64,000 nucleotides of DNA from IMG/VR virus record IMGVR_UViG_3300044840_000109, positions 17,597 to 81,596 of that record, one strand, 5' to 3'. Positions 1 to 64,000 of the stretch are shown piece by piece (positions within the stretch are counted from its first letter, which is position 1; each line of letters opens with the position of its first letter). The translations under genes and the position numbers were made by a program. Source of the stretch: a virus. Taxonomy: Duplodnaviria; Caudoviricetes. A model generated the notes under the pieces. That model saw nothing but the letters and a program-made list of their open reading frames with translations. It searched no databases and was not told the origin of the DNA.

Positions 1-4
1 TCTC

Positions 5-184
5 GTGAGTCCCCGACAGGACGCTTTCGATCGGCTCACGCGGAAGATCGAGGCCGACAGCTACGCCGCCTTCTGCGAGGAAGTGGCGAGGATCATCGCG
101 GCCAACGACGAGTTCGGCACGATGGACCTCCTGGAGGAACTGCAGCGCCGGCGCGACGCCGCGCGGGAGCTGGCGAACGCCTGA
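5..184 (+). CDS. hypothetical protein (59 aa; may be 5'-truncated by window edge)
   Basis: Manual translation GTG..TGA: MSPRQDAFDRLTRKIEADSY...ELANA; followed by a hairpin. Confidence 0.55.
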   Translation: MSPRQDAFDRLTRKIEADSYAAFCEEVARIIAANDEFGTMDLLEELQRRRDAARELANA

Positions 185-197
185 TCCGCTCTACGCT

Positions 198-226
198 GGC
201 CCCCGTCCCTCGTGGCGGGGGCCTTT
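198..226 (+). terminator. putative intrinsic terminator
   Basis: GGCCCCCG/CGGGGGCC 8-bp stem followed by TTT just after the stop at 184. Confidence 0.5.
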
Positions 227-295
227 GCGCGTCTACACCCCTTCTGTCAGACGGTGGCCCTACGATCTGAGCCACCCCGAAAATTGGAGACCCGC

Positions 296-544
296 ATGGA
301 TCGGCTGTACGTCTATGACGCCTACGTGAAACGCATGAGCGATGGTGAGATCAAGACCAAGGAGTTCGCCTCGGCGTCGGCTGCGTTCGACTTCCTCTGG
401 CCGTCGCTCGAAAAAGTCTGGATCGGTCCCCCGGGGTCGGCCGGCGTGGAAGACGGTGCAGCGTGGCTCGCTCTCGCGGCCGGAGAAGCCATCATCACCG
501 GTGACGGCTACGAGTACCGGATTGAGAAGCGGGAGCCGCAGTGA
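296..544 (+). CDS. hypothetical protein (82 aa)
   Basis: ORF 212..544 trimmed to ATG 296 after GGAG SD; GTGA overlap with the next gene. Confidence 0.6.
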   Translation: MDRLYVYDAYVKRMSDGEIKTKEFASASAAFDFLWPSLEKVWIGPPGSAGVEDGAAWLALAAGEAIITGDGYEYRIEKREPQ

Positions 545-927
545 AGCGCTTTCTCATCCCCGCGGCGTTCGTCCTCGCGGCGCTGGCGGGGTGTAACTCG
601 ACCGGAGCGGGCGGTGGGGCGCCGGCCAACGTGCAGGATTGGGCGTACGGGACGTTGACGGTGACCGGGTGCGCGCAGGACAACGGCCTGTTGGTGATAC
701 CGGGGCCGGACGTAACGATCAAGAACACCAGCTCGAAGGTGGTCAACCTCGCGGTGAACCTGGGGATGGACCCGGGGACGCTCTGGGCGATGTCCGATGG
801 GAAGGGGTATCCGGATGTGACGCTGCAGCCGGGTGAATCGGAGGACTATACGATCGGCGACGGCAGCGGCTTCACTCCCCCCGATGACCCGTGTGCGCTG
901 CCGATCCAGATCCTCACCGACTCGTAA
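541..927 (+). CDS. lipoprotein
   Basis: MKRF + hydrophobic stretch + LAGC lipobox. Confidence 0.7.
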   Translation: MKRFLIPAAFVLAALAGCNSTGAGGGAPANVQDWAYGTLTVTGCAQDNGLLVIPGPDVTIKNTSSKVVNLAVNLGMDPGTLWAMSDGKGYPDVTLQPGESEDYTIGDGSGFTPPDDPCALPIQILTDS

Positions 928-973
928 CGGAGTGCCTGCGCTCCTTCGGGCGGCAGCGGCAAATAATGGGCGT

Positions 974-1213
974 ATGCCCGATATGTTGCTTTCTGTCGCT
1001 GCTGCCGACTACCCCCAGGCGTTGGCGCGCTGGACCGAAACGGTCGCGCGCGTCTTCCCGACGGAGTACGAGATTCTCGACCTGACCGCCCTCGCCGACC
1101 TGAGCGTGGCCTTCAGATGGCTGTGGAGCGCGAGGTTGGGTGGTACCGCGGATGAAGTGGACCACGCGATCGGCGTCTACTCCCGCGCGGCCATCCTGAG
1201 CTTGATCAACTAG
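974..1213 (+). CDS. hypothetical protein (about 79 aa)
   Basis: ORF 833..1213; plausible start ATG 974 after an AT-rich patch; converges on the STAS gene. Confidence 0.45.
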   Translation: MPDMLLSVAAADYPQALARWTETVARVFPTEYEILDLTALADLSVAFRWLWSARLGGTADEVDHAIGVYSRAAILSLIN

Positions 1214-1584
1214 CGGCGGACGGGGAGCGCCTTCAGCATCATTTCCTTGCCGCTGAGGGCATCCTCGACGCTCGCGTAGAGCCGGAAGACCTTGTCCAGC
1301 CCGGTGACCTGAAAAATCTTGTAGATGCGCTCGGTTGGGATGACGAGCACCACGGAGCCTTCCAGCGTCCGCAGGCGCTTGAGTATGGCGACCATCGCCC
1401 CGAGCCCCGTGGCGTCCAGAAATTCGAGCTCGCTGAAGTCGAGCACCAGGTCACGGGCGCCGTCATCGATGATGGCGGAGATACTGCTGCGCCATATGGG
1501 CGCCACGTACAGGTCGATTTCGCCCTCGGTGGCGATGAGTGTGCGCCCGGCGGGCAGGGGCTTCGAGGTTATTTGTGCGTCCAT
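1210..1584 (-). CDS. STAS-domain anti-sigma-factor antagonist (BldG/RsbV/SpoIIAA-like) with Ser-to-Ala at the phospho-site
   Basis: GEIDLYVAP...LVLDFSELEFLDATGLG...IFQVTGLDKVF matches the family pattern; the usual DSTGLG reads DATGLG. Confidence 0.9.
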   Translation of the reverse strand: MDAQITSKPLPAGRTLIATEGEIDLYVAPIWRSSISAIIDDGARDLVLDFSELEFLDATGLGAMVAILKRLRTLEGSVVLVIPTERIYKIFQVTGLDKVFRLYASVEDALSGKEMMLKALPVRR

Positions 1585-1723
1585 ATGCGCAGCTTGCCAG
1601 AAGTGACCACGCGAACACGCACGGTGTCGAAGATCATTTTGTGGGGCGGCGTTTTGTTACCCCTTCGAGTCTTCCGTTGGTCACTCAGGGCCTACGGTGG
1701 GTCCACGCAAAGAGAGGGATGTG

Positions 1724-2146
1724 ATGGGGCAAGAGAGAGATCCGGCGGTGGAGATCGCTACCGCTGTGCGCCTGGTGGGGGAGGTCACGCTGTTGGCCAA
1801 GGCGTTCGATGCCGACGTGCGTGGCACGGTGCGCGCGCTGGACGTCCTGCCGGCGAAGGAGCTGCTGCGGCTCACCGAGAAGTACGCGGAGATGCAGCAG
1901 TTGGAGCATCGCGCGCTGGAGGCCGCCAACAGCGTGGTGAAGGATTTCGGGCACCGGGCTGCCGCAGGTGGGCTGCTGGGGAAGTACGCGGTCTTGGAGG
2001 AGGCGTGCCTGCGGGCGCATCGGGCCTGGGGGCCGTATATGGCTCGGGCGGTCATAACTTCCGCCGGGGAGCACCCGCAGGCGTTCTCGGCGTTGGTACT
2101 GGAAACGCGGAGCCCTGTCCCCGTGCAGGGGCCGGCGGCGGAGTAA
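1724..2146 (+). CDS. hypothetical helical protein
   Basis: ORF 1697..2146; ATG 1724 after AGAGGG SD; divergent from the STAS gene. Confidence 0.6.
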   Translation: MGQERDPAVEIATAVRLVGEVTLLAKAFDADVRGTVRALDVLPAKELLRLTEKYAEMQQLEHRALEAANSVVKDFGHRAAAGGLLGKYAVLEEACLRAHRAWGPYMARAVITSAGEHPQAFSALVLETRSPVPVQGPAAE

Positions 2147-2151
2147 CTCGG

Positions 2152-3633
2152 TCATTCCACGATTTCGGCGTCGAGGATCCCCATCTGATCCAGCGCCTCT
2201 TGGGCTGACACTGCTCCGGCGGGTGAGAGGGCCGGTACCCCCCCGGCCTTTTCTCCGAACAGTCGTGACATGAGTCCGATCTGCCCGTCGCCCTTCTGCT
2301 GCACCTTCATGCTGAAGGTGAATCCGGCCTCTTCGATGTCGGACTTGATCTTGATGTAGCGCGTGAGGCGGTCCATTTCCTTGGAGAGGTTCTGGTCGGC
2401 GTAGCCGCCATCGGCCTCTTCCGCCAGGCGCATGAAGAACACCCGGGCGCCCTGCATGGCGATGAGCGAGTCGAGCAGCGAGAGGTACTGCTCCTTGGTC
2501 TTGACCCGGATGGGGATTTCGTAGGCGCAGTTGGCCCCGGGCTGGAAGTCGGGGCATTTGTTGGCCAAAAAACATCCGGTGCACTGGCGGATGTTGAGGT
2601 CCACCACGTTGATGCGGTGCTCTGTGCGGGATTTCCTCTCCCCGGAGTCCGGGTCCGTGTAGCGGTGGGTGAATGCCTCGGACTCGATTCCGGGGAGCAG
2701 TTTTGTCACCCGTTTGGCGGGGGGTTCAGTTACTACCTCGGCACTGTCCTGCGGGAGCGTCGCCGTAGGTACCCCCAGGGCGGTTTCCTCGGTTTCGCTG
2801 TGAGCCGAATCTGGCGTGGGAGTTACTGCGTCGCCGTGGCGCCGAGAGATGTAGTCGACCTGGTGCTGCCAGGACCACAGCGAGAGTTTGAGGACCTCGG
2901 TGGGGTTGTCCGCTTCGATGAGGTCGGCGTCGAGGCCGATGTCGGTGAATAGGACGCGGTGCCTCTTCCGCGACTGTTCCTTGTAGCGGGCGGGGTAGCG
3001 GCGCAGTTCCTTGCCCGTCCACACGAACGTCTCGCCGAAGGACATGCTGCTCAGCCAGGTGGTAGAGCTGACGGAGTCCCAGTCGGCGGCGAGCATGAGT
3101 GGGGGGCTGGAGAAGCCGAAACCGTGCAGTCGATTGCTTCGAGCAAGCGAACGTAGTACTGGCACGATGTCCCGGTCACCGCAGGTTCCCTGACCCACCG
3201 CAATACGGTTGTAGCGGTCCGCGAGACGTCGAAGCTCCTCCACTCCCCATTCCTCGTGCCAGACGACGATGGCTTTGTCGGGGTCGAGTCGTTCGCGTCG
3301 ATTTTCGATCCACTCCTTGCCCATGGCGAGGGCGTCGAACTCGATATAGGCGTCGGCGCGCTGGAGGTTCTGTGCCACGAAATTGTCGTAGCTGGTGGCG
3401 ATGTTGGCGATTTCCTCGGGAGTGACGGTGACGCCCTCGCGGTTGAGGGTGTGGCATCCGGAGTCGATGAGGACGCCCTGTTCTTCGCCGAATTTCTCGG
3501 TGAGGAGCCAGGGTTTGGTGAACTTGTTGCGGCGGCGCAGTCCCATGAAGGACAGGGAGACGTGCGGGATTTCCTGCTCGGCAAGCAGCTTCCTGTGCCC
3601 GTGGACCTCCGCGCCGCCGTAGTAGAAGCGCAT
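2152..3633 (-). CDS. TGT/DpdA-like fold protein with C-terminal Cys cluster
   Basis: LIDSG, IVVWH, LHGFG and SVSSTTW motifs resemble phage queuine-tRNA-ribosyltransferase-like proteins; C-terminal CxxCx5Cx7C followed by a helical domain. Confidence 0.5.
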   Translation of the reverse strand: MRFYYGGAEVHGHRKLLAEQEIPHVSLSFMGLRRRNKFTKPWLLTEKFGEEQGVLIDSGCHTLNREGVTVTPEEIANIATSYDNFVAQNLQRADAYIEFDALAMGKEWIENRRERLDPDKAIVVWHEEWGVEELRRLADRYNRIAVGQGTCGDRDIVPVLRSLARSNRLHGFGFSSPPLMLAADWDSVSSTTWLSSMSFGETFVWTGKELRRYPARYKEQSRKRHRVLFTDIGLDADLIEADNPTEVLKLSLWSWQHQVDYISRRHGDAVTPTPDSAHSETEETALGVPTATLPQDSAEVVTEPPAKRVTKLLPGIESEAFTHRYTDPDSGERKSRTEHRINVVDLNIRQCTGCFLANKCPDFQPGANCAYEIPIRVKTKEQYLSLLDSLIAMQGARVFFMRLAEEADGGYADQNLSKEMDRLTRYIKIKSDIEEAGFTFSMKVQQKGDGQIGLMSRLFGEKAGGVPALSPAGAVSAQEALDQMGILDAEIVE

Positions 3634-4067
3634 TACTTGCCCTGGTGATCACGGAAGTCGAACCGGGTTAGTCCGTCGTGGTCGTGGATGGCGAGGGCGT
3701 CGTCCAGGGACTTCCAGTAGACGGTGCTGGCGTGTTCGCCCAGCCAGTGGACGGATACGGTGTCGTCGATCCACTGGACGCCGTCCGCGACGTGGTTGAC
3801 GACGTCGCTGTCCTTGGCGCGGCGGGTGATGCGGAAGGTGTGGGTGTAGGCGTCGGTGTCGTCCGCGAAGTGCACCTTCGTGGCGCCCTGGTGGCCGTGG
3901 ATGGTCTCGACGTCCTCGATGCTGTTGTAGAAGCTGCTGGACGCGGTGTAGGTGAGCCAGCGCATGGAGACGGTGCCGTCGTCCCAGATGACGCCAGCCG
4001 CGACGGTGCCGGTGCCGGAGATGCCGGTGACGTCGGTGTCGCGGATGAGGTGGAAGGGGCGGGTCAT
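3633..4067 (-). CDS. hypothetical protein with an internally duplicated domain (144 aa)
   Basis: Start trimmed to MTRPFHL; GVIWDDGTVSMRW..SIEDVETIHGH repeats as GVQWIDDTVSVHW..SLDDALAIHDH. Confidence 0.7.
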   Translation of the reverse strand: MTRPFHLIRDTDVTGISGTGTVAAGVIWDDGTVSMRWLTYTASSSFYNSIEDVETIHGHQGATKVHFADDTDAYTHTFRITRRAKDSDVVNHVADGVQWIDDTVSVHWLGEHASTVYWKSLDDALAIHDHDGLTRFDFRDHQGK

Positions 4068-4075
4068 GGGGGCTC

Positions 4076-4555
4076 CTAGTAGAGGTCGGTGAAGTCGGTC
4101 CGGGAATCGGCGGCGCGCAGGGCGCGCTGGTGGTCGATGGCGTCGGTCAGCTCGTCCCAGGGGCGCGGGGTGCCGATGTAGTCGGGGCGCCATTCGGGGA
4201 GGCTGTAGGCCGCGTGGGTGTGCAGGAGCGTGTGCCAGCCGGCGGCGAGTTCTGCGGCGGCGCAGGCGGGGTCCGGTTCGATGACCAGGGAGATGCGCCA
4301 GGTGCGGACCTGCTGCAGGGCGTCGATGCGTGCGGCCGGCGTTCCGCCGAGGGGGGTGTAGAGGTACCCGAGGTGACCGGTGAGGTTGCGCTGGCGCAGC
4401 CAGGTCGCGGACTCTTCCTCGGTCCAGATGGCGGACATGAGGTAGAGGCGGGAGTTCCTCGCGAGGGCCTGGTAGAGGGCCCATCCGGTTTCGAACTGAC
4501 CTTCGGTGCCGGGGGCGCGGAGGACGCCTTCGATCACCATGACGATTGTGAGCAC
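4076..4555 (-). CDS. degenerate HAD-fold-like protein
   Basis: N-terminal IVMVIEGVL resembles HAD motif I without the Asp residues. Confidence 0.45.
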   Translation of the reverse strand: MLTIVMVIEGVLRAPGTEGQFETGWALYQALARNSRLYLMSAIWTEEESATWLRQRNLTGHLGYLYTPLGGTPAARIDALQQVRTWRISLVIEPDPACAAAELAAGWHTLLHTHAAYSLPEWRPDYIGTPRPWDELTDAIDHQRALRAADSRTDFTDLY

Positions 4556-4588
4556 GAATAGTCTCCAAGCACCGCGAACAGTGCCAAG

Positions 4589-4608
4589 AGGCTACGAATC
4601 ACCCTTTT
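4589..4608 (-). promoter_or_regulatory. putative promoter AAAA-N10-TAGCCT
   Basis: TAnnnT -10 with an A-tract 10 nt upstream; same spacing at other operon starts. Confidence 0.4.
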
Positions 4609-4629
4609 CTGGGAGGTAATGACTCCGAC

Positions 4630-4659
4630 TTGAACGCGCCGTGATCACTCCGCTACTGT
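4630..4659 (+). promoter_or_regulatory. sigma70/HrdB-type promoter TTGAAC-N18-TACTGT
   Basis: Near-consensus -35/-10 with 18-nt spacer; no ORF downstream before a terminator. Confidence 0.55.
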
Positions 4660-4665
4660 CTGGGA

Positions 4666-4780
4666 CGCGGGTCGGAAGACGGACTCGGGCGGAGGCCACG
4701 TTTCCCCAACTGGCGGTTCATCCTTCCCGAGTCACCGCACGTGAGACCCCCTGAGGGATGCCAGTCAGGGGGTCTCCAAA
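4666..4780 (+). ncRNA. candidate structured small RNA
   Basis: Promoter upstream; nested stems GCGG/CCGC, GACTCGGG/CCCGAGTC, GCCA/TGGC; GGAA tetraloop; C-rich loop; 12-bp terminal hairpin. Confidence 0.4.
4743..4776. terminator. hairpin terminator
   Basis: GAGACCCCCTGA/TCAGGGGGTCTC perfect 12-bp stem; a second hairpin (GAAGGCCC/GGGCCTTC) follows at about 4782-4816. Confidence 0.65.
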
Positions 4781-4823
4781 ACGAAGGCCCTCGGCGAGCA
4801 GGACGTCGGGGGCCTTCGTGTTG

Positions 4824-5093
4824 CTACGGGACGAGGAGCTTGCGCTTGAGCTGCTCGTCGGCTGCGGCGCGCTGCATGCCCTGTGCCATCTGCAGCTGGT
4901 GCTGCACGGTGAGGGACGCGGTGATGTTGGCGCCGATTTCGAAGGCGACGTGCTCGGCGCCGCCGCGCATCTCCGCGAGGGAGGCGGTGTGCTCGGCGTC
5001 GAAATCGGCGTCGGTGTCGGTGAGTGCCTCCCACTTCCCGTCCTGGTGCTGGACGATCAGAAAAGCGGTGCGGTACTGCTGGTAGTCACTCAC
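4824..5093 (-). CDS. hypothetical protein
   Basis: 89-aa ORF, 4-nt overlap with the upstream gene. Confidence 0.65.
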   Translation of the reverse strand: MSDYQQYRTAFLIVQHQDGKWEALTDTDADFDAEHTASLAEMRGGAEHVAFEIGANITASLTVQHQLQMAQGMQRAAADEQLKRKLLVP

Positions 5094-5314
5094 TTGACCT
5101 TCCCGATGTCGTTGAGTTCCGAAGCGATCAGGCGCGCGGAGGCGCAGTCGTTGATGGCCTGTTCGACCTTCCGGATCAGTTCGTCGGGGCTTCCGTCGGT
5201 GTCCAGGAGGTAGGCGAACGCGTCTTCCAGGGTGTTGGTGACGGGGGCCAAGAACCAGCGCGCGGAGCGCACCGGGAAGGCGCCCTGGTCGATGTGGTAG
5301 GTCTGGGTGCTCAC
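5090..5314 (-). CDS. hypothetical protein
   Basis: 74-aa ORF, coupled overlaps on both sides. Confidence 0.6.
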   Translation of the reverse strand: MSTQTYHIDQGAFPVRSARWFLAPVTNTLEDAFAYLLDTDGSPDELIRKVEQAINDCASARLIASELNDIGKVK

Positions 5315-5532
5315 TTTTCCGTGTCCTTCTTGGCGAAGAACTCCTGCAGCTTGGTGAGGGCCTCGCGCGCCTCCTTGATGGCGTCGGCGCTGCCGACGGT
5401 GAGGGCGTGCTGGACGCGGCCGAGCAGACCGTGCGCCTGGACCTGCTCCGCGGCGTCGGGGGTGATGTGCGTGGGGGTCTCAGCAGGGGCGTCCTGGGCG
5501 GTGGTGGTCTCGGGCGTGGTGTTGTCGGTCAT
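5311..5532 (-). CDS. hypothetical protein (73 aa)
   Basis: Start trimmed to MTDNTTPET; ATGA overlap. Confidence 0.6.
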   Translation of the reverse strand: MTDNTTPETTTAQDAPAETPTHITPDAAEQVQAHGLLGRVQHALTVGSADAIKEAREALTKLQEFFAKKDTEK

Positions 5533-6032
5533 GCTGTCTCCTCGTATTCCTTCTCGAACTCGGCTTCGGCGCGTGCCTGGGCGCGGCGCTCTTTGTCGCG
5601 GGTGCGTATGCAGGCGATGCATTCGCGCGAGTTATGGTGCCACCGGGTGTTTTCCTCGGTGTATTCGTGCCCGTGGGGGCAGTGTGTCTTGCGCGCGTTT
5701 TTCGCGGCGAATGATTCGCCTCGCATCAGGTTCTCCGAGTGGGGGACAGCTTCCAGGTGTTCGGGGCGGCAGCAGTTGTGGATGCGGCAGAGGTGGTCGA
5801 TGTGCCACCCCTCTGGTGCCTTCGTCTCACTGGCCATTTCCCAGGAGATAATGTGGGTGCCCTTGACCGACCCGTCGGGGAGCCTGAATTTCCCGTACCC
5901 GTCCTCGTCCAGGGCGCCGCGCCAGAGCCAGCAGTCATCGAAGTCCTCGCCCTTGTCGACCTTGTCGAAGAATCGGCGCTGCCAGTCCCACGTTTCCAGG
6001 CGCCGCGGGGCCCTGGGCTTGGGGGTGTCCAT
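5529..6032 (-). CDS. HNH endonuclease
   Basis: CWLW..GYG..H....HIDHLC....CCRPEHL...H.EN plus a CPHGH tail. Confidence 0.85.
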   Translation of the reverse strand: MDTPKPRAPRRLETWDWQRRFFDKVDKGEDFDDCWLWRGALDEDGYGKFRLPDGSVKGTHIISWEMASETKAPEGWHIDHLCRIHNCCRPEHLEAVPHSENLMRGESFAAKNARKTHCPHGHEYTEENTRWHHNSRECIACIRTRDKERRAQARAEAEFEKEYEETA

Positions 6033-6538
6033 CAGTCGTAGAGGCCCTGCTTGGCGCGCATCTCCTGCTCGGCGACGCTGCGCATGGGGCAGTAGTCACA
6101 CAGGAATCGTTGGGCGGCGGGGTTGGACTTGTCGTATTTCTTCATCCCCGCTTCCCTGCGCTCGGACTGGGTGGGGGGCGTGAGGATCTTCTTGTCCGAG
6201 TGGAAGTCGGCGCAGCGCTCGGGGCGTCCCCGTCCGCGCCAGCACTTCATGGCGTCGGCGCGCAGGGTGTCGACCGCCTGGTAGACCCAGGGTTCGAGCC
6301 CGGTGTGGCCCATGTCCTGCCACATTTTCTGCAGGATCTTTTCCTTGGCCTCGGGGTGGGACCACACGCCCTCGTCCACGATGAACAGTTTTCCCTTGAG
6401 GTGGCGCGACCTGTCGGGGTACTCGTGCTTCTGCAGGGCGTATTCGAGTTCCACGTCGTCGTCGGGGCGGCCCTGGAAATCGGGGAGGGTCTCCGTGCTC
6501 TGGCAGTCCTTGCAGATGAGGATGCGGATGTTAGGCAT
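6032..6538 (-). CDS. Zn-binding hypothetical protein
   Basis: CKDC at the N-terminus, LCDYCP at the C-terminus. Confidence 0.65.
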   Translation of the reverse strand: MPNIRILICKDCQSTETLPDFQGRPDDDVELEYALQKHEYPDRSRHLKGKLFIVDEGVWSHPEAKEKILQKMWQDMGHTGLEPWVYQAVDTLRADAMKCWRGRGRPERCADFHSDKKILTPPTQSERREAGMKKYDKSNPAAQRFLCDYCPMRSVAEQEMRAKQGLYD

Positions 6539-6553
6539 CGTGTTCTGTGTCTC

Positions 6554-7165
6554 CTAATACCATTGGTGGGTCTGCCAGAATTCCCAGGCGCCGCAGGGTG
6601 ATCCATACCGAGCATCCATGTAGGAAATTCCCCATGCGACTTGCGTTGCGCCATTCGTGCGCCAGTCCGCGCCGGCGGAGGACATCTTGGAGCCCGGCAA
6701 TGCCTGGGGAATTCCGTAGGCGCCGGACGGATTCTCCGCGGAGGTGGACCATCCGGATTCGCGGGTGAATATCGCGTCGATGCAGGCGTATTGCGTGGGT
6801 CCGAGGCGCTCCAGGGCGTAGGCGCGGGCGCTACTGCCTCCGATGTAGGTGGAGGCGGCGTGGTAGGTGTGGTGGTGGGCGGGCGCCCTGGTGGGTGCGG
6901 CGCGGGGCATGGCGCGGGTGGTGGGGCGCCTGGTGGGTGCCGGGGCCGGTGCAGGGTGGGTCACTGCGGGCTTCGGCGCGGCGGCGTGGGGCACCAGGTG
7001 CAGCTCGACGGCGGGCGCTGGGTGGGCGAGGGCCGGAGCTGGTGGGGCGGCGTAGGCGATGGGCGCACTGCCCGGCTGCGGGAGGAGCAGGACCCCCCCT
7101 AGGAGGGTGGCGGCGCCGAGTGCGTAGAGGATGGCGTTGGTTTTGTGGGCGGTGCGCGAAGGCAT
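6554..7165 (-). CDS. secreted/anchored lytic transglycosylase (SLT-like)
   Basis: N-terminal TM segment, Pro/Ala linker, IFTRESGW...GAYGIPQALPG...YMDARYGSPCGAW. Confidence 0.85.
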   Translation of the reverse strand: MPSRTAHKTNAILYALGAATLLGGVLLLPQPGSAPIAYAAPPAPALAHPAPAVELHLVPHAAAPKPAVTHPAPAPAPTRRPTTRAMPRAAPTRAPAHHHTYHAASTYIGGSSARAYALERLGPTQYACIDAIFTRESGWSTSAENPSGAYGIPQALPGSKMSSAGADWRTNGATQVAWGISYMDARYGSPCGAWEFWQTHQWY

Positions 7166-7273
7166 GGCGGTCCGTTCAACGGGGACGGGACTGCCGGGCT
7201 CTCCCTCGGGTGTTCCTCAGGCGTCCACGACCCTGTTGCATGCCATTTACTGCGCGATAAAACCGTTGATCGT

Positions 7274-7666
7274 TTAGACCTGCTGGACGGGTGCCGGCGC
7301 GGGCGCTGGTGCGGGAGCCGGGGCGCCGGAGGCCAGGGTGGTGGGGCCCACGACGGCGATCACCTGCGTGCGGACGAACATGGCGACCAGGGCGGCGATG
7401 AGAGACATGATCAGAGCCTGCTGAGTGACGGACCACTGCAGTCCCAGGCCCACGGCCAGGGCGATGGTGGCCTGCGCGAAGCCCAGGATGGCCGCGCCGA
7501 TGCCGTCGTGGACGGAGAAGGCGACGACGACGCCCAGCACGGCGGCGGCGGCGGCGTTGATCAGAGACTGCTGGTCGATGCTGACGTGGATGACGAACGC
7601 GCAGACGACCTTGATGATGATGGCGATGAGTGCGTACCAGAGGGCTGGTTCCCTGCGGAGGATCAT
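7274..7666 (-). CDS. holin
   Basis: Four hydrophobic segments; immediately downstream of the endolysin. Confidence 0.7.
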   Translation of the reverse strand: MILRREPALWYALIAIIIKVVCAFVIHVSIDQQSLINAAAAAVLGVVVAFSVHDGIGAAILGFAQATIALAVGLGLQWSVTQQALIMSLIAALVAMFVRTQVIAVVGPTTLASGAPAPAPAPAPAPVQQV

Positions 7667-7682
7667 GAGTTCGGTTCCGTTT

Positions 7683-8555
7683 CTACTTGGTGCCGTCGAG
7701 CGCGTGGCCGACCTGGGTGAGAGCGGCGGTGGCGCCGGCCTGGGCGGCGGACTGGATCTGGGCGGCGGTGAGACCTCCGGCGGCGCCCACGGTCTTGGCC
7801 AGGGCGGTGACGGTGGCCGTCAGGGCGCCGATCTGGGCGGTGAGGGCCTGGGTCTGTCCGAGCTGTACGAAGTCGCTGTAGCGGAGCACCGCGCCCATCC
7901 GGACCTGTGTGTCGGTGGCGGCGTTGAGTTCGGTGTGGTCCCACACGGCGGCGGCGATGGCGGCGATGTCTGCGGGTGTCACGATGTCCTCCGGTCGGGG
8001 GTACTGGCCGTAGTCGGCCATGACGGCGTTGTCGACGTCGGCGACGCCGTGCAGGGTGGTGACTCCGGTCTGGCGCAAGGTGGCGTGGGTGGACCACAGC
8101 CCCTTGGACCAGGCGGAGGTCTGCCAGAGGTAGCGCAGGCCGTGGGCGTAGGCGCCTTCGATGATCTGGTAGCCGCCGTAGACGCCGGTGCGTGCGAGGC
8201 CGATGACGGAGGCGGCGCCGTCGAAGTAGGCCTGGACGCTGGCCCACGACACGTCGGAGTCCACGGCGAAGTGGTGGATGTGCGTGGCCGGGAGCCCGAC
8301 GGCGGCGCGCTTGGCTTCGGCCGACTTGGCATCGGCGACGCCGGCAGCCCGACCCTGGGTGGCGCGTCCTGTGGTGGTCTCCTGAACGGTGACGATGGAC
8401 AGGCCGGCAGCCGGATAGGCGATTACCTCGTCGGCGTGCAGGTCCTTGCTGTCATCGCTGCTGAAGTACCGCGCGACAAAGTGGGCGCCCACCCCCACGA
8501 TTTCTGCGGGGGTGGGGCGCTCCCAGGCGATATCCACGCCCATGACGTTGACCAT
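7683..8555 (-). CDS. endolysin, DUF1906/GH25-like glycoside hydrolase
   Basis: GVDIAW, FVARY, HHFAVDSD, TGVYGG, WQTSAW, DVDNA motifs; start trimmed to MVNVMG. Confidence 0.8.
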   Translation of the reverse strand: MVNVMGVDIAWERPTPAEIVGVGAHFVARYFSSDDSKDLHADEVIAYPAAGLSIVTVQETTTGRATQGRAAGVADAKSAEAKRAAVGLPATHIHHFAVDSDVSWASVQAYFDGAASVIGLARTGVYGGYQIIEGAYAHGLRYLWQTSAWSKGLWSTHATLRQTGVTTLHGVADVDNAVMADYGQYPRPEDIVTPADIAAIAAAVWDHTELNAATDTQVRMGAVLRYSDFVQLGQTQALTAQIGALTATVTALAKTVGAAGGLTAAQIQSAAQAGATAALTQVGHALDGTK

Positions 8556-8566
8556 CGCGATGCCGA

Positions 8567-9826
8567 TCAGGTGGTGGTGCCGGTAGCGGCGGTGGAGGCA
8601 GCGGCTGCGCCCTTGGCGTTGCCGGCCACGACGGTGAGCGAGTACGCGACTCCGGTGCCGGAGTAGGTCAGGACCACGGGCGCGGACGCGGGGTAGGCGA
8701 CGGTGGCCTTGAGGGTGGCGCCGTCGAACAGCTTGTAGTAGTCCGGCGGCGGGAACGAGGACGAGATGGTGGGCGCGTTGATGACCACCGAGACGGTGTG
8801 CCCCGAGCCGTTGGTGGGGGTGGGGGCCGGGGCGACGCCGGGGATGGAGTTGGCCGGGGCGATGGTGAGGTTCAGCACGGGGGAGAACGCGGAGTACGCG
8901 GTGCCGTTGCTGTCCGTCTTGATGGCCCGAACCTTGAGCCGTACGGGCACCCCGGGGTGCTGGTAGTTGGGGGTGTTGACGGTGACCTGGGTGGCGGGCA
9001 GCGCGGGCTGCGCGACGGCGGCGTTGATTCGCACGTCGCCGATGTTGAAGCCGGGGTTGGCCGGGTCCATGGTCAGGTCGTCGCCGACGGTGTTGTTGTC
9101 CCAGACCTCGTAGGTGGTGGCGCCCACGACGCGGTTCCACGTCAGTGCCAGGGGGCTGCCAGCGCCGGAGACGATGACGGGGACCGGAGCGGTCAGAGTC
9201 AGGCCGCCGGGCGCTCCGGGCGGGGTGGTGACGTTCTGCGTGGTGGTGGAGGTGGCCGGGGTGGTGACCGACAGGGACGCCGACTTGACGCCCGAGCCGA
9301 CGCCGGTGACCGGGTCGCAACTCTCCAGCACGAACGCGTACGTGGTGGAGGGCACGATGGGTACCCACACGGGCGGGGTGGCGGAGGACCAGTAGCCGGT
9401 GACCACGGTATTCGCGGACGGGGACTTGATGCGCAGCGAGGGGGCCGCGGTGACGCCGCCGACGTAGATGTTGGTCGCGCCCACGCCGATGTTGGCCACG
9501 CCCTTGGAGCCCTTGTTGGTCAGGTCACCGCCGCCGGTGGGCGACAGGGGCGGCATCTTGGAGCCGGCCGGGATGGCGCCCTGCAGGGCCTGCCAGAAGA
9601 GGTGGATGGCGCGCGGGCGTACCGCTCCGCCGGGGATGTTGGTGGCGGTGGAGTCCTGGTACCAGACCGGGGCGGTGAGCGCGGCCTTCTGCGGGTAGCT
9701 CGCGCCGGCGCGGTCCGACAGGCGCCCGGCCACGGTTTCCGGGGGGAGAGTGTCCAGCCCTACGGCGGTGCCGGCCTCTGCGGTGAGGTCGGAGTTTGTC
9801 TCAATATTCCACTTGGTACCAGTCAT
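8567..9826 (-). CDS. fibronectin type III-domain virion protein
   Basis: P-G-A-P..L.W..V.GA..Y and Y.L.V.A.N FN3-like patterns; T/P/G-rich. Confidence 0.6.
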   Translation of the reverse strand: MTGTKWNIETNSDLTAEAGTAVGLDTLPPETVAGRLSDRAGASYPQKAALTAPVWYQDSTATNIPGGAVRPRAIHLFWQALQGAIPAGSKMPPLSPTGGGDLTNKGSKGVANIGVGATNIYVGGVTAAPSLRIKSPSANTVVTGYWSSATPPVWVPIVPSTTYAFVLESCDPVTGVGSGVKSASLSVTTPATSTTTQNVTTPPGAPGGLTLTAPVPVIVSGAGSPLALTWNRVVGATTYEVWDNNTVGDDLTMDPANPGFNIGDVRINAAVAQPALPATQVTVNTPNYQHPGVPVRLKVRAIKTDSNGTAYSAFSPVLNLTIAPANSIPGVAPAPTPTNGSGHTVSVVINAPTISSSFPPPDYYKLFDGATLKATVAYPASAPVVLTYSGTGVAYSLTVVAGNAKGAAAASTAATGTTT

Positions 9827-9837
9827 CGCGCTTTTCC

Positions 9838-10083
9838 TTAGCTGCCCGGGTAGGCGACCGGGCCGCCGGTGTGGGTGTTGGGCGTGGTGATCTTCCGGCC
9901 GAACGCGTCGGTCTTCACCGGCGCCTCGTGAATTCCGTACCAGGTGTCAGCGAAGGCGTCGCGCAGGTCCGGGGTGGTGTGCTCGGGGAATCCGCCACGC
10001 TCGCGGATGCCCTTCTTGAAGGTGCCGTCGGTCTCGCCGGCCTGGAAGTCCAGGGTCAGCGGGCGCTGCTGTGCGTAGCTCAC
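9838..10083 (-). CDS. small hypothetical protein
   Basis: 81-aa ORF, GTGA overlap. Confidence 0.65.
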   Translation of the reverse strand: MSYAQQRPLTLDFQAGETDGTFKKGIRERGGFPEHTTPDLRDAFADTWYGIHEAPVKTDAFGRKITTPNTHTGGPVAYPGS

Positions 10084-10199
10084 TTCTTCCCCTTCTTCTT
10101 GGCTGGCTTCTTGTGGCCCTTGTTGTCGCTGTCGCGGGCGTCTTCCTGCTTCTTGCTGAAGGGGAAATTCCCGCCCTTGGACTTCTTCTTGTCCGCCAT
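10080..10199 (-). CDS. 39-aa Lys-rich peptide (not in the ORF track)
   Basis: MADKKKSKGGNFPFSKKQEDARDSDNKGHKKPAKKKGKK; fills the gap exactly with coupled ends. Confidence 0.6.
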   Translation of the reverse strand: MADKKKSKGGNFPFSKKQEDARDSDNKGHKKPAKKKGKK

Positions 10200-10200
10200 A

Positions 10201-10440
10201 TCAACCGCCCATCTTGGTGGCCTTGGGCACTGCCCGAGCCGGAGGCTTTGTGACGGGGCCCCTCGCGGAAGCCACGCCGGTCTTGAATTCGCTGGTCATT
10301 CCCTGAGCGCCGGGCGCCTTGGGGCTGAACTTCCCGGCGGTGCGCTGGTCCAGGCCGTTGGACTTCCCGGAGACCTTTCCGGAGACGTTGTCGCCGATTC
10401 CGTGGCCGCGGCGGTCGGTGGCGGAGGTGCGCTTGGGCAT
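10201..10440 (-). CDS. small basic Gly/Lys-rich protein
   Basis: 79-aa ORF abutting both neighbours. Confidence 0.6.
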   Translation of the reverse strand: MPKRTSATDRRGHGIGDNVSGKVSGKSNGLDQRTAGKFSPKAPGAQGMTSEFKTGVASARGPVTKPPARAVPKATKMGG

Positions 10441-10734
10441 TTACATCGCCCCCAGGGCGGGAGTGGTGGATGCGGAGTAGCCGGACTGGCGCTGGGAGTA
10501 GTCCACGCGCGACTCCGGGTAGACGTCTTCGAGGCGGGCGATGTCCTGGATTCCGATGACGTGCGCCCGGTATCCGAATCGCGGGGGAGTGCGGCCGATG
10601 TTGGGGATGGGCGGGCCCATGCGCCGGATGGCGTCGGTCGGGAGGTCCACCCATTCCTTGAGGTAATTGGTGACCTGCTGCTCGCGCAGCGTGGACCACG
10701 GGCGCGACTGGTAGACGCTGTTGGCCTGGTACAT
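10441..10734 (-). CDS. hypothetical protein
   Basis: ORF 10441..10743; likely ATG 10734 via ATGA overlap. Confidence 0.65.
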   Translation of the reverse strand: MYQANSVYQSRPWSTLREQQVTNYLKEWVDLPTDAIRRMGPPIPNIGRTPPRFGYRAHVIGIQDIARLEDVYPESRVDYSQRQSGYSASTTPALGAM

Positions 10735-11285
10735 CACACCCACCCCGGCTTGAAGCGCATGAGCTGCGCGCGGCGCTGCTCGTCCACGTTCAGGTAGGGC
10801 GGGGAGATTTCCTGCTCGTAGACGCGAGCTGCGGTGGAGAAGCGGGCCTGGGTGGCGACCAGCGTGGTGGACTTACCATCGTTGACCAGCGGCGCGCCGA
10901 CGCGGGTGCCCTTCTGAGTCCATTTCTCGCCGCGCATCTGCGCCTGCAGCGCGGCGGCGGGGTTGACCTGCTCGGTCCAGTAGTAGTCCGCCGGGTCGAT
11001 GCGCTCGCCCTTGTGCACGCCGCGCTGGTAGGAGCGCTGGGTGGCGCGGTTGCCGATGGAGTTGAGCAGCCTGTCCTCGCGGCGCGTGCCGGCGCCCAGC
11101 GTTCCGAGATACCCGTCCGGGTACTGGGCGCTGGGGATGTGCCCGCTCTCCATGAGCCGGCGCGCGTCGAGGATGTCGCGGGCGCCTGTGAGGGGGTAGG
11201 TGCCGCCGCCCCCGCCGGAGTAGGAGATGCCGCCGCCGCCAGCGGGGACCTGGTAGGGCGGGTTGTAGGTCAGGTTGTTGCTCAC
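10734..11285 (-). CDS. hypothetical protein (GYLG/RREDRLL motif)
   Basis: Start trimmed to GTG SNNLTY. Confidence 0.7.
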   Translation of the reverse strand: MSNNLTYNPPYQVPAGGGGISYSGGGGGTYPLTGARDILDARRLMESGHIPSAQYPDGYLGTLGAGTRREDRLLNSIGNRATQRSYQRGVHKGERIDPADYYWTEQVNPAAALQAQMRGEKWTQKGTRVGAPLVNDGKSTTLVATQARFSTAARVYEQEISPPYLNVDEQRRAQLMRFKPGWV

Positions 11286-11289
11286 GGGA

Positions 11290-11457
11290 TCACCCCTTGG
11301 CGCGTGCGATGGCGTCGTTGAAGTTCGCGATCTGGCCGGCGCGGTTCTCGTCGTGGCGCACGGTGTCGAGCGCAGCCATGGGGGCCTTGTCGCCGGGCAT
11401 CTGGTAGTCGGCGTTGGCCTGCGGGCCCACATGCTGGGCGGCGGCGGGGACGGTCAT
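11290..11457 (-). CDS. 55-aa hypothetical protein (not in the ORF track)
   Basis: MTVPAAAQHVGPQANADYQMPG...ARAKG; fills the gap. Confidence 0.55.
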   Translation of the reverse strand: MTVPAAAQHVGPQANADYQMPGDKAPMAALDTVRHDENRAGQIANFNDAIARAKG

Positions 11458-11458
11458 G

Positions 11459-11821
11459 TCAGCTCCCGTCGCCCATGCCCGAGCGGAAGTTGTCCTGGCT
11501 TCCGAAGGCGCTGGAGACCTTGTGCATGGACTTGCCGCTGCCGGTGGGGTCGGCGTAGGCGCGCGAGACGGTGACCACCCCGGCGGGGCCGTAGCGGTCC
11601 TTGCCCAGGGCCACGTTGCTGCGGTGGTTGTGGGGGCCGTCGCTGGGGTTCTGCGACATGGACTTGATCGTGGTGCCGTGCGTGGTGCCGTTGGTGGGGG
11701 TGATCACGCAGGCGTGCGCGGCCTCGGTGCCCATGCCGGGGAACTGCGCGCTGCTCAGGGGGAGGTGGTGCAGTCCGGTTTCCTTGCCCTTGTTGGGCGG
11801 GCTCCAGTGCTGGTTCTCCAT
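11459..11821 (-). CDS. hypothetical Gly/Ser-rich protein
   Basis: 120-aa ORF after GAGGAG SD. Confidence 0.65.
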   Translation of the reverse strand: MENQHWSPPNKGKETGLHHLPLSSAQFPGMGTEAAHACVITPTNGTTHGTTIKSMSQNPSDGPHNHRSNVALGKDRYGPAGVVTVSRAYADPTGSGKSMHKVSSAFGSQDNFRSGMGDGS

Positions 11822-11948
11822 CGGGGGACTCCTCTACTCGGCCGGGACTCAGATGAATGGGAAGCCGAGTGGGTACCGAGTGAGGATCCGAATGAATTCG
11901 CGAACGAGTCCGCTCCGAGTTTACGTGCCGCGCTGATTGCTGTGATAT

Positions 11949-12233
11949 TCAGGCGGTCATGACGCGGATGGCCACGCCCATGAGGTCCGTGTCGCGCTGG
12001 CGCGATACCCCGTGGAAGAACGTGATCTTCTCCACCAGGTCGACGCCGTAGCTGATGACGAATGACTGCGCGATGGGGATGGCCTTGACCGCCTGGTTCA
12101 CCGCGCCGGCGCCCACCGCCTTGAGGACGACCTGGTTGCCGTTGTTGATTGCGTGCGCGATTGCGCTGCCGAGTTCCGGGGGGGACGTGGTTGTCTTCAC
12201 CCGGAAGACCGTTTCCTTTACCTGATTCTCCAC
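11949..12233 (-). CDS. spoVS: SpoVS-family (Alba-fold) protein
   Basis: AVGAGAVNQAVKAIPIAQSF matches the SpoVS signature IGAGAxNQAVKAxAIARGF; 94 aa. Confidence 0.8.
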   Translation of the reverse strand: MENQVKETVFRVKTTTSPPELGSAIAHAINNGNQVVLKAVGAGAVNQAVKAIPIAQSFVISYGVDLVEKITFFHGVSRQRDTDLMGVAIRVMTA

Positions 12234-12288
12234 GAGTACGCTCCTAATTCCATATGGGCGGAGCGTACGGGTGAATAGTTTTTCGCTG

Positions 12289-12507
12289 TTATCCGTGCGG
12301 CTGCGTGCAGGAGCACCAGTCTACGGGGCCCCATGAATAACAGCTGCTGGTCATCCCCTCGGGGTGCTCGCACGGGACGAGCCAGAATCCCGCGGTGCAG
12401 CCGCACCGTTCCTCGTCGTGCCATGCGGTGGTGGTGACGTTGCAGCGATCGCAGCGCAGGAATGGGTTGGCGAATTCGACGTACACGTGGGTGCGGGTGA
12501 AGGTCAC
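12289..12507 (-). CDS. Cys-rich hypothetical protein
   Basis: 72 aa with multiple Cys; GTGA overlap. Confidence 0.55.
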   Translation of the reverse strand: MTFTRTHVYVEFANPFLRCDRCNVTTTAWHDEERCGCTAGFWLVPCEHPEGMTSSCYSWGPVDWCSCTQPHG

Positions 12508-13061
12508 GCCCTCTTCTCCTTCATGATGGCGTCGACCACTTCCTGTTCGTATTTCAGTGCGGTCGCGCGGCTGCCGGTGATGGCGCGGGCGATTTGCATG
12601 AGTCCGTAGGCGTCAGCGAGGTCGTTGCTCTTGTATTCGACGCCCCATTTTTTGTAGACCTGCAGCAGCATGTTGTCCTTCGCCGCGGAGCCGGAGCCGG
12701 TGACGAATTTCTTGAGAGCGCTGGGAGTGGCGATGTGCAGCCGCTCCATGGGCATGATCTCGGCCAGGACGAGCTTGACGACGCCGCCGAGTTCCCCCAT
12801 CGTCTCCCTGTTGAACTTGGAGCTGGGGGCGTAGCCCTCCATGACCACGGCGCCGATCTCGAAGCGGATGCGGGTCTCCGCCAGGTACTGGTGCAGCGAC
12901 TCGCGGATGGTCCGTAGGCGCTTGCCTCCGGTGCCGGCCTTCTTGGGGCTGAAGTCGAATACCTCGTCCTCGGTCCACACGTGCGCGTCCTGCTGGAAGT
13001 GCTGCACCATGGCGAAGTGGCTGTAGGAGGGGTCGATGCCGATATGCATGGTGTCGGTCAC
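12504..13061 (-). CDS. ruvC: RuvC-like Holliday junction resolvase
   Basis: IGIDPS, VVMEGY, LKKFVTGSG.A.K, NDLADA motifs. Confidence 0.85.
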   Translation of the reverse strand: MTDTMHIGIDPSYSHFAMVQHFQQDAHVWTEDEVFDFSPKKAGTGGKRLRTIRESLHQYLAETRIRFEIGAVVMEGYAPSSKFNRETMGELGGVVKLVLAEIMPMERLHIATPSALKKFVTGSGSAAKDNMLLQVYKKWGVEYKSNDLADAYGLMQIARAITGSRATALKYEQEVVDAIMKEKRA

Positions 13062-13303
13062 TCGTAGACCTCGTTCTCAATGGTGATCCCCTCGACGGCG
13101 TGAACCAGGTCGAGCCATGCGAGCAGTGAGAGCAACGTGTCGGAGCTGAGGCCGCCGTTGTCCCGACGCAGGTGGGTGAAGATGCGGCTGCTGTGGCATC
13201 CCGTCGCGCGTTGGACCTCGCGCCAGCTGACACCGAGCTGCCGGCGCTTGTAGTCCAGGAGGCAATACAGGGCCGGACCGTCCAGGCGATGGCTGGCGGC
13301 CAT
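13058..13303 (-). CDS. HTH DNA-binding protein (81 aa)
   Basis: Start trimmed to MAASHRLD; SWREVQRATG HTH-like pattern. Confidence 0.55.
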   Translation of the reverse strand: MAASHRLDGPALYCLLDYKRRQLGVSWREVQRATGCHSSRIFTHLRRDNGGLSSDTLLSLLAWLDLVHAVEGITIENEVYE

Positions 13304-13761
13304 CAGGTGCCCCACTTCGAGGCGCGCTGATCGGTGTCGCGCGAGGCGATGCGGCGGGAGAGTTCGCGCGAGAGGAACTGGGTGCGCATGCGGGCGTTCT
13401 CGTGCACCATCTCCAGGGCGTCGACCATCCCCTGTTCCTGGTCGTGGGTGCGCTGGGCGTCCAGGACGTCGGGGTCGATCTGGGCGGTGGCTTTCTTCGC
13501 CGCGACTGTCTTGTCGGTGCTGCGGGCCTGCGCTACGGCGGTGCGGTAGGTGACCTGGTAGGCGGCTTCGCGCAGGGAGTGTCGGGCGACGGTGAGTTCG
13601 TGGGCCGCGTAGCAGGTCCACTGCGTGAAGGTGCCGAACAGACCCATGAGGTCCTTCTCCGACAGGCCGGTCACGTCGTCGGGGAGGTCGTGCATGTTGC
13701 CGGCGGGGCGGTCCTCCATGTCGAAGCCGGACGCTTCGAGGGTTTCCCAGGTCGCGTTCAT
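13303..13761 (-). CDS. coiled-coil hypothetical protein
   Basis: 152-aa helical ORF in the recombination block. Confidence 0.7.
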   Translation of the reverse strand: MNATWETLEASGFDMEDRPAGNMHDLPDDVTGLSEKDLMGLFGTFTQWTCYAAHELTVARHSLREAAYQVTYRTAVAQARSTDKTVAAKKATAQIDPDVLDAQRTHDQEQGMVDALEMVHENARMRTQFLSRELSRRIASRDTDQRASKWGT

Positions 13762-13925
13762 GCGTTCGTCCCATCGTTGGAGGCGCGCAGAGCTACCTCC
13801 GTGATGTCGTGGCCCAGGGAAAGAGCGACGTCGGGCTCAATGGTGTAGAGCACGCCGTTCAGGTACAGAGTGACGAATTCGTAGTTGGGGGTGGTTCCGA
13901 CGCGGTAGTCATCGTCCCCGATCAT
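13758..13925 (-). CDS. 55-aa hypothetical protein (not in the ORF track)
   Basis: MIGDDDYRVGTTPNYEFVTLYLNG...; ATGA overlaps at both ends. Confidence 0.6.
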   Translation of the reverse strand: MIGDDDYRVGTTPNYEFVTLYLNGVLYTIEPDVALSLGHDITEVALRASNDGTNA

Positions 13926-14821
13926 GCGGCCATCTCCGAGTAGTAGAGGCAGCTCTTGCAGCCTGCGGAGTGGTTGATGTTGCAGACCGGTGGCGAGCCG
14001 AATTTCAGGGCGTCGGTGATGATCTGCGCGCCCTCGATGAGGGGCTCGGAGAATTCCTCGTTGTAGAGGAGGGTGAAGGCCTTGGCCTGCTGGTCGGCCT
14101 TGAACTCGTAGATGAACGTGATGCGGTCCACCTCCAGGTCCTCGAAGTGCCGCGCGAGGTAGAGGTAGAGCTGACCCTGGCGCAGGGCGGAAGGCAGGGG
14201 CCGGCGGAAGTCACGCCACATGCGGGCGAGGTCCACGACGAGTCCGCGGCCTTCCATTTCGAGTTCGTATTTCGCCAGGAACTTGGGGTCCTCGTAGCGC
14301 AGGGATCCCAGGCCGAGCGTCTTGATCTCGATGAGGCAGTTGTCGTCGGGGCAGTAGCCGTCGGTGCTGCCGCCGATGGTGAGGGCGGGGGCGTTGAGTT
14401 CCACCTCGGCGTATTCCAGGTCCCGGCAGAAACACCGCGGGCATTGTTGCGGCCGGGCGTCGAGCCAGAACTTGTGCTTGCAGGACCGGCAGAGCCAGTC
14501 ACCCGCCAGGCGGTCCATCTCGGTGAGCCATCCCTGCCACTTCTTGTGGGTGTTGTGGCCCTCCTGGAAGATGTTCTCCCTGGTGAACGCGGTGGTCTTT
14601 GCTTCGCCGCCGTTGCGCAGGAGCTTGTAGTACGCCGCTCGGTGGCACCATCCGGGCTTGACCATCTCGGATGGGTGCAGGACATCGGTGCGGCGGCCGT
14701 CGGGCTGGTAGGCCTTGGCGACGACGTGCTTCTGAATGTCACCGAAAAGAACCTCGGTGCTCTTGGAGGCTTCCAGGTAAGCGGCAAGTCCGGGGCCGGG
14801 CTTTACGATGCTTCGAGCCAC
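13922..14821 (-). CDS. Cas4-like PD-(D/E)XK exonuclease
   Basis: LHPSE..C.R, GSTDG, LIEIKT, QGQLY, C-terminal C..C..C; start trimmed to GTG ARSIV. Confidence 0.8.
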   Translation of the reverse strand: MARSIVKPGPGLAAYLEASKSTEVLFGDIQKHVVAKAYQPDGRRTDVLHPSEMVKPGWCHRAAYYKLLRNGGEAKTTAFTRENIFQEGHNTHKKWQGWLTEMDRLAGDWLCRSCKHKFWLDARPQQCPRCFCRDLEYAEVELNAPALTIGGSTDGYCPDDNCLIEIKTLGLGSLRYEDPKFLAKYELEMEGRGLVVDLARMWRDFRRPLPSALRQGQLYLYLARHFEDLEVDRITFIYEFKADQQAKAFTLLYNEEFSEPLIEGAQIITDALKFGSPPVCNINHSAGCKSCLYYSEMAA

Positions 14822-15156
14822 AGGAGTTCCTCCGTGTCGGGTTGTCCTTCGGCGCGCCAGATCCAGCGCTCGGGCATTCCCGGGTAGCGCAGGCGCAGAG
14901 TGAGGCGGGCAGCGGGTGACATGCCGCCCCATATTCCGTAGTTCTCGCGGTTCTGCATGGCGGTGCGCAGGCATTCGTTTCGGCGCGGGCATATCTCGCC
15001 GTCGCGGCGGCCGTTGCAGAAGTCCATGGCGGCCTGGTCATTCTCAAAGAAAAGGTCGGGTCCGCCGTGGGTGGTGGAGTTTCGGCGGCACTTGGCGGCG
15101 CCGCGATGGTGCGCTTCGGACCAGTCGGGCGCTGGTACCTGGGGACGAATAGCCAT
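14803..15156 (-). CDS. WhiB-family (Wbl) transcription factor
   Basis: Four Cys, PDLFF, CPRRNEC, YGIWGGMS; start trimmed to MAIRPQ. Confidence 0.85.
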   Translation of the reverse strand: MAIRPQVPAPDWSEAHHRGAAKCRRNSTTHGGPDLFFENDQAAMDFCNGRRDGEICPRRNECLRTAMQNRENYGIWGGMSPAARLTLRLRYPGMPERWIWRAEGQPDTEELLWLEAS

Positions 15157-15158
15157 AG

Positions 15159-15473
15159 CTATTCCTCTTTCGTCTGCTTCATGTGTTCGAGGAAGGCTGC
15201 GTAGGAGATCGTCACCCACATGCGCCCTTCGATCTCGGTAATAAAAGCCATCTCGCGGCCGTCGAGAATGGCCTGCCGCTCCGCGAGTTGCAATGCGGCT
15301 CCGGTGAGGCGGAAGCCCTTGGTCGTGGTCGTCTTGCATTCGATGGACCAGGTGTCGTTGCGGACGTCGTTCTTGACGGCCCATCCGTTTCCGCTGCCCG
15401 GGGTGACACGCCCGCCCAGGTCCTTGGCGACGCGCTTCTCCTGGGTGCGGGAGGCGCGGACGCGTGGGTCCAT
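15159..15473 (-). CDS. PD-(D/E)XK nuclease, Hjc-like resolvase
   Basis: QEKRVAK..GG..TPGSG...ND....IECKTT. Confidence 0.7.
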   Translation of the reverse strand: MDPRVRASRTQEKRVAKDLGGRVTPGSGNGWAVKNDVRNDTWSIECKTTTTKGFRLTGAALQLAERQAILDGREMAFITEIEGRMWVTISYAAFLEHMKQTKEE

Positions 15474-16528
15474 CAGGCTGCCTTCGTGGCGGCGTGCAGA
15501 ATCTCGTCTCGCAGCTTGGCGACGAGTTCGTACTCCTCGCGCAGGGCCGCGATCATCTGCGGCTTGCCGTTCCACTTCTCGTCGCCGTAGCGGAACCACT
15601 TCGCGGCGGGGGTGGTGGGTTCGATGACGCCGTACAGGACGCCGAGGGCGACCACCTCGGCCACGCCGTCGTACTCGCCGGCCCGGAAACCGGAGGGGGT
15701 GTTCGCGAAATAGAAGTTCACCGAGGCGACCTGCTGGGGGGCCGCCGCCTTGTTTTTCAGGGTCTTGAGCTTGATGACCTGCCCGACGCGCTGCTTTCCC
15801 GCCCCGTCGGCGCGGGCCTCGTCCAGCCACTCGGTGCGCTTGACTTCCACGCGGCAGTAATAGGCGTAGTCCTTGGCGTGTCCGCCCGGTGTCACCTGGG
15901 GGACCATGCCGTGGAACACGGGTGATCCGATCTTGTCCCGGTATTGGTTGATGATCAGACCGAGGAAGGGGCGCTCCTGCGTAATCATGGAGCGTGCGGT
16001 AGGGCCTCCGACTTTGCGGAAGAATTTTCCGGTGAGCCTGGCGCCGACGGATATGGTGGCCTCTCCCATTTCCTTGGCGGCCTCGTCGTCGGGGACCAGC
16101 GCGGGGTAGGAGTCCAGGACCACGCAGTCGACCGCGCGGGAGTCCGCGGCCTTGATCATCGCGGTGTAGGCGTCCTCCATTGCGTTGGTGACGTGCACGA
16201 TCACCCGTGAGGTGTCGACGCCCAGGGTGGTGGCCCACTCCGCGTCGTATCCCTCGGCCGCGACCCACAGCACCGTGTAGTCGGGGTCGCGCTGCTGGTT
16301 GGCGGCGACCGTCTTGTGGACGATGGTGGTTTTTCCGCTGGATTCCGTGCCGACGATCTCGTGCCACTGGTTCCCGGGCCAGCCACCGCCGAGCATGACG
16401 TCGAGCGAGAGGGATCCGGTGGGAAAGCGGGGGACGGTGGGCATATCCGAGGCCATTACGAAGACCCCGTCGCCTGCTTGCTTGTTGAGTTGCGCCATAA
16501 GCGCACGGGCATCTTCGCGCAGTGCCAT
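15473..16528 (-). CDS. recA: RecA/UvsX-like recombinase
   Basis: TGSLSLDVMLGGG, GTESSGKTT Walker A, VVLDS, INQYR, TPGG. Confidence 0.92.
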   Translation of the reverse strand: MALREDARALMAQLNKQAGDGVFVMASDMPTVPRFPTGSLSLDVMLGGGWPGNQWHEIVGTESSGKTTIVHKTVAANQQRDPDYTVLWVAAEGYDAEWATTLGVDTSRVIVHVTNAMEDAYTAMIKAADSRAVDCVVLDSYPALVPDDEAAKEMGEATISVGARLTGKFFRKVGGPTARSMITQERPFLGLIINQYRDKIGSPVFHGMVPQVTPGGHAKDYAYYCRVEVKRTEWLDEARADGAGKQRVGQVIKLKTLKNKAAAPQQVASVNFYFANTPSGFRAGEYDGVAEVVALGVLYGVIEPTTPAAKWFRYGDEKWNGKPQMIAALREEYELVAKLRDEILHAATKAA

Positions 16529-16564
16529 GGAGGTCCCTCTGCCGAGTGCGAGCCGAGGGGTCTT

Positions 16565-16608
16565 ACGTTAGGAACTTCAGAAAATCGCGCATATCAGCCG
16601 AACGGGTG
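16565..16608 (-). promoter_or_regulatory. promoter with box CACCCGTTCGGCT-N10-ATTTT-N10-TAACGT
   Basis: Identical 13-mer and spacing at 21952-21995. Confidence 0.6.
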
Positions 16609-16667
16609 CGCAAATAAAAGAGGCCCCGCTCGCGCATGGGATCACGGGCGGGGACTTGGTGCTTACT

Positions 16668-17111
16668 CTATTCGATTCTCCCGATGATGGTTTTCGGGAA
16701 AAACCCGCCGCGGAGCTGACCCAGCGCGGCGCGAGCCGGAGCGGAGGCGGAGTCCTGAGTGCGCATGGCCGACATGCCGGCGGTGGAGTGCTGGGCGCGG
16801 TCCAGGCCGTAGTTGCAGTCGAAGCAGCGCAGGGGGGAGTTGGACGTGCCGCGCCCGTAGTTGCCGCTGCCGCACATGGGGCAGGTGTCGTGCAGGTGGG
16901 CCGAGGGTGCCAGGCGCTGGGGGATGGCGGTGGCGGTCAGCGGGTGCACGTCCAGCGGGCCGGGCGGCGCCGGGGTGGGCTGCGTGGCCAGGCCGGCGGT
17001 GGCGTAGGTCGGCTGCTGCCACCAGGGGATGCCGGCGGGGGGTGCTTCGTAGGAGGCGGCCGGGGCGGCGGGTTGCACGCCCGCGAGCTTCCTGGACCAG
17101 AAATCGCTCAT
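16668..17111 (-). CDS. Zn-ribbon hypothetical protein
   Basis: Start MSDFWSRK; CPMC...CFDC. Confidence 0.7.
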   Translation of the reverse strand: MSDFWSRKLAGVQPAAPAASYEAPPAGIPWWQQPTYATAGLATQPTPAPPGPLDVHPLTATAIPQRLAPSAHLHDTCPMCGSGNYGRGTSNSPLRCFDCNYGLDRAQHSTAGMSAMRTQDSASAPARAALGQLRGGFFPKTIIGRIE

Positions 17112-17383
17112 GGCTGGTGTACCTCCCGCAGTGCGTCGGTGACCTCTTCGTCGGTGAAAATGTGGGCGCAGCCGAAGTCGTGGCAGACCCCCACCCACTC
17201 ACCTCCGTTGGCGGTGACCCACGCGGCGTCGTCGCCCTCGCCGCAGTGGACGCGCAGCGCACCGTTGTTGCCCCACTGGAGTCGGGCGCCGCCGATGTCC
17301 ATGATGATTTTCGCGTGTGTTTCGGAGTCGGTGGGGTCGTAGCGGTGCAGCTCGTAGTACTGGGGGATGGTGACGAACATCAT
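17108..17383 (-). CDS. hypothetical protein
   Basis: Start trimmed to MMFVTIP; ATGA overlap. Confidence 0.6.
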   Translation of the reverse strand: MMFVTIPQYYELHRYDPTDSETHAKIIMDIGGARLQWGNNGALRVHCGEGDDAAWVTANGGEWVGVCHDFGCAHIFTDEEVTDALREVHQP

Positions 17384-17520
17384 CGCGCCTCCAGCAGATG
17401 CGTTCCGAATTCCAGGTGCGCGCCCGTGGTCGTGGTCCACACGCGCGATTTCCAGCTGCAGCAGCAGCTGCTCCAGCAGCCGAAGCGGCGCGTCCAGTAG
17501 AGGGTCAGGTGGTGCTTCAC
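17380..17520 (-). CDS. 46-aa Cys/Trp-rich peptide (not in the ORF track)
   Basis: MKHHLTLYWTRRFGCWSSCCCSWKSRV...; GTGA and ATGA overlaps with both neighbours. Confidence 0.5.
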   Translation of the reverse strand: MKHHLTLYWTRRFGCWSSCCCSWKSRVWTTTTGAHLEFGTHLLEAR

Positions 17521-17876
17521 GGAGTGACCTTCAGCTTTCCGATGTCTACGAGGTGGGCCACGGAGGCGTGGACGGCGGCGGAGGCGATGGCCTGGTAGAG
17601 GCCGAGGTCCTCGGTGCCGTCGTTGTTCCCCGCCATGAAGAGATTGTGTACGACGTTTCCGGCGATGGCTGCCGTCTCGGCGATGTCGGTGGCGATTTCA
17701 CCGACGGCATTGATGCGCCCGTGCGATTCCAGGTGCTCGCGCTCGTCCACGTCGGGTGACGAGGGAGTCAGGTCGAGCGTATGACACCACTCGGGGAATT
17801 GAGGACACGCCACCAGGTCACGCACCATGCCGCGGTACGTGATGAGGCGTCGGTACTCCTGCACGTGCGGCTCCAT
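17517..17876 (-). CDS. hypothetical protein
   Basis: 119-aa ORF after AGGA SD. Confidence 0.65.
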   Translation of the reverse strand: MEPHVQEYRRLITYRGMVRDLVACPQFPEWCHTLDLTPSSPDVDEREHLESHGRINAVGEIATDIAETAAIAGNVVHNLFMAGNNDGTEDLGLYQAIASAAVHASVAHLVDIGKLKVTP

Positions 17877-17906
17877 AGTCCTAATGTAAGCGGGTTGATT
17901 TACCTA

Positions 17907-19817
17907 TTATTTGGCCTCCGACCAGCGGTCGCAGATCTTGACGTCCGTGGTGAGGGGGACGGAGAGCAGTTGCATGTCGGTTCCCGCCATTGCCTCGTGC
18001 AAAAGGACCGCTCCCTCCTTGGCGATGTCCTCGGGGCACAGGGCGGCGAGTTCATCGTGCACCGTGAGGATTAGCCGCATACCCGGCAATAGGGTTTTGT
18101 GCATGCGCGTCATCGCCAGCTTGGTGATGTCGGCGTTCGATCCCTGGATATGTGAGTTGACGACCTGACGTTCCGCTTCGGCGCGCATGCGCGGGACGTG
18201 GGAGAGGAGGTTGGGCAGACGTCGCTTGCGGCCGAGCAGGGTGCGCAGGTAGGGCTCGGGCCGGCGGGCGCGTACGGTGCGCAGGATCTCCGCCTTGTAC
18301 CGGTAGATCTCGGGGAAGTTCTTCTTGTGGGTGGCCAGGATCTGCTTGGCCTGACGCACGGAAATCCCCGCCATCTGGGCCACGGTGTCGGGGCCGGCGT
18401 CATAGTTGATCGCGAAGGCGATCGCCTTGGCGATGGTGCGGGCATCCTTGGTGACGTCCTCCGGAGCGATCCCGAAGACGGCGGCGGCGGTGGCCGTGTG
18501 GGCGTCGATGCCGTCCCAGAACCCCTGCCATAGCGCGCCGCGGCCGGCGAAGTGCGCGAGGATGCGCTGCTCGATCTGGGCGTAGTCCGCGACCAGCAGC
18601 TTGAATCCGGCGGGGGGGACGATGAGGTTGCGGATGCGCTGCCCGTAGAACGTGTCGGCGCGCGGCCAGTTCTGCACGTTCGGGTCAGCGCAGCTGAACC
18701 GGCCGGTGACGGTGCCGTACTGCTTGAAGCTCGGGTAGATGTGCCCGTTGAAGATTTTTGTCGGCTTGTCCTCGGTGCCGAGGTAGCCATCGACGTAGGT
18801 GCCCAGGATCTTCGAGTGCTCCTGGTAGTCCAGGATCTCGTCCACGACGTGGTTGCCCTTGTGCGACGCCAGCGCCTTCGCGTCGGTGCTGGGGGCGCCC
18901 TTGTCGGTGAAGCGCGTTGGACGCAGGCCCTGGCCGCCTTCGTCCCTGGGGCCGTAGAGGATCTTCACCTTCTGTGGCACGGAGCCGAGGTTGAACGTAG
19001 TCCCCGCAGCCTGGTAGACGCGGCCCTCGGTGAGGACCAGGTGGGCGCGCAGGTCATCGCGCAGGGCCTCCAGCGCGGCGCGGTCGATGGGGGCGCCGCG
19101 TTGCTGCATGTGCAGCAGGCAGTGCAGGACGTCCATCTCCAGGTCCCACACGGAGTCCAGGCCCTGGGCGGTGAGCTGGGGGCGCCAGCGCTTCCAGTGC
19201 AGCCAGGTGGTGCGCCCGTCGAGGTAGGCATAGGTGTGGACCTTGCCGAACTCGTGGGCCTCGACCTTGCGACCGACGTTCTCGTGGTCGTAGTCGAGCT
19301 GGTAGGTGGCCTTGTCGAGCGCCTTGAGGCCGATCAAGCGGTTCTCGTTCGCCAGCCACGCGGCGACGATCGTGTCCCCGTAGGGCGGGGGAGGAAATTC
19401 TCCGCCGAAATACTTCGCCACGCTCAGGAGGTCGAAGGGTGCGTTGTGCGCGATTTTCCTACGGTCGGAAAAGAACAGCGGTCGCAGCGCGGAGAAAACC
19501 TGGGACGGGCGTAGCTGCGGAGGTGGCTCGGTGAACAGTGCGTGGACGGTCTCCCGCTCCCCGGTGGTCTTGTTTTTCCGCCAGGTCGCCTTGCGCAGGC
19601 ACTCGTACCCGTTGGGGTGGCCCATGGGGATGACGGTGGTGGCACCCTCGGTGGCCAGGGAGATCCAGGTGACGGTGTTGACCGCGGGGATGCCCCGGTG
19701 CTCGCCCACGGTCTCTACGTCGAAGGCGAACTCGTCGTGCTGCGAGAAAAACGCGATGGTCTCTTCGAGTGAATCCAGGTCCGTGACGAGCTGTGGAGGG
19801 TGCATCGCGGCCTTCAT
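17907..19817 (-). CDS. polA: DNA polymerase family A with 3'-5' exonuclease
   Basis: FDVET, HNAPFD, TGRFS..PNVQN, ADYAQIEQR, KAIAF..NY, VHDEL; start uncertain (19877, 19817 or 19805). Confidence 0.92.
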   Translation of the reverse strand: MKAAMHPPQLVTDLDSLEETIAFFSQHDEFAFDVETVGEHRGIPAVNTVTWISLATEGATTVIPMGHPNGYECLRKATWRKNKTTGERETVHALFTEPPPQLRPSQVFSALRPLFFSDRRKIAHNAPFDLLSVAKYFGGEFPPPPYGDTIVAAWLANENRLIGLKALDKATYQLDYDHENVGRKVEAHEFGKVHTYAYLDGRTTWLHWKRWRPQLTAQGLDSVWDLEMDVLHCLLHMQQRGAPIDRAALEALRDDLRAHLVLTEGRVYQAAGTTFNLGSVPQKVKILYGPRDEGGQGLRPTRFTDKGAPSTDAKALASHKGNHVVDEILDYQEHSKILGTYVDGYLGTEDKPTKIFNGHIYPSFKQYGTVTGRFSCADPNVQNWPRADTFYGQRIRNLIVPPAGFKLLVADYAQIEQRILAHFAGRGALWQGFWDGIDAHTATAAAVFGIAPEDVTKDARTIAKAIAFAINYDAGPDTVAQMAGISVRQAKQILATHKKNFPEIYRYKAEILRTVRARRPEPYLRTLLGRKRRLPNLLSHVPRMRAEAERQVVNSHIQGSNADITKLAMTRMHKTLLPGMRLILTVHDELAALCPEDIAKEGAVLLHEAMAGTDMQLLSVPLTTDVKICDRWSEAK

Positions 19818-19933
19818 GGCTGGTAGAAATAGTCCACGTCGGCACGGGGCGTCACAAATCCCGCCGATGTACAGCACCCCTCGGCGTTGTCCGATGTGCC
19901 CACGTTGTGGCGTCGGGGGGTGCGCCCAATTTC

Positions 19934-20620
19934 TTAGTCGTCCAGCAGGATCTTCACGATGTCGCCCATGTCGGCGGCGTCGAGGGTGTCCTTGACGGGC
20001 TCCTTATAGGCGTCGACCTGGAAGCCGAGGATGACCTCCTCGCTCAGGGGCGGCATTGCGTACTCCTCTTCGAGGTCACGGGCGCGGATGCGCTCCAGTA
20101 CGTACTCCACCGACTTGTTTTTCTGCACCTTCTTGACGCTGAAGTACAGGTCGGCCCGGTTGAGCGGCCCCTTCTTCTCGTCCAGCGCGATTTCCTTGAG
20201 GAGTCGGGCGATTTTCACACCGGCCTCCCAGACCCGCAGGACCGGGAGCTTGGGGTCGGCGAGGGAGACGACGTTGAAGCAGGCCGCGAACTTCTTGGGC
20301 TTGTCGCCGATGCTGCACAGGGGGCAGTCGGCATTCGCCCAGCAGCGGATGGACTTGCTCCCGTCCTCCACCTCGTCCACCCAGTGCGAGACATAGTTGT
20401 CGAAGGGCTCGGAGTCCAGGATCTTGATGACGGTGTCCTTTTCCTCGACCTTCAGGTAGAGGTCTCCGCCGACGCCCGCGGCGGCCTTGTCCATGCCGCC
20501 CCATCCGCTGGTGTCGGTGACCGCGGGAGCGACGGCGCTTCCCTCGGAGGCGCCCTTCTTGAACTCGGCCTCCTTGGTGTCCGGGAGGGAGCGGCGGCGG
20601 CCGAACTGCTTCTCAGGCAT
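19934..20620 (-). CDS. single-stranded DNA-binding protein (putative)
   Basis: Position in the replication block; H..C..C.LC Zn motif; acidic C-terminus. Confidence 0.6.
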   Translation of the reverse strand: MPEKQFGRRRSLPDTKEAEFKKGASEGSAVAPAVTDTSGWGGMDKAAAGVGGDLYLKVEEKDTVIKILDSEPFDNYVSHWVDEVEDGSKSIRCWANADCPLCSIGDKPKKFAACFNVVSLADPKLPVLRVWEAGVKIARLLKEIALDEKKGPLNRADLYFSVKKVQKNKSVEYVLERIRARDLEEEYAMPPLSEEVILGFQVDAYKEPVKDTLDAADMGDIVKILLDD

Positions 20621-21077
20621 TTTCGTTCCATTCGTGGATGGGCGGGGGCATGATTCCCTTGGTGGTGCGGAAGAGTTCCGTGCACCTGGAGGGGAAAAGG
20701 GTTTCTCCGAGGTACCTTTTGGTGCCGTGGAGAAGTCCCTCGTCAGTGGCGATACGGACCACGCCGTCGATCTGCTGGCGGGTGTAGAGGCGTCGCTGCC
20801 CGTGACGGGAGGCGCCGTTGTAGACGAAGGTGGGGCGCGGGAAAAGCCCGGCCTGCTCCCACTTGTAGATGGTTTTCGGGGAACGCTGGAGCGCGTGGCC
20901 GAGGTGGGATATCCCGAAGAACTCGCGCATGTATCCGTCCACGCGCTTGTAGATGGGGTCTTCGTCCCATCCCGAGAATCCGCGCGAGTAGAGGGATGTG
21001 TGCGTGGGCGGTCCCAGGGGCTGGGTGGTGCCCGGGTACACGTCCAGGGGCCGGCGCGGCTGCGGGGGGATGCTCAC
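20613..21077 (-). CDS. MerR-like HTH protein
   Basis: ISHLGHALQRSPKTIYKWEQAGLFP...RRLYT; start GTG 21077. Confidence 0.7.
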   Translation of the reverse strand: MSIPPQPRRPLDVYPGTTQPLGPPTHTSLYSRGFSGWDEDPIYKRVDGYMREFFGISHLGHALQRSPKTIYKWEQAGLFPRPTFVYNGASRHGQRRLYTRQQIDGVVRIATDEGLLHGTKRYLGETLFPSRCTELFRTTKGIMPPPIHEWNENA

Positions 21078-21427
21078 GACGTGGAGTCCATCTCCCGCAG
21101 CAGGCGCACCCGGGCCGCGTCCAGCTCGTCCAGCTCGGCGCGCAACTCCTTGGCTCGGCGTTCTTTGGGCGTCAGCTTTCGGCTGATGACGCCGCTGCCG
21201 GACAGGTCCAGGAGGTGGGCGATGGCGCACAGGGTGAGCCCGTCGGGCAGGGACTTGCCGGCGAGCCAGGTGCTCACGGTCCAGGGGCTGAAGGCGCCGC
21301 CCTTGCGGCCGAGCAGGGAGCCGAGCAGGTCCCCGAGGTCCGCGGTGGTCAGGTGCAGATCGTTCATGCGCTCCGTGATGGCCTCGGCGTTGAGGCCGAA
21401 GGTGATTTCGCTGCCGTATTCGTTCAT
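21074..21427 (-). CDS. XRE-type HTH transcription regulator
   Basis: TVSTWLAGKSLP...IAHLL plus C-terminal coiled coil. Confidence 0.7.
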   Translation of the reverse strand: MNEYGSEITFGLNAEAITERMNDLHLTTADLGDLLGSLLGRKGGAFSPWTVSTWLAGKSLPDGLTLCAIAHLLDLSGSGVISRKLTPKERRAKELRAELDELDAARVRLLREMDSTS

Positions 21428-21891
21428 GTGGCGAGCCCCTTGAATGCGTAGCTCTCGTGCTGGACGAAGATGGCGTCCATGTCGGATTCGGTGAGCACTC
21501 CCTCCTGCAGGAGCACGTACAGCTCGTCGGGGTCGAACACGGGGCGCATCGGGAATGCGCGGCGAAGGAATTCCTCGCCCTTGGAGCCGATAATCTCCTC
21601 GGCGCGGTCGACGTCGGGGGAGATGCTGACGCGGCGTTCGCGCTTGATGCGCTGGTACTTGTAGCCGCCCACTTCGAGTTCGAAGGGGAGGTCGATGTAC
21701 TGCGAGCCCTTGTGGTCGCGGTAGCCGCGCTCCTCGACTGCCTTGACGACGCGGTCTCGCAGCTTGTCCCGGACGCGCATGCTGATCTCGATCTCCGCTT
21801 TGAGCATCGCCCACTGGCGGAATACCGGGATAATCGGGTCCACGGGGACCGGAGTTTCTTCTTCGTGTACGTCCGAAAATGGCTCGGGCAT
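21424..21891 (-). CDS. hypothetical protein
   Basis: 155-aa ORF, first gene after the promoter box. Confidence 0.7.
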   Translation of the reverse strand: MPEPFSDVHEEETPVPVDPIIPVFRQWAMLKAEIEISMRVRDKLRDRVVKAVEERGYRDHKGSQYIDLPFELEVGGYKYQRIKRERRVSISPDVDRAEEIIGSKGEEFLRRAFPMRPVFDPDELYVLLQEGVLTESDMDAIFVQHESYAFKGLAT

Positions 21892-21951
21892 ACGGGTGAC
21901 CTACTTCCTGTGGGAGTGGTACCGGGAGCTACTGCAACATCCGGTGCGCTC

Positions 21952-21995
21952 AGCCTATGAGCGGGAAAAAATGACGAACAGGAGCCGAACGGGTG
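21952..21995 (-). promoter_or_regulatory. promoter with box CACCCGTTCGGCT-N10-ATTTT-N10-TAGGCT
   Basis: Same architecture as 16565-16608. Confidence 0.6.
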
Positions 21996-21998
21996 GCG

Positions 21999-23594
21999 TT
22001 ATCTCTTCGCCACATGCTCGGTCAACGAGGCCACGTCGTTGACCAGGATTCCTTCTCCGCGGCCATCGACAATGGCGCTGGAAAGCTTCCCGCGCAGCGC
22101 CAGGGTGGCCTGCTGACGCTCCTCCACGCTGTTCTCCGTGACCAGGTTCACCACGTACACCCGGGAGAACTCCGAGGACGCGCGCACGTGCCGCGTGTTC
22201 CGCTGGTCAAGCACCCCCTTGGAATCGGGCAGGTCGTAGTTGACCAGGTACTGCGCCTCGGGGAGGTCGAGCCCGTAGCCCCCCGCGTTGGTGGACAGGA
22301 AAATCCTGCAGTCAGGGTCCTGCTGGAACTTCGCCACGGACCCTGCCTTGTCCACCGCGTTGAGCTGCCCGTGGAACAGCACCATGTCCGCGTGCTTGTC
22401 CAGACGCGCGGCCATGTAGGGGAGCATGCGGCGATAACTGGTGAAAATCGCGACCTTCGTCCCCTCCTCGGAGAGCATGTCGCCAACCACGCGGTCCAAC
22501 TCGTCCAGCTTCGGCGTGCGCTTCAGCAGCTGGCCGATCTCGGAGATCTGGTCAACGAACTCGGCGATGTACTGCGAGCCCTCGCCGCGGCCCTCGTGGA
22601 AGGCCTCGGCGCTGTCCATCAGCAGCTCGGGATGGTCCAGCAGCATCCGCGCGGCGAGCAACCTCGCCATGACCTTGCCCTGGGCGCTGGTGCCGCTCTC
22701 GGAGGTGGCGCCGTTGTAGTAGGCGGCGAGGTCGAAATCCTGGCCGCTCTCGGCCAGCTCGTCCAACGCGGTCGCCAGGTCGTCCAGAATGAAGTTGTAG
22801 TGCCGCCGCGTCAGGAGGTCCAGGCTGATCGGGCGCGTGGTCTCCGCGACCTCGGGCAGGTACTTGGCGACCTCGGGGTCCAGGCGCGACTTGCGGATCA
22901 TCGACGTCTGCAGGCGCTCGTGCAGCAGCCCCAAGTTCTTGTAGCTGCGGACCGCGCCCCAGTGGTTGCGCACGATGAAACTCTTGTCGAACAGGTCCCA
23001 GCGCCCCAGGCAGTTGCGGTCCACCCACTCCATGATCGAGAACACCTCCTCGGGACGGTTTTCCACGGGGGTTCCGGACAGGGCGACGCGCGTGTCCGTG
23101 GTGATGCCCTTGATGCGCTTGCTGGTCTCGGCCGCGAAGTTCTTAATGACCGTGGCCTCGTCCAGGACCACCGCATCGGGGGCGGTGGCACACATCTCCT
23201 CCCAGTCGTTCAGCACCGCGCTGTAGGAGGCGATGATGTAGTCCGGCTTCTGCTCCCGGGCGGCGGCCCACTGCTCGGCGCGCTTTTTCGCGGTGCCGTT
23301 GATGACCGCGCACCACTCCTGGTAGGGGACGACGATCTCGTTGCCGCGCATCAGCAGGGCCTGCGTGTCCATGTCGGTGAACTTGGCGAGGGCGCGGGCC
23401 CACTGCCATTTCAGGGACGCCGGCACCAGGACCAGCACGGTGCGGATCTCACCGCGGGCGAGAAGTTCCTCCAGCGCGGCGATGGTGAGCACCGTTTTTC
23501 CGGTGCCCATGCTGTAGGCGACGAGGAGTTTTCTGCGGTCCAGGATCTGCTCGACCGCTTCCACCTGGTAGGGGTACAGCTGACCTGTGAACAT
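21999..23594 (-). CDS. SNF2-like SF2 helicase
   Basis: MGTGKT, LDEAT, LSGTPVEN, GGYGLDL, QRNTR. Confidence 0.9.
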   Translation of the reverse strand: MFTGQLYPYQVEAVEQILDRRKLLVAYSMGTGKTVLTIAALEELLARGEIRTVLVLVPASLKWQWARALAKFTDMDTQALLMRGNEIVVPYQEWCAVINGTAKKRAEQWAAAREQKPDYIIASYSAVLNDWEEMCATAPDAVVLDEATVIKNFAAETSKRIKGITTDTRVALSGTPVENRPEEVFSIMEWVDRNCLGRWDLFDKSFIVRNHWGAVRSYKNLGLLHERLQTSMIRKSRLDPEVAKYLPEVAETTRPISLDLLTRRHYNFILDDLATALDELAESGQDFDLAAYYNGATSESGTSAQGKVMARLLAARMLLDHPELLMDSAEAFHEGRGEGSQYIAEFVDQISEIGQLLKRTPKLDELDRVVGDMLSEEGTKVAIFTSYRRMLPYMAARLDKHADMVLFHGQLNAVDKAGSVAKFQQDPDCRIFLSTNAGGYGLDLPEAQYLVNYDLPDSKGVLDQRNTRHVRASSEFSRVYVVNLVTENSVEERQQATLALRGKLSSAIVDGRGEGILVNDVASLTEHVAKR

Positions 23595-23600
23595 CAGCCC

Positions 23601-24584
23601 TCATTTCTTTCGTGCGTACGCCGCGCGGGCACCTTCCACGGCGGCGTGGATCTGGGCGTCGGTCATGTCGCCGACGTCCTTGGCCTCGGTGCCCGTGTAG
23701 TTGAGGAATTTCATGCGCAGTCCGCGTGGCCGCCAGCGCGCGTAGACCTGCGCGGCGGCGGCCAGGCCGGCGGTGTCGTTGTCCAGGGCGAGGACCACCC
23801 GGTCCACACGGCGGCGCAGCAGCCGCATCTGCGTGTCGGAGACGTAGGCGCCGTAGGAGGCCACGCCGCCGGGGATTCCGACGGAGGCCAGGCGCACCGC
23901 GTCCAGCGGGGACTCCAGGAGGATCGCGGTGTCGCCGTCCACCAGCTGGTGGTAGCCGAACACCGCGCTGGATTTCGGGACGCCGTCCGGGCGGTTGCAG
24001 AAGAACTTCCGGCCTTTCTCCTGCCAGCCCAGCAGGGCCCCGGTCAGGGGCTCGCGGATGGGCAGGATCCAGTGGTCGGTGGCCGTGTCCCAGAGCACGC
24101 CGTAGCGCTCGCAGGCGCCCGCCGTCAGCTTCCGCGACTCCAGCGCCTTGGCTGGCGGGGGGACGTACAGCGCGATGGCGGCCTCCGTGATGGCGCCCTC
24201 CTGCGAGAGCGCCTTCGGAGTTACGTCGTCTGTACTTCTGAGGCGGTAAATCCCCTGGGCGGCGATCCACCGCACCGCCCCCGCCCGGTCGATGTCCAGC
24301 GCGTCGACCACCAGTTGCACGAACGGGCCGGAGTAGTGGCAGGAGAAGCAGATGAACGCGCCGTGGCCGCCGTTGACCCAGAACGAGGGCCGGCGGTCCT
24401 CCCTGCCGGTCAGCGCTTTGTGCATGGGGCAGTGGGCCAGGACCTCCTCCACGCCGTCGTGCTCGACGGTGCGCACCGCTGTGATGCCCAGCTCGTGCAG
24501 GGCGCGGGGCAGGTCGGCCGGGACCGGGTTGGAGTAGCCGGCGAGCAGGTCCCAGCCCGTGGAGGCGGAGACCTTACGCCTCAC
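23601..24584 (-). CDS. DNA primase (Zn finger + Toprim)
   Basis: CPMH...CFSC, LESPLD, LDND. Confidence 0.88.
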   Translation of the reverse strand: MRRKVSASTGWDLLAGYSNPVPADLPRALHELGITAVRTVEHDGVEEVLAHCPMHKALTGREDRRPSFWVNGGHGAFICFSCHYSGPFVQLVVDALDIDRAGAVRWIAAQGIYRLRSTDDVTPKALSQEGAITEAAIALYVPPPAKALESRKLTAGACERYGVLWDTATDHWILPIREPLTGALLGWQEKGRKFFCNRPDGVPKSSAVFGYHQLVDGDTAILLESPLDAVRLASVGIPGGVASYGAYVSDTQMRLLRRRVDRVVLALDNDTAGLAAAAQVYARWRPRGLRMKFLNYTGTEAKDVGDMTDAQIHAAVEGARAAYARKK

Positions 24585-24942
24585 GGGATTCCTGCTTGGC
24601 GAGCGCCCTGGCCAGGCGGGCGTTGCGGTTCTTGAGGGCGACGCGCTCGCGGTTGCGCGCGTAGTAGTCGCGGCTGTACTTCAGCGACCGGGCGCGGTTG
24701 TTGCGGCGCCAGATCACCTGGTACTCCTTGTTGGCGGCGCGGAACTTCGTCTCCCAGTTGGGGTCCTCGGCGAGCAGACGCGCCCGGCGCTTTTCGTTGT
24801 ATTCCTTGATGCAGGCCTTGCACTTGCGCTGCTTCTTGTCGGGCCGCGAGGAGTTCTTGTGGAACTCGGTCAGGAGCTTGTACTCCTCGCAGGAGGCGCA
24901 CTGCTTGACGTCGGCTGGCTGGATTTCAGTAGGGGTATTCAT
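24574..24942 (-). CDS. basic CxxC...CxxC protein resembling an HNH/EndoVII N-terminal region without a nuclease domain
   Basis: CASC..K..EF......CKAC then Arg/Lys-rich helix; no HNH motif. Confidence 0.55.
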   Translation of the reverse strand: MNTPTEIQPADVKQCASCEEYKLLTEFHKNSSRPDKKQRKCKACIKEYNEKRRARLLAEDPNWETKFRAANKEYQVIWRRNNRARSLKYSRDYYARNRERVALKNRNARLARALAKQESREA

Positions 24943-26161
24943 TTGCTTCCTCCAGGGGTGCTTCCTCGAATCGGGGGGGATCCCAATGGATGGAGATGAG
25001 GTGGTCCTGCGGGATGGCGTTGCGCGAGAGCAGGACTTTCATGCGGTATTCGTGGTCCTCGTCGGTGGGCTCCATGCCGACGACGAGGTCTGCGTCCTGG
25101 ACCCACGCGGACGTGTAGCCAAGCGAATTGGCGGTCAGGCCCTTGGCGCCGACCTTGTGGGACAGGGACTGGGTGGTGACCACGATGGGGATGTGTGACA
25201 GGGCCAGGCGGCGCAGGCCGCGGCTGATGTTGGTGAGTGCGAGAGGGGTCTGTACTTCCCCGGTGATTTCGTCGCGCAGGAAATAGGCGCCGTCTACGAA
25301 GAGGACGTCGGGGGAGACCTTCTCGATTTTCGCCTGGATACCTGACAGGGTGGTGGCGCCCGCGCGGTCCTCGGTGAAGATGAGGGACTTGTCTTTCTCT
25401 ACCGTGAGCAGCTCGCGCTCAAGGCGGCGCCAGTCCCGGTCCGCCAGGTTGCCCTTGAGGAGTTCGGAGGGGTTCACGCCGTAGCGGAATCCGTCCATGC
25501 GCCGGGCGATTTCCGCGTACGGCATCTCGAAGCTCAGGATCAGGGGCTTGACGCCGTAGTCGTAGGCGGTGCGCGCCATGCCGAGCATGACCGTGGTCTT
25601 GCAGGACTTCGCGAGGCCGGTCAGGACGATGAACTGCTGCGGCTGGATGCCGTTGGTGACCTTGTCGAGGAAGACGAACCCGGTCGGTATCCCGAGCATT
25701 TCCCCGGGGTTTTCGCGGGCCTTGCGGTAGGTCTCCAGGCGGGCGGAGCCGGTCTGGGCGTAGTCGATTTCCTGGCTCTCCGCCGACGCCAGGGCGACCT
25801 GTGTCTGCATGACCCGCAGCACGGCGAGCGCCGCTTCCGGCCCGTCCTTGTCCATGGCGTCGCCGGCGGCGCCCATGCCGAGTTCGACCAGCGTTTCGAT
25901 GCGGGCCTTGTGCAATTGCTTGAGCAGGTAGGTGATCGGGCCCGAGGACTCGGCGACGAACTCGAAGTTCGGGTGGTCGCGCAGGATGGCCTCGGCGGTC
26001 GGGGCCTCGGCGTAGTCCTGCTGGAACGCGATGATGTCCGCGAAGACGCGGCGGTTGTCGGGGTCCAGGAAGTGGTCCAGGCCGATGCCGGCGCCCGTGA
26101 CGGTGAGGAGGTCGCCTTCCAGGGCGATGTAGGAGATGACCTCCTCCTCGACGCGGCTCAC
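24926..26161 (-). CDS. DnaB-like replicative helicase
   Basis: IPTGF..LD, GLAKSCKTT, SFEM, FVDGAY, QDAD; start GTG 26161. Confidence 0.88.
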   Translation of the reverse strand: MSRVEEEVISYIALEGDLLTVTGAGIGLDHFLDPDNRRVFADIIAFQQDYAEAPTAEAILRDHPNFEFVAESSGPITYLLKQLHKARIETLVELGMGAAGDAMDKDGPEAALAVLRVMQTQVALASAESQEIDYAQTGSARLETYRKARENPGEMLGIPTGFVFLDKVTNGIQPQQFIVLTGLAKSCKTTVMLGMARTAYDYGVKPLILSFEMPYAEIARRMDGFRYGVNPSELLKGNLADRDWRRLERELLTVEKDKSLIFTEDRAGATTLSGIQAKIEKVSPDVLFVDGAYFLRDEITGEVQTPLALTNISRGLRRLALSHIPIVVTTQSLSHKVGAKGLTANSLGYTSAWVQDADLVVGMEPTDEDHEYRMKVLLSRNAIPQDHLISIHWDPPRFEEAPLEEANEYPY

Positions 26162-26427
26162 TCGATCTCCAGCAGCTGCCACCCGGTCTCGTGCTCCAGG
26201 TCGCTCTGGGTGATCAGGCCGTAGTCGGGCTCGTCCACGATCGGCTCGACCGCGATCCGCGGCAGTTCGTGCGGGTCGGTCGCCAGGTGCATGACGGACG
26301 CGAAGCCGTTGATCTCCAGGCGCAGCGAGCCGTGCTCGGTTTCGAAGACCGCGATCTTGTCGGTGTTGTCGGGGAAGATCTGCAGCACCGAGCGGTCCAG
26401 GTACAGCGGGTCCAGGGGGCCGCTCAT
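26158..26427 (-). CDS. hypothetical protein
   Basis: Start trimmed to MSGPLD; coupled overlaps. Confidence 0.6.
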   Translation of the reverse strand: MSGPLDPLYLDRSVLQIFPDNTDKIAVFETEHGSLRLEINGFASVMHLATDPHELPRIAVEPIVDEPDYGLITQSDLEHETGWQLLEIE

Positions 26428-26678
26428 CGCCGTGCCTCGCGGTAGTCGTAGGCGTCGGCCATGTTGCGCAGGAGCGTCCACGGGTCCGGCGGGGTGGTGT
26501 CGTCCACTGGCGTGCCCGCGGGCAGCGCGAAGACGCGGAAATTGGGCGTACCCAGTTCCCCGGTCCAGCGGCCCCCGCACTCGCATACGTGCTCGTCGTG
26601 AGGCGGGTTCGTGAGGATGGCGCACTGGCACTGCGCGGCCATGGCGGTGCAGCGCGAGTCGGCGTTGGTGTGGTTCAC
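26424..26678 (-). CDS. Cys-containing hypothetical protein
   Basis: Start trimmed to GTG NHTNAD; coupled overlaps. Confidence 0.55.
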   Translation of the reverse strand: MNHTNADSRCTAMAAQCQCAILTNPPHDEHVCECGGRWTGELGTPNFRVFALPAGTPVDDTTPPDPWTLLRNMADAYDYREARR

Positions 26679-27127
26679 AGCATCCGTCCGATCAGCTGGG
26701 CGTTGTGGGGCTCCAGGTAGCGGCCCTTGGGTCCGTAGGTGAGCTGGCGCAGCGGCTCGGCGTCGACCAGGTACAGGCAGGCGGGGTCCAGGGCGACGGT
26801 GTGGGACATCTCGCGGGCGCTGGTGGCGATGAGCCGGGTGTGGGGGACGGATTCGCGCTGCAGGCGGGCGGCCAGGGCGTCGAGGAACTTGGTGTGCAGG
26901 TAGGTGACGATGGCGACGGGTTGCCCGGTGCCCCACAGTTCCCAGATCTGGTTCACGGCCAGGGAGTTGGTGGTGTAGAGGTTCAGCGCCTTGTCGGGGT
27001 GCAGGTAGCGGGCGCGGCGGGCGAATTTCTTCGCCGTGTAGTTCTCGCTGGGGACGGCGAGCATGCCCTCCCACACCACGTAGATGAGGCGGTTCTCGAC
27101 GTCGTTGGAGATCTCGCCCTTAATCAT
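26675..27127 (-). CDS. degenerate HAD-fold-like protein
   Basis: LIYVVWEGML resembles HAD motif I. Confidence 0.45.
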   Translation of the reverse strand: MIKGEISNDVENRLIYVVWEGMLAVPSENYTAKKFARRARYLHPDKALNLYTTNSLAVNQIWELWGTGQPVAIVTYLHTKFLDALAARLQRESVPHTRLIATSAREMSHTVALDPACLYLVDAEPLRQLTYGPKGRYLEPHNAQLIGRML

Positions 27128-27791
27128 TTCGGCCTCGCAGGTCGGGTCCGGCGACGGCGACGGTGACCGTGGCTTCCGCCATGAAGGAGCGCAGGGCGGG
27201 GGAGTAGCGGTTGGACCAGTCGGTGCCGGAGAGGTTGGTGGTGATGCCGGTGGGGCGACCCGCGCTGAACCGGGTGCGGAGCAGTTGCTCCAGGCGGTCC
27301 TCGGCGTAGCGGGTGTCGGTGGTGCGTTCGTGGCCTACGTCGTCCAGGACCACGAAGTACGCGGTCAGGGCGCGGTCCACGATGCGCGAGGCGCGGAAGG
27401 TGGTGATCTCGTCGCCCTCGTGTGAGTGCATGAGGAAGCGGGCGGCGTCCACGTAGTCGGGCCAGCGGGTGAAGAACACCGAGTGTTTGCTGCGGCGCAC
27501 TTCGCAGGCGACCGCGCAGGCCAGGGTGGTCTTCCCGGTGCCGGGAGGGCCGGCCAGGAGGAGTCCGCGGCCGAAGTCGCGGGGGTGCCGGGGCAGGCCG
27601 AGGGGGTCCAGGCGCTGCTGCTCGGGGAGGCCTTGGAGCCAGCGATGCACCGTGTCGCGCTCATCGATGATCCAGTCGGCGGGGTGGTCGCCGATTTCTC
27701 CCAGGCGCAGGTTGCGGTAGCGGGCGGGGATGCCGGTGTCGATCCACAGCGCCTTCTCCGGGTCCATGTCCTCGGTGATGCGCAGGCTCAT
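27120..27791 (-). CDS. DnaC/IstB-like helicase loader ATPase
   Basis: GIPARY, GPPGTGKT, VLDDVG, ITTN. Confidence 0.88.
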   Translation of the reverse strand: MSLRITEDMDPEKALWIDTGIPARYRNLRLGEIGDHPADWIIDERDTVHRWLQGLPEQQRLDPLGLPRHPRDFGRGLLLAGPPGTGKTTLACAVACEVRRSKHSVFFTRWPDYVDAARFLMHSHEGDEITTFRASRIVDRALTAYFVVLDDVGHERTTDTRYAEDRLEQLLRTRFSAGRPTGITTNLSGTDWSNRYSPALRSFMAEATVTVAVAGPDLRGRND

Positions 27792-28372
27792 GTGCGCGTC
27801 CAGGAGGCCGTGAACAGGTCGTCGGCTCCCTGGTCGTGGGTGGCCGGGGTGTTCCAGTCGCTGTAGCTCTCGGGGGTCTGGGAGACGCCCGTCTCGGACA
27901 GGCGCTTGAGCAGGGTGTGGCGGCGCCACTTGAAGTCCCAGACGAACGCCTTGTCGGGTACGCGTCCGCCGAGCTGGGTGAAATACAGGTCGACCATGGC
28001 GCGGCAGGTGCCGGGGGTGACGTCGAGTCGCAGCAACTCGGAGAAAATCGCCACGATGGCGCGGAAATTGGAGAACTCCAGTCCCGTGGACCAGCTGCGG
28101 CGGGGGCAGGCGTTGAGGAAGTACGTGGCCAGGCCAGTCGCGGAGTCGGGCTTGGGGGTGCGTCCCCTGGGGCGGCCCTGTGAGGCCTCGGAGCGAGCGG
28201 GGCGCCCTGAGGGACTGACCTCGTCTGCGAGGCCGCGAGAGGTGCCTTGGAGATTTTTCTCGGCCCCCCCGAGGAGCGAGTCCCCCGCGGCTGTCTGGTC
28301 CAGGGCGTCGTCTTCGTCCACGAACTTGCGATTCATCAGGTCTCCTGTGCGGACGGGTAGTTGACTTGTCAT
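27788..28372 (-). CDS. replication-associated protein (initiator C-terminal-like)
   Basis: 194 aa, directly upstream of the loader and downstream of the HTH initiator-like gene. Confidence 0.5.
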   Translation of the reverse strand: MTSQLPVRTGDLMNRKFVDEDDALDQTAAGDSLLGGAEKNLQGTSRGLADEVSPSGRPARSEASQGRPRGRTPKPDSATGLATYFLNACPRRSWSTGLEFSNFRAIVAIFSELLRLDVTPGTCRAMVDLYFTQLGGRVPDKAFVWDFKWRRHTLLKRLSETGVSQTPESYSDWNTPATHDQGADDLFTASWTRT

Positions 28373-28392
28373 GCGTCCGTCAGGACGCAGAT

Positions 28393-28532
28393 ATAAAGAG
28401 ACGTAGTCTCTTTATTAAGGTGCTCTAGCTCTCGCTCTTGCTCCCTGCACACACGCACACGTGCATGCACATGCACGCGCTCGACGTGTCAGTTGAGGGG
28501 TCAGTTGCGAGTCCACACGCGGGGTCAGTTGC
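28393..28532. repeat. candidate replication origin: AT-rich hairpin, alternating pur/pyr tract and iteron-like repeats
   Basis: ATAAAGAGAC-GTA-GTCTCTTTAT (28393-28415); 35-bp perfect Y/R alternation (28446-28480); GTCAGTTG three times (28488, 28500, 28524). Confidence 0.55.
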
Positions 28533-28946
28533 TCGCTCACGCGCCACGCGGATTTCCGCTTCGAATTCATTCCACTGGCGGATAAGCAGACCGATCGCCA
28601 GGTCGACCTGCATCCCGCGGTGCATTCCGTCGCGCAGGGACTGGACGGGCCCGAACACCGAGTCGACAGAGACGTCGGCGACCCGCACATGCGTCTCAGT
28701 ACGGGCCCCGGGCCATGCCAGCACCCGCACCAGCCCGACACCCCGCAGGTCAGCCAGGGCGCGCTTGACCGTGGTGGGGGAGCACTCCATCTCGGTGGCC
28801 AGGTCGTCCTGGCCCATGAGGGCGTAGGACCAGCCCGTGACCTGGTCGAAATTCGTCTCGGTGTGGGTGAGCAGGTAGGTGTAGGCCACCTGGGCACGGA
28901 GCGGTACGCGGTCGAGAATTTCGTCCACGGAAATCGGGGCGGTCAT
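28425..28946 (-). CDS. winged-HTH replication initiator-like protein
   Basis: AYTYLL...GQDDLATEMECSPTTVKRALADLRGVGLV. Confidence 0.7.
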   Translation of the reverse strand: MTAPISVDEILDRVPLRAQVAYTYLLTHTETNFDQVTGWSYALMGQDDLATEMECSPTTVKRALADLRGVGLVRVLAWPGARTETHVRVADVSVDSVFGPVQSLRDGMHRGMQVDLAIGLLIRQWNEFEAEIRVARERATDPACGLATDPSTDTSSACMCMHVCVCAGSKSES

Positions 28947-28983
28947 GGTAATCTCCGAATCGCCTAGGGATGCACTGCGGACT

Positions 28984-29025
28984 GCGGCCTCGACAGGGCG
29001 GCTCGAACTAACCTGTCGGGGCCGC
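28984..29025 (-). terminator. hairpin terminator
   Basis: GCGGCCTCGACAGG/CCTGTCGGGGCCGC 14-bp stem just after the stop at 29032. Confidence 0.55.
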
Positions 29026-29031
29026 TGCTAT

Positions 29032-29889
29032 TTATCCGCGCGGTACCAGTCGTGTCTGCACGCCCTTCTTGGGCCGACCGCGTCCCGCGCGCTCCCACTG
29101 GCCCGACTCGGGGTTGAAAATCTCCATGTAGGCCTTGGTCGTCTTTTCCGTCGACGTGGGCTTGGGCGCGAGGATGGCGCGGGCGGCTACGAGCGACTGG
29201 GAGACCTCGGGGATGCGCTGGTCGAACGTGAGGCGCAGGGTGTCCATGACCTCGTCGGCCTGGCTGAGCGCTGCCTGCACCGCCGCGGCCTCGGCGCGCG
29301 TCAGGACGGTGTCGGGCCCCTCATCCACGACCAGGGCGAGCTGCCCCGAGGACTCCTCCTCGATCACGGGCGGCGCCTCGTAGCCCTCGGGCAGGTCGCG
29401 CCAGTCGAGCTGGAACAGGGCCCGGGTCAGGTCGTAGACGGGGATGTCGTGGGTCAGGCACTGCGCGGCGAGCCACGCGGCGTCCTCGTCCAACGCCCCG
29501 TCGGTCGTCAGCACCAGGAGCATCGGGTTTTCCGCGCCCTGCAGGTAGGCGTACAGCCCTGTGGGGACGCTGGTGACCTGCACCTGGTCGTCGGGCGATT
29601 CCAGGGACTCCCGGATGGTGGTGATGATCTTGCTGTCGCTCCCGTCGCGCAGGAGCTTGAAGGGCAGCTCGCAGCGCATGACCCACTGCCACACGTTCTC
29701 GACGCCCTCGCCCGTTCCCTCACCCGCGGGGATCAGAACGTTGATCTTGTACATCTCGGAGGGGGCGAAGTAGCCCTCCTCGTCGGGCTTGCCGAGGGAA
29801 AACTGGTCGTTCAGGACGTCGCACACCAGGTCGTGTGCGATTTCTCCGGTCCCGATGATTCCGATGGTGACTGGGCGCAGCTCTGCCAT
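29032..29889 (-). CDS. acidic hypothetical protein
   Basis: 285 aa after GGAGG SD; first gene of the replication block. Confidence 0.75.
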   Translation of the reverse strand: MAELRPVTIGIIGTGEIAHDLVCDVLNDQFSLGKPDEEGYFAPSEMYKINVLIPAGEGTGEGVENVWQWVMRCELPFKLLRDGSDSKIITTIRESLESPDDQVQVTSVPTGLYAYLQGAENPMLLVLTTDGALDEDAAWLAAQCLTHDIPVYDLTRALFQLDWRDLPEGYEAPPVIEEESSGQLALVVDEGPDTVLTRAEAAAVQAALSQADEVMDTLRLTFDQRIPEVSQSLVAARAILAPKPTSTEKTTKAYMEIFNPESGQWERAGRGRPKKGVQTRLVPRG

Positions 29890-30008
29890 TGGTCCTCCGT
29901 CTGGTGGTTCGGCGTGGACTGATAATCACCCCCTGAGGGCGGTCGAAAATCGCACGACGCGAAAATCGGATAGAACTTCATCCGCGTGGCGCAGTTAGCC
30001 CGTCCGTG

Positions 30009-30314
30009 TCATTGGGGCCCTGGCACACGGATTCGTGGGCGTCGCACAAGGGCCGTGGTGGTGTCGCGGGATCGATATTCCTGGAGTGTCGACATGACCG
30101 CGTGCAGGAGCGTCACGCCGCCCGAGATCGCCAGGACGCGGTATGCCTGGGTGTGCGGATGGGTGTAGAACCAGTCCGCGACGCCGACGAGCAACATGCA
30201 GGCCAGCAGGTCGCGCAGGTAGGGGCCGAGGATCTCCCCGGTGGCGTGCATGAGGGGGCGCACCAGGATGGACCAGAGAAAGAAAATCGCGAACGTGACG
30301 ACGACGAGGTTGAT
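30009..30314 (-). CDS. membrane protein, probable ATC start
   Basis: Open frame extends 17 codons upstream of GTG 30263 to ATC-AAC-CTC (M/I-NLVVVTFAIFFLW) after AAGGGG SD. Confidence 0.5.
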   Translation of the reverse strand: MNLVVVTFAIFFLWSILVRPLMHATGEILGPYLRDLLACMLLVGVADWFYTHPHTQAYRVLAISGGVTLLHAVMSTLQEYRSRDTTTALVRRPRIRVPGPQ

Positions 30315-30324
30315 GGCGCACCCC

Positions 30325-32403
30325 TTAGGAGGGCGGTGCCGCGTACACGATCTGGTAGCTGGCGCCGACGGGGAGAGAGCGCTTGATGGCTCGGTCGAGA
30401 CGGTATTGATTCACGGTTTTGCCCCGGTAATAGTGCGAGCGCGTCTCCCCGGTGGCGGGGCGCGTGTCGGTCGGGGGCTCCCACATGTAGTCCGAGGATG
30501 GCGAATTTCCGTCGAAGTAGGGGCGCAGTTCGCTGGTCACTTCGGCGAGGACCTGGTCGAGGTAGAACTCCATTGCTCCGATCGTGGTCCAGGGCCCGTT
30601 CTGGACCAGCGCGGAGTAGAGGTTCCCGGCCGCGTCGTTGACGGTGTCCGCGGCGGAGTAGGTGGTGGTGGCCGACCAGGTGCCGCGGCTGCCCACACCG
30701 GTGGTGCCGAGGTCCTGCCAGATCTGGGTGTTGGTGCCGGGGGGGACGGCCTGGAAGAGCGTGTTGACGTCGCTCGCGGCGTAGCCGACGTTGACGATGG
30801 CCGGGCCCCCGAAGTCGGCGGTGGTGGTGACGGTGACCGACAGGCGCACGAACCCGGTGGTGCCGGGGGGCTGGATCGGGGAGGAGGTGCCGCGCACCAG
30901 GGCGTGGCCGTCGTGCGCCCAGATGGTGATGGGCAGCGCGGAGCTGAGGTGGCGCACGTAGGCGCTGTAGGTGACCCGGGTGCCAGCTGGAACGAGGTCG
31001 ATGGCGACCATGGAGGCCACGGTGGTGTCGGTGCGCGTGCCGATGCCCATCCACGGCGTCGCGCCGGAGCCGATCAGGGAGGCGGTGGGCATCGTGATGA
31101 CCTTGAACGCCCCGCATGCGCCGCCGTTGAAGCCGCCCGTGGTGTTGCGGGACCACGTTCCGGCGACGCCGCTGGGCAGCTGGATCACCCAGCCGGCCAG
31201 GTCGTTGTAGAACCCGGGGTTCTGGCACAGGTTGATGCGGTTCGCGGTCGGCTTGATGACGGCGGTCTTCGGAGCCTGCCAGGCCCTGGCGGGGGAGGTG
31301 CCCACGGCGGACTGGTTGCGGCTGGCGGGCACGAAGAGACGGTGTTCGTCCACGTAGTACGTCATGGTGGTGACGGCGCTGCCGGTGGTCACGCGCGGCA
31401 CGACGGCGGCGTAGACGGCGGTGCTCATGAGGGTGGCGGACATGGTGATGGTCTGCCATTGCAGGGAGCCCAGTGCGGCTGTGGTGGCGGAGTTGGTGGA
31501 CGCGATCTGGGCGCCGTTGACGTCGTACTGCAGCAGCGTGATGCCCACGTTGGAGCCGGCGGCCAGGGTGGCGATGGCGATTTGCGCGACCAGGAACGTG
31601 CCGCCCTGCACCCGGGCGTAGGCCTCGGGGGTGGGGTTGACGGTGAACACGGTCTGTCCGGAGCCGGAGCCCACCGGTGATCCGGGCGGGGGGTTGTACG
31701 TCGCGGAGCTGTAGGTGGCGCGGGCTGTTTTCAGCGCCGTGTAGGAGCCCCACAGTTGCAGGTTGGTGTACGTGTTGGCGGTCAGCGGGGTGGTGTAGGT
31801 GTACAGGCCGCTGAAGGTGCCGCAGGACGCGAAGGTATTGGTGCGCGCGAAGCTCTCGCCGCCGTCCAGCGCTGCTGCCTGGTAGTACAGGCGCCCTTCG
31901 TAGGAGGCCTGGTCCAGGGAGAGCAGGTTGATGCCGGTGCGGTCGCTGTACTGGTCCTTGCCGTTGCCCGGCGTCTGCTCGAACTGCAGGTAGGTGACGT
32001 ACTGCGTGCTGGAGATGGGCATGACGTCGGTGTTGATCGTCAGGCGGGCGTACGCGGCGCGGTTGTAGATCAGCCCGGCCGGCCCCGGGGTGTAGTCGGT
32101 GGGCGCGGAGGCGGTGATGGACACGCGCTGCCAGGCGTTGACGGTGTCCGAGGGGGCCTTGCGGACCGTGATGTCGGTGACGGCGGTGATCTGGGGGTCG
32201 GAGTACTCCGAGCCGGAGGAGAAAGCGACCAGTGCGAAGTCATCGAATGCGCCGGCGATGGAGTTCTGTGTGATGGTCGCGGTGCCCGAGGACGCGGAGG
32301 ACCCGCTCATGGTGACGGGGGTGAGCAGGAGCAGGGCGAAGGAAGCGCTGCCGGAGGAGGCGGAGGATCCGGTCAGGGTGACGGGCGTGAAGGTGGTCGT
32401 CAT
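30325..32403 (-). CDS. tail fibre / minor tail protein with carbohydrate-binding-like modules
   Basis: Start MTTTFTPV after the ATGA overlap; NLCQNPGF and W...T.Y motifs. Confidence 0.7.
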   Translation of the reverse strand: MTTTFTPVTLTGSSASSGSASFALLLLTPVTMSGSSASSGTATITQNSIAGAFDDFALVAFSSGSEYSDPQITAVTDITVRKAPSDTVNAWQRVSITASAPTDYTPGPAGLIYNRAAYARLTINTDVMPISSTQYVTYLQFEQTPGNGKDQYSDRTGINLLSLDQASYEGRLYYQAAALDGGESFARTNTFASCGTFSGLYTYTTPLTANTYTNLQLWGSYTALKTARATYSSATYNPPPGSPVGSGSGQTVFTVNPTPEAYARVQGGTFLVAQIAIATLAAGSNVGITLLQYDVNGAQIASTNSATTAALGSLQWQTITMSATLMSTAVYAAVVPRVTTGSAVTTMTYYVDEHRLFVPASRNQSAVGTSPARAWQAPKTAVIKPTANRINLCQNPGFYNDLAGWVIQLPSGVAGTWSRNTTGGFNGGACGAFKVITMPTASLIGSGATPWMGIGTRTDTTVASMVAIDLVPAGTRVTYSAYVRHLSSALPITIWAHDGHALVRGTSSPIQPPGTTGFVRLSVTVTTTADFGGPAIVNVGYAASDVNTLFQAVPPGTNTQIWQDLGTTGVGSRGTWSATTTYSAADTVNDAAGNLYSALVQNGPWTTIGAMEFYLDQVLAEVTSELRPYFDGNSPSSDYMWEPPTDTRPATGETRSHYYRGKTVNQYRLDRAIKRSLPVGASYQIVYAAPPS

Positions 32404-35366
32404 CAGATCCTGATCCGTTCCAGTAGCCCGTAGCCGGTCTGGGCGTTGAAGTTGGTCAGCGCCGAGGTGGCCAGTAGCGTCTCGACGCCCGGCGCGGTGC
32501 GCACGTAGACGTTGATCAACGTGGCGGAGACGTTGACGCGCATGCGCATGCCGTCGCTGACCGGCGTGGCGTAGGTGGCGACCGTGGTCGACGTCGCGGA
32601 GGCCAGGAACCCGGACGCGTAGGTCAGTGCGGTCCACGTCAGGCGGTCGCGTGAGGCCAGCCAGTACCCGGCCGACCCGCCGCGGAAGTAGATGCCGTGC
32701 TCCATGGTGTTGCTGACGTCGAACGGCGCGGAGACGAACGTGGCATAGACGGTGTCCAGCGGGGCCGAGGTGCCGAACAGCCATTGGCGGTCGAACCAGA
32801 GCACACGGCCGGCCTGCATCTGCTCCAGCATGGTGGTGGTGCCGCCGGGGGTGTTCCAGCCGGAGCCGTGGACGATGTTGTCTATGTTCTCCCACGTCCC
32901 GTAGGTGACCACCCAGGGGATTCCGGTGCCCTGCTGCCAGGCGACCGGAGTGCTCCAGCCGGTCGGCGGCGCAGCGGTGAACGACTGCGGGTAGGTGCTG
33001 CCGTCGGTGTTGAAGTGATCGATGACCTGCTGGGTGCCTGTCCCGCGGACGTCGGCGGTACCCACCAGTGCGCCGAACTGGTCGTACCAGTCGATGCGCG
33101 GGCGCACGAACTGCCCGCTCCCGGTCGCGGTGCGGTAGTGGTAGGCGGAGAACGTGTACTGCCGCCGCGCCGGCCCCAGCCAGCGCCACCAAATATTGTC
33201 CGTGGTGTACCCGGTCGGCGAGGCGCCCTGCGGCACGGCCTTGGCCGCCTGGTAGATGGCGTCGCGCCACTGCACCTCGACGCCCTTGGCGTAGGTGGCG
33301 GTCGCCGACCACGTAGCGGTCTGCTTCAGCGCGATGCCCTGGGTCTGCACCAGCGCCGGCTCGGGCAGGGTGGCGTTCTTCAGCGACGTCAGGCGCCACT
33401 TGGCGGGGCTGGTGGAGGGCGTGTCGCCGACGGTGTAACTGCGGGCGACGTACACCGCACCCGTGGTGGGGGTGTTCCACAGCACGGGCTGCCCGGCGTA
33501 GTACGCAGTCGTGGACACCCATGTTGCGGCCTGTACCTCGCCGCAGGTGAAGATGGTGTTCCGCCCCACCGTTGCGCCGCTGAACGTGTTGTACATCAGC
33601 GCGTTGCCGGGCCCCGGTGATCCGGTGGACAGCGTGGTCGCGGCCTGCGGGACGATCCCGAAATTGCCGGAGTTGCCGTCGATGAAGAAATTGTCGTTGC
33701 GCGGGTTGACCGCGCCGTCCGCGTACTGGACGTTCCAGATGCCCTGCCCGTCGGTCAGCCAGTTGCGTTCCGCATCCGCGTCGTAGTACGCGGACAGCCC
33801 CGTCTGGGTCCAGGCCGCGGCGCTGCCCGCAACGCCCGTCGGGGCGACGCCGTAGTTCTGTACGGAGCTGGTGGACTGCAGGGTGGCGTGGGCGATGAAA
33901 ATGTCGTAGCCGCTGCTGATCGCCTGCTTGCCGGTGACGGTGAAAGTCAGCGTGATGTCCCCACCGGGGGTGAACGTCCCGATGTAGACGGTCTGCGCCA
34001 TCTGCCGGCTGGGGGCGTACATGTCTGCGGACCACCCCGCCACGAGGCTGCCGTTCACGGTCGCGCTGATCTGACCGCCGAAGGGGTCCTTGACCAGCGT
34101 GACGAACAAGTTGAACACGGTGCCGGTGATGCCTGCGACCATGGGCACGAACACCGTCGCGGAGGATCCGATGGCCGCGCCCAGCATGCGCATGTAGCCC
34201 CGGTCCACACCCGCCAGCGGGTCGCCCACGCGCACCAGGCCGCCGGGGGGCACAGAGGCACCGCCGGCGATGTTGTAGAAGCTGTACGTCTCCGAACCGC
34301 CGTACGCGAAATACGTCTGTCCCAGGTAGGTGACCACGTCGCCCAGGTTCGGAGCCTGGTACCCGGCCAGATAATAGGTTGTGGGATCCCACGGTTTGGC
34401 GAGCGTGGAGTCGAACGTCGAGGAGTCCAGCGTCGGCAGTTGGTTGTAGCCGATCCTCGTCGTGGTCTTCCACCCGGTCAGGTCGGTGACCAGCTCGGCG
34501 AGCGCGCTGGCGCTGCCGGCGCGGCGTTGGATCGCGTTGGCGTCGCGCACGAAACTGCGCCGCAGTTCCGGCATCGCCGGCAACCGCGAGTCGATGCCCA
34601 TCTGCTGCGCGATCAGACCGAGCTGGCGGTCGCTGCACCGCTCGATGTCGTTCATCCGCAGCAGCGAGTCGTTCTCGGACTTCATGATGTCCAGGCCCCA
34701 CCCGAACATCGACACGAAATCGAAGAGGTCGTCGTTGACGGGGATGGAACTGGCGGTGGTCTCCACCGTGGCGACCTTGTAGGGCCGCGGGATCAGGTCG
34801 TAGAGCATGCTGCGGTACCCGGCGTCCGCGAGCGCCAGGCCCACCACACCGGACCCGCAGCGGAACCACGGCGTCGTCACCGGCGTCGTCGCCCAGATCG
34901 CGGCGTTGGTGCCGGGGGTGACGTTCAGGGTGTTGAGGGCGAGGCAGATGTAGTTGACCGAGGAGAACACCGCCAGGTCCCCGGGCTGGTAGGTCTGCGT
35001 GGTGGAGTAGGTGGTGATGCCCGACGCCACGAACAGCCCGTAGTAGTACAGGCGCCCGGGGACCACCGTGTTGTCCAGGAACGTGTTGCTGATCCCGAGC
35101 GCGGGGTCGGTGTTGCCCGATGCCTGGTCCAGGCACACCCACCCGTCGTCCTCGGTGTCCGGCACACCCCAGGAGTTGCGCACCAGGCGCTGGCGCGACC
35201 AGGCGGGGGGCACCGTGCCCGACGTCTGGTAGGGGGTGGTCCAGGTGACCTGCAGCGCTCCGTACTGGTCCTGGGCGCAGCTCATCGGGTCGCAGGAGAA
35301 ATAGGCCTGCGACCCGGCGATGCCGTAGAGGGACCGTCCGTAGATGTCCAGGCCGTACGTCGCCAC
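32403..35366 (-). CDS. baseplate wedge/tail fibre protein (P2 gpI-like segment)
   Basis: LGLIAQQMGI...RRSFVRDA..I.RRAGS..L..LV..LTGW plus repeated W.....Y..G..V modules. Confidence 0.7.
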   Translation of the reverse strand: MATYGLDIYGRSLYGIAGSQAYFSCDPMSCAQDQYGALQVTWTTPYQTSGTVPPAWSRQRLVRNSWGVPDTEDDGWVCLDQASGNTDPALGISNTFLDNTVVPGRLYYYGLFVASGITTYSTTQTYQPGDLAVFSSVNYICLALNTLNVTPGTNAAIWATTPVTTPWFRCGSGVVGLALADAGYRSMLYDLIPRPYKVATVETTASSIPVNDDLFDFVSMFGWGLDIMKSENDSLLRMNDIERCSDRQLGLIAQQMGIDSRLPAMPELRRSFVRDANAIQRRAGSASALAELVTDLTGWKTTTRIGYNQLPTLDSSTFDSTLAKPWDPTTYYLAGYQAPNLGDVVTYLGQTYFAYGGSETYSFYNIAGGASVPPGGLVRVGDPLAGVDRGYMRMLGAAIGSSATVFVPMVAGITGTVFNLFVTLVKDPFGGQISATVNGSLVAGWSADMYAPSRQMAQTVYIGTFTPGGDITLTFTVTGKQAISSGYDIFIAHATLQSTSSVQNYGVAPTGVAGSAAAWTQTGLSAYYDADAERNWLTDGQGIWNVQYADGAVNPRNDNFFIDGNSGNFGIVPQAATTLSTGSPGPGNALMYNTFSGATVGRNTIFTCGEVQAATWVSTTAYYAGQPVLWNTPTTGAVYVARSYTVGDTPSTSPAKWRLTSLKNATLPEPALVQTQGIALKQTATWSATATYAKGVEVQWRDAIYQAAKAVPQGASPTGYTTDNIWWRWLGPARRQYTFSAYHYRTATGSGQFVRPRIDWYDQFGALVGTADVRGTGTQQVIDHFNTDGSTYPQSFTAAPPTGWSTPVAWQQGTGIPWVVTYGTWENIDNIVHGSGWNTPGGTTTMLEQMQAGRVLWFDRQWLFGTSAPLDTVYATFVSAPFDVSNTMEHGIYFRGGSAGYWLASRDRLTWTALTYASGFLASATSTTVATYATPVSDGMRMRVNVSATLINVYVRTAPGVETLLATSALTNFNAQTGYGLLERIRI

Positions 35367-35374
35367 AGTCGTCC

Positions 35375-36139
35375 TTAGGAGATGTCGCGCTGGTAGGACA
35401 GGGAGATCGTCGCCCGCGCGTTTACCGGGGCGTTATTGCCGTCGCCCGGGGCGTGGGACAGCTGGGCGGATGCGAGCTGCCCGGCGGACCACGGACCCTC
35501 CCAGGCCAGGTTCATACGGTGCTGGTCGACCACCCCGACCTGAATCTGCGACCCGTCGGTGCCGGCCTCGACACCGTTGACCATCAGACGCACGTTGACG
35601 TGGTGGATACCGGGGATCTGCGCGACGTCGGACCACACCTGCAGCGAGATGCGCCACCACCCGGTCTGCGGGCACGGGATGTCGGTGCCGCCCTGGAACA
35701 TGCTGTTCGGGTCATAGTCCGTGCTGCCCCACGGGAAGTTCTGCCAGTTCGCGAACCCCGGCATGAAGGGAAACCCGTTGGCGTGGATGATCGACAACGG
35801 CACGAAGCCATAGGGCGCCGAGGTGGTGACGGTGCGGTTGTTGACCGCTGTCAGCCACGCCACCTGCGCCTGCACCTGGTTGAGCCGGTCCGCGATACTC
35901 GCGTACGTCACCGGCGACGTCATGCCCGCGTACGGGGCCAGGGGCAGCGCGCTGCTGTGCACGGTGCGCGGCGGGTACCGCAGCGACACCCCGGCCCACG
36001 ACGCGGGGTTCAGGCCAACGGCGCGTTCGATGGCCGAGACCTCGTTCTGCAGGTCGTTGACGCCCACCGCATACACGGTGTCGACATTGTCCGTTTTGTT
36101 GGTGAACGTCTTGACGCTGCCCGGATAGACGGCGGTCAT
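35375..36139 (-). CDS. minor tail protein
   Basis: YPGSVKTF..KTD..D.V.A..VN.LQ.EV.AIE pattern; tail module position. Confidence 0.65.
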   Translation of the reverse strand: MTAVYPGSVKTFTNKTDNVDTVYAVGVNDLQNEVSAIERAVGLNPASWAGVSLRYPPRTVHSSALPLAPYAGMTSPVTYASIADRLNQVQAQVAWLTAVNNRTVTTSAPYGFVPLSIIHANGFPFMPGFANWQNFPWGSTDYDPNSMFQGGTDIPCPQTGWWRISLQVWSDVAQIPGIHHVNVRLMVNGVEAGTDGSQIQVGVVDQHRMNLAWEGPWSAGQLASAQLSHAPGDGNNAPVNARATISLSYQRDIS

Positions 36140-36148
36140 GGCTACCCC

Positions 36149-37666
36149 TTAAACCCCGCCGCTGGCGGACATGATGAGCGTGCCGTACTCGGGGATCTCC
36201 CAGTCGCGGCACAGGATGTCGGCGACACCGGTCAGCGGCATGTCGTAGCGCGCCATGATCGGGATCTGCACGTAGTCGACTCCGGCGACCTCCTGCATCA
36301 CCTCGTACATGCGGCTGAGCGAGACACGTCCGCCGAATGTCGTCTGCGAGGTGGCGAACGCGTTCTGCCACGCCGCCTGCACGGCCGCCTGCACGTTGGC
36401 GCGCCGGTAGCGCGGCTTGACCCCGAGAATGACCGGCGACGTCGAGGATCCCAGGTTGATGTAGACCTGGGTGCCGTTGAAGCACGTTACCGTCGCCCCG
36501 GACAGCGCCAGCGGCTGCACGTACGCCACCACCGAGTCGAGCTGCGCCTGGCTCAACGTGTTGTTGTTCGGGCCGATGACGTAGATGGCGATGGAGGCGT
36601 TGGAGGTGCCCACCGCCTTGGCGTCGGCCACGCCGGGCACGGTGAGCGCCAGGTTCGCGAAGTCGGCCAGGGCGACCGCGCGGCCCTGCGCGGAGAACTG
36701 GCGCGGGGCGTTCGCGCGGATGGAGTCGAGGGATTCCTGGTCTGCTCCGCCCGACATCTGGGTGGACCCGTTGATGGGTTCGATCTGCACGCCGGGGACG
36801 GCGGTGGCCAGGTCTACGATGGCGCCCGCAGGCTGGTTTCCGTAACTGCCGCCGCCGGTACGGTAGTTGGCTGTGATGAGCATGTTGGTCGGCGGGATCG
36901 CACCGTTGACGCCGTCGCCGAACGTCACATGCGTGACACCGGTGTCGTCGGTGGAGGCGGTGAAAATCTGGGCCGTGGCTGGCTGCAGCAGGAAATCCGG
37001 CTGCGCGATCCACTCGGTGCCGCCGCTCCCGTCATCGATGATCACGCGGACCGTGGACAGCAGCACCGGCGATTGCGCCAGCGCCAGCATCTGCGTCGCG
37101 GTTCCATCCGAGACGCCCAGGTCCTCCACCAGGACCGGCAGTCCGGTCGCGTACAGCGTCACCGCCCGCGAGCCCTGTGTGCGCCCCTCCAGGACCGACG
37201 CCGGCACCGAGATGTCCGAGCCGGTCCACGCGGGCACCGTCACCGCGACCGTCGTCTCGAACACCACCGGCGCGTCGAGCGCCGGCTGGAACGCCGTCAC
37301 CACCTGCGTCCCGGCCGGGAGCACGAACGGAGAAGTGAGCGCCACGGTGGGAGCGAACGACACCACCCCGCCGGCCGGTGTCGCGGGATAGGGGGTGTAC
37401 CCGAGCTGCTGGGCTATGGCCGTCACGCTGGAGCGCTGGGTAGCGGTCGCCAGAAACCCCTCGTCTATGATTCGGTCCTGGTAAAAGGAGATGATGTCCC
37501 CGAAATAGGCGAACAGCTCCACCAGCATCACGCCGAAATCCGACGGGGACCGCGACGTCCAGGTCGGCAGCACCTGCGTGGCGTAGTCCAGCAGCGATTC
37601 CCGGTAGCCCACATAGTCGCGCGACGTGTAGTCAATCGCGGCGACAAGCCCTGGATCGGCGGCCAT
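36149..37666 (-). CDS. baseplate J-like wedge protein
   Basis: DYTSRDY, DFGVMLVE, FGDG..G..P, GGAD.ES...RA..D. Confidence 0.9.
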   Translation of the reverse strand: MAADPGLVAAIDYTSRDYVGYRESLLDYATQVLPTWTSRSPSDFGVMLVELFAYFGDIISFYQDRIIDEGFLATATQRSSVTAIAQQLGYTPYPATPAGGVVSFAPTVALTSPFVLPAGTQVVTAFQPALDAPVVFETTVAVTVPAWTGSDISVPASVLEGRTQGSRAVTLYATGLPVLVEDLGVSDGTATQMLALAQSPVLLSTVRVIIDDGSGGTEWIAQPDFLLQPATAQIFTASTDDTGVTHVTFGDGVNGAIPPTNMLITANYRTGGGSYGNQPAGAIVDLATAVPGVQIEPINGSTQMSGGADQESLDSIRANAPRQFSAQGRAVALADFANLALTVPGVADAKAVGTSNASIAIYVIGPNNNTLSQAQLDSVVAYVQPLALSGATVTCFNGTQVYINLGSSTSPVILGVKPRYRRANVQAAVQAAWQNAFATSQTTFGGRVSLSRMYEVMQEVAGVDYVQIPIMARYDMPLTGVADILCRDWEIPEYGTLIMSASGGV

Positions 37667-37762
37667 GCGGGCACCCTTTCGATTCCCCAGCCGAACCGAA
37701 TAAGTGACGAGTGCTGGCCTATTTACCTGCGAGTCTACGAACCGCGCGCAATTACACGGTAA

Positions 37763-38191
37763 TCACACCCCCAGCGGGCTCACCGTTCCTCCAGCGGAAA
37801 TCCCCACCACCCGCGTGGTCCCCGACTCCGCACCCGGAGTATCCGACCGCGCCACCTGCACGTCGATGTTCACCAGCCCCAGGGAGTCGTTGGTGGAACT
37901 GGTGATGCCCGTGATCACCGCACTGGGCTCCCACGTCGCGGTGGCGTCCTTGACCGCGAGCTGCAGCTGCACGTTGGCGATGTCCGGTGGCATGAACAGG
38001 GATGCGGCGCTGTTGACGCCGTAGGTGGTGCGCATGACGCGCTCACCGGGCACCGTGGCCACCAGCGCCTGCACCCGGTCCAGCAGCTGCAGCCCGCCGT
38101 CCGTGGTGGTCGACAGGGAGCCGCCCGGGTCGATCGCGAAGGGAAGGCGCACGGTGACGGAATCCGACACCGCCTGCACGGGAGTGGACAT
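37763..38191 (-). CDS. baseplate gp25/W-like protein
   Basis: LVAT.PGERVMR..YG and WEP motifs. Confidence 0.88.
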   Translation of the reverse strand: MSTPVQAVSDSVTVRLPFAIDPGGSLSTTTDGGLQLLDRVQALVATVPGERVMRTTYGVNSAASLFMPPDIANVQLQLAVKDATATWEPSAVITGITSSTNDSLGLVNIDVQVARSDTPGAESGTTRVVGISAGGTVSPLGV

Positions 38192-38200
38192 GTCGTCTCC

Positions 38201-38854
38201 TTACACCAGGGGGAATTTTCCGTAGAGATGGAAACAGTCGTTCTGCGCGGCCGTCACGATGACTAGCTCCAGCGTCCCGGCCGTCAAAATCCCGAAGATC
38301 ACCGTCGCCTTGAACGCGAACGCGCTGGTCACATGCACACCGGTGACGCGCCACCGCCGAGCTGGGCGAAAGGCCACCGGCAGGGCGGTGGTGATCGGGT
38401 AGGTGCCGGCCGCGGCGCCGGATGACAGTGTCAGGCGCATGGTGCACGCGATCTCCACGCTCCCGGTGCCGTCCAGGCGGTACTGCAGCGGCGCGAACGT
38501 CCCCCCGACGTCGCCGCCCGCCCAGTTCGTGGCATACCCCGGCGTCGACCAGGGCCCCGGTGCCGGGGTGGCGCCCACGATGGGGGCCGTGATCTGCACG
38601 TCACCCTGGATCCCGTTGACGGACGACACCAGGGGGCGGGAGGGCCAGTACACGGGGTAGTTCTGGTCGCTGCCCGCATACGTCATCTCCACCTGGTCGC
38701 CGGCCTGAGGGAGTCCTGGCACCACGGGCGCCGCCCACCCGGTCACCGCTTCCCCGTGCACCTGCGGCACGTACAGCCTGACCCGGCCCGCGCCCGTGGG
38801 GTCGTTGGCGTCGACCACGACCGCGCTATAGGTCCCACTGAAGGTGTCCATCAC
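38201..38854 (-). CDS. baseplate spike (gp5/gpV OB-fold)
   Basis: DP.G.GRVRL.VP.V....T.WA.P...P..GD.V. Confidence 0.85.
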   Translation of the reverse strand: MMDTFSGTYSAVVVDANDPTGAGRVRLYVPQVHGEAVTGWAAPVVPGLPQAGDQVEMTYAGSDQNYPVYWPSRPLVSSVNGIQGDVQITAPIVGATPAPGPWSTPGYATNWAGGDVGGTFAPLQYRLDGTGSVEIACTMRLTLSSGAAAGTYPITTALPVAFRPARRWRVTGVHVTSAFAFKATVIFGILTAGTLELVIVTAAQNDCFHLYGKFPLV

Positions 38855-40050
38855 GCCGCCTTCAAATACTGCGAGCGCCAGCGCCCGGCCACCAGCGTGG
38901 TCGGTGGCATCGTCGGTACCGCCTGCTGCACCGGAAGGGCCAGCGAACGCGCGTCGTCACGCCCCAGCACCAACGTGCAGGTGTATTCGGTTTTCGCGGC
39001 CGAGGCGTGGTTGATCGCCAGCGTGTGCGTGGCCGCACGCACCATCCACAGCCCCGTGTTCTCGCTGCCCACCCCCGACCCCTCGATGTCGATCAAGGAC
39101 CCGGGCTTGAGGCGCGAGTCTCCATTGGTCACCGCCCGCGCCTCCACCCACAGATACGGGGTGTCCCCGTCCAGCAGCGTCGCCGCTTCCGTGTAGGACC
39201 CGGCCGGATGCCCGGAATACTGCTGAGTGACCAGCGGGGCCACCGCGTTGCCCTGCACGCCGGTGCGCGTCTGGGTGAACACCGCCTGCGAACGCACCCC
39301 GCTGACCGCGTTGAGCGCGGACGTCTGGAACTGCGCACGAATCCCACCGGCCGGGTCGGTGTCACCCACGATCGAGGTGAACTCCCGCAGCGAATTCACG
39401 ACGCCGGGCGTCTTGTCCTGCCGCATCACCGGCACCGAACCATCCCTGGCGGGCATCACCGTCCTACGGTTCACGAACCACAACACCGTGCCGTCCAGGA
39501 ACAGGCGGTACCCCACCCGCGATGTCAGGTCCGCCAGGAAGCCCCAGTCCGACTGGGTCTGCATCCGCGAGGTGTACCGCACCGTGGAAACGTCCACCTG
39601 CGGCTGAAAATTGTGCGAAGTCGCGATCGACGTCGCCAGGTACGAGGGCGACACGTCGGACCACGACCGGTTCACCCGCGACTGCATCGGCATACTCGCC
39701 CCCACCAGCGTGTACACCACCGGCACCACCACCGCGTACCCGAACCGGTCATCGCGCTCGGAGGCCTGCACCCGCGACGAGGCCACGTACCCGTAGAAGT
39801 CACCGTTGTCGTCCGACCACCACCCGTACTGCAGGTGCACGGGGCTTCCCTCCGCCCACACCGCAGTGCCCGCCGGAGAGACCTGCTCCTGCGAGGGGAT
39901 GGAGGTATTGAGCACGTGCGCCACCGTCAGCTCCACCACCTGGTGGGACTGCTCGGCCAGCCAGCACGTCATATCCCGCACCCAGTAGGTCGAGGGCAGG
40001 TCGGGAAGCACGACGTTCACATGCGGGGAATAGACATTACGCCAGGCCAC
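38851..40050 (-). CDS. baseplate hub (gpD/gp27-like)
   Basis: QSDW.FL..L, G..RLKPG..I.I.G, W.V....H motifs. Confidence 0.8.
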   Translation of the reverse strand: MAWRNVYSPHVNVVLPDLPSTYWVRDMTCWLAEQSHQVVELTVAHVLNTSIPSQEQVSPAGTAVWAEGSPVHLQYGWWSDDNGDFYGYVASSRVQASERDDRFGYAVVVPVVYTLVGASMPMQSRVNRSWSDVSPSYLATSIATSHNFQPQVDVSTVRYTSRMQTQSDWGFLADLTSRVGYRLFLDGTVLWFVNRRTVMPARDGSVPVMRQDKTPGVVNSLREFTSIVGDTDPAGGIRAQFQTSALNAVSGVRSQAVFTQTRTGVQGNAVAPLVTQQYSGHPAGSYTEAATLLDGDTPYLWVEARAVTNGDSRLKPGSLIDIEGSGVGSENTGLWMVRAATHTLAINHASAAKTEYTCTLVLGRDDARSLALPVQQAVPTMPPTTLVAGRWRSQYLKAA

Positions 40051-40321
40051 GGGGCACCATCACCGCCGTCCCAGCCGCCGGCGCCGTCCAATCCAGCACC
40101 GACGGATTCGCCCGCGCCAGCACCCACCACGCATCCTCCGCCCGGTAGTGCGCCGCCCCCAGCAGGTCCACCCGCGACCGCCCTGTCCACAGCGTGTCCC
40201 GCACCCGCAACGACACCGCCGACGGCGTCTGGTGCACGATCGCCAGCTGCGCTGACCCGTCGCGGCCGGCGAACAGCGCGGTCTGGTTGGTCTGGTAGCG
40301 CGAGGTGCGCGAAATAGCCAC
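40037..40321 (-). CDS. LysM-like tail X protein
   Basis: RVDLLGAAHY..EDAWWVLARANP; start GTG 40321. Confidence 0.75.
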   Translation of the reverse strand: MAISRTSRYQTNQTALFAGRDGSAQLAIVHQTPSAVSLRVRDTLWTGRSRVDLLGAAHYRAEDAWWVLARANPSVLDWTAPAAGTAVMVPRGLA

Positions 40322-40332
40322 GGAAAATCCCC

Positions 40333-41148
40333 TCACTGCCAGCCGGCGGACGACATGAGCTGCATGGTGAGGTTGACACCGCACCGAAAGGGAATCATCC
40401 GCTGATTGAAATGCGTGAAGCTAATAGACATCGACGTGACATACCCGAAATACCGCATCAGCGAGATGTCCGGCATCATCATCGCCGGCGTCGTGGACTG
40501 TTGGGTCTGCCCGTAGTTGCCGCCCAGGATCAGCGGGAAAACCGCCCAGATCGGCAGCATCTGCATCGTTCCGTACACCGAATTGGACGAGATCGTTCCC
40601 TTCGCCCCCTTGCCCGCCACCGACACCAGTGCGTTGGCCTGGTCCGCGGCGCTCAGCGGCATCGTGATCCCGGTCAATCCCTTCAACACGTGCATGTCCA
40701 CCAGGACCCCGAGGTCGTGAGCGAACCCGCTCTTCCCGTAATTCACCTCGTAGGTCCGGTCGAAAAGCAGCGAGAAATTCAGTGTGCCGCCCGTGCCCAC
40801 GATCGCGGTGCCGGTATCCGCCGAGGAGCGCAGGAACGCCGGCGTCACACCGTTGTTGGTGTCCAGCGAGTACGACTCGTCAATCTCCGAAGGGTTGTAG
40901 AGGAACAGCAGGGTGTAGAAAGCAGTCGCCGTGGTCGACGCCGACGGAACATCGGTACCACCACCGATCGGAATGCTCGCCATGGTGATGCCGGGGGAGG
41001 CCGTCTGCATGTAGCCCTTGGTCAGATTCCCGTGCGGCAGCGTCGGGTCCTTCACCACCGCCGTGGGCGGAAACGCGGTGATCCGCGAATCGAACGCCGG
41101 ATTGATCGTCGGGCCCAAGGCCTTCGGAGTCGTAGAGGCAGCCATCAC
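40333..41148 (-). CDS. tube initiator / minor tail protein
   Basis: FLYNPSEI, LLFDRTYE, GYVTSMSI..THF...P.RC. Confidence 0.7.
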   Translation of the reverse strand: MMAASTTPKALGPTINPAFDSRITAFPPTAVVKDPTLPHGNLTKGYMQTASPGITMASIPIGGGTDVPSASTTATAFYTLLFLYNPSEIDESYSLDTNNGVTPAFLRSSADTGTAIVGTGGTLNFSLLFDRTYEVNYGKSGFAHDLGVLVDMHVLKGLTGITMPLSAADQANALVSVAGKGAKGTISSNSVYGTMQMLPIWAVFPLILGGNYGQTQQSTTPAMMMPDISLMRYFGYVTSMSISFTHFNQRMIPFRCGVNLTMQLMSSAGWQ

Positions 41149-43973
41149 CAGCCACCCATCAACGTCTTGATCCGGTCGTCAGCGGCAACGAAATCAACGA
41201 ACGACTTCGCCGCGGTCTTCGCACCGTCCGAAGTGGCCGACGGCATCTGCACCACCACCGCACCCGCGCTGAAATTGATCGACACTGCACCACCGGCCCC
41301 GCCGCGCACACCCTGCGCCGCAGAACGCCGCGCGTCACGGGCCTGGTTGGCGTTGAGCACCATCTCGCCGCCATGCAGGTGCGCCAGCTGGTCGCCCACC
41401 ACCTCGCTGATCCCCGAGGAATACCAGTTGTTGGACTGCTCATGGGCCCACGCACCAGCCGGGTCGCCATAGCGACCCCTGATGTAGTTCAGACCCCACG
41501 AAATCTGCGACTTGGCATCGCCCAGGTTGAACGGGTGACCATGCCCGAGCGCCTGCGGAATCCCATAGGCTCCCGATCCCTTGTTCACCGAATTGGCGTC
41601 CCAGGTCGACTCCTGATTCCACAGTTTGAAAAGGTCAACGAACTGCGTGCCCGTCCACCCGGCCGCTGCCGCCATCTGCTGACCCAGCGCCACGTTCGCC
41701 TTCTCCGCCGCGGTGTAACCGCCCGTGTTGACGCCGCTGGGCAGCGAACCGCCGCCGGTCGCACTGGCACCGGCCGTAGCACCCTGCGTCGGCGCCGTGT
41801 CCGCACCCGACCCCGACCCCGAGGGCCCCCCCGAGGAGCCCCCGGAGAACCCACCGCCGTTCAGCACCGCCTCCAGCGCCGCGACCTCCGAACCACCCAA
41901 CGCAGCAGCGCCAGCCGAACCTGACCCGATGCCCCCCTGCGTCGCCGACGCAGCGCCCGGCGTACCGCCGCCCAGGGTCGACGTCACCGAACCGATGCCA
42001 CCGGCAACCCGCTTGGCGAATTTCCAGTTCGGGTCCTGACTGATTTTCTCGAACTTCACGACATCGCCGGTGTGCGGCGCCTCCAGCACCGTGTCAGCGC
42101 CGGTCACCAATCCGACATGCGAAGCCGTTCCCGGAGTCCCGTAGAAGACCAGGTCACCTGGACGCGCTTCCGACACCGGCACCGTGACGCCGGGCGTACC
42201 CGACCCCGACTGCGCCTGCGACGTGCGCGGCAGCGAAATACCACCCGCCCGCCACGCTCCCTGCGTGAACGAGGAGCAGTCCCACACATGCGGACCCTCC
42301 CCGCCATATACGTAAGGATCGCCCAGGTGCTTCTCACCCCATGCCAGCGCAGCAGAGAAATTACCGGTAGGAGCACCACCTCCAGCACCAGAAGCCACAG
42401 CATTCTGAGAACCCCCTGCCGCACTAGAAGCGTTGCCGCCGAGGCCGCTGGGCGACTTCGCCGTGACCTTGGCCGGCGTCTTCGGACTCGGAGTGGGCCT
42501 GCCAACGCCGCGCTGGTAGGGAAGAGATGCCGACTTCGGCGCACCCGGGTCACCGCCCATGCCCGTCTCATAGCCCAGCAGGCCGCCGATGCCGCCCGTC
42601 TGGTACGCCCCGATAACGCCGGTGAACGGTGCCAGCACCTTTTGCAGCAGCGTATTGATATCCGCCAGCGTGTTGGCCGACGCCTTCGCCGCATCCAAAT
42701 ATGTCGCGCTGGACGCCAGGTAACCGTTGGCCTGCTTCCCCTGCAAAACATTCTGCGCCTCGGAAAGCGTCGACCCAATGGGAAGCTGATACTTCTCCAT
42801 CGTCGCGTACGCGCTCCTACCGGCCTTACTGGTGGGGTCGGCCGAGAACGTATTCAGGGTCTTCTGCGCCTGCTCCAGCGTCATCCCCGGCAGGCCCTTC
42901 ACCGTCGGCGACGTCAGCTTGTTCTCTGCCTTCAGCTGATTGATGATCGCCTGCTGCTCCTGGCCGCTGAGCCCGATCTGATTCCCATAGGCCGCGACAG
43001 AAGACGCCAGCGTGCCGCCCGTCGTGATCTCAGCGGCGAACGACTTCTGCGACAGGTTCTGGAAACCGCCGATATTCGCGTTCACGCGGTTGGCGAGAGA
43101 ATTCATCGTCGCCATACCGGAGTCCTGCGTACCACCGAACCCTCGCGCCGGAGTCAGCCCCATCATCTGCGCCGCGTAATATGCGTTGGTCGTGGAGAAC
43201 TTCCCCTGCATCGTCGCAGCAGCCTGCGTACCCATCCCCGGGTTCAGCATCGCCATGGTGGAGGCCGCGTTCAGCAGCCCCGGCTGACTCGCCTGGTACG
43301 CCTGCTGATTAATGGTCAGCGACGCCCCGAACATATCCGAGGCGCTATTGCTCCAGAACTGACCGCCGCCCCGCTGCGCCATGTACCCGTAGGACCGCGC
43401 CAGCGTGCCGCCGGTCTGACCCTGGGTCTGGTTGGACAGCATCATCTGCCGCGAGTACGCGTCCAGCGCGGTCGCGTACGTCTTCTCCCCGCCGCCCCAC
43501 CCGGACACCACCGAGCCAACGGCCTCTACGCCGGCACGGGCGACGCGACCACCCAGGTACGCGGCCCGCTGACCCATCGTCGCTTCGCCCTGGGGGCCGC
43601 GCCCGAACAGCGTGGAAGAGAATCCCGACGCCGCCGAACGCGCTCCCTGGGCCAGGGTGCTCTGCGCCGCGACCTGCGCCCGCAGCCGCGCCGGCGCACC
43701 CAGCTGGTTGGCCACCGACGGCGAGGAACCGAACGTCCCGGTGCCCGAACTACCCACCGTGGATCCACGACCCTCGGCGGCAGCCTGGAGACCCTGCGGG
43801 GCGCGGGTGCGCGTCAGCTGGGCACGCAGCTCGGTCACCGCGGTCCGGAACTCGTCCACGCCATGCTGGAACGCCGTAGTGCCCAGCACCGTGCCGTTGG
43901 CGATGGACCCGGCCGGACTCGACGCAGCCGGCTCCGGCTCCGGGGTCACCCCCCCGGACGGGCTCGCGGTCAC
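41145..43973 (-). CDS. tape measure protein with NlpC/P60 and SLT domains
   Basis: 942 aa, A/G/S-rich; PYVYGG..WDCSS..PGDLVFY..HVG; NQESTW..GAYGIPQA..YG. Confidence 0.85.
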   Translation of the reverse strand: MTASPSGGVTPEPEPAASSPAGSIANGTVLGTTAFQHGVDEFRTAVTELRAQLTRTRAPQGLQAAAEGRGSTVGSSGTGTFGSSPSVANQLGAPARLRAQVAAQSTLAQGARSAASGFSSTLFGRGPQGEATMGQRAAYLGGRVARAGVEAVGSVVSGWGGGEKTYATALDAYSRQMMLSNQTQGQTGGTLARSYGYMAQRGGGQFWSNSASDMFGASLTINQQAYQASQPGLLNAASTMAMLNPGMGTQAAATMQGKFSTTNAYYAAQMMGLTPARGFGGTQDSGMATMNSLANRVNANIGGFQNLSQKSFAAEITTGGTLASSVAAYGNQIGLSGQEQQAIINQLKAENKLTSPTVKGLPGMTLEQAQKTLNTFSADPTSKAGRSAYATMEKYQLPIGSTLSEAQNVLQGKQANGYLASSATYLDAAKASANTLADINTLLQKVLAPFTGVIGAYQTGGIGGLLGYETGMGGDPGAPKSASLPYQRGVGRPTPSPKTPAKVTAKSPSGLGGNASSAAGGSQNAVASGAGGGAPTGNFSAALAWGEKHLGDPYVYGGEGPHVWDCSSFTQGAWRAGGISLPRTSQAQSGSGTPGVTVPVSEARPGDLVFYGTPGTASHVGLVTGADTVLEAPHTGDVVKFEKISQDPNWKFAKRVAGGIGSVTSTLGGGTPGAASATQGGIGSGSAGAAALGGSEVAALEAVLNGGGFSGGSSGGPSGSGSGADTAPTQGATAGASATGGGSLPSGVNTGGYTAAEKANVALGQQMAAAAGWTGTQFVDLFKLWNQESTWDANSVNKGSGAYGIPQALGHGHPFNLGDAKSQISWGLNYIRGRYGDPAGAWAHEQSNNWYSSGISEVVGDQLAHLHGGEMVLNANQARDARRSAAQGVRGGAGGAVSINFSAGAVVVQMPSATSDGAKTAAKSFVDFVAADDRIKTLMGGW

Positions 43974-44920
43974 AGCCGCGCCCGATTCTGCACGGAGTGG
44001 TCGATCTTAGGAGCCTCCGCCGACTTCTTGAGCCCGTGCCCGATCAGCTTCACCAGGTGGCCGCTTACCTTGGACAGGCGCCCGCGCATCTCCTTCTCGT
44101 GCACCGCGCGCGTCCGAGCCACCTTGTCCGCAGCGCTGGCATGCTCGCGCGCCGCCTTGGTGTGCTCGCGCTCCAGCGTCTTCACCTGCTGGTGGATGCC
44201 CCGCAGCGCCTTCACGTGCCCGGCCGCGACCTTGGTCTCCTTGCCCATCTGCCGCACGGTCTTGGCATCATGGCTCGTGGCGATCTTCGCCCGCTTGGTC
44301 ACGTCTTCATGCCGCTGCGCTTCCTTGTTGCGCACTGCCGTGACGTTGTCGGCCGCGCGCTCCTTGTGCCCCCGCTCCTTCGTCCGCGCATCGCGCAGCG
44401 TGGCCGCCACCACGGGGCCGGCCACCGCCGAGGCATGCACGGCCCGCCCCGTCTTTTTGTAATCCTTGTGGAGCCTCTTGAGGTCAGACTTGGCCCCCTT
44501 GTGCTCGTCGGACGCCTTGCCGTGTTCCTTTTTCGCGGCCTTGATGACGTCGTGCTGCTGCTCGATTTCGACTCGCTTGGCACGGTGCGCGGACAGGTTC
44601 TTTCCATGCACATTCTGTGCGTGCCGCGCTTCGTTCTCCGCGACCTTGCGTGCCTTCGTGGCATCGACAATCCGATGGTCCGACTTGGGCGCCGCCTGCG
44701 CCTGCTTAACCGCCGTGCTGGCGTTCTTCTTGGACTCGGCGACGGCCCCGCTGGCACGCTCACGGGTGTCCGCATGCGTGTCTCGCGCCGCGGCCTGGCG
44801 CTTCTGCTGGTGGGCATAATTCTCCCGCGCGACCTCCAGCATGTGCGAGGTCTCACCCGATTCCAGGTGCTCCCCCCCGCCATGCAGGAAGTGCGGAGTG
44901 AGGTGGTTCTCGCTGCTCAT
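43970..44920 (-). CDS. Lys/Ala/His/Arg-rich histone-like coiled-coil protein
   Basis: 316 aa, extremely basic, low complexity. Confidence 0.65.
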   Translation of the reverse strand: MSSENHLTPHFLHGGGEHLESGETSHMLEVARENYAHQQKRQAAARDTHADTRERASGAVAESKKNASTAVKQAQAAPKSDHRIVDATKARKVAENEARHAQNVHGKNLSAHRAKRVEIEQQHDVIKAAKKEHGKASDEHKGAKSDLKRLHKDYKKTGRAVHASAVAGPVVAATLRDARTKERGHKERAADNVTAVRNKEAQRHEDVTKRAKIATSHDAKTVRQMGKETKVAAGHVKALRGIHQQVKTLEREHTKAAREHASAADKVARTRAVHEKEMRGRLSKVSGHLVKLIGHGLKKSAEAPKIDHSVQNRARL

Positions 44921-45183
44921 GTCAGGCTCGCTGCGTTCGAGGGCGCGCTACCGCCCGCAGGAGGCCCCGTACGACCCTTCTTGCCCCCGCCCCCGCCACC
45001 GCTGAACTGCATCGGATTGAGGCTCTTCGCGGCCGTGCCGCTCTCGCCGCCGGCAGCGGCACCAGCTCCGCCTTCGGCTGCTGCGCCGCCTGCTGACGCC
45101 GCGCCTTCGACGGCGCTGCCAGCCAGGACCTCGGCACCGACTTCGGCGCCTACTTCTGCTGCGACGGGGAGGAGGAACGCCAT
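44917..45183 (-). CDS. small Ala/Gly-rich protein
   Basis: 88 aa; putative promoter AAAA-N10-TAGAAT upstream (45213-45232). Confidence 0.6.
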   Translation of the reverse strand: MAFLLPVAAEVGAEVGAEVLAGSAVEGAASAGGAAAEGGAGAAAGGESGTAAKSLNPMQFSGGGGGGKKGRTGPPAGGSAPSNAASLT

Positions 45184-45230
45184 GGTGCACCGCCTTATTG
45201 CTTGTTACTGGAATTCTATGGACGGCGCTT

Positions 45231-45380
45231 TTATCGCTGGAACTCCCAGAGCGCTCTTTTGATCCAGTGGCGGCGCTCGCGAATGGAGAGCGCCTTGATG
45301 GTGTCCAGGGGCCATCCGCCGTGGTGGCGACTCAGGATCTCGAAATCAGCGAACGCGGATTGGTAATTGGACTCAACGAA
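45231..45380 (-). CDS. tail assembly chaperone C-terminal extension in the +1 frame (no start codon)
   Basis: FVESNYQSAFADFEILSRHHGGWPLDTIKALSIRERRHWIKRALWEFQR*; no ATG/GTG/TTG after the upstream in-frame stop. Confidence 0.7.
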   Translation of the reverse strand, partial: FVESNYQSAFADFEILSRHHGGWPLDTIKALSIRERRHWIKRALWEFQR

Positions 45381-46227
45381 ACAGCATGGCCAGGGTCAGT
45401 GGCAGCGCTACCTCCTGATCGCACACCTCATGGACGAACTTGCAATCGTTGAAGCGCGGGCCGGGCTGCGTGTCGATGAGGAAATTCATCAGGGTGAACC
45501 GGTCGCCCATGGGCAACGTCTTCGGTAGTTCCGCGCTGGCCTTGGAGGTGCTGCCGTCGGCGTGCTCGACCCGCAGGATGCAGCGGCCGAGCATGAGGGA
45601 GTTCTGCACGGCGTCGAGCGTGGTGTTCAGCGACCGGATCGCCATCTGGTCCGCGCCGTTTGGCAGCCGCACGTAGCCCGTCGCGCCGTGGCGCAGCGGT
45701 ACAGCGAACTCGGTCTGCTCCGGGTCCTCCAGGTGGCGCACGGGCACCTCGTCCAGGGCGAATTGGACATCGCTGCGTTCCCCGCAGTGCGGGCAGGGGA
45801 GGTTTTCGAAGTCCACCGTCTCGCCGAAGGTGACGCGGCGGATACCGAGGATCAGGGCCTCGCGGTCGCCGATGAGCAGCTGGTCGGCGACCGTCTTGGA
45901 CATGGACTGTGTGCCCACGGTGCGGGTGCCCCTGATGACCAGGGTTTCCAGGAGCTTGGCGGAGTCCGCGCCGCAGCGGGCCAGGGCCTCTTCGTCCAGG
46001 CCGGACAGCTCGCGGACCTCGGCGTCGCGGTGGAACTCGCCGTTGATCTGCAGCCCCTGTTCCAGTTGCAGGTGGGTGTCAGGCGCCGGCTTGATGACGG
46101 GCATGTCGGTGCCGCGGTCGGAGGTGAGGAGGGCGGCCGTCGCGGCGACCGCCTCCTCCGGGTTCTCCAGCGCGCTGATCGCCGTGCCGACGAAGTTGTC
46201 GAAATCGGGGAGAGGGGGCATGGCCAT
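45373..46227 (-). CDS. tail assembly chaperone (gp26-like)
   Basis: Between tube and TMP; VRELSG.DEE, IGDRE.L.L.IR, CPHC; ends ..LFR*. Confidence 0.75.
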   Translation of the reverse strand: MAMPPLPDFDNFVGTAISALENPEEAVAATAALLTSDRGTDMPVIKPAPDTHLQLEQGLQINGEFHRDAEVRELSGLDEEALARCGADSAKLLETLVIRGTRTVGTQSMSKTVADQLLIGDREALILGIRRVTFGETVDFENLPCPHCGERSDVQFALDEVPVRHLEDPEQTEFAVPLRHGATGYVRLPNGADQMAIRSLNTTLDAVQNSLMLGRCILRVEHADGSTSKASAELPKTLPMGDRFTLMNFLIDTQPGPRFNDCKFVHEVCDQEVALPLTLAMLFR

Positions 46228-46250
46228 ATCTGAGTCCTAGTGCGTTTCGG

Positions 46251-46841
46251 TTACGCCAGGAACGGCGCGACGGTGCCAGCGGGGCCGTAGGTCTTGGCGA
46301 CCTTGAAGTCCCATCCTTCGTGTGCGAACGTAATCTGCTGCAGCTCGACGCCGTTTGCCCCGCTGTCGAGGTCGCCAAAGGCAACGCTGGTGGGCCAAGC
46401 GTTGTACACCCGCCACGCCGCCTTATAGGTGACGGTGGGGCTGGTGACCGGGTGGTCGAGCAGGAAGATGTCGATGTTCGCGCGGAAGTCGGTCGCACCG
46501 GTCTGAGACCCGGTTCCCTGCAGCACCGCGAAGAGCTGCTGCGTCCAGCTGTAGAGGTCCGCGTCGCCGCAGATGAGTCCGCGAGACAGAGTGAGCGGTG
46601 CGAAATCGCTCTGACCAGGCATTTTCTGGGTTGTCGTGTTCATGCCTCCCTGTCGGTACACGATCACGTCCGTGGTGATCGACAGGCCGGAGACGGACAT
46701 GAAGCCCATCTGCGGGTTCCGCGTCGAGGAGTCAAGCCCCGCGTGGTGCAGCAGCACCTGGAACTTGAAGTTGCGCAGAGGATCCGATTGGATGTGTGCG
46801 AACGACAGGTGCTGGCTGGTCTGGGTGGTGGAAGTTGCCAC
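46251..46841 (-). CDS. tail tube protein (T4 gp19-like)
   Basis: DPLRNFKF, GF.SVSGL, KMPGQ..F..LTL.RG, AWP. Confidence 0.92.
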   Translation of the reverse strand: MATSTTQTSQHLSFAHIQSDPLRNFKFQVLLHHAGLDSSTRNPQMGFMSVSGLSITTDVIVYRQGGMNTTTQKMPGQSDFAPLTLSRGLICGDADLYSWTQQLFAVLQGTGSQTGATDFRANIDIFLLDHPVTSPTVTYKAAWRVYNAWPTSVAFGDLDSGANGVELQQITFAHEGWDFKVAKTYGPAGTVAPFLA

Positions 46842-46860
46842 GATGATTCACCTCGCTTTC

Positions 46861-48852
46861 TTACACGCCGCTGACGGAGGTCGAGACCCCGCCCTGGTAC
46901 TGGGAGATCTGGAGGACGACGTATTCGGCGGGGTTCTGCAGCGCGACACCGACCGTGATGTGGATTTCGCCGTTGCCCACCGTCTGAGGGGTGTTGTTGG
47001 TGCTGTCGCACACGACGAAATAGGCGCTGTCGGCCGTGGTCCCGGCCAGCTGTCCGGACATGAGCGCGGCGTTCAGCAGCGCCTGCACAACGCTGCTGAC
47101 GGTCTGCCACAGCAGCGGCCCGTTGGGCGCGAACACCGCGAACCGGGTCGCCTGCGAGAGCAGGTTCTCCAGGTAGGTCAACATTCGCCGGATCGGGATG
47201 TACCGGTCGGGCATGCCGGGCTTGAGGGTACGAACGCCCATGGGGCAGTAGCCGGCCTGCGGCACCGGCCTGATGACGTTCATCCCGGCGGTGTTGAGGG
47301 TGTCCAGCTGGTCCGAGGTGAACAGGTGCTCCACGCCGACCGCGCCGACCAACGGATAGTTGACGCCCGCGGGTGCCTGGTTGGGCCCGACCCGGCTGTC
47401 CGCCTGCGCGAACAGGCCCATCATGGCGCCGCCCGGAGGCAGGATCTTGGTCGCGGTGACCGACGTGCCGGCCGGGTCCGAGACCTGGATCCACGGCCCG
47501 TACATCGCCGCATAGGAGGTGACGGGGGAGTAGGAGCCGGTGACCGTGGCGGCCGGGAGCAGCGCCGTGTACGCGGTGGTCGCAGCCGCCGAGTCGGAGG
47601 GGTAGGGGGTGGCGGGGGCGTCCAGGACCAGGAAGCCGGCGCCTCGCGCGACGATCCATGCGAGGGCGGCGGAGATGACGGACTGGGCGGGGATGGACCC
47701 GGAGGCCGAGAACTGGCCGCAGAGGTTGAGCAGCAGGACGTCCTCGATGGCGGCGAACCCGTTGGTCAGGCTGGTGGCGAGGTTGACGGCCGCAACGCCG
47801 TCGCTGCCTGCGGTGAGCGGGGTGCCGTTGCCGAGCACGGGGAACCAGCTCGCGTCCGGGGTGTTGCCAGTGCCCGGGGAGGTGGAGCCCGGGGGGAGCA
47901 TGTTGGTGAGGGTGATGTAGGCCGAGCCACCGACCGAGGAATTGATCATGGCGATGGCGTAGCGGGGATCGGTCGGGTTGAGGCTGACGTCCTGCCAGCT
48001 CTCCACTAGGGCGCCCGAGGCGTCGCTCCCCACCTTGACGAACAGGTGGAAGCGGCCGGTGGTCCAGGACTGCACCAGGTCGATGTAGAGCAGGTTGCCG
48101 AAGGCACCCAGGCCCTTGGCGCGGATCGTCAGCGCGGGGACCGGAGTGTAGGCGGCCAGGGTGCTGAAGGTCCCCGGGGTGGTCATGCCGGGGCCGGCGA
48201 CGGTGCCCTTGTAGGGGGTGACGTTGACGGTGTAGGCGGTGCCCGGGGTGAGTCCGGTGAAGACGACGCCGTTGGCGCCGGTGACGAACGGCACCCACAC
48301 GGTCTGAGAGACCGGGCTGGAGCCGGGAGGGGTGAGGACGACCTTGAACGCGTCGACGGTGCCGCTGCTGCCGGTCGCGGTGAACGTGACACCGATCGCG
48401 GTCTGCTCCGGGTTGATGATCGGCGAGGTGACCGAGGTCAGTGCCAGGACGGTGACCGGGAGCGTGGGCGCGCTGCCGGAGCCGGTGGGGGCGGAGCCGG
48501 GCGGGGTGGGCGTCTGGGTGCTGGCCGCGTTGGTGGGGACGTTGTTGACCGTCAGCGAGGCCGCTACGGCGTCGGAGGCGACCGCGCGCAGGATGTAGGC
48601 CTGGTCCCCGCCGTTCGCGAAATACTGGTACACCTGGTAAGGCAGGACGTCGTTTCCGGTGCCGAATCCGCCGTAGAGGGAGACGAACTGCGCCCAGGAC
48701 GAGACGAGCTTCGCGATGGTCGGGCCGGAATTGTGGGTGCCGACGAATGCACCGATTGCGGTGCCCGGCGCTACGGCTGCGGTGGGGAGCGGAAGGAGCG
48801 TTTCCGAGATGTAGATCCCGGGACGCTTGTACGGGTATGTGGGCGTGGACAT
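46861..48852 (-). CDS. tail sheath protein
   Basis: YKRPGIYI, PPGG...G, GINVI..VP....MG.RT, YIPIRR, VG.A...PAEY. Confidence 0.92.
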   Translation of the reverse strand: MSTPTYPYKRPGIYISETLLPLPTAAVAPGTAIGAFVGTHNSGPTIAKLVSSWAQFVSLYGGFGTGNDVLPYQVYQYFANGGDQAYILRAVASDAVAASLTVNNVPTNAASTQTPTPPGSAPTGSGSAPTLPVTVLALTSVTSPIINPEQTAIGVTFTATGSSGTVDAFKVVLTPPGSSPVSQTVWVPFVTGANGVVFTGLTPGTAYTVNVTPYKGTVAGPGMTTPGTFSTLAAYTPVPALTIRAKGLGAFGNLLYIDLVQSWTTGRFHLFVKVGSDASGALVESWQDVSLNPTDPRYAIAMINSSVGGSAYITLTNMLPPGSTSPGTGNTPDASWFPVLGNGTPLTAGSDGVAAVNLATSLTNGFAAIEDVLLLNLCGQFSASGSIPAQSVISAALAWIVARGAGFLVLDAPATPYPSDSAAATTAYTALLPAATVTGSYSPVTSYAAMYGPWIQVSDPAGTSVTATKILPPGGAMMGLFAQADSRVGPNQAPAGVNYPLVGAVGVEHLFTSDQLDTLNTAGMNVIRPVPQAGYCPMGVRTLKPGMPDRYIPIRRMLTYLENLLSQATRFAVFAPNGPLLWQTVSSVVQALLNAALMSGQLAGTTADSAYFVVCDSTNNTPQTVGNGEIHITVGVALQNPAEYVVLQISQYQGGVSTSVSGV

Positions 48853-48853
48853 A

Positions 48854-49834
48854 TCAGCTCCCAGCTATTTCGAGAGAGACAATCTGCGCGGTGGACTTCC
48901 GTCCGGAGGGCGCGTTGTCAGTGCAGACGACCGTGAGCGTCGGCGTGGGAGTGGGTGTGGCCACGGTGGGGGTTCCGAAAACTGCCCCATTCGCGGAGAG
49001 CTGGAGCCCCGCCGGAAGATTTCCGTACTGAATGGACCAGGTATAGGGTGGCTCGCCGCCGGACGCGGCCAGGCCGTGCTTGTAGGTAATCCCGGCGGTG
49101 CCTGCGGGCAGCGCCCTGGTGGTGACCAGCAATGGCTGCGCGGTGACCGCGGTGACGGGGTCCAGCGGGTCGATGAAGCCGGCCTGCAGCTGCGGCAGGT
49201 CGACCATCTGCAGCAGGATGCGCTGCGCCGGGGTGAGGGTTTCGATGGCGTAGAGGAAGATCTCCGAGGAGACGCGGATCGTCCACGAGGCCGTGAACAG
49301 GCGTTTTCCCAGGTCGTCCTTGGCTTCGGTGTACTCGGGGCCACCCAGCAGGTCCAGGCGGCGGGTGGTGCCGTCCTGCGGGATCGCCAGGTAGCCGTAC
49401 CGGTCCGCCAGGAAGTCGAACTGCATGAGCCTGCCGGTCAGCTCGATCATGTGCGTCTGCTTGCGGGTGAACACGTCGATCCGGTAGTCGATATTCAGCG
49501 GGATAGGCATCTGCGAGGAATACGGAGACCCGTTGGGGTCCGTCATGTCGCCCCACGGCGCGTATCCCTCGGGGGCGTATCCGACCGTTACGTACCCGCG
49601 CGATTCCCGCGCCGCGTCCTTGGAGATCGACGTGTGCGAGATCATGATCAGCGGGAACTGAGAATCCGACAGCTCGTACTCGGGGTTTTTGAACCGGACG
49701 ATAACCGGGCGCCCCGTGGTACCGGCAGTGGCGTCGTGCACAAAAAGGCCCTGAAGCTTGAGCTTCAGCGCCTGATCCTCGTTTTCAAGGAAAGGCACGG
49801 CGGTACTCCGGTATAGGCAGATGTTGATCGCCAC
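48854..49834 (-). CDS. tail terminator/completion protein with C-terminal Ig-like domain
   Basis: ENED.ALK..LQG; C-terminal ASGG.PPYTW...G.LP.GL.L...G...GTPT. Confidence 0.7.
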   Translation of the reverse strand: MAINICLYRSTAVPFLENEDQALKLKLQGLFVHDATAGTTGRPVIVRFKNPEYELSDSQFPLIMISHTSISKDAARESRGYVTVGYAPEGYAPWGDMTDPNGSPYSSQMPIPLNIDYRIDVFTRKQTHMIELTGRLMQFDFLADRYGYLAIPQDGTTRRLDLLGGPEYTEAKDDLGKRLFTASWTIRVSSEIFLYAIETLTPAQRILLQMVDLPQLQAGFIDPLDPVTAVTAQPLLVTTRALPAGTAGITYKHGLAASGGEPPYTWSIQYGNLPAGLQLSANGAVFGTPTVATPTPTPTLTVVCTDNAPSGRKSTAQIVSLEIAGS

Positions 49835-49872
49835 ACCAGAGTGCCGCCGTGCGATTTAGCCGGGGTAATTGA

Positions 49873-52683
49873 TCACACGCTGAACCAGTTGCCCGCCGAG
49901 GGAATTCCCTTCGCCGTTCCCCACTGCGTGGTAATCACGACCGACGCCCCGCCATTGATGGTCTGGCCGCCGGGGGCCACGACCGTGACCGTGTTCACCG
50001 AGGAGTCGACCTTCTGCACGCGCCAGGTGTTCGGGGTGAACCGCGCGTCGATGGTCGTGATGGTGACGTTGCCCGCCGTCGCGTTCACCAGGACCACCTC
50101 GTCGGTGACCAACATGGTGTAGTTCGCCGACTTGGCGATCACCGGGTAGGACCGCTGCCCGTCGATGATCTTCAGCCCGGTCGGGTGCGCCACGGTCACG
50201 CTGGCCTGGGTGTAGAGCCCCGTCAGCTTGATCGTTCCCAGCGCCGCCGCCAGGCCCGTGCCCGAGGTGCTGTCCACGAACGTGGGCGCCGAGCTTTCCG
50301 TGTCCAGTTGATCGATGTCGATGAACGGCCCGATGCCGTCCGAGCCCACACCGACCAGGTACACCTCATTGGTGCAGGACTCGATCGACAGCTGCAGCGC
50401 CTTGATCGCGTGCGTCGCGCCAACGCTGCTGTAGTACAGGCCCACCGGGCAGTACCCGGACCAGCAGTACAGCAGTCGCGCCGTGTCGGTCAGCGTGTGC
50501 TCCGTGGCGAAGTACGCCCACGTGTACCCGCCATGGCAGGTGATGTTCTTCACCACGGAGTTGTCGTTGTTGCCGTTCGCCGGCATCAGCCCACCGATGC
50601 TCAGACCGTTGGCGAACTGGTTCACCGACGCGTAGTCACCCGCAGGGACGTTGCCCGCGGTGCCATACGCGAAATTCTCCAGGTGCCCGTTCGCCAGGCC
50701 GCTGAAGTCCCAGGCCCCGTAGCTGAGCCCGTACAGCGAGTACGAGTTCAGGATCGACATGTCCTTGATGGTGACGATCATGTTGCTGTAGATCCCGGGG
50801 GAGATCCCGTAGCCCTGCGGCTGCGTGGGCCCACCGATGACGGACGGGTTGCCGAACGCGGAGATATCGGTGTTCTGCGCGCTCACACTGGCGTACACGC
50901 CGAACGCCACCAGCGTGGAGCCCGCGTACTGCGGAACCGTCTGCAGCCAGTGCTGCACACCGCTGCCGTTACCAATGCCCTGGAAAGTCAGCTGAACCTT
51001 CGCCCCCGTGGTGGGGACCAGCGGCAGCGGGATCACCGCGTTGCCCAGGGTGCCGCCGCCGTGCACCAGGCCGCCGGCCAGGACGTAGAACTGCTTGGTC
51101 GGCGCCGGGGTGAAGACGGTGGCCGCGCCGCCGTTGGCCAGCGCGTAGGCGACCGCGTTGTTGGTGGCGGTCCTGAACGCCACGGTGTCGTCGGTGCCCC
51201 ACATGACGGTCGCGGCGGTGATGTCGCCGCCGGAGGCATTGGTGGCGCTGAGAGTGATCTGCGAGTTCGATTGCTTGCTCGCGACCGTGGTGACCAGCGT
51301 GGTGACGCCGAGGATTCCGGCCTTCTTGACCTGCACCGGCATCCCGGGGATCGCGTTCGCGAACCTCGCACTGGCGGAGGTGAGCACCGCCGAACCGGAC
51401 GTCATGGCACCGTCGATCACGACCTGCCCGTCACCGACCGCCCCGGCCACCGCGACATTGAAGATCCACGGACCGGTGCCCATGGTGTGCGTCCACGCCG
51501 CCGACGTCGAACCGGTCGCCGCCAGCGCGGTACCGACCGCCGGAGTACCAGAAATCGCGGCGCCGGCCAGCTTCGCGACACCCGGGTTGGGATAGGTACC
51601 GCTGAGGTCGCCGCCAGCGGCGCCAGAGGGGGCGCCGGAGGCCGGGGTCGACCAGGCCGCGGCCGAGGAGGAGGACGCGATGGGCACCATGCCCGAACTG
51701 GGCGTCCCCGTGATCGCAATGCCATTGACCTTCGCAACGCCGGGGTTCGGGTAGGTTCCGCTGAGATCCCCTCCTGCAGCGCCCGTGGGAGCGCCGCCGG
51801 TGGCCGGTGTCTGCCACGTCGCGGTGGTGCCCGACGTCGCGGTCAGCACCTGCCCGCTGGCGGGAGTAGCAGGGACGGAGGTGCCGTTGACCTTCGCCAC
51901 GGTGGGCGCCGGGTAGGTACCGGACAGGTCACCGGTGGCGGAGCCCGTGGGAGAGCCGGACGGCGTGGTCCAGGCCGCCGCCACGCCGCTGGACGCGGTG
52001 GGCACCTGCCCGGCCGTAGGGGTACCGGAGAGGGTGACGCCCGCGACTTTCACCACGCTGGGGTTCGGGTAGGTGCCCCCGAGGTCACCACCGGCGCTCC
52101 CGGACGGCGCACCGCCTGCGGGGGTGGCCCACGCGGCGGCCGAACTGCCGGACGCGGTGAGTACTTGCCCGGTGGTCGGGGTGCCCGAGACGCCGATCCC
52201 GGCGACCTTCGCGACCGAGGGGTTGGGATAGGTGCCGGACAGGTCGCCGCCGGCCGGGCCGCTGGGAGCGCCCACGGGCAGGTAGCTGCCGGAGTACGGG
52301 GCGCGCGGAGCCAGCTGCGCGATGTCGACGGTGGACGGGGACTGCGGCAGGAAGATGGAGTACTGGCGCACCGGCGAGACGATCGGGGAAAGACCCGAGG
52401 TGGCGGAGACCTGCGAGTAGATGCGCTCGGTGACCTGGTACGTCCACCCCGTGGGCGACATCCCGGAGTTGTCGGTGGATATCAGCGCGACCGAGAACTG
52501 TCCGTTGAGGTCGAGCGTCACCGTCGCAGGAAGCGCGGAAATCGCGTGGGATCCCGTGAACGTGAGCACCATCGGTGGCTGGAATGTCAGCGTCCCCGCG
52601 AGGGCATTACCCTCCGGGTCGAGATAGGTGCCGGTGAGGATCGTAGTGGCGATTCCAGCAGGAAACACCGATGGAGTTGGCAT
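49873..52683 (-). CDS. large virion fibre/appendage protein with tandem repeats
   Basis: 936 aa; five [11 protein letters not shown] repeats and a beta-rich C-terminal region. Confidence 0.7.
51487..52260 (-). repeat. five roughly 52-aa tandem repeats [15 protein letters not shown]...W
   Basis: Counted in the translation of 49873..52683. Confidence 0.85.
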
Positions 52684-52726
52684 AGACGTCTCCTAGAAGG
52701 AACCGCGCGTTACAGATCAGCCCCGC

Positions 52727-52954
52727 CTATTCCGACTTCGGGGCCTGCGGATTTCCTGCCGAATCACTTTCCGAGACGCTTGCGCCAGTGCCTGCCAGTA
52801 GCTGGTCACGCAGCCACACAAGGTTCTGGACGACTTCCTGCTTGAACTGCGCGGAACCCACCACAGGAAGCGGTGGTGGCTGCACCGGCTCCGGCGCCGA
52901 CTTCTCCTCCACGGCATCGCTACTCGTATCCTTCGTCGTGGTAGATCGAGCCAT
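52727..52954 (-). CDS. hypothetical protein
   Basis: 75 aa. Confidence 0.55.
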   Translation of the reverse strand: MARSTTTKDTSSDAVEEKSAPEPVQPPPLPVVGSAQFKQEVVQNLVWLRDQLLAGTGASVSESDSAGNPQAPKSE

Positions 52955-53543
52955 GGGAGGGTCCTCTCGGCATTGTCTTCAGCGGTTCGCTGAACGTTTC
53001 GTCCGTAGACGCATTATTGAAGTTGATGTCGACCAGGTAGTCCTTGAACATCGGGTCGTTGACCAGCTCGTCATTCATGATCTGCGCTGCCGAGATCGTC
53101 ACGATAATGTCGCGCCGGCGCATCTGGCCCGAGATATCCACGTGCTTCACGCCGAAGATGATTCCGTCGTACGTGATGCGATCGCGCTGATAAGCGCCGT
53201 GCTTGAGGTCCACCTCCGTCAGCCCGACCTTCATGAGCTGTTCGAAGGAGCACACCGCCATCAGCGAGTCCGTCACATAAAGGCCCGCATCCCGCGGCTC
53301 GGTGTCCGTGGCCTCGTTGTGCGAAACATGCAGCGCCGGAACCTGCCATGCGCCGTAGAACTGCTTTCCGATACCGGTGCCCTCGTCGTAGACGGGGTGC
53401 ATCTGCGAGGCCACCTCATCGAAACGCCAGTACGTGAAGGAGTCACCCCACCCGCGCTGCCATCCCCGAAGGCCGCGGTGGATGAACGTCGTCTCCGTAT
53501 TGACGTTCCACCGCCCCCGCTTCCAATCCAGACGCGACCGCAT
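52920..53543 (-). CDS. head-tail adaptor/neck protein
   Basis: Start MRSRLDW; position between capsid and sheath. Confidence 0.65.
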   Translation of the reverse strand: MRSRLDWKRGRWNVNTETTFIHRGLRGWQRGWGDSFTYWRFDEVASQMHPVYDEGTGIGKQFYGAWQVPALHVSHNEATDTEPRDAGLYVTDSLMAVCSFEQLMKVGLTEVDLKHGAYQRDRITYDGIIFGVKHVDISGQMRRRDIIVTISAAQIMNDELVNDPMFKDYLVDINFNNASTDETFSEPLKTMPRGPSHGSIYHDEGYE

Positions 53544-53544
53544 A

Positions 53545-54387
53545 TCAGCCCCACAGCCCCGAGATAATCGGCGACGGAATCCCCGACTCGTCCTGGTACT
53601 CCTCGCCGTCGATGAACGGAAGCAGCCGCTGCGGGTATGAGGCGTCGTCGTATTCGCGATCCTTGAACACCGGCACCAGCCGATTCGTCGTCCGGGAAAC
53701 GCGCCGCAGGGTGAAGTTCTCGATCCGCGACAGGCCGACATTCAGCTGCTCGGCGAGCTGGTTGTACCGACCGGTCAGCCCCGAGGAGGCGCTGCCGATC
53801 ATCTCCATGAGCTGCCGGTAGCGCTGGGTGCGCGCCACAAAAGTGCCCTCGGACGTACTGATGTCGATATCCGTGGACGCGTCGATCGCCAGCGTCCACA
53901 AGACATTGATGGTCGCCAGATAACCCACCAGCGGCGTCTCCACCGGGGGCAGCGACGCCAGCGTGATCGGGGTGTAGTCGTACCGGATGAAACCGTGGGT
54001 GTCCCGGTAGCGCACCGAATTCTGGCGCCCGTAGGTGTGCTGGTTCATCGCGTCATCGACATAGGTTTTGAGGTCGTCGTCGGAGAACATCCCCTGCGAC
54101 GTCCCCTCCACCCGAAGGCCCTGGCCCTCGTGCAGCGGCGAATACACCGGATTGACCAGCACAATGCGGCCCTCGGCGATGTCCAGGACGTAGTCAGTCC
54201 CCGGCGTCAGCAGGTATCCCATCGGAGGAGTTCCCTGCGTCACCGTGGCCGTCGCCCGCGCGACATTCGTCTCGGAGAGGTCGTAGGAGGAAAGCTCGTC
54301 GCCGCCGAGGAACGTGTCGATGAACGGCGACCCGAAGTCACCGATATCGGAGCGGATGCGTTTGATGACCGACGCGTAATCCGTCAT
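53545..54387 (-). CDS. head completion/neck protein
   Basis: Start MTDYASV; R.DIGD, LWTLA.DA..DIDI..EG motifs. Confidence 0.65.
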   Translation of the reverse strand: MTDYASVIKRIRSDIGDFGSPFIDTFLGGDELSSYDLSETNVARATATVTQGTPPMGYLLTPGTDYVLDIAEGRIVLVNPVYSPLHEGQGLRVEGTSQGMFSDDDLKTYVDDAMNQHTYGRQNSVRYRDTHGFIRYDYTPITLASLPPVETPLVGYLATINVLWTLAIDASTDIDISTSEGTFVARTQRYRQLMEMIGSASSGLTGRYNQLAEQLNVGLSRIENFTLRRVSRTTNRLVPVFKDREYDDASYPQRLLPFIDGEEYQDESGIPSPIISGLWG

Positions 54388-54398
54388 GGCAATGCCTC

Positions 54399-54863
54399 TT
54401 ACGTAAGACCCATCACCAGACCGCCCGCAGCGAGCTGCAGAGCCTGGTTCTGCACGGTGGTCAGACCACTGGCCAAATTCCAGGCCATCAGGCAAATGCC
54501 CGACGTCCCGGTCATCCGAGTCACCAGCGCCGCCGCGAGCACCGGCGCCGACAGACCGCTCGGGTCCGAGAAAGGCCCGAACTGCACCAGCAGCGAGTTC
54601 GCGATCGTCCGCGCGGACAGCGGGGCCGCCCACGGGACCGGCTGCCGGGCGTACCCGGTACCGGTGACCTCCAGGCCGCCCAGGGTGGACATCACCGTCG
54701 AGGCGTCCGTCACCGTCGCGTTGAGCAGCATCAGGTACGTCGCCGTCGGCAACGGGTCACCGGCCGCCGTCTTCGCAGCCCACTCGGTCGCCAGCGGCGT
54801 CGACTGACCCACCAGGTACCCGAGGTCCGTCAGCGCACCCTGCAGCGCGATGAAACTGCTCAT
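54399..54863 (-). CDS. structural protein
   Basis: EV.G.GYARQ.V.W pattern. Confidence 0.65.
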   Translation of the reverse strand: MSSFIALQGALTDLGYLVGQSTPLATEWAAKTAAGDPLPTATYLMLLNATVTDASTVMSTLGGLEVTGTGYARQPVPWAAPLSARTIANSLLVQFGPFSDPSGLSAPVLAAALVTRMTGTSGICLMAWNLASGLTTVQNQALQLAAGGLVMGLT

Positions 54864-55216
54864 GCGCCTTCACCGTCCTGCGCGGCGCGTTCGCTCTCCT
54901 CCGGTGGCTCACTGCCCTCGGCGAACAGCTCAGCGAACGTGTCCGCGTGGATCTGCGAGTGGTGCACCGCGATGCCCTCAGGGGTGTGCTGATGCCACCG
55001 CACGAGGGGGGAGGGGGTATCCACATAGCCGGTGCCCGGCGTCCCCACCTCGGGGACGTCGATCACCTGCACCATGCGCTGGCGCTCCTCGCCCTGGTGG
55101 ACGTAGACCGCCTTGAGCATCCCCACGCCGGCCCCGTAGTCCGACAGGAGCTGGTACCACTGCCCGATCACGGGCATCTTCCCCGCGTCCTTCAGAGACT
55201 TTGCAGCCTTCGTCAC
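54860..55216 (-). CDS. hypothetical protein
   Basis: GTG 55216 after GAAAGGG SD. Confidence 0.6.
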   Translation of the reverse strand: MTKAAKSLKDAGKMPVIGQWYQLLSDYGAGVGMLKAVYVHQGEERQRMVQVIDVPEVGTPGTGYVDTPSPLVRWHQHTPEGIAVHHSQIHADTFAELFAEGSEPPEESERAAQDGEGA

Positions 55217-55230
55217 GGCACTGCCCTTTC

Positions 55231-55614
55231 TTAGAGCCACTGCCAGACGTAACCGAGCTGATGCAGGTGCCGCGCGACATTCATCGGAACGCGGTAGACC
55301 TGGCCCTCCTGGAACTCGAAGACATTGCCCTGGCCGATGGTCACCTTCTCCAGGTCACAGGCGATGCGAATCGTCGCGAAATCCGGCTCGATCTGCACCG
55401 GAGCATCCGAGACATCGTCGTCCGACTCAGGCACGAAAATCGCCGCACCGGTCAGGTCGATCGGATTGTCAAGGTTCTCCGCCGCCTCCTGCGCGCGCAT
55501 GGCGATAGAGCCCTGCCGGGCCGCCACCTCTTCGCGGTGCTGCTCGGCGAGAATGCGCTTCTGATTCCCGGTGTAGTCCTTGGGATTTGGCTTCGTTGCA
55601 CGGGCCGCGGGCAT
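55231..55614 (-). CDS. hypothetical virion protein
   Basis: Start MPAARATK after AGGAG SD. Confidence 0.7.
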   Translation of the reverse strand: MPAARATKPNPKDYTGNQKRILAEQHREEVAARQGSIAMRAQEAAENLDNPIDLTGAAIFVPESDDDVSDAPVQIEPDFATIRIACDLEKVTIGQGNVFEFQEGQVYRVPMNVARHLHQLGYVWQWL

Positions 55615-55642
55615 CGGTTCTCCTAGTAGAGATGAGTGTGGT

Positions 55643-55675
55643 TGGGGCGCAGGTCCCGACACTGCCTGCGCCCCA
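55643..55675 (-). terminator. terminator after the capsid gene
   Basis: TGGGGCGCAGG/CCTGCGCCCCA 11-bp stem. Confidence 0.7.
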
Positions 55676-55690
55676 CGAATGCGGTACGGA

Positions 55691-56833
55691 TTAGTTGGTC
55701 GCGCACTGAACGACGGCGTAGTCCGTGATGAGCCCGAGGCCCCAGATCGAATACCATGCCAACGCGTGCTCGCGACCGAAGTCGAGTACGCCGCCATCGC
55801 GAAGCTCGACCGGGAGGGAGATTGCGTGCCCGGCCGCGTTATCTCCGATTACCAGAGCACGGTAAATGCTGTTCACCGGTGCATTCGGGTTCGACGGGAC
55901 CTGGGTGACAGCCGCGTTGGCGGGCACCGGGGAGGCTGCGGTACGCGCCGGCTGGCCGTTCCAGAGCTGGCTGTTGCCAGTCGGAATTCCGGTGCCGAGC
56001 TGAACGGTCGCAGGCGGAGTGGTGACGCCCTGGAAGACCTGGGTCGTTTCAATGAACACCACGTCGTTCAGGCGGCCGATCTCCCCAAGCATAAAGTTCC
56101 CCGGGGCCGCGTACTTCGTGACCTCGATAAACTCGGGGTCGTCGCGGAGGCGACGGCTCTGATGCGGGTGGACAAAAGCGACATATGTCTCACCGAGTCG
56201 CGGGACGTTCTTGGTCGCCAGGGTCTCCACGGCGTCCTTGACCAGGGCGGCAGTGAAGTAGAAGCCCCCGTTGGTGGTCATGGTCGCCTCGGAGTCAGCG
56301 AAGACCCCACGGTCGTACGGGGAGATCGGGGTACGTGCCAGGCCGGCGCCCCAGGTGGCCAGCTTGTCGTAGCCGTAGATGACCGACGGAGCGCCGAGCA
56401 GCACGTCACGGCACTGTCCGTCGAGGTAGGTTGCCATGTTCCTGCCAAGGAGCCTGGCTGCCGACGCCATGACGTCATCGAAGCTGGAGTTGAGAAGCAG
56501 CTCGGTGACGGCGACCGCGAATCCTTGTTCAGCGACCGTAATTGTGATCTGTTCGGCCGTGAGGGCATGGGTTTCCATGCGAACGCCCTCAACGAGCTGC
56601 TGCGCACCATCGAGGCTGCGGTACCGCATGAAGTTTACGGTCAAGCCGGGCGCGGTTCCGAGTTCGGTTTTCTTGACCATGAACTGCTCGAAGCGCAGGA
56701 TTGGCATGGCCTGAAACAAGATTTCCTTGCTCCAGATCGTCTGAATGGCAGGCGTGAGCATCGTGGAGGACGATGCCGCGTATGCCGTCGGCGTGGGGGA
56801 CAGAAGCGGTGTCCCAGTGATGCCACTTGCCAT
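55691..56833 (-). CDS. major capsid protein (N4-gp56-like)
   Basis: IWSKEIL..A.P.LRF.QF, HPHQ...LR.DP, GEIG....V.F.ET, DFGR...AWY..G. Confidence 0.9.
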   Translation of the reverse strand: MASGITGTPLLSPTPTAYAASSSTMLTPAIQTIWSKEILFQAMPILRFEQFMVKKTELGTAPGLTVNFMRYRSLDGAQQLVEGVRMETHALTAEQITITVAEQGFAVAVTELLLNSSFDDVMASAARLLGRNMATYLDGQCRDVLLGAPSVIYGYDKLATWGAGLARTPISPYDRGVFADSEATMTTNGGFYFTAALVKDAVETLATKNVPRLGETYVAFVHPHQSRRLRDDPEFIEVTKYAAPGNFMLGEIGRLNDVVFIETTQVFQGVTTPPATVQLGTGIPTGNSQLWNGQPARTAASPVPANAAVTQVPSNPNAPVNSIYRALVIGDNAAGHAISLPVELRDGGVLDFGREHALAWYSIWGLGLITDYAVVQCATN

Positions 56834-56871
56834 TTTGGTCGGGCCTTCCTATACGTACGTGGTGCAGCCGC

Positions 56872-57654
56872 TCAGTCGAAGAGCCCGCGATTGGTGGAAT
56901 TCGCGCCCTTTCCCAGAAGCTGCGGCCGAAGCGCCGCGAACTGCTTCATGGGCATTGCCTTGAGCTGCTCAGGGGTGAGGGTCTGGGTGTTTCCCTCGTT
57001 GTCGAGGGGACCGGCGGAGGTAAAGCCGGTGGGGGCCGTCCCGCGCAGCTGCGAACGGGCCGCAGTCTGAGCGCCGGCGACGGACTGGAGAATCTCGTCC
57101 GTCTTCGCCTTCAGCAGCTCAACGGAGGCATCCACCTCTTCACGGGTGTCCCCGGAGATAAGGTCGACCAGCTGCGGCGCAATCGACTCGCGCTCCTGGT
57201 TCACGCGCTCCTGGATATAGGCGCGAAGCTGCGCGAATTCCGCCTCCTTGGCGAGAGCTGCCTCCCGAAGGACACGCTGCTCTTCCAGGGTCGCGAAGCG
57301 CTGCTCGAATTCCTGGGTCTTGGCCTGGAGGAGCTTGCGGGCGGACATCTCCGCCTCGGCCTTCGCCTTCTTGCGGTCGCCCCTTCCGGCGTCCTTGGCG
57401 GCCTTCGCCGCTTCCTTCGCCGCCTTGCGCTCGTCGCGTTCCCGCGAAATGCGCTGCAGCTCGGTCTCCACCGACGCCACGCGCTCGTCCGCCCTCGTCA
57501 GGCGGCCGTAGAGCTTGTCCTTCTCCTCCTGACGCGCCCGCTCCATATCGGCAGCGGTGAACGTCTTCGGAGGATTGGTCACCGTAATGGTGTCCACCGG
57601 GAGCGTGTTCGTAGTGGTAGTGAGGGTTACTTCAGGAAGAGGGACGGTCATCAT
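56872..57654 (-). CDS. capsid scaffolding protein
   Basis: FT..D.E.AR..EK.KLY; coiled coil; between portal and MCP. Confidence 0.8.
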   Translation of the reverse strand: MMTVPLPEVTLTTTTNTLPVDTITVTNPPKTFTAADMERARQEEKDKLYGRLTRADERVASVETELQRISRERDERKAAKEAAKAAKDAGRGDRKKAKAEAEMSARKLLQAKTQEFEQRFATLEEQRVLREAALAKEAEFAQLRAYIQERVNQERESIAPQLVDLISGDTREEVDASVELLKAKTDEILQSVAGAQTAARSQLRGTAPTGFTSAGPLDNEGNTQTLTPEQLKAMPMKQFAALRPQLLGKGANSTNRGLFD

Positions 57655-57665
57655 TCACCCCTGTG

Positions 57666-59370
57666 TTAGTCCGAGTCTTTGTCCGGATTCCTCAGCTGGG
57701 CGAGTTTTGTGCCCTGCGCGAGAGTCGTGAGTTCGGAAATCATTGATTGGCCGCTTTGTCCGACCTCGACCCCAGGAAGACCTGGGAGAGGGCCGGGATC
57801 CGCGCCTTCCGGACTGTCGCCGGCGCTCGCAGGTGCTGGAGCCTCCACCCCTTCGGGAGGGAGCCCTGTAGCACGGAGAATGGCAGAAGCAATTTGCGCT
57901 TTAATAAAGTCAAGCGCTCCGTCTTCCTTCGCTTCGACAAGCTGCTCATCGAAAATCTCGGCCATTTTCTCGTCGGGAAAGTCGCACCCCAACTCTCGAA
58001 GAGCCCCACGCTTCGACTCCAGGCCGAGCGCGAGCTTCGCCTGAATCTCGTTCAACTTGATGAGCTGATCGATAGGAAGCGGCGGAGGCCAGTCGATATC
58101 CGTCTGGTAGACGCTCGGATCCGACGGGTCGAGAATCAGCGGCTGCTCGTCGCTGGTCTGGATCCCGTCGGTGTCCGGGTTGTACGCCAGCGTCTCGGGC
58201 TCGTAGAGGAAGAGGGTCCGCAGGATCAGCGAATTGATGACGCGCAGGCCGATGCTGTAGTTCGTCTGCTTCAGCGAATACCTTGACATCAATGGCATGT
58301 ACATGATGGACAGGGCAACCCCACTCGTATTCGAGATCGGTTGCATCTGCCCGAGAGCCGTCTCCGGGACGCCCGTCAGCTCATGCATCGCCCGCTTGAT
58401 GAGTTCCAGGTACTGCAGGGGCCCATTGAGGTCGACGCCGTTTTCCAAATTGAAGACATTCGCGTCCTTGGGGAGCCCGCCCCACACTTTCTTGGCTCCA
58501 CGCTCAAGCGACGAAACTTTCGCACCGGTCACGATGGTCAAAGGCGCACTGTGATAATTCACAATGTCGCTGACTTCGGTGCACTTCTCGTTGTACTCGC
58601 GGTTGAGCGGGATCACGTCCACGATGTCCGACAGGCCCCAGGGGGAGCCGGACACGGAGATGTTGCGAATGTGGACGATGGGGATCTCGCCCAGGGGGTT
58701 CACGCGGGCGTCGAGCAGCTCGTCGTTGACGTATTCCTCGATGTAGGAATCTGTGAGGATTTCCGTGTAGGTGTACACGGTCCTGGTCCCCTCCAGCGAG
58801 GTCCCCCAAAACCGGTATTTGATCTTTACACGAAGCAACCTGTCGCGGTCGTGCGGATGGTATTCAGGAAAGACCTGGGCGCCGTTGAGCGGGAGCACGC
58901 GTACGCGGCCCGGGTGGAGGTTCCCGGCACTGTCGTTCCACGCGGCCTCGTAGGCGACCTTGACGAAGCAGTCGCCCGCCACCGAGCCGTTCTCGCCCAT
59001 CTGCCATAGGACGGTTTTCTTGTCGTTGTCGACGGTCCAGACGCGGTCCAGGAGGGCCGGGATGATGTGCTCGTACTTTTTGTCGGTCTGGAAGTTGACG
59101 CCGCGACCGAAAGTGAAGTTGGTGATGTACCGCGAAAGCGCGCCGACGTAGTTGACCGTGATGTTCGGCTCGCCGGCCTCACGCCGATACGCCCAGTGGT
59201 AGCCGAGGTAGAACGCCCATGCGTTCGCGTAGCGGGTCAGGCGGGGACCGTGGACCTCGAATTCATCGAGGTAATTCGTCCGCCAGCTCAACGAGGCCGA
59301 GCGGGCTCACGGAGATAGTGAGGTCGCTGGCTGCAGCGCGCTGCGATGGAGAGACAAAGGCGATCGACAT
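57666..59370 (-). CDS. portal protein, split reading frame (59275..59370 joined to 57666..59261 by proposed translational bypass)
   Basis: Portal-like body (GD.FVKV, PIVHI.N, WG.SD..D.I.LN..YN); AAGGAGGTGA SD before ATG 59370 in a different frame; ORF-track TTG 59291 lacks an SD. Confidence 0.85.
59254..59277 (-). other. candidate UUA-triggered translational bypass site GAA-[TTACCTCGAT]-GAA
   Basis: Matched GAA codons 10 nt apart, TTA right after take-off, in-frame TGA, 7-bp hairpin ACCTCGA/TCGAGGT. Confidence 0.75.
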
Positions 59371-59408
59371 GGCATCACCTCCTTACTGGGACTAGTAGGA
59401 ACCGCGGG

Positions 59409-60137
59409 TCAGTAAGGAAGGGGGATGTCCGGTCCGGTGGACCAGGGCAGGAGGGTGCCCCAGATGGTGGGGAGCGGGATCGCGGACGAGGCGTGGGTGT
59501 TGCTGCTCGCGAATGCGCCGACCTGGATGTTGAGAGAGGCCGTGGCGCTGGCGGGGATGGTCACCATGAAGGACCCGTTGAATACCTGCGCGGGCGCGTA
59601 CTGGTTCCCGGAGCCGTAGAAAGTCAGCGCCTGCGAGGCGACGCCGCCGATGGTCGCGTTCCCCCGGAAAGTGATCGGTTCGGCGCTGTTGTTCTCGTAG
59701 TAGTAGCCGCACGACATGTGGCAGATCAGCAGGCGCTTGAACCCGGCGGTGGGGACCGTCTTACTGACGACCACGGTGATGAGAGAGGGGATGGTCGCAA
59801 GGCGCGGGGGGCTGCTGTTGATCTGGACGAAGCCGTTGGGCGCGTTGTTCAGCGGGGCCGTGAGGGTCTGCAGCGCGGCGATGGCGGAGTTCGCGGTAGT
59901 GATCTGGCCGGCCTGGGTGGACTGCGTGGACGTCAGCGTGGTGATGGCCGGCCCGACGTTGAGCAGGTTCTGCCCGGTCGTGGGGACGGGTGTGCCACTG
60001 CCCGAGCCCGTGGTGCACAGGAGCTTGAGCAGTGCGTCGACGTCGGTCCCGAGCCGGATGAGGTCGGCGGGGATGTCGGGCAGGTCTCCCTCTGCGGGGA
60101 GACGGAAACCTGCCCACGGAGTGGGAGTGCCGGCCAC
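59409..60137 (-). CDS. minor structural/fibre-like protein
   Basis: P.AGFRLP..GD.PDIPADL..L..DVD N-terminus, coiled coil, beta-rich C-terminus. Confidence 0.6.
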   Translation of the reverse strand: MAGTPTPWAGFRLPAEGDLPDIPADLIRLGTDVDALLKLLCTTGSGSGTPVPTTGQNLLNVGPAITTLTSTQSTQAGQITTANSAIAALQTLTAPLNNAPNGFVQINSSPPRLATIPSLITVVVSKTVPTAGFKRLLICHMSCGYYYENNSAEPITFRGNATIGGVASQALTFYGSGNQYAPAQVFNGSFMVTIPASATASLNIQVGAFASSNTHASSAIPLPTIWGTLLPWSTGPDIPLPY

Positions 60138-60142
60138 TGTGC

Positions 60143-60532
60143 TTAGTCCACCCGGGCGTAGTTGCTGCGGATGTGGTGGCCCTCGCCGCGGTTGACCTTC
60201 GCGTAGGTCTGCTCGGTCTCGGAGGCGCCCTCGGCGAATCCGGAGAGGAAGGTGGGAGCCTCGGGCCAGGAGGCACTGCCCACGTGCGCGCGCTCGCGCA
60301 TGGTCTCCTCCGGCGGCTTCTCGAAGACGTTCATGTTGTGGTTCGCGCGTCCCGGAGGGGTCTGGTATCCCTGCATGGCGCCGCGGGCGAATTCGTTCGG
60401 CACGTCGGTGTCGGTCGCAATTCCCTCCTGGAAACGCAGGGGGCCGCGACGGGTCGTGTTGACGGCCGTCTTGGTTTCGTAGGACCGGTCAGCGCTTTCG
60501 CGGAATTCCGGGTCCGGTGCAAGGGTGGCCAT
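60143..60532 (-). CDS. hypothetical virion-module protein
   Basis: Start MATLAP after GGAGG SD; GPLRF.EG..TDTDVP..F..G. Confidence 0.7.
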   Translation of the reverse strand: MATLAPDPEFRESADRSYETKTAVNTTRRGPLRFQEGIATDTDVPNEFARGAMQGYQTPPGRANHNMNVFEKPPEETMRERAHVGSASWPEAPTFLSGFAEGASETEQTYAKVNRGEGHHIRSNYARVD

Positions 60533-60598
60533 GTGTGCCTCCGGTGAGTTGAGACGTCTCATCTCGGAAGCTAGGCCGTGTTTTTTTAGGCCCAGTAA

Positions 60599-62083
60599 TT
60601 ACCAGAACGCGTGAGTGACCTCGACCTCGGGCATTGTCATTTCTGCGGTGAGCCATAGCGCATTGGAGAGGGAGTCCACGTAGTCGTCGTGAGCGGCTTC
60701 GGTGGTGGGGGCTGCGACGACGATGTGGGGCCCGACATAATTGAGTTCGGCGTCTTCCATCTGCTGGCGGAATTTCTTCCAGTTGCGGGTCTGGCGGGTT
60801 TTCGCGTGCGCCGGCCACACGAGCAGGTTCTTGCTCATGAGGTCGAGCATGTGGCCCCACCTCTTTGTCTGTGCGCCGCGGTCCGACTTGAGGTCCCGGA
60901 TGTCGGCGTAGGGCATCAGCACCTTGAGGCGCGAGGAGACGACATCACCCAGGCCCCCGGCGTCGATGCCGATGGCGTAGACGTTGTAGTGGGAGAGGAA
61001 CTCGACTATGCGGAAGTACTGGGTCTCCCAGTCGGCGCCCTGGAGGTCGAGCCAGTTGAGGACGCGGTGCTCGTAGTTTCCGAATTCGTCCGGGTAGTCC
61101 CAATTGACGAAACAAACCGTGACCACGGTGGAGTCGGTTTTGCGTGCGGGGTCGATGCCGACGATGACCGGGCTCTTGTGGTATTCGCCGACGGTGCGCA
61201 TGCGGGTGTCGCCGAGGGCCTCGAACTTGTCGGAGGTGACGAGCATGCCCTTGTCGAGCATCCAAATGAGCCGGTAGCTCAGCTTGAATTCGTCACTGTC
61301 CTCGCCGAGGCGTTCCATCTCGCTTTTGACGGTCTTGCCGTAGCGGGGGTAGTGCTTCGCGACCTCTTTCCAGGAGACCTCGAAGTGGTTGGTCTTCTTG
61401 CCCGTAGCGCGCTTGTTCTGCTGGATCAGGGCGTAGAAGGCGCTCTTGTTGTACGTGGGCGTACCGGTGAAGCAGATGGTCCCGCCCGTCGCCATCGTCA
61501 TAGGGGCGATCGACTTGTTGATGACCTTGTCGTCTGCGGCCTGGGCTTCATCGATGACGATGAGGTGGTAGGTCTGGCCTTCGATGGCGGCCTTCGGGTG
61601 CGCGGTCTGCTTGCGGATCAAGCTGCCGCACTTCTTGAGCTTGAGGAGTTTTCCGCGGCCTTCGAGGCGGTCATCGATCTCGGGGTCGGCGAGGATTTCC
61701 TGGGCGTGGTCCGAGGTGAGGCGCGAGACGATGCGAGAGAAGAGAGTCTCTGACATTTCGTCCGTGGGCGCGAAGACACCGACCCAGAGTCCGTCGGCGT
61801 ATTTTCCGAGGAGGTCGGGGAAGATTTTCGCCAGGCGCGGCATCATGATCACGAGTCCCGCGACGGTGTTCGCAACCGTCTCGCTCTTGCCGCTCTGGCG
61901 CGCCCAGAGCGCGGTAATTTTGGCGGAGTCCTCGATGATCAGGCTCTCGATCACGCGCTCGGCGAAGGGGCGCTGATAGGGGCGCAGCGGGTGCTCGGAC
62001 AGCTCATCGATGACGAGGATGATCTTCGCGATGATGTCCTTGATCAGCTCGGCCTGAGCCAGGGGCTTCGGGAGGATCTCCAT
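60599..62083 (-). CDS. terL: terminase large subunit
   Basis: RQSGKS Walker A, IVIDEAQ, FTGTP, GIDPA, HDDYVDS. Confidence 0.92.
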   Translation of the reverse strand: MEILPKPLAQAELIKDIIAKIILVIDELSEHPLRPYQRPFAERVIESLIIEDSAKITALWARQSGKSETVANTVAGLVIMMPRLAKIFPDLLGKYADGLWVGVFAPTDEMSETLFSRIVSRLTSDHAQEILADPEIDDRLEGRGKLLKLKKCGSLIRKQTAHPKAAIEGQTYHLIVIDEAQAADDKVINKSIAPMTMATGGTICFTGTPTYNKSAFYALIQQNKRATGKKTNHFEVSWKEVAKHYPRYGKTVKSEMERLGEDSDEFKLSYRLIWMLDKGMLVTSDKFEALGDTRMRTVGEYHKSPVIVGIDPARKTDSTVVTVCFVNWDYPDEFGNYEHRVLNWLDLQGADWETQYFRIVEFLSHYNVYAIGIDAGGLGDVVSSRLKVLMPYADIRDLKSDRGAQTKRWGHMLDLMSKNLLVWPAHAKTRQTRNWKKFRQQMEDAELNYVGPHIVVAAPTTEAAHDDYVDSLSNALWLTAEMTMPEVEVTHAFW

Positions 62084-62141
62084 GGGCGGAGGGTAAAAGC
62101 GGACAAATTATCCCGAGTAATGGCCGGACCTGCCGGTAACG

Positions 62142-62171
62142 TTGTGCTAAGCGTGCGTTGTTCGCTACGTT
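62142..62171 (+). promoter_or_regulatory. promoter TTGTGC-N18-TACGTT giving a leaderless integrase mRNA
   Basis: -10 ends 6 nt before ATG 62178; no SD. Confidence 0.55.
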
Positions 62172-62177
62172 GCCGCC

Positions 62178-63314
62178 ATGACAGTGACTGAGACCCCCGC
62201 CGTGCCCACCGGGTACGCCTCCCGCAAGGCCCGCCGCAGTGGGGGTCGCCCCGACGTCAAGGACCTCATCGCCTCCTGGGTCGCGCCGATGACGCCCGAG
62301 ACGAATCGCAAGTTCCGCAAGTGGGTGGGCGCGTACGTCCAGTTCCTCGACCAGCTCGCCAAGGTGGACAACCCTGAGGCCACGCTGCACCCAGCCGACG
62401 CCGAGGCCGAGGACTTCGACCAGTTCATGCAGACACTGGCCTCCGTGCACTACGACGACCATCCGGGCGAGTGCATGCGCGGAGTCTGCGACTACATGCC
62501 GATCACCACGATTCAGCGCAAGGACGCACGGATCGCGGTACGCCTCTTCTACGACTTCCTGGTGGAACGGCGCGTCGCGGACTACCAGATCGTCCCGCGC
62601 CTACGTGGACGCCGCGGGACGGGCAACAAAGCGCACGACAAGGAGTTCTTCCTGCCCGAGGAGCTGGGGCGAATCATGCAGTGCGCCCAGGAGTCCAGCC
62701 CTCAGGACGCGCTAATCTGCGGGCTGTTCATCGGCACCGGCATGCGCCCCGCAGAGCAGCATCTCCTCAACGTCGACCAGTTCGGACGGAACCAGTACGC
62801 GCGGACGTTGAAATTCCTGCGTGTCAAGAAGGGGGAGGAGCCCTACTGGCAGACAATCTCTCTGGGGAGCCTCCTCTCGCCCATCATCGACGCCTGGACC
62901 GACGGGCGTACGTCCGGACCGCTGATCATCTCCACCGGGCGGCGCACCCGGAACCCTGAGACGAATCTCCTGGAGCACACCAGGTTGGACCCGTCGGGAG
63001 TCCGGCGCCGCGTGCAGCGAATCTGTGCGGATGCCGGCGTGCACTCCGAGGCGAACCCCTACATGTTCCGCGACACGTACGGAACACTGAACGTCACGCT
63101 GACCAGCCCCTGGGAGAAACCGGGCGAGAAGGATGCGGAGGGTAAGCAGCTCGTCCGCCCTGCACGCACCAGCCTCGCCCGAATCAAGGTCGCCATGGCG
63201 CACAAGCACGTGAACACAACCATGATCTACTACAACGAGCACGGCCTGGCGCGCCGCGGGGCCATCGGTCATCAGGTCATCCGCTGGTGCCATGACTGGC
63301 GCATCGGCCTGTAG
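62178..63314 (+). CDS. tyrosine recombinase/integrase
   Basis: TGMRPAE (R), VKKG (K), YMFRDT (HxxR variant), MAH....TMIY (H/Y). Confidence 0.88.
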   Translation: MTVTETPAVPTGYASRKARRSGGRPDVKDLIASWVAPMTPETNRKFRKWVGAYVQFLDQLAKVDNPEATLHPADAEAEDFDQFMQTLASVHYDDHPGECMRGVCDYMPITTIQRKDARIAVRLFYDFLVERRVADYQIVPRLRGRRGTGNKAHDKEFFLPEELGRIMQCAQESSPQDALICGLFIGTGMRPAEQHLLNVDQFGRNQYARTLKFLRVKKGEEPYWQTISLGSLLSPIIDAWTDGRTSGPLIISTGRRTRNPETNLLEHTRLDPSGVRRRVQRICADAGVHSEANPYMFRDTYGTLNVTLTSPWEKPGEKDAEGKQLVRPARTSLARIKVAMAHKHVNTTMIYYNEHGLARRGAIGHQVIRWCHDWRIGL

Positions 63315-63324
63315 CGAATATCAG

Positions 63325-63377
63325 CGAAAAGCCCTCCCTGCCTACCGTTATTGGACGGCCGCAAGGGAGGGCTTTCG
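63325..63377 (+). promoter_or_regulatory. long hairpin (terminator or SD-sequestering)
   Basis: GAAAAGCCCTCCCT pairs with AGGGAGGGCTTTC and covers the AAGGGAGG SD of the next gene. Confidence 0.55.
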
Positions 63378-63379
63378 TT

Positions 63380-64000
63380 ATGCCACCACGCAGGAAGCGG
63401 TCCGGGAGCAACAACCCGGGCCAGGGGAAGAACCCGGCGGCCGGCGCCGGCAAGGGCAACGCGTCCCGCAGGCGCTCCACCCCCTCCTCCTCCTCCTCCG
63501 CCCCCAGGGAGACCGCCTCCGAGCGCGTCAAGCGCCTGCGCAACACCGGAGCCGTCCCTCGCTCCAGCCGCGAGGAGAAGCGGACCTTCGAGTCCAGGCG
63601 CGTTCCGACCAGCATCAACTCCCAGCCCGACCACACCCCCGCCGAGGTCCGCGCGTGGATCGATGACGCCTCCAACAACCTCTCACTCAACACGCAGCAG
63701 GCCCTCAAGCGCGCCGAGTGGTACCACGACGACACGAGCCTCCTGCCGGTGCGCCCCACCCACACCAGCGACGACACGCGCCCGCGCACGCTCGCGGCCG
63801 GGTGGGACTACAAAAGCCAAACGCTCTTCGTCCGATTCCGCGGAAAGCGGATGTCGCCGGATACCTTCGCTGACGGCGTCGGCTACGAGTACTACAACGT
63901 CACCCAGGTCGAGTGGGAGCGGTTCCGCGACAACTGGTCCCCGGGCCGCTACATCAACGACGTCTTGGACACGCACCCCTACACGCCGGCCACCTGGTAG
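63380..64000 (+). CDS. KTSC-domain protein with basic disordered N-terminus
   Basis: AGWDYKSQTLFVRF...YEYYNV...W..F....SPGRYIN..L. Confidence 0.75.
   Translation: MPPRRKRSGSNNPGQGKNPAAGAGKGNASRRRSTPSSSSSAPRETASERVKRLRNTGAVPRSSREEKRTFESRRVPTSINSQPDHTPAEVRAWIDDASNNLSLNTQQALKRAEWYHDDTSLLPVRPTHTSDDTRPRTLAAGWDYKSQTLFVRFRGKRMSPDTFADGVGYEYYNVTQVEWERFRDNWSPGRYINDVLDTHPYTPATW

Follow-up and report, generated by a model that had tools for sequence, protein, structure and literature searches.

Whether a phage of Streptomyces can carry a combined system for sensing and steering the development of its host is the question raised by a 64,000-nucleotide stretch of viral DNA (IMGVR_UViG_3300044840_000109:17597-81596; hereafter the window). 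A preliminary description had joined four of its elements into such a system: a portal gene gated by a TTA codon, a STAS-domain protein without the phospho-acceptor serine, a WhiB-like gene and a SpoVS-like gene. All four are present in the one genome where they had been placed, with Pfam scores above the curated cut-offs (Table 1). We consider it fairly probable that they are four real but independent features, namely a UUA gate in the portal gene, a BldG-like decoy and two conserved genes of the phage lineage, with functions that we infer.

The window covers most of the genome (~110 kb) of a temperate phage whose host belongs to the Streptomycetaceae and which is a relative of Streptomyces phage BRock. 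Its source record, a metagenome contig, bears the label provirus (completeness 82%), and 40 kb of the window gave no match to a close phage record in a megablast search against 50,697 phage records. Past the tyrosine-recombinase-like gene, a Logan contig from the same sample carries HATPase_c_2 (RsbW-like), HTH_31/DUF5753 (WhiJ-like) and DUF397 (BldB-like) genes. These genes past the right end of the window are known from precomputed Pfam labels only; the HATPase_c_2 gene lies ~5.5 kb past that end in another assembly of the same sample, and all three recur in the complete relative G001. Labels for the terminase/tyrosine-recombinase-like region come also from precomputed Pfam on the Logan contig.

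Table 1. Features of the window, with positions counted from its first nucleotide.
Feature	Position	Strand	Basis
STAS	1210-1584	-	Pfam PF01740, 72 bits
SpoVS-like	11949-12233	-	Pfam PF04232, 58 bits
Replication/recombination module	12504-29889	-	Pfam; colinear with G001 and HMX87 prophage
RuvC-like	12504-13061	-	Pfam
WhiB-like	14803-15156	-	Pfam PF02467, 45 bits
RecA	15473-16528	-	Pfam
Pol A	17907-19877	-	Pfam
SNF2 helicase	21999-23594	-	Pfam
Primase	23601-24584	-	Pfam
DnaB	24926-26182	-	Pfam
Loader	27120-27929	-	Pfam
SPP1-type portal	57666-59291	-	Pfam PF05133, 82 bits
Portal 3' segment (body), SPP1 Gp6-type	57666-59264	-	PF05133, E 5e-23
7-bp hairpin ACCUCGA-UGAAU-UCGAGGU	59254-59272	-	Predicted centroid fold, z-score -1.6
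10-nt coding gap TTACCTCGAT	59265-59274	-	UUA in A site
Portal 5' segment, codons 1-32, take-off codon GAA 59277-59275 last	59275-59370	-	N-terminal alignment
Shine-Dalgarno AAGGAGGTGA of portal gene	59375-59384	-	Read from sequence
Large terminase	60599-62083	-	Pfam
Tyrosine-recombinase-like gene, divergent from large terminase	62178-63314	+	Pfam

The TTA codon of the portal gene is real (59274-59272, minus strand) and the sole sense-frame TTA of the ~60-kb leftward gene block, but it heads a 10-nt gap and does not belong to the sense codons of the portal body. Its reading frame is that of ATG 59370, a start preceded by a strong Shine-Dalgarno sequence, and runs for 35 codons to TGA 59265-59263. 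Past the take-off codon the zero frame reads UUA CCU CGA UGA, with the stop two codons beyond UUA, and the portal body occupies the +1 frame relative to that of ATG 59370. Because the frame of the TTA stops and the body continues in +1, the TTA leads a gap in a split gene and is no ordinary portal codon. With the 10 nt taken out, the sequence reads ...LVELADEEFEVHGPRL, just as in 152 of the 175 portal relatives; correspondingly, ...LGLVELADEEFEVHGPRL is unbroken in BRock and these 152 relatives, and the window has 10 nt more after GAA. The landing triplet is GAU (59267-59265), with reading resumed at GAA (59264-59262). A landing on GAU, near-cognate to the take-off GAA, gives back the conserved sequence; one on GAA is cognate but costs one Glu. 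A +1 frameshift at the site, giving ...ADE-YLD-EFEV, is a less likely route than a hop. The third base of the UUA is also the first of the hairpin.

The 5' segment can be aligned with the N-terminal ends of uninterrupted portals, that of BRock among them, and it differs from its relatives by 12-16 synonymous and 1-3 non-synonymous codons, an excess which indicates purifying selection. An N-truncated portal starting at the in-frame TTG 59291 was considered and rejected, as no Shine-Dalgarno sequence precedes this start and purifying selection acts on the 5' segment. The body is 55-61% identical to portals of Borockvirus-type Streptomyces phages and 77-80% to those of Streptomyces prophages. The gap site is reproduced in an independent assembly (Logan) of what is probably the source soil run; this assembly derives from the same sample and thus rules out only an assembler artefact. 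Neither the record nor G001 nor the HMX87 prophage yielded a tRNA-Leu(UAA).

Comparable gaps occur in 23 of the 175 portal relatives, where 33 coding gaps, one of 25 nt and the others of 4-10 nt, are distributed over 10 positions, with up to three gaps in one portal gene. All gaps of the Streptomyces-type clade (21/21) start with an in-frame TTA, and 11 of them come from cultured Streptomycetaceae/actinomycete genomes. Gapped portals were found in eight actinomycete isolate genomes, seven of Streptomycetaceae and one labelled Saccharothrix. Cultured lysogens with a gapped portal include Streptomyces sp. HMX87 and S. mangrovi CGMCC 4.7117. The TTA gaps all fall in one clade, in which their position varies; these clade statements rest on a quick tree with SH-aLRT support only. 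Once the gaps are removed, every portal of the gap-bearing loci is a full-length ORF and none retains any TTA codon. Among 25 unique gaps, 14 have a landing triplet that codes for the same amino acid as the take-off codon, against an expected 5% (P = 7.5e-13). At one locus (L099) a stop in the target frame within the 25-nt gap rules out a simple frameshift at that site. Several of the gaps are in frame. Low-GC relatives possess gaps of the same kind headed by stop codons instead of UUA, so that the gaps need not sense development. Local hairpins are clear at several related gaps and absent at others, and are therefore not taken as a signal common to the gaps.

UUA-mediated translational bypassing has been described in the large terminase gene of phiHau3, the StrepC.1 prophage and an S. 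catenulae prophage (Smith et al. 2013; Antonov et al. 2023, PMC10732093). In the model for phiHau3, scarcity of bldA tRNA leads to bypassing and hence to virion production, with UUA as the gate (PMC10732093). The site in the window shares with these an essential late gene with a short insert (7-10 nt) led by an in-frame UUA, flanks that are contiguous in relatives, a stop soon past the UUA and a Streptomyces host. Take-off and landing codons match in the phiHau3-type sites; in the window the pair is near-cognate with GAU as the landing triplet and cognate with GAA. The site differs in its gene, a portal of an unrelated BRock-like lineage (~110 kb). Unlike the phiHau3 type, moreover, portal genes of relatives of the window hold as many as three gaps each, over 10 positions in all, and the low-GC ones use stop codons. 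With T4 gene 60 the portal site has in common a non-decoded codon behind the take-off codon and a hairpin that starts at the A site; a landing codon that matches, a further point of likeness, would here be GAA or, nearly so, GAU. The gap of gene 60 is, however, 50 nt long and headed by UAG, against 10 nt and a hungry sense codon in the portal of the window.

By analogy, the portal UUA site is a plausible sensor of the availability of bldA tRNA. Where this tRNA decodes UUA, the ribosome would terminate two codons further on and the portal would be aborted. A ribosome stalled with peptidyl-tRNA-Glu on GAA could instead hop to GAU or GAA and resume translation or, less likely, shift by +1, either of which would yield the full-length portal. 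Scarcity of charged bldA tRNA, in vegetative hyphae, would then favour portal synthesis and hence virion assembly, both of which would be curtailed later. The preliminary proposal that the phage reads the state of its host through UUA is thus plausible under the phiHau3 model, but the polarity of the gate should be opposite to that of a simple TTA-dependent portal, since an undecoded UUA is predicted to favour the hop. UUA-led bypassing is published for three terminase genes (four sites) only, and the same design is found here in the portal of another lineage. As the 33 gaps form a natural series, some of them in cultured Streptomyces, bldA-dependent recoding is directly testable.

The STAS protein possesses a single STAS domain (NCBIfam TIGR00377, 75 bits, above cut-off) with the motif FLDATGLG, in which DATG stands where BldG, RsbV and SpoIIAA have D-S-(S/T)-G. 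Its Ala58 aligns with Ser57 of BldG and with the Ser of the RsbV motif DSTG; the absence of the phospho-serine noted in the preliminary description was thereby confirmed. The BldG orthologue is the top STAS match in four of four Streptomyces genomes, with 45-47% identity and 90-93 bits as against at most 63 bits for any other paralogue (a comparison of match scores over these four genomes). A 113-aa Streptomyces protein is 45% identical over 111 aa; the name of its cluster, BldG / RSBV_STRCO, confirms which paralogue is the top match. In common with BldG of S. coelicolor (SCO3549) and SpoIIAA/RsbV, the phage protein has a single STAS domain in a size range of 113-124 aa, and it shares with BldG the motifs GEID.Y.AP, D-x-TGLG and KIF..TGL.KVF, at 45% identity over the full length. 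It is unlike BldG in having Ala for the phospho-acceptor Ser and in being phage-borne without an adjacent kinase gene, none having been detected next to it within the window. These comparisons support its assignment as a BldG homologue without the phospho-acceptor Ser.

The STAS gene is accessory and falls in a variable region bounded by the serine integrase and the end of the replication arm. Its position beside the integrase represents the joined, attP-side arrangement; the HMX87 prophage has these two regions at opposite ends. The ORF is intact and phage-like in GC3 (0.86), and a consensus scan detected no promoters or terminators around it. The protein is an orphan, the single member of its 90% cluster, and the closest database relative with checked context (P0006) is flanked by cellular, not phage, genes.

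[quoted passage not shown] As phosphorylation cannot inactivate an Ala58 variant, the phage protein would be expected to act as a decoy that permanently binds RsbW-type anti-sigma kinases, its putative targets, and so frees SigB-family sigma factors. Thr59 could in principle be a phosphorylation site. Since the phage seems to carry an RsbW-like gene of its own, the target may also be a phage protein and not one of the host. A non-phosphorylatable, phage-borne BldG homologue is a ready probe of the promiscuous BldG/anti-sigma network and a candidate route to manipulating host development.

The WhiB-like gene is embedded in the replication/recombination module, and the SpoVS-like gene lies just downstream of it. 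Like the Wbl proteins known from actinophages and actinobacteria, the WhiB-like protein has four Cys, a G[IV]WGG turn (here GIWGG) and a C-terminal region that is basic, and it is probably a Wbl-type transcription factor. Its Cys spacing, C-x24-C-x8-C-x5-C, departs from the usual C-x2-C-x5-C; this atypical spacing is conserved in the lineage, and the orthologues in G001 and the HMX87 prophage (58% identity) keep the four Cys. The SpoVS-like protein, which probably binds nucleic acid, matches a SpoVS-related protein of Thermus thermophilus (PDB 2EH1, E 6e-8) and shares with it and with SpoVS of Bacillus subtilis the Pfam SpoVS domain and a similar size. It differs in being phage-encoded in actinomycete hosts without SpoVS, and in its place just downstream of the RuvC/RecA block, with nothing here pointing to sporulation. 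Wherever tested among relatives it is a single syntenic copy; Bacillus phage BCD7 and a gut phage, both with related portals, carry it as well. The tie of SpoVS to Streptomyces development that had been assumed does not hold for the four Streptomyces genomes searched, which lack a host SpoVS; the sole homologue in them is the copy of a prophage. By sequence comparison, both genes are vertically inherited in the lineage and not specific to the phage of the window. The 'sporulation' labels, SpoVS and WhiB, on these phage genes reflect lineage ancestry, not a developmental toolkit.

The proposal of one integrated programme, in which UUA would sense development while the BldG mimic, WhiB and SpoVS steer the host or time lysis, draws on the presence of all four elements in one genome, on bldA tRNA (PMC10732093) and BldG as known controls of Streptomyces development, and on the DUF397 (BldB-like) and RsbW-like genes of the same clade. 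Against it stands the distribution of the elements, which do not co-occur across related phages. The STAS gene is present in 0 of the 14 related viral records searched, the WhiB-like and the SpoVS-like gene each in 11 of 14, and both of the latter in all six records that are at least 90% complete and in lytic BRock, thus in essentially all relatives whatever their gate or lifestyle; portal gaps are patchy. The four genes belong to different modules spread across 58 kb, and SpoVS, present too in relatives whose hosts are not actinobacteria, lacks any counterpart in Streptomyces that it could mimic. Distant, Ser-retaining STAS versions do occur in two related prophages at another position. STAS-type genes of two different types are present in the accessory arms of three of six genomes of the TTA-gated clade, so that a loose clade-level association is conceivable. 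As the co-occurrence test fails, we recognize no four-part system, and an integrated programme is very unlikely.

The portal gap and the STAS protein may instead be phage-internal devices that do not respond to development. The gap would be a general translational attenuator, holding portal output down or coupling it to translational stress, or a selfish mini-insert that survives because ribosomes can hop over it; the STAS protein would antagonise the phage RsbW-like protein, neighbour of a WhiJ-like repressor and a BldB-like gene, in a partner switch for the lysis-lysogeny decision. This would agree with the in-frame gaps, with the stop-headed gaps of the same design in low-GC relatives, where the bldA logic is inapplicable, and with the HATPase_c_2, HTH_31/DUF5753 and DUF397 genes past the recombinase-like gene and again in G001. 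It is nonetheless rather unlikely: the Streptomyces-clade gaps are all headed by UUA though stops would serve, their portals have no other UUA, the STAS protein is nearest to BldG and not to a phage family, and G001 carries the RsbW-like gene without STAS. Alternatively, though on our assessment this is unlikely, two independently acquired devices may bear on one and the same decision of the host. Portal would be made through the UUA hop only while bldA tRNA is limiting, a constitutively active BldG(S57A)-like decoy would unleash SigB-family sigma factors, and together they would delay or redirect development and keep packaging open. If true, the decoy would be the first phage anti-sigma-factor antagonist reprogramming a developmental partner-switching network. 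That the locus is a defective prophage or an artefact, with a portal inactivated by the 10-nt insert and STAS as a decaying host passenger, is scarcely credible. The provirus label and incomplete state of the metagenome contig would fit it, as would one relative (L100) with a plain 1-nt deletion within a C run. Yet gaps of one design recur at 23 loci, including those of the eight isolate genomes, the portals are full-length ORFs without them, the 5' segment is under purifying selection, the independent assembly of the same sample has the same site, and the STAS ORF is intact with a phage-like GC3.

The window comprises the final 64 kb of an IMG/VR record of 81.6 kb from a soil metagenome, labelled a provirus with a CheckV completeness of 82%. 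It has a GC content of about 66%, and nearly every gene from 1.2 to 62 kb is oriented leftward. A search of phage records returned no close relative at the DNA level. According to the portal protein, the nearest isolates are the Streptomyces phages BRock, Alone3, LuckySocke, GiJojo and pSt2308 (55-61% identity, genomes of 112-116 kb), followed by Bacillus phage BCD7 (33%); portals of 74-80% identity occur in uncultured viral contigs and in prophages of Streptomyces, Kitasatospora and 'Saccharothrix' genomes. The genes are arranged colinearly with those of G001, a complete viral contig of 109 kb, and of a Streptomyces sp. HMX87 prophage about 105 kb long. The latter possesses a large serine recombinase at one end, 63% identical to that at 14795-16843 of the window's record, and an orthologue of the window gene at 2152-3633 at the opposite end. 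Just 2.9 kb separate these two genes in the record, which therefore represents the joined, attP-side arrangement. The STAS gene is located within this junction region.

The record's serine recombinase, left of the window, carries a C-terminal DUF4096 (IS4/5 transposase-like) domain. Also left of the window, 10485-11477 of the record (L186) encodes a 330-aa Lsr2-like protein with about 225 extra residues beyond its Lsr2 domains. Within the window, an HNH_3 endonuclease gene occupies 5529-6032, distally in the leftward block. In the accessory arm of the HMX87 prophage (L197:2595-2693), ARAGORN reports an unusually long tRNA-Trp(CCA) of 99 nt, which could be spurious or contain an insert.

The preliminary description had combined a TTA-bearing portal gene, a BldG-like STAS gene, a WhiB-like gene and a SpoVS-like gene into one possible system directed at host development. 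All four are indeed present in one genome, each scoring above the Pfam curated cut-off.

Location of the four elements in the window
Element	Position	Strand	Basis
STAS	1210-1584	-	Pfam
WhiB	14803-15156	-	Pfam
SpoVS	11949-12233	-	Pfam
SPP1-type portal	57666-59291	-	Pfam

The portal does contain a TTA, the sole sense-frame TTA of the leftward block of about 60 kb, yet it is not the ordinary codon of a TTA-gated gene. An ATG at 59370, preceded by a strong Shine-Dalgarno sequence (AAGGAGGTGA), opens a frame of 32 codons resembling the N-terminus of uninterrupted portals, followed by UUA CCU CGA UGA. The remaining portal lies in the +1 frame, where the earliest possible start, a TTG at 59291, is without a Shine-Dalgarno sequence. 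Excision of the 10 nt TTACCTCGAT (59274-59265) gives back ...LVELADEEFEVHGPRL, present in BRock and in 152 of the 175 fetched relatives. Since this removal restores the relatives' sequence and the body is in the +1 frame, the portal gene is split by a UUA-led coding gap. GAA (59277-59275), directly before the gap, would serve as the take-off codon, with UUA in the A site, and a 7-bp hairpin is predicted to begin at the third base of UUA. Landing on GAU (59267-59265) with resumption at GAA would restore the conserved sequence; with the cognate GAA (59264-59262) as landing site, one Glu would be lost. No tRNA-Leu(UAA) gene was found in the record, G001 or the HMX87 prophage.

A scan of the first 300 portal codons in the 175 relatives detected 33 interruptions, distributed over 23 loci and ten positions between reference residues 29 and 174. 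Gaps are 4-10 nt long, plus a single one of 25 nt. In loci of the Streptomyces-type clade (local GC 0.63-0.65), an in-frame TTA heads all 21 gaps. The gap of locus L137 (local GC 0.61) is headed by TAA, and TGA, TAG or TAA head those of the low-GC freshwater contigs checked (local GC 0.41-0.45, measured in four of the ten stop-headed metagenome contigs listed below) and likewise the other non-clade gaps. The stop codons in low-GC relatives call for caution against taking every gap as a development sensor. Stop-headed gaps of the same portal region and design are found in L024, L041, L055, L066, L084, L085, L008, L020, L021 and L026, several with perfect take-off/landing pairs (TTC..TTT, CAT..CAC, CTT..CTT).

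Once the gaps are excised, every clade member possesses a full-length ORF of about 567-585 codons, and no TTA is left in any gap-bearing portal. The triplet before the resume codon is synonymous with the pre-gap codon in 14 of 25 unique gaps, against 5.4% expected (Poisson-binomial P = 7.5e-13). In a quick tree the gaps group in three clades; 13 of the 16 distinct sequences in the window's clade are interrupted, and none in the sister Streptomyces prophage clades. Single portal genes of Streptomyces/Kitasatospora prophages can hold two or three TTA-led gaps, as in L089:1479-1651 (residues 29, 40 and 55) and L103:1543-1992 (residues 40, 55 and 174). At reference residue 40, L089 (1540-1560), L090, L103 and L108 contain in-frame, stop-free 6-nt inserts, CGA-TTA-CGY. 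Decoding would add Leu-Arg and a hop from CGA to CGY would skip both, so some TTA inserts do not abort the protein.

Instead of a hop, a +1 shift at the window's site could take place, yielding ...ADE-YLD-EFEV. Among the relatives, the 25-nt gap of L099 (Kitasatospora prophage) could not be overcome by a simple frameshift, as it contains a stop in the new reading frame; stop-headed in-frame gaps of six and nine nt also occur, and the gaps do not form one frameshift class. The L099 gap (within 1894-1990) contains a CCCC-UCGG-GGGG hairpin and the take-off/landing pair CGA to CGC. The portal gap is neither an error nor the mark of a dead gene. Compared with five relatives, the window's 5' segment shows 12-16 synonymous and just 1-3 non-synonymous codon differences, and the gap site is reproduced in a second assembly of the probable source run (same sample). 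The frame break in L100 (Streptomyces diastatochromogenes ATCC 21481 prophage, 1879-1955) differs from the TTA gaps: one nt is missing from a C run, which probably reflects a homopolymer sequencing error or else a genuine pseudogene.

Published UUA-led gaps, 7-10 nt in length, interrupt large terminase genes: that of phiHau3 contains two, and those of two prophages are also affected. Terminase bypassing is backed by mass spectrometry in E. coli (PMC10732093). It has been proposed that during vegetative growth, without functional bldA tRNA, ribosomes bypass and terminase is made, and that later UUA is decoded, the stop is reached and terminase is not made (PMC10732093). The portal is mentioned neither there nor in the other papers found. 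The window thus adds to this kind a site in the portal, an essential gene other than the terminase, and in a phage lineage other than that of phiHau3.

The best match of the STAS protein in all four Streptomyces genomes searched is one conserved 113-aa protein (45-47% identity, 90-93 bits, E about 1e-25; next paralogues 63 bits or less). The copy examined, from HMX87, has an RsbW-like gene directly downstream and belongs to a cluster named 'anti-sigma factor antagonist BldG' (representative RSBV_STRCO). As stated in the preliminary description, the phosphorylatable Ser is missing: Ala58 (DATG) aligns pairwise with BldG Ser57 (DSTG), a column that is Ser also in RsbV and SpoIIAA. The protein would act as a non-inactivatable antagonist titrating RsbW-type kinases of host or phage. 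The identical protein is also recorded on a contig of 112,096 bp. It is the sole member of its 90% cluster, and its nearest database relatives are about 44% identical; P0006, the close relative whose context was checked, lies among cellular genes. No homologue was found in any real actinophage of the phage collection, and the 14 related viral records, of which six reach a completeness of at least 90%, contain no STAS domain at all. Two related prophages (HMX87, NPDC051840) contain a different STAS gene (36-37% identical, Ser kept) elsewhere in the accessory arm, amid small unknown ORFs.

The WhiB-like gene is located within a replication/recombination module (RuvC-like resolvase, RecA, Pol A, SNF2 helicase, primase, DnaB, helicase loader), and the SpoVS-like gene directly downstream of it. 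Each occurs in 11 of the 14 related records, including all six complete ones and the lytic BRock; both are missing from three records, all of them fragments. WhiB-like orthologues keep four Cys, with an unusual C-x8-C spacing, and the GIWGG turn. The SpoVS-like gene is single-copy and syntenic, is the sole SpoVS homologue in the four Streptomyces genomes searched, and also occurs in Bacillus phage BCD7 and a gut phage, both with related portals; its product matches a SpoVS-related protein of the non-sporulating Thermus.

The elements are scattered over the genome, differ in their evolutionary history and do not co-occur in related phages (STAS 0/14, WhiB-like and SpoVS-like 11/14, gaps 23/175 portal loci), so that a single four-part system is not supported. 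The observation behind it holds with the portal frame corrected, and part of the interpretation stands: a connection to the host's developmental regulation is possible for the UUA site and, separately, for the BldG-like decoy. Functions of all four elements are putative.

Towards the right end of the window, a tyrosine-recombinase-like gene (62178-63314, plus strand) adjoins TerL. As read from a Logan contig, another assembly of the same sample, it is followed by KTSC, NUDIX, Mur_ligase_C, D-Ala-D-Ala ligase, HATPase_c_2, HTH_31/DUF5753 (WhiJ-like) and DUF397 (BldB-like) genes. In G001 the recombinase-like, HATPase_c_2 and DUF397 genes recur in mirror order. Phage DNA probably continues past the provirus boundary set in IMG/VR. 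DUF397 genes are present in seven of the 14 related records (including G006, G007, G011, G012, G013 and G017), two of the seven with direct terminal repeats. Phages of this lineage thus commonly carry a member of this Streptomyces 'developmental' paralogue family.

Follow-up and report, generated by a model that had tools for sequence, protein, structure and literature searches.

The window, that is, the whole 64,000-nt stretch of viral DNA that was analysed, contains a portal gene on its minus strand whose coding sequence is divided between two reading frames. A Shine–Dalgarno sequence, AAGGAGGTGA (59384-59375), lies 4 nt 5' of the portal ATG (59370-59368), and a GGAGGTGAT-type site is also present 5' of the ATG in homologous portal genes. 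The ATG opens a leader of 32 sense codons (59275..59370; MSIAFVSPSQRAAASDLTISVSPLGLVELADE, MSIAF...SPLGLVELADE), the last of which, GAA (59277-59275; preceded by GAC), is the candidate take-off codon. This is followed by a 10-nt block, TTACCTCGAT (59274-59265), which opens with UUA (59274-59272), continues with CCT CGA and has GAU as its final three bases (59267-59265). If UUA is decoded normally, the zero-frame stop UGA (59265-59263) closes an ORF of 35 aa. The portal body (EFEVHGPRL... to the C-terminus; 57666..59264, 532 codons plus stop) is read in the +1 frame with respect to the leader, and belongs to a 541-codon ORF (59291-57666) that matches PF05133 (SPP1_portal; E 5e-23, 82.1 bits versus a gathering cutoff of 25.5). 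By this match, the interrupted gene is an SPP1 Gp6-like portal gene. The first-pass annotation had read these elements correctly, including the strong Shine–Dalgarno sequence, the TTA-P-R-TGA end of the 35-aa ORF and the frame of the body.

A second GAA (59264-59262) lies 10 nt after the first, as had also been described, and an AUG (59266-59264) overlaps the UGA stop in the third frame. The RNA can form a 7-bp hairpin (59272-59254) from the third base of UUA onwards, with arms ACCUCGA (59272-59266) and UCGAGGU (59260-59254) and the loop UGAAU. Among the possible folds of the 41-nt stretch, this one has the lowest energy (−16.3 kcal/mol, z = −3.1), which 3 of 200 shuffled sequences equal. Its 3' arm is native coding sequence (F-E-V). 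The hairpin proposed earlier is real, but it is not a family feature; it is not seen in relatives with 4-5-nt gaps.

The block is uniquely delimited by comparison with homologous portal genes. Uninterrupted homologs read ...SPLGLVELADEEFEVHGPRL... through the junction without a break; the 10 nt are missing from BRock, Alone3, pSt2308 and >80 homologs, all of which read ADEEFEV continuously. Removal of TTACCTCGAT restores GAC GAA GAA TTC GAG. The junction falls in the most conserved N-terminal motif, the near-invariant SPLGLVELADEEFEVHGPRL. Over the body, identity is 55-61% to portals of BRock-group Streptomyces phages and 77-82% to Streptomyces prophage portals; the portal family has roughly 3,600 members. 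The leader is collinear with residues 1-32 of uninterrupted portals; the alignment that had been suggested as a check on the gene structure finds it conserved and contiguous with the body (ADE-EFEVHG). Leader and relatives differ by 12-19 synonymous and 1-3 non-synonymous codon changes over 29 codons, and on this comparison the leader is under purifying selection. In an AlphaFold2 model of a full-length homolog (P0007), residues 1-39 have pLDDT <50, so that the model is silent on leader packing and on the effect of a one-residue deletion. The exact 10-nt gap has 0 matches in IMG/VR, which makes this variant a singleton, and nothing is recorded on other contigs for the window's own portal ORF.

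The UUA codon is very rare in this DNA. Crude gene calls across the 81.6-kb record (98 ORFs, about 23,500 codons) gave no other in-frame TTA in confident genes inside the window. The first-pass annotation had noted by eye no other in-frame TTA in the phage genes. Outside the window, one credible small ORF (record 6410-6664) contains an ordinary in-frame TTA. This second TTA was considered as a further gap and rejected, as there is no frame break there. In Streptomyces, UUA is read by the bldA tRNA-Leu(UAA). No tRNA genes were found in the 81.6-kb record, so decoding of UUA would depend on the host tRNA. The closest portals come from genomes of Streptomyces and Kitasatospora. An integrase is encoded in the record, and the phage is of a temperate, Streptomyces type. 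The flanking morphogenesis and structural genes are intact and syntenic with those of relatives; for the two genes between terminase and portal, Pfam and PHROGs gave neither a homing endonuclease nor any other named function.

A precedent for this arrangement is found in the large terminase gene of phage phiHau3, where UUA-mediated bypassing of two 10-nt gaps has been described (Antonov et al. 2023, RNA Biol 20:926, PMC10732093, citing Smith et al. 2013). The first-pass annotation had named this case; it is real (PMC10732093), and the gaps read directly as GGC/TTACTCC/GGT and TCT/TTAACGG/TCC. Prophages StrepC.1 and of S. catenulae have 7-nt terminase gaps, for which the same work is cited (PMC10732093, citing Smith et al. 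2013). For phiHau3, the full-length product was reported in Streptomyces, and the junction peptide was detected by mass spectrometry in E. coli with a UAA-substituted cassette (PMC10732093). The portal gene of the window resembles the phiHau3 terminase gene in having an in-frame UUA directly after the last collinear codon (GAA/TTA, 59277-59272) and a 10-nt block, missing from homologs, that consists of a 7-nt gap and a 3-nt landing codon. Further parallels are the high-G+C actinophage background, a low-copy head-assembly protein as the product, and a local hairpin. Since both phiHau3 terminase gaps share the 7-nt gap plus 3-nt landing codon geometry, phiHau3-type bypassing is the best reading of the interruption, and the portal gene probably holds a coding gap of this kind that is crossed during translation. 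The differences are that the gene encodes a portal rather than a terminase, that it belongs to a BRock-like portal family rather than the R4-like lineage, and that the phiHau3 landings are synonymous (GGC/GGU, UCU/UCC), whereas the window offers a near-cognate GAU (2/3 positions) and then a cognate GAA.

In the proposed mechanism, ribosomes would start at ATG 59370, make the 32-residue leader and stall once peptidyl-tRNA(Glu) sits on GAA in the P site while the A site holds UUA, a very rare codon. In the stalled ribosome, the peptidyl-tRNA would release GAA, and the mRNA would slide until the tRNA re-pairs a few bases downstream. Re-pairing on GAU (2/3 pairs) would let decoding resume at GAA, giving ...LVELADEEFEVHG... 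and a protein of 564 aa; re-pairing on the next GAA (3/3 pairs) would give 563 aa. Were UUA decoded instead, translation would end at UGA after 35 residues. Both candidate landing codons lie in the portal frame. The expected junctions are ...SPLGLVELADEEFEVHGPR for a GAU landing, ...LADEFEVHGPR for a GAA landing and ...LADEYLDEFEVHGPR for a +1 frameshift. As uninterrupted homologs read ADE-EFEVHG, the collinear product is the one that skips exactly TTACCTCGAT, with 564 aa and a landing on near-cognate GAU, and homology favours this over the GAA-to-GAA hop. The 563-aa product put forward in the first-pass annotation is possible, being in frame, but ADE-FEVHG would leave a near-invariant motif one residue short. 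The comparison with relatives strongly supports the central idea of that interpretation, a candidate UUA-triggered bypass joining the 32-aa leader to the portal body. For this phage we infer the bypass itself, the landing codon used, its efficiency and a link to growth phase. The regulatory logic of the first-pass annotation, by which a hungry UUA would yield portal, and charged bldA tRNA the 35-aa peptide without virions, is the hypothesis published for phiHau3 (PMC10732093); in this phage, bldA tRNA may control the portal.

Several points count against bypassing, among them that the 10-nt gap is found in 0 other records, that the collinear landing is only near-cognate while the fully cognate GAA costs a motif residue, and that the bypass efficiencies published for phiHau3 are very low. 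A low-yield bypass would nevertheless be compatible with a protein that is needed at only 12 copies per virion.

Related portal genes contain many gaps of the same class. In all, 21 distinct portal gap types were found (14 TTA-led, one led by the rare Arg codon AGA and six stop-led), at the window's site and at least six other portal sites. At the window's site, the gaps (written as take-off codon/insert/downstream codons) include GAG/TTACGTG/GAA (L004), GAG/TTACC/GAG GAA (L012, L015, L017, L023 and L112), GAG/TTAA/GAG GAA (L013, with a stop in the +1 frame), GAG/TTAT/GAG GAG (L016), GAA/19 nt/GAA GAG (L005 type) and GAG/18 nt with TAA/GAA (L011). Other portal sites have CTT/TTAA/CTC (L024), CTT/TTAC/CTC (L119), GAA/TTACC/GAC (L025), GAA/TTAT/GAA (L028), TAT/T/TAC (L006 and L029), CAC/TTAG/CAC (L023) and, at about residue 175, CGA/22 nt/CGC (L014). 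Stop- or AGA-led gaps of the same design are present in L052, L055, L077 and L120 and at second sites in L011 and L119, in agreement with published work in which slow codons could replace each other. G+C content is lowest (57-59%) in the stop-led L055, L077 and L120, and L055 uses TTA as an ordinary codon; beyond this L055 result, the crude counts of TTA in stop-to-stop ORFs of the loci are too noisy. The family design rule is a take-off codon X, a slow codon, 1-19 nt, a landing codon X' and resumption.

Total insert lengths are 4, 5, 6, 7, 8, 10, 18, 19, 22 and 25 nt and cover all three classes modulo 3. Given this and the +1-frame stop in L013, no single kind of frameshift fits, while a frame-setting landing codon does. 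The codon before the resume codon fits the take-off tRNA in 11 of the 21 gap types, being either the take-off codon itself or a synonymous one that this tRNA can also read (GAG/GAG three times, GAA/GAA twice, CAC/CAC, CUU/CUC, UAU/UAC twice and CGA/CGC twice); a near-cognate GAY follows a Glu take-off codon in the window, L011 and L025. Eight gaps at the window's site came from a search pattern in which TTA was obligatory, and are therefore unusable for statistics. For the 17 relatives' gaps found without requiring TTA, the zero-frame codon after the last collinear codon is TTA (10), AGA (1) or a stop (6), and nothing else, which is more than chance would give. Gaps of this class come from many independent assemblies, including the complete Streptomyces chromosomes CP108259.1 and CP109479.1. 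A metagenome pattern scan added no new gap type, as its matches were either further copies of two already known or, in AT-rich genomes, in-frame matches due to chance; matches in Actinomarina, Rhodobacteraceae and Proteobacteria were rejected as the same kind of chance match. Some near-sister phages are gapped at different sites, and an identical cassette occurs at different sites. The 97-locus tree is biased: a pattern or a truncated annotation served to choose the gapped loci, and the ranking of the 80 IMG/VR loci by score gives preference to intact genes.

An alternative that we consider unlikely, although not negligible, is that the 10 nt are an inactivating mutation, or a decayed hop cassette, in a provirus without a functional portal, which would make only the 35-aa peptide or nothing useful. 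The singleton status of the exact gap and the imperfect landing codon GAU would fit this, and with its integrase the record may represent a resident prophage on which little constraint is left; the gap could be the remnant of a TTACC+GAG cassette in a prophage that has ceased to produce virions. Decay does not, however, account well for an insert that opens in frame with TTA, a codon otherwise missing from confident window genes, that has the 7+3 geometry of the phiHau3 gaps and the TTACC start common to the relatives' cassette, and that is followed by two nearby candidate landing codons in the portal frame. The leader is without decay, and the structural genes on either side are intact. An artefact of assembly or sequencing in a single record is a far weaker candidate: the exact gap is not found elsewhere, but a non-repetitive 10-nt insertion is atypical as a sequencing error, gaps of the same class recur in independent assemblies (CP108259.1 and CP109479.1 among them), and the protein collection lists the window's 541-aa ORF with two member sequences, on a 112-kb contig.

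A +1 frameshift at the hungry UUA, with Tyr-tRNA reading the overlapping UAC, would yield ...LADE-YLD-EFEVHG... and 567 aa; we regard it as very improbable, if marginally less so than an artefact. The +1 frame is open across the gap, 10 of the 14 TTA-led portal gaps start with TTAC and so make UAC available, and the phiHau3 authors could not initially exclude +1 events (PMC10732093). Yet three extra residues would enter a near-invariant motif, the P-site tRNA(Glu) is unable to re-pair at +1 (AAU), and relatives with 8-nt inserts (L012 type) or a +1-frame stop (L013) could not use such a shift; in phiHau3, a +1-frame stop in the gap left recoding undiminished (PMC10732093). Least probable of all is a split gene, in which the 35-aa peptide and an N-terminally truncated portal would be made separately. 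Gene callers do annotate the 541-aa ORF from TTG 59291, but this TTG lacks a ribosome-binding site, the position of the first body-frame start codon is not conserved among gapped relatives, and gaps in relatives reach in to residue 175, a position at which splitting the gene would ruin the conserved body. The AUGA overlap (AUG 59266-59264) was rejected as a re-initiation site, since this AUG is not in the portal frame.

Phage T4 gene 60 contains a 50-nt coding gap that is bypassed, with UAG as the slow A-site codon. In common with it, the portal gene would use a single peptidyl-tRNA for take-off and landing, meet a slow codon in the A site immediately after take-off and have a compact hairpin beginning at that codon (59272-59254); it differs in gap length (10 vs 50 nt), in using a rare sense codon instead of UAG and in lacking sequence homology. 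In T4 gene 60, a nascent-peptide signal and a 5' stem-loop also promote take-off. For the portal genes, the 45 nt upstream of take-off have a mean folding energy of −16.5 kcal/mol in gapped loci and −10.8 kcal/mol in the rest, without excess over intact close relatives, and both G+C content and phylogeny confound the comparison. Short hops at hungry or stop codons in E. coli were reportedly described by Weiss et al. in 1987 and by Gallant and Lindsley in 1998. These share with the portal model a starved A-site codon and a peptidyl-tRNA that pairs anew, slightly further downstream, with a codon that is cognate or near-cognate, and hops of this type would explain the relatives' 4-5-nt gaps. Unlike these engineered or accidental events, the portal arrangement lies in an essential gene and recurs across lineages. 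The byp elements of Magnusiomyces capitatus mitochondria are 27-55 nt long, G+C-rich and mobile (Lang et al. 2014, cited in PMC10732093). As described there, they resemble the portal gaps in being many short non-coding inserts in coding sequence, of which one gene may hold several, and in the match between their take-off and landing codons; mobility of the portal cassettes, in contrast, is only suggested, by the presence of one cassette at different sites.

To our knowledge, programmed translational bypassing is among the rarest known modes of gene reading. Within the literature searched, no case of bypassing in a portal gene was found, and UUA-triggered bypassing was described for only four gaps, spread over three terminase genes and supported by limited experimental work; bypassing has also been speculated on for the Bxb1 primase (PMC12646305). 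Compared with these four gaps, the portal family has many more independent gaps and sites. The different-site gaps in near-sisters and the shared cassette hint at a DNA-level mechanism that may create or move cassettes. A more doubtful proposition, though one worth entertaining, is that actinophage portal genes have in the short hop cassettes a regulatory device, mobile or arising again and again, that would restrict the supply of portal and make it depend on how far a single host tRNA is charged.

With the device in a second essential head gene, UUA bypassing would become a general phenomenon and no longer an anecdotal one. The roughly 20 differently built variants provide comparative evidence beyond a single case, with three frame classes, tRNA-matched landings and interchangeable slow codons (UUA, AGA, stops). 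If the reading is true, this natural series of cognate and near-cognate landings, 1-22-nt gaps, and presence or absence of hairpins or Shine–Dalgarno-like elements would give rules for short-range bypassing, and the variants form a ready-made mutant series for reporter assays in wild-type versus bldA-mutant Streptomyces. Gene callers annotate the gapped portals as N-terminally truncated or as two ORFs.

Direct reading of the minus strand bears out the first-pass annotation of the portal locus. A strong Shine-Dalgarno sequence (AAGGAGGTGA, 59384-59375) precedes ATG 59370, which opens a 35-aa ORF reading MSIAFVSPSQRAAASDLTISVSPLGLVELADE and then TTA CCT CGA TGA (stop at 59265-59263). The portal body lies in the +1 frame, in a long ORF (59291-57666, minus strand) matching PF05133 (SPP1_portal; 82 bits, E 5e-23). 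An AUGA stop/start overlap closes the 35-aa ORF (59263-59266, minus strand); portal restart at this point was rejected, as translation from this AUG would run in the third frame and end after 8 sense codons. According to gene calls and profile matches, the surrounding head module is intact: the large terminase gene (60599-62083) is followed by two small genes of unassigned function, the portal gene, a 260-aa gene in the scaffold position, and the major capsid protein gene (55691-56833). A divergent tyrosine integrase gene (62178-63314, plus strand; PF00589, phrog_216) adjoins the terminase gene, so the phage is likely temperate. The virus record containing the window (81.6 kb, 65.8% G+C) has no tRNA genes.

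The portals of Streptomyces phages Alone3, BRock and pSt2308 are 55-61% identical to that of the window and begin 32 codons upstream of where its body ORF starts to match. They read unbroken through ...SPLGLVELSDEEFEMHGPRL..., the N-terminal 32 residues being contiguous with the body, and SPLGLVELADEEFEVHGPRLNRY occurs in nearly all full-length (about 568 aa) portals among 120 close family members. At the break, the window reads GAC GAA-TTACCTCGAT-GAA TTC GAG GTC; deleting 59274-59265, and no other 10 nt, restores D-E-E-F-E-V. By this comparison, exactly 10 nt have been inserted into the best-conserved motif of the N-terminus. The leader (codons 1-32) is therefore part of the portal, whose body has been put out of frame by an insert beginning with an in-frame TTA.

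Gapped relatives were sought in the DNA of homologs annotated as short, by scanning three collections for LVEL[AS]DE followed by TTA, and by checking 80 portal loci from IMG/VR for a broken frame. Combined, these searches gave 21 distinct gap types at at least seven portal sites; the sampling of loci was biased, and the counts are not frequencies. In what follows, L-numbers denote portal loci of relatives, and gaps are written as take-off codon, insert, and landing or resume codon(s). At the window's site (after ADE) are found GAG-TTACGTG-GAA (L004), GAG-TTACC-GAG GAA (L012, S. sp. NPDC026672, S. mangrovi and S. sp. HMX87), GAG-TTACC-GGG GAA (Kitasatospora sp. NPDC052896), GAG-TTAA-GAG GAA (L013), GAG-TTAT-GAG GAG (S. 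sp. NPDC051840), GAA-TTACGCCTCATCACCTCCT-GAA GAG (L005 type) and GAG-TTACATCCGTAACTCGAC-GAA (L011). Other sites carry CTT-TTAA-CTC (S. sp. NBC_00055, CP108259.1), CTT-TTAC-CTC (Actinomadura atramentaria), GAA-TTACC-GAC GTC (S. sp. NBC_01451, CP109479.1), GAA-TTAT-GAA GTT (L028) and TAT-T-TAC CTG (L006 and L029). Second sites are interrupted in HMX87 (CAC-TTAG-CAC TGG), NPDC051840 (CGA-TTAGC-CTG), the Kitasatospora prophage (L014, minus strand; CGA-TTACCCCTCGGGGTGATCAAAC-CGC TTG, 22 nt, near residue 175) and A. atramentaria KB907208.1 (L119:1450-1500; CGA-AGACC-CGC TTG, opening with AGA, a rare Arg codon). The two inserts of the last locus, 7 and 8 nt, add up to 15 nt, and the frame returns. 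In some relatives a stop codon leads the gap, which is otherwise built alike, with a take-off and a landing codon: L052 (TAA), L055 and L120 (TAG), L077 (TGA at one site, TAG at another) and the second site of L011 (TGA). The lowest G+C contents (57-59%) belong to three stop-led loci, L055, L077 and L120; in L055, TTA serves as an ordinary Leu codon within the portal gene.

Taken together, these data make it probable that the window gap is crossed by programmed bypassing. In every case, skipping the insert yields a product collinear with intact homologs, and in 11 of the 21 gap types the take-off codon recurs immediately before the resume point, either unchanged or as a synonymous codon that the same tRNA reads (GAG/GAG, GAA/GAA, CAC/CAC, CUU/CUC, UAU/UAC, CGA/CGC). 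The synonymous, non-identical pairs argue for selection on tRNA pairing and against DNA target-site duplication. Among 17 gaps from searches that did not require TTA, the zero-frame codon opening the insert is TTA in ten, a stop in six and AGA in one, with no other codon represented. That an indel has simply inactivated the gene is unlikely, even though the exact window gap is a singleton, seen in this record alone, and its landing codon is imperfect. Decay is at odds with the collinear products of the gapped relatives, and also with the leader, which differs from those of relatives at 14-24 of 87 nt; 12-19 of the codon changes are synonymous and 1-3 non-synonymous, a pattern indicating purifying selection upstream of the gap.

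The remaining readings are each given a smaller share. A +1 frameshift would have to accommodate total insert lengths of 4, 5, 6, 7, 8, 10, 18, 19, 22 and 25 nt, which cover all three classes modulo 3, as well as the +1-frame TAA within the L013 gap; no single kind of frameshift therefore serves all gaps. A split gene, or translation of the body from an internal start, would have to rely on TTG 59291, the sole upstream start in the body frame, which has no ribosome-binding site; moreover, an internal start cannot rescue the portal of relatives that require two hops or have a gap at about residue 175. An assembly artefact is likewise improbable, the singleton status of the gap being the point in its favour.

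The UUA-linked bypass proposed for the terminase of Streptomyces phage phiHau3, cited in the first-pass annotation, is described in the literature. Antonov et al. 2023, following Smith et al. 2013, reported two 10-nt UUA-containing gaps in this gene, 7-nt gaps in two prophage terminases, full-length product in Streptomyces, and a junction peptide detected by mass spectrometry in E. coli with UUA replaced by UAA; recoding was not lost when a +1-frame stop was placed in the gap (PMC10732093). In the phiHau3 DNA, the gaps read GGC-TTACTCC-GGT AAG and TCT-TTAACGG-TCC ACG, each comprising 7 nt and then a synonymous 3-nt landing codon. The window has the same geometry (TTACCTC+GAT), but tRNA(Glu) would pair with its GAU only as a near-cognate codon, and a fully cognate GAA comes directly after. 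Near-cognate GAY also follows a Glu take-off codon in L011 and L025 (CP109479.1), the latter having no GAR alternative. Landing on GAU, giving a collinear 564-aa portal, is therefore favoured; the GAA-to-GAA hop first proposed (563 aa) also resumes in the portal frame and is possible. No report of UUA bypassing in a portal gene was found in the full-text literature searched, the nearest additional mention being speculation on Bxb1 primase genes 50/51 (PMC12646305).

UUA in streptomycetes is decoded only by the bldA tRNA (reviewed in PMC10732093), and according to the published hypothesis, bypass, and with it terminase synthesis, is promoted when this tRNA is scarce (PMC10732093). By analogy, this hypothesis would transfer directly to the window portal. 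Like terminase, portal is needed in few copies, so a low-yield bypass could be tolerated, or could even set stoichiometry. The in-frame TTA had been thought unique among the phage genes; by the present gene calls, no other confident window gene has one. Outside the window, an 84-aa, high-GC3 ORF (6410-6664, plus strand, of the whole virus record) has an ordinary TTA at codon 72 without a frame break, and is possibly a second bldA-dependent gene.

The 7-bp hairpin ACCUCGA/UCGAGGU noted earlier is present and dominates the predicted 41-nt fold, with an energy of -16.3 kcal/mol, an ensemble share of 87% and a z-score of -3.1. Because native coding sequence forms the 3' arm, the complementarity comes from the insert. 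A separate hairpin (GAGUUAC/GUAACUC) is present in L011, and the 4-5-nt gaps of relatives have none; a hairpin is therefore no general requirement. When upstream folding energies were compared in search of a conserved 5' stem-loop, G+C content and relatedness acted as confounders. The 19-nt gap of the metagenomic relative L005 (L005:3003-3024; also L007-L010, L108, L109 and L118) contains ATCACCTCCT, which resembles the 16S rRNA 3' end and is complementary to the Shine-Dalgarno sequence of the same gene, GGAGGTGAT, which lies some 100 nt upstream; a role in masking the ribosome-binding site, or in bypass, is possible. The second gap of Kitasatospora sp. NPDC052896 includes a Shine-Dalgarno-like element, GGGGTGATC, positioned four bases upstream of the landing codon and recalling that proposed for phiHau3 and T4 gene 60.

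In a FastTree phylogeny of 97 loci (a biased sample, N-terminal 80 columns left out), the closest relative of the window, L006 (82% identity), has an intact ADE-EFEV site and a gap after WAFY, and L012 and L029 are sisters, the former gapped at the window's site and the latter after WAFY. The cassettes TTACC+GAN, TTAT+GAR and TTAA+X recur at different portal sites. Such near-sisters and recurring cassettes suggest that gain, loss or movement of gaps is fast compared with protein divergence, through some DNA-level process. The window gap and the TTACC+GAG cassette of relatives both begin with TTACC; two inserted nucleotides and one G-to-T substitution may have produced the former from the latter. 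With bypassing, neither change would do harm, since the frame is set by the landing codon and not by gap length. A 5-nt direct repeat flanks the gap (GAATT-ACCTCGAT-GAATT; 59262-59279, minus strand), and a 13-nt deletion by replication slippage between its copies would repair the frame in the DNA itself, giving ADE-FEV, the same product as a GAA-to-GAA hop.
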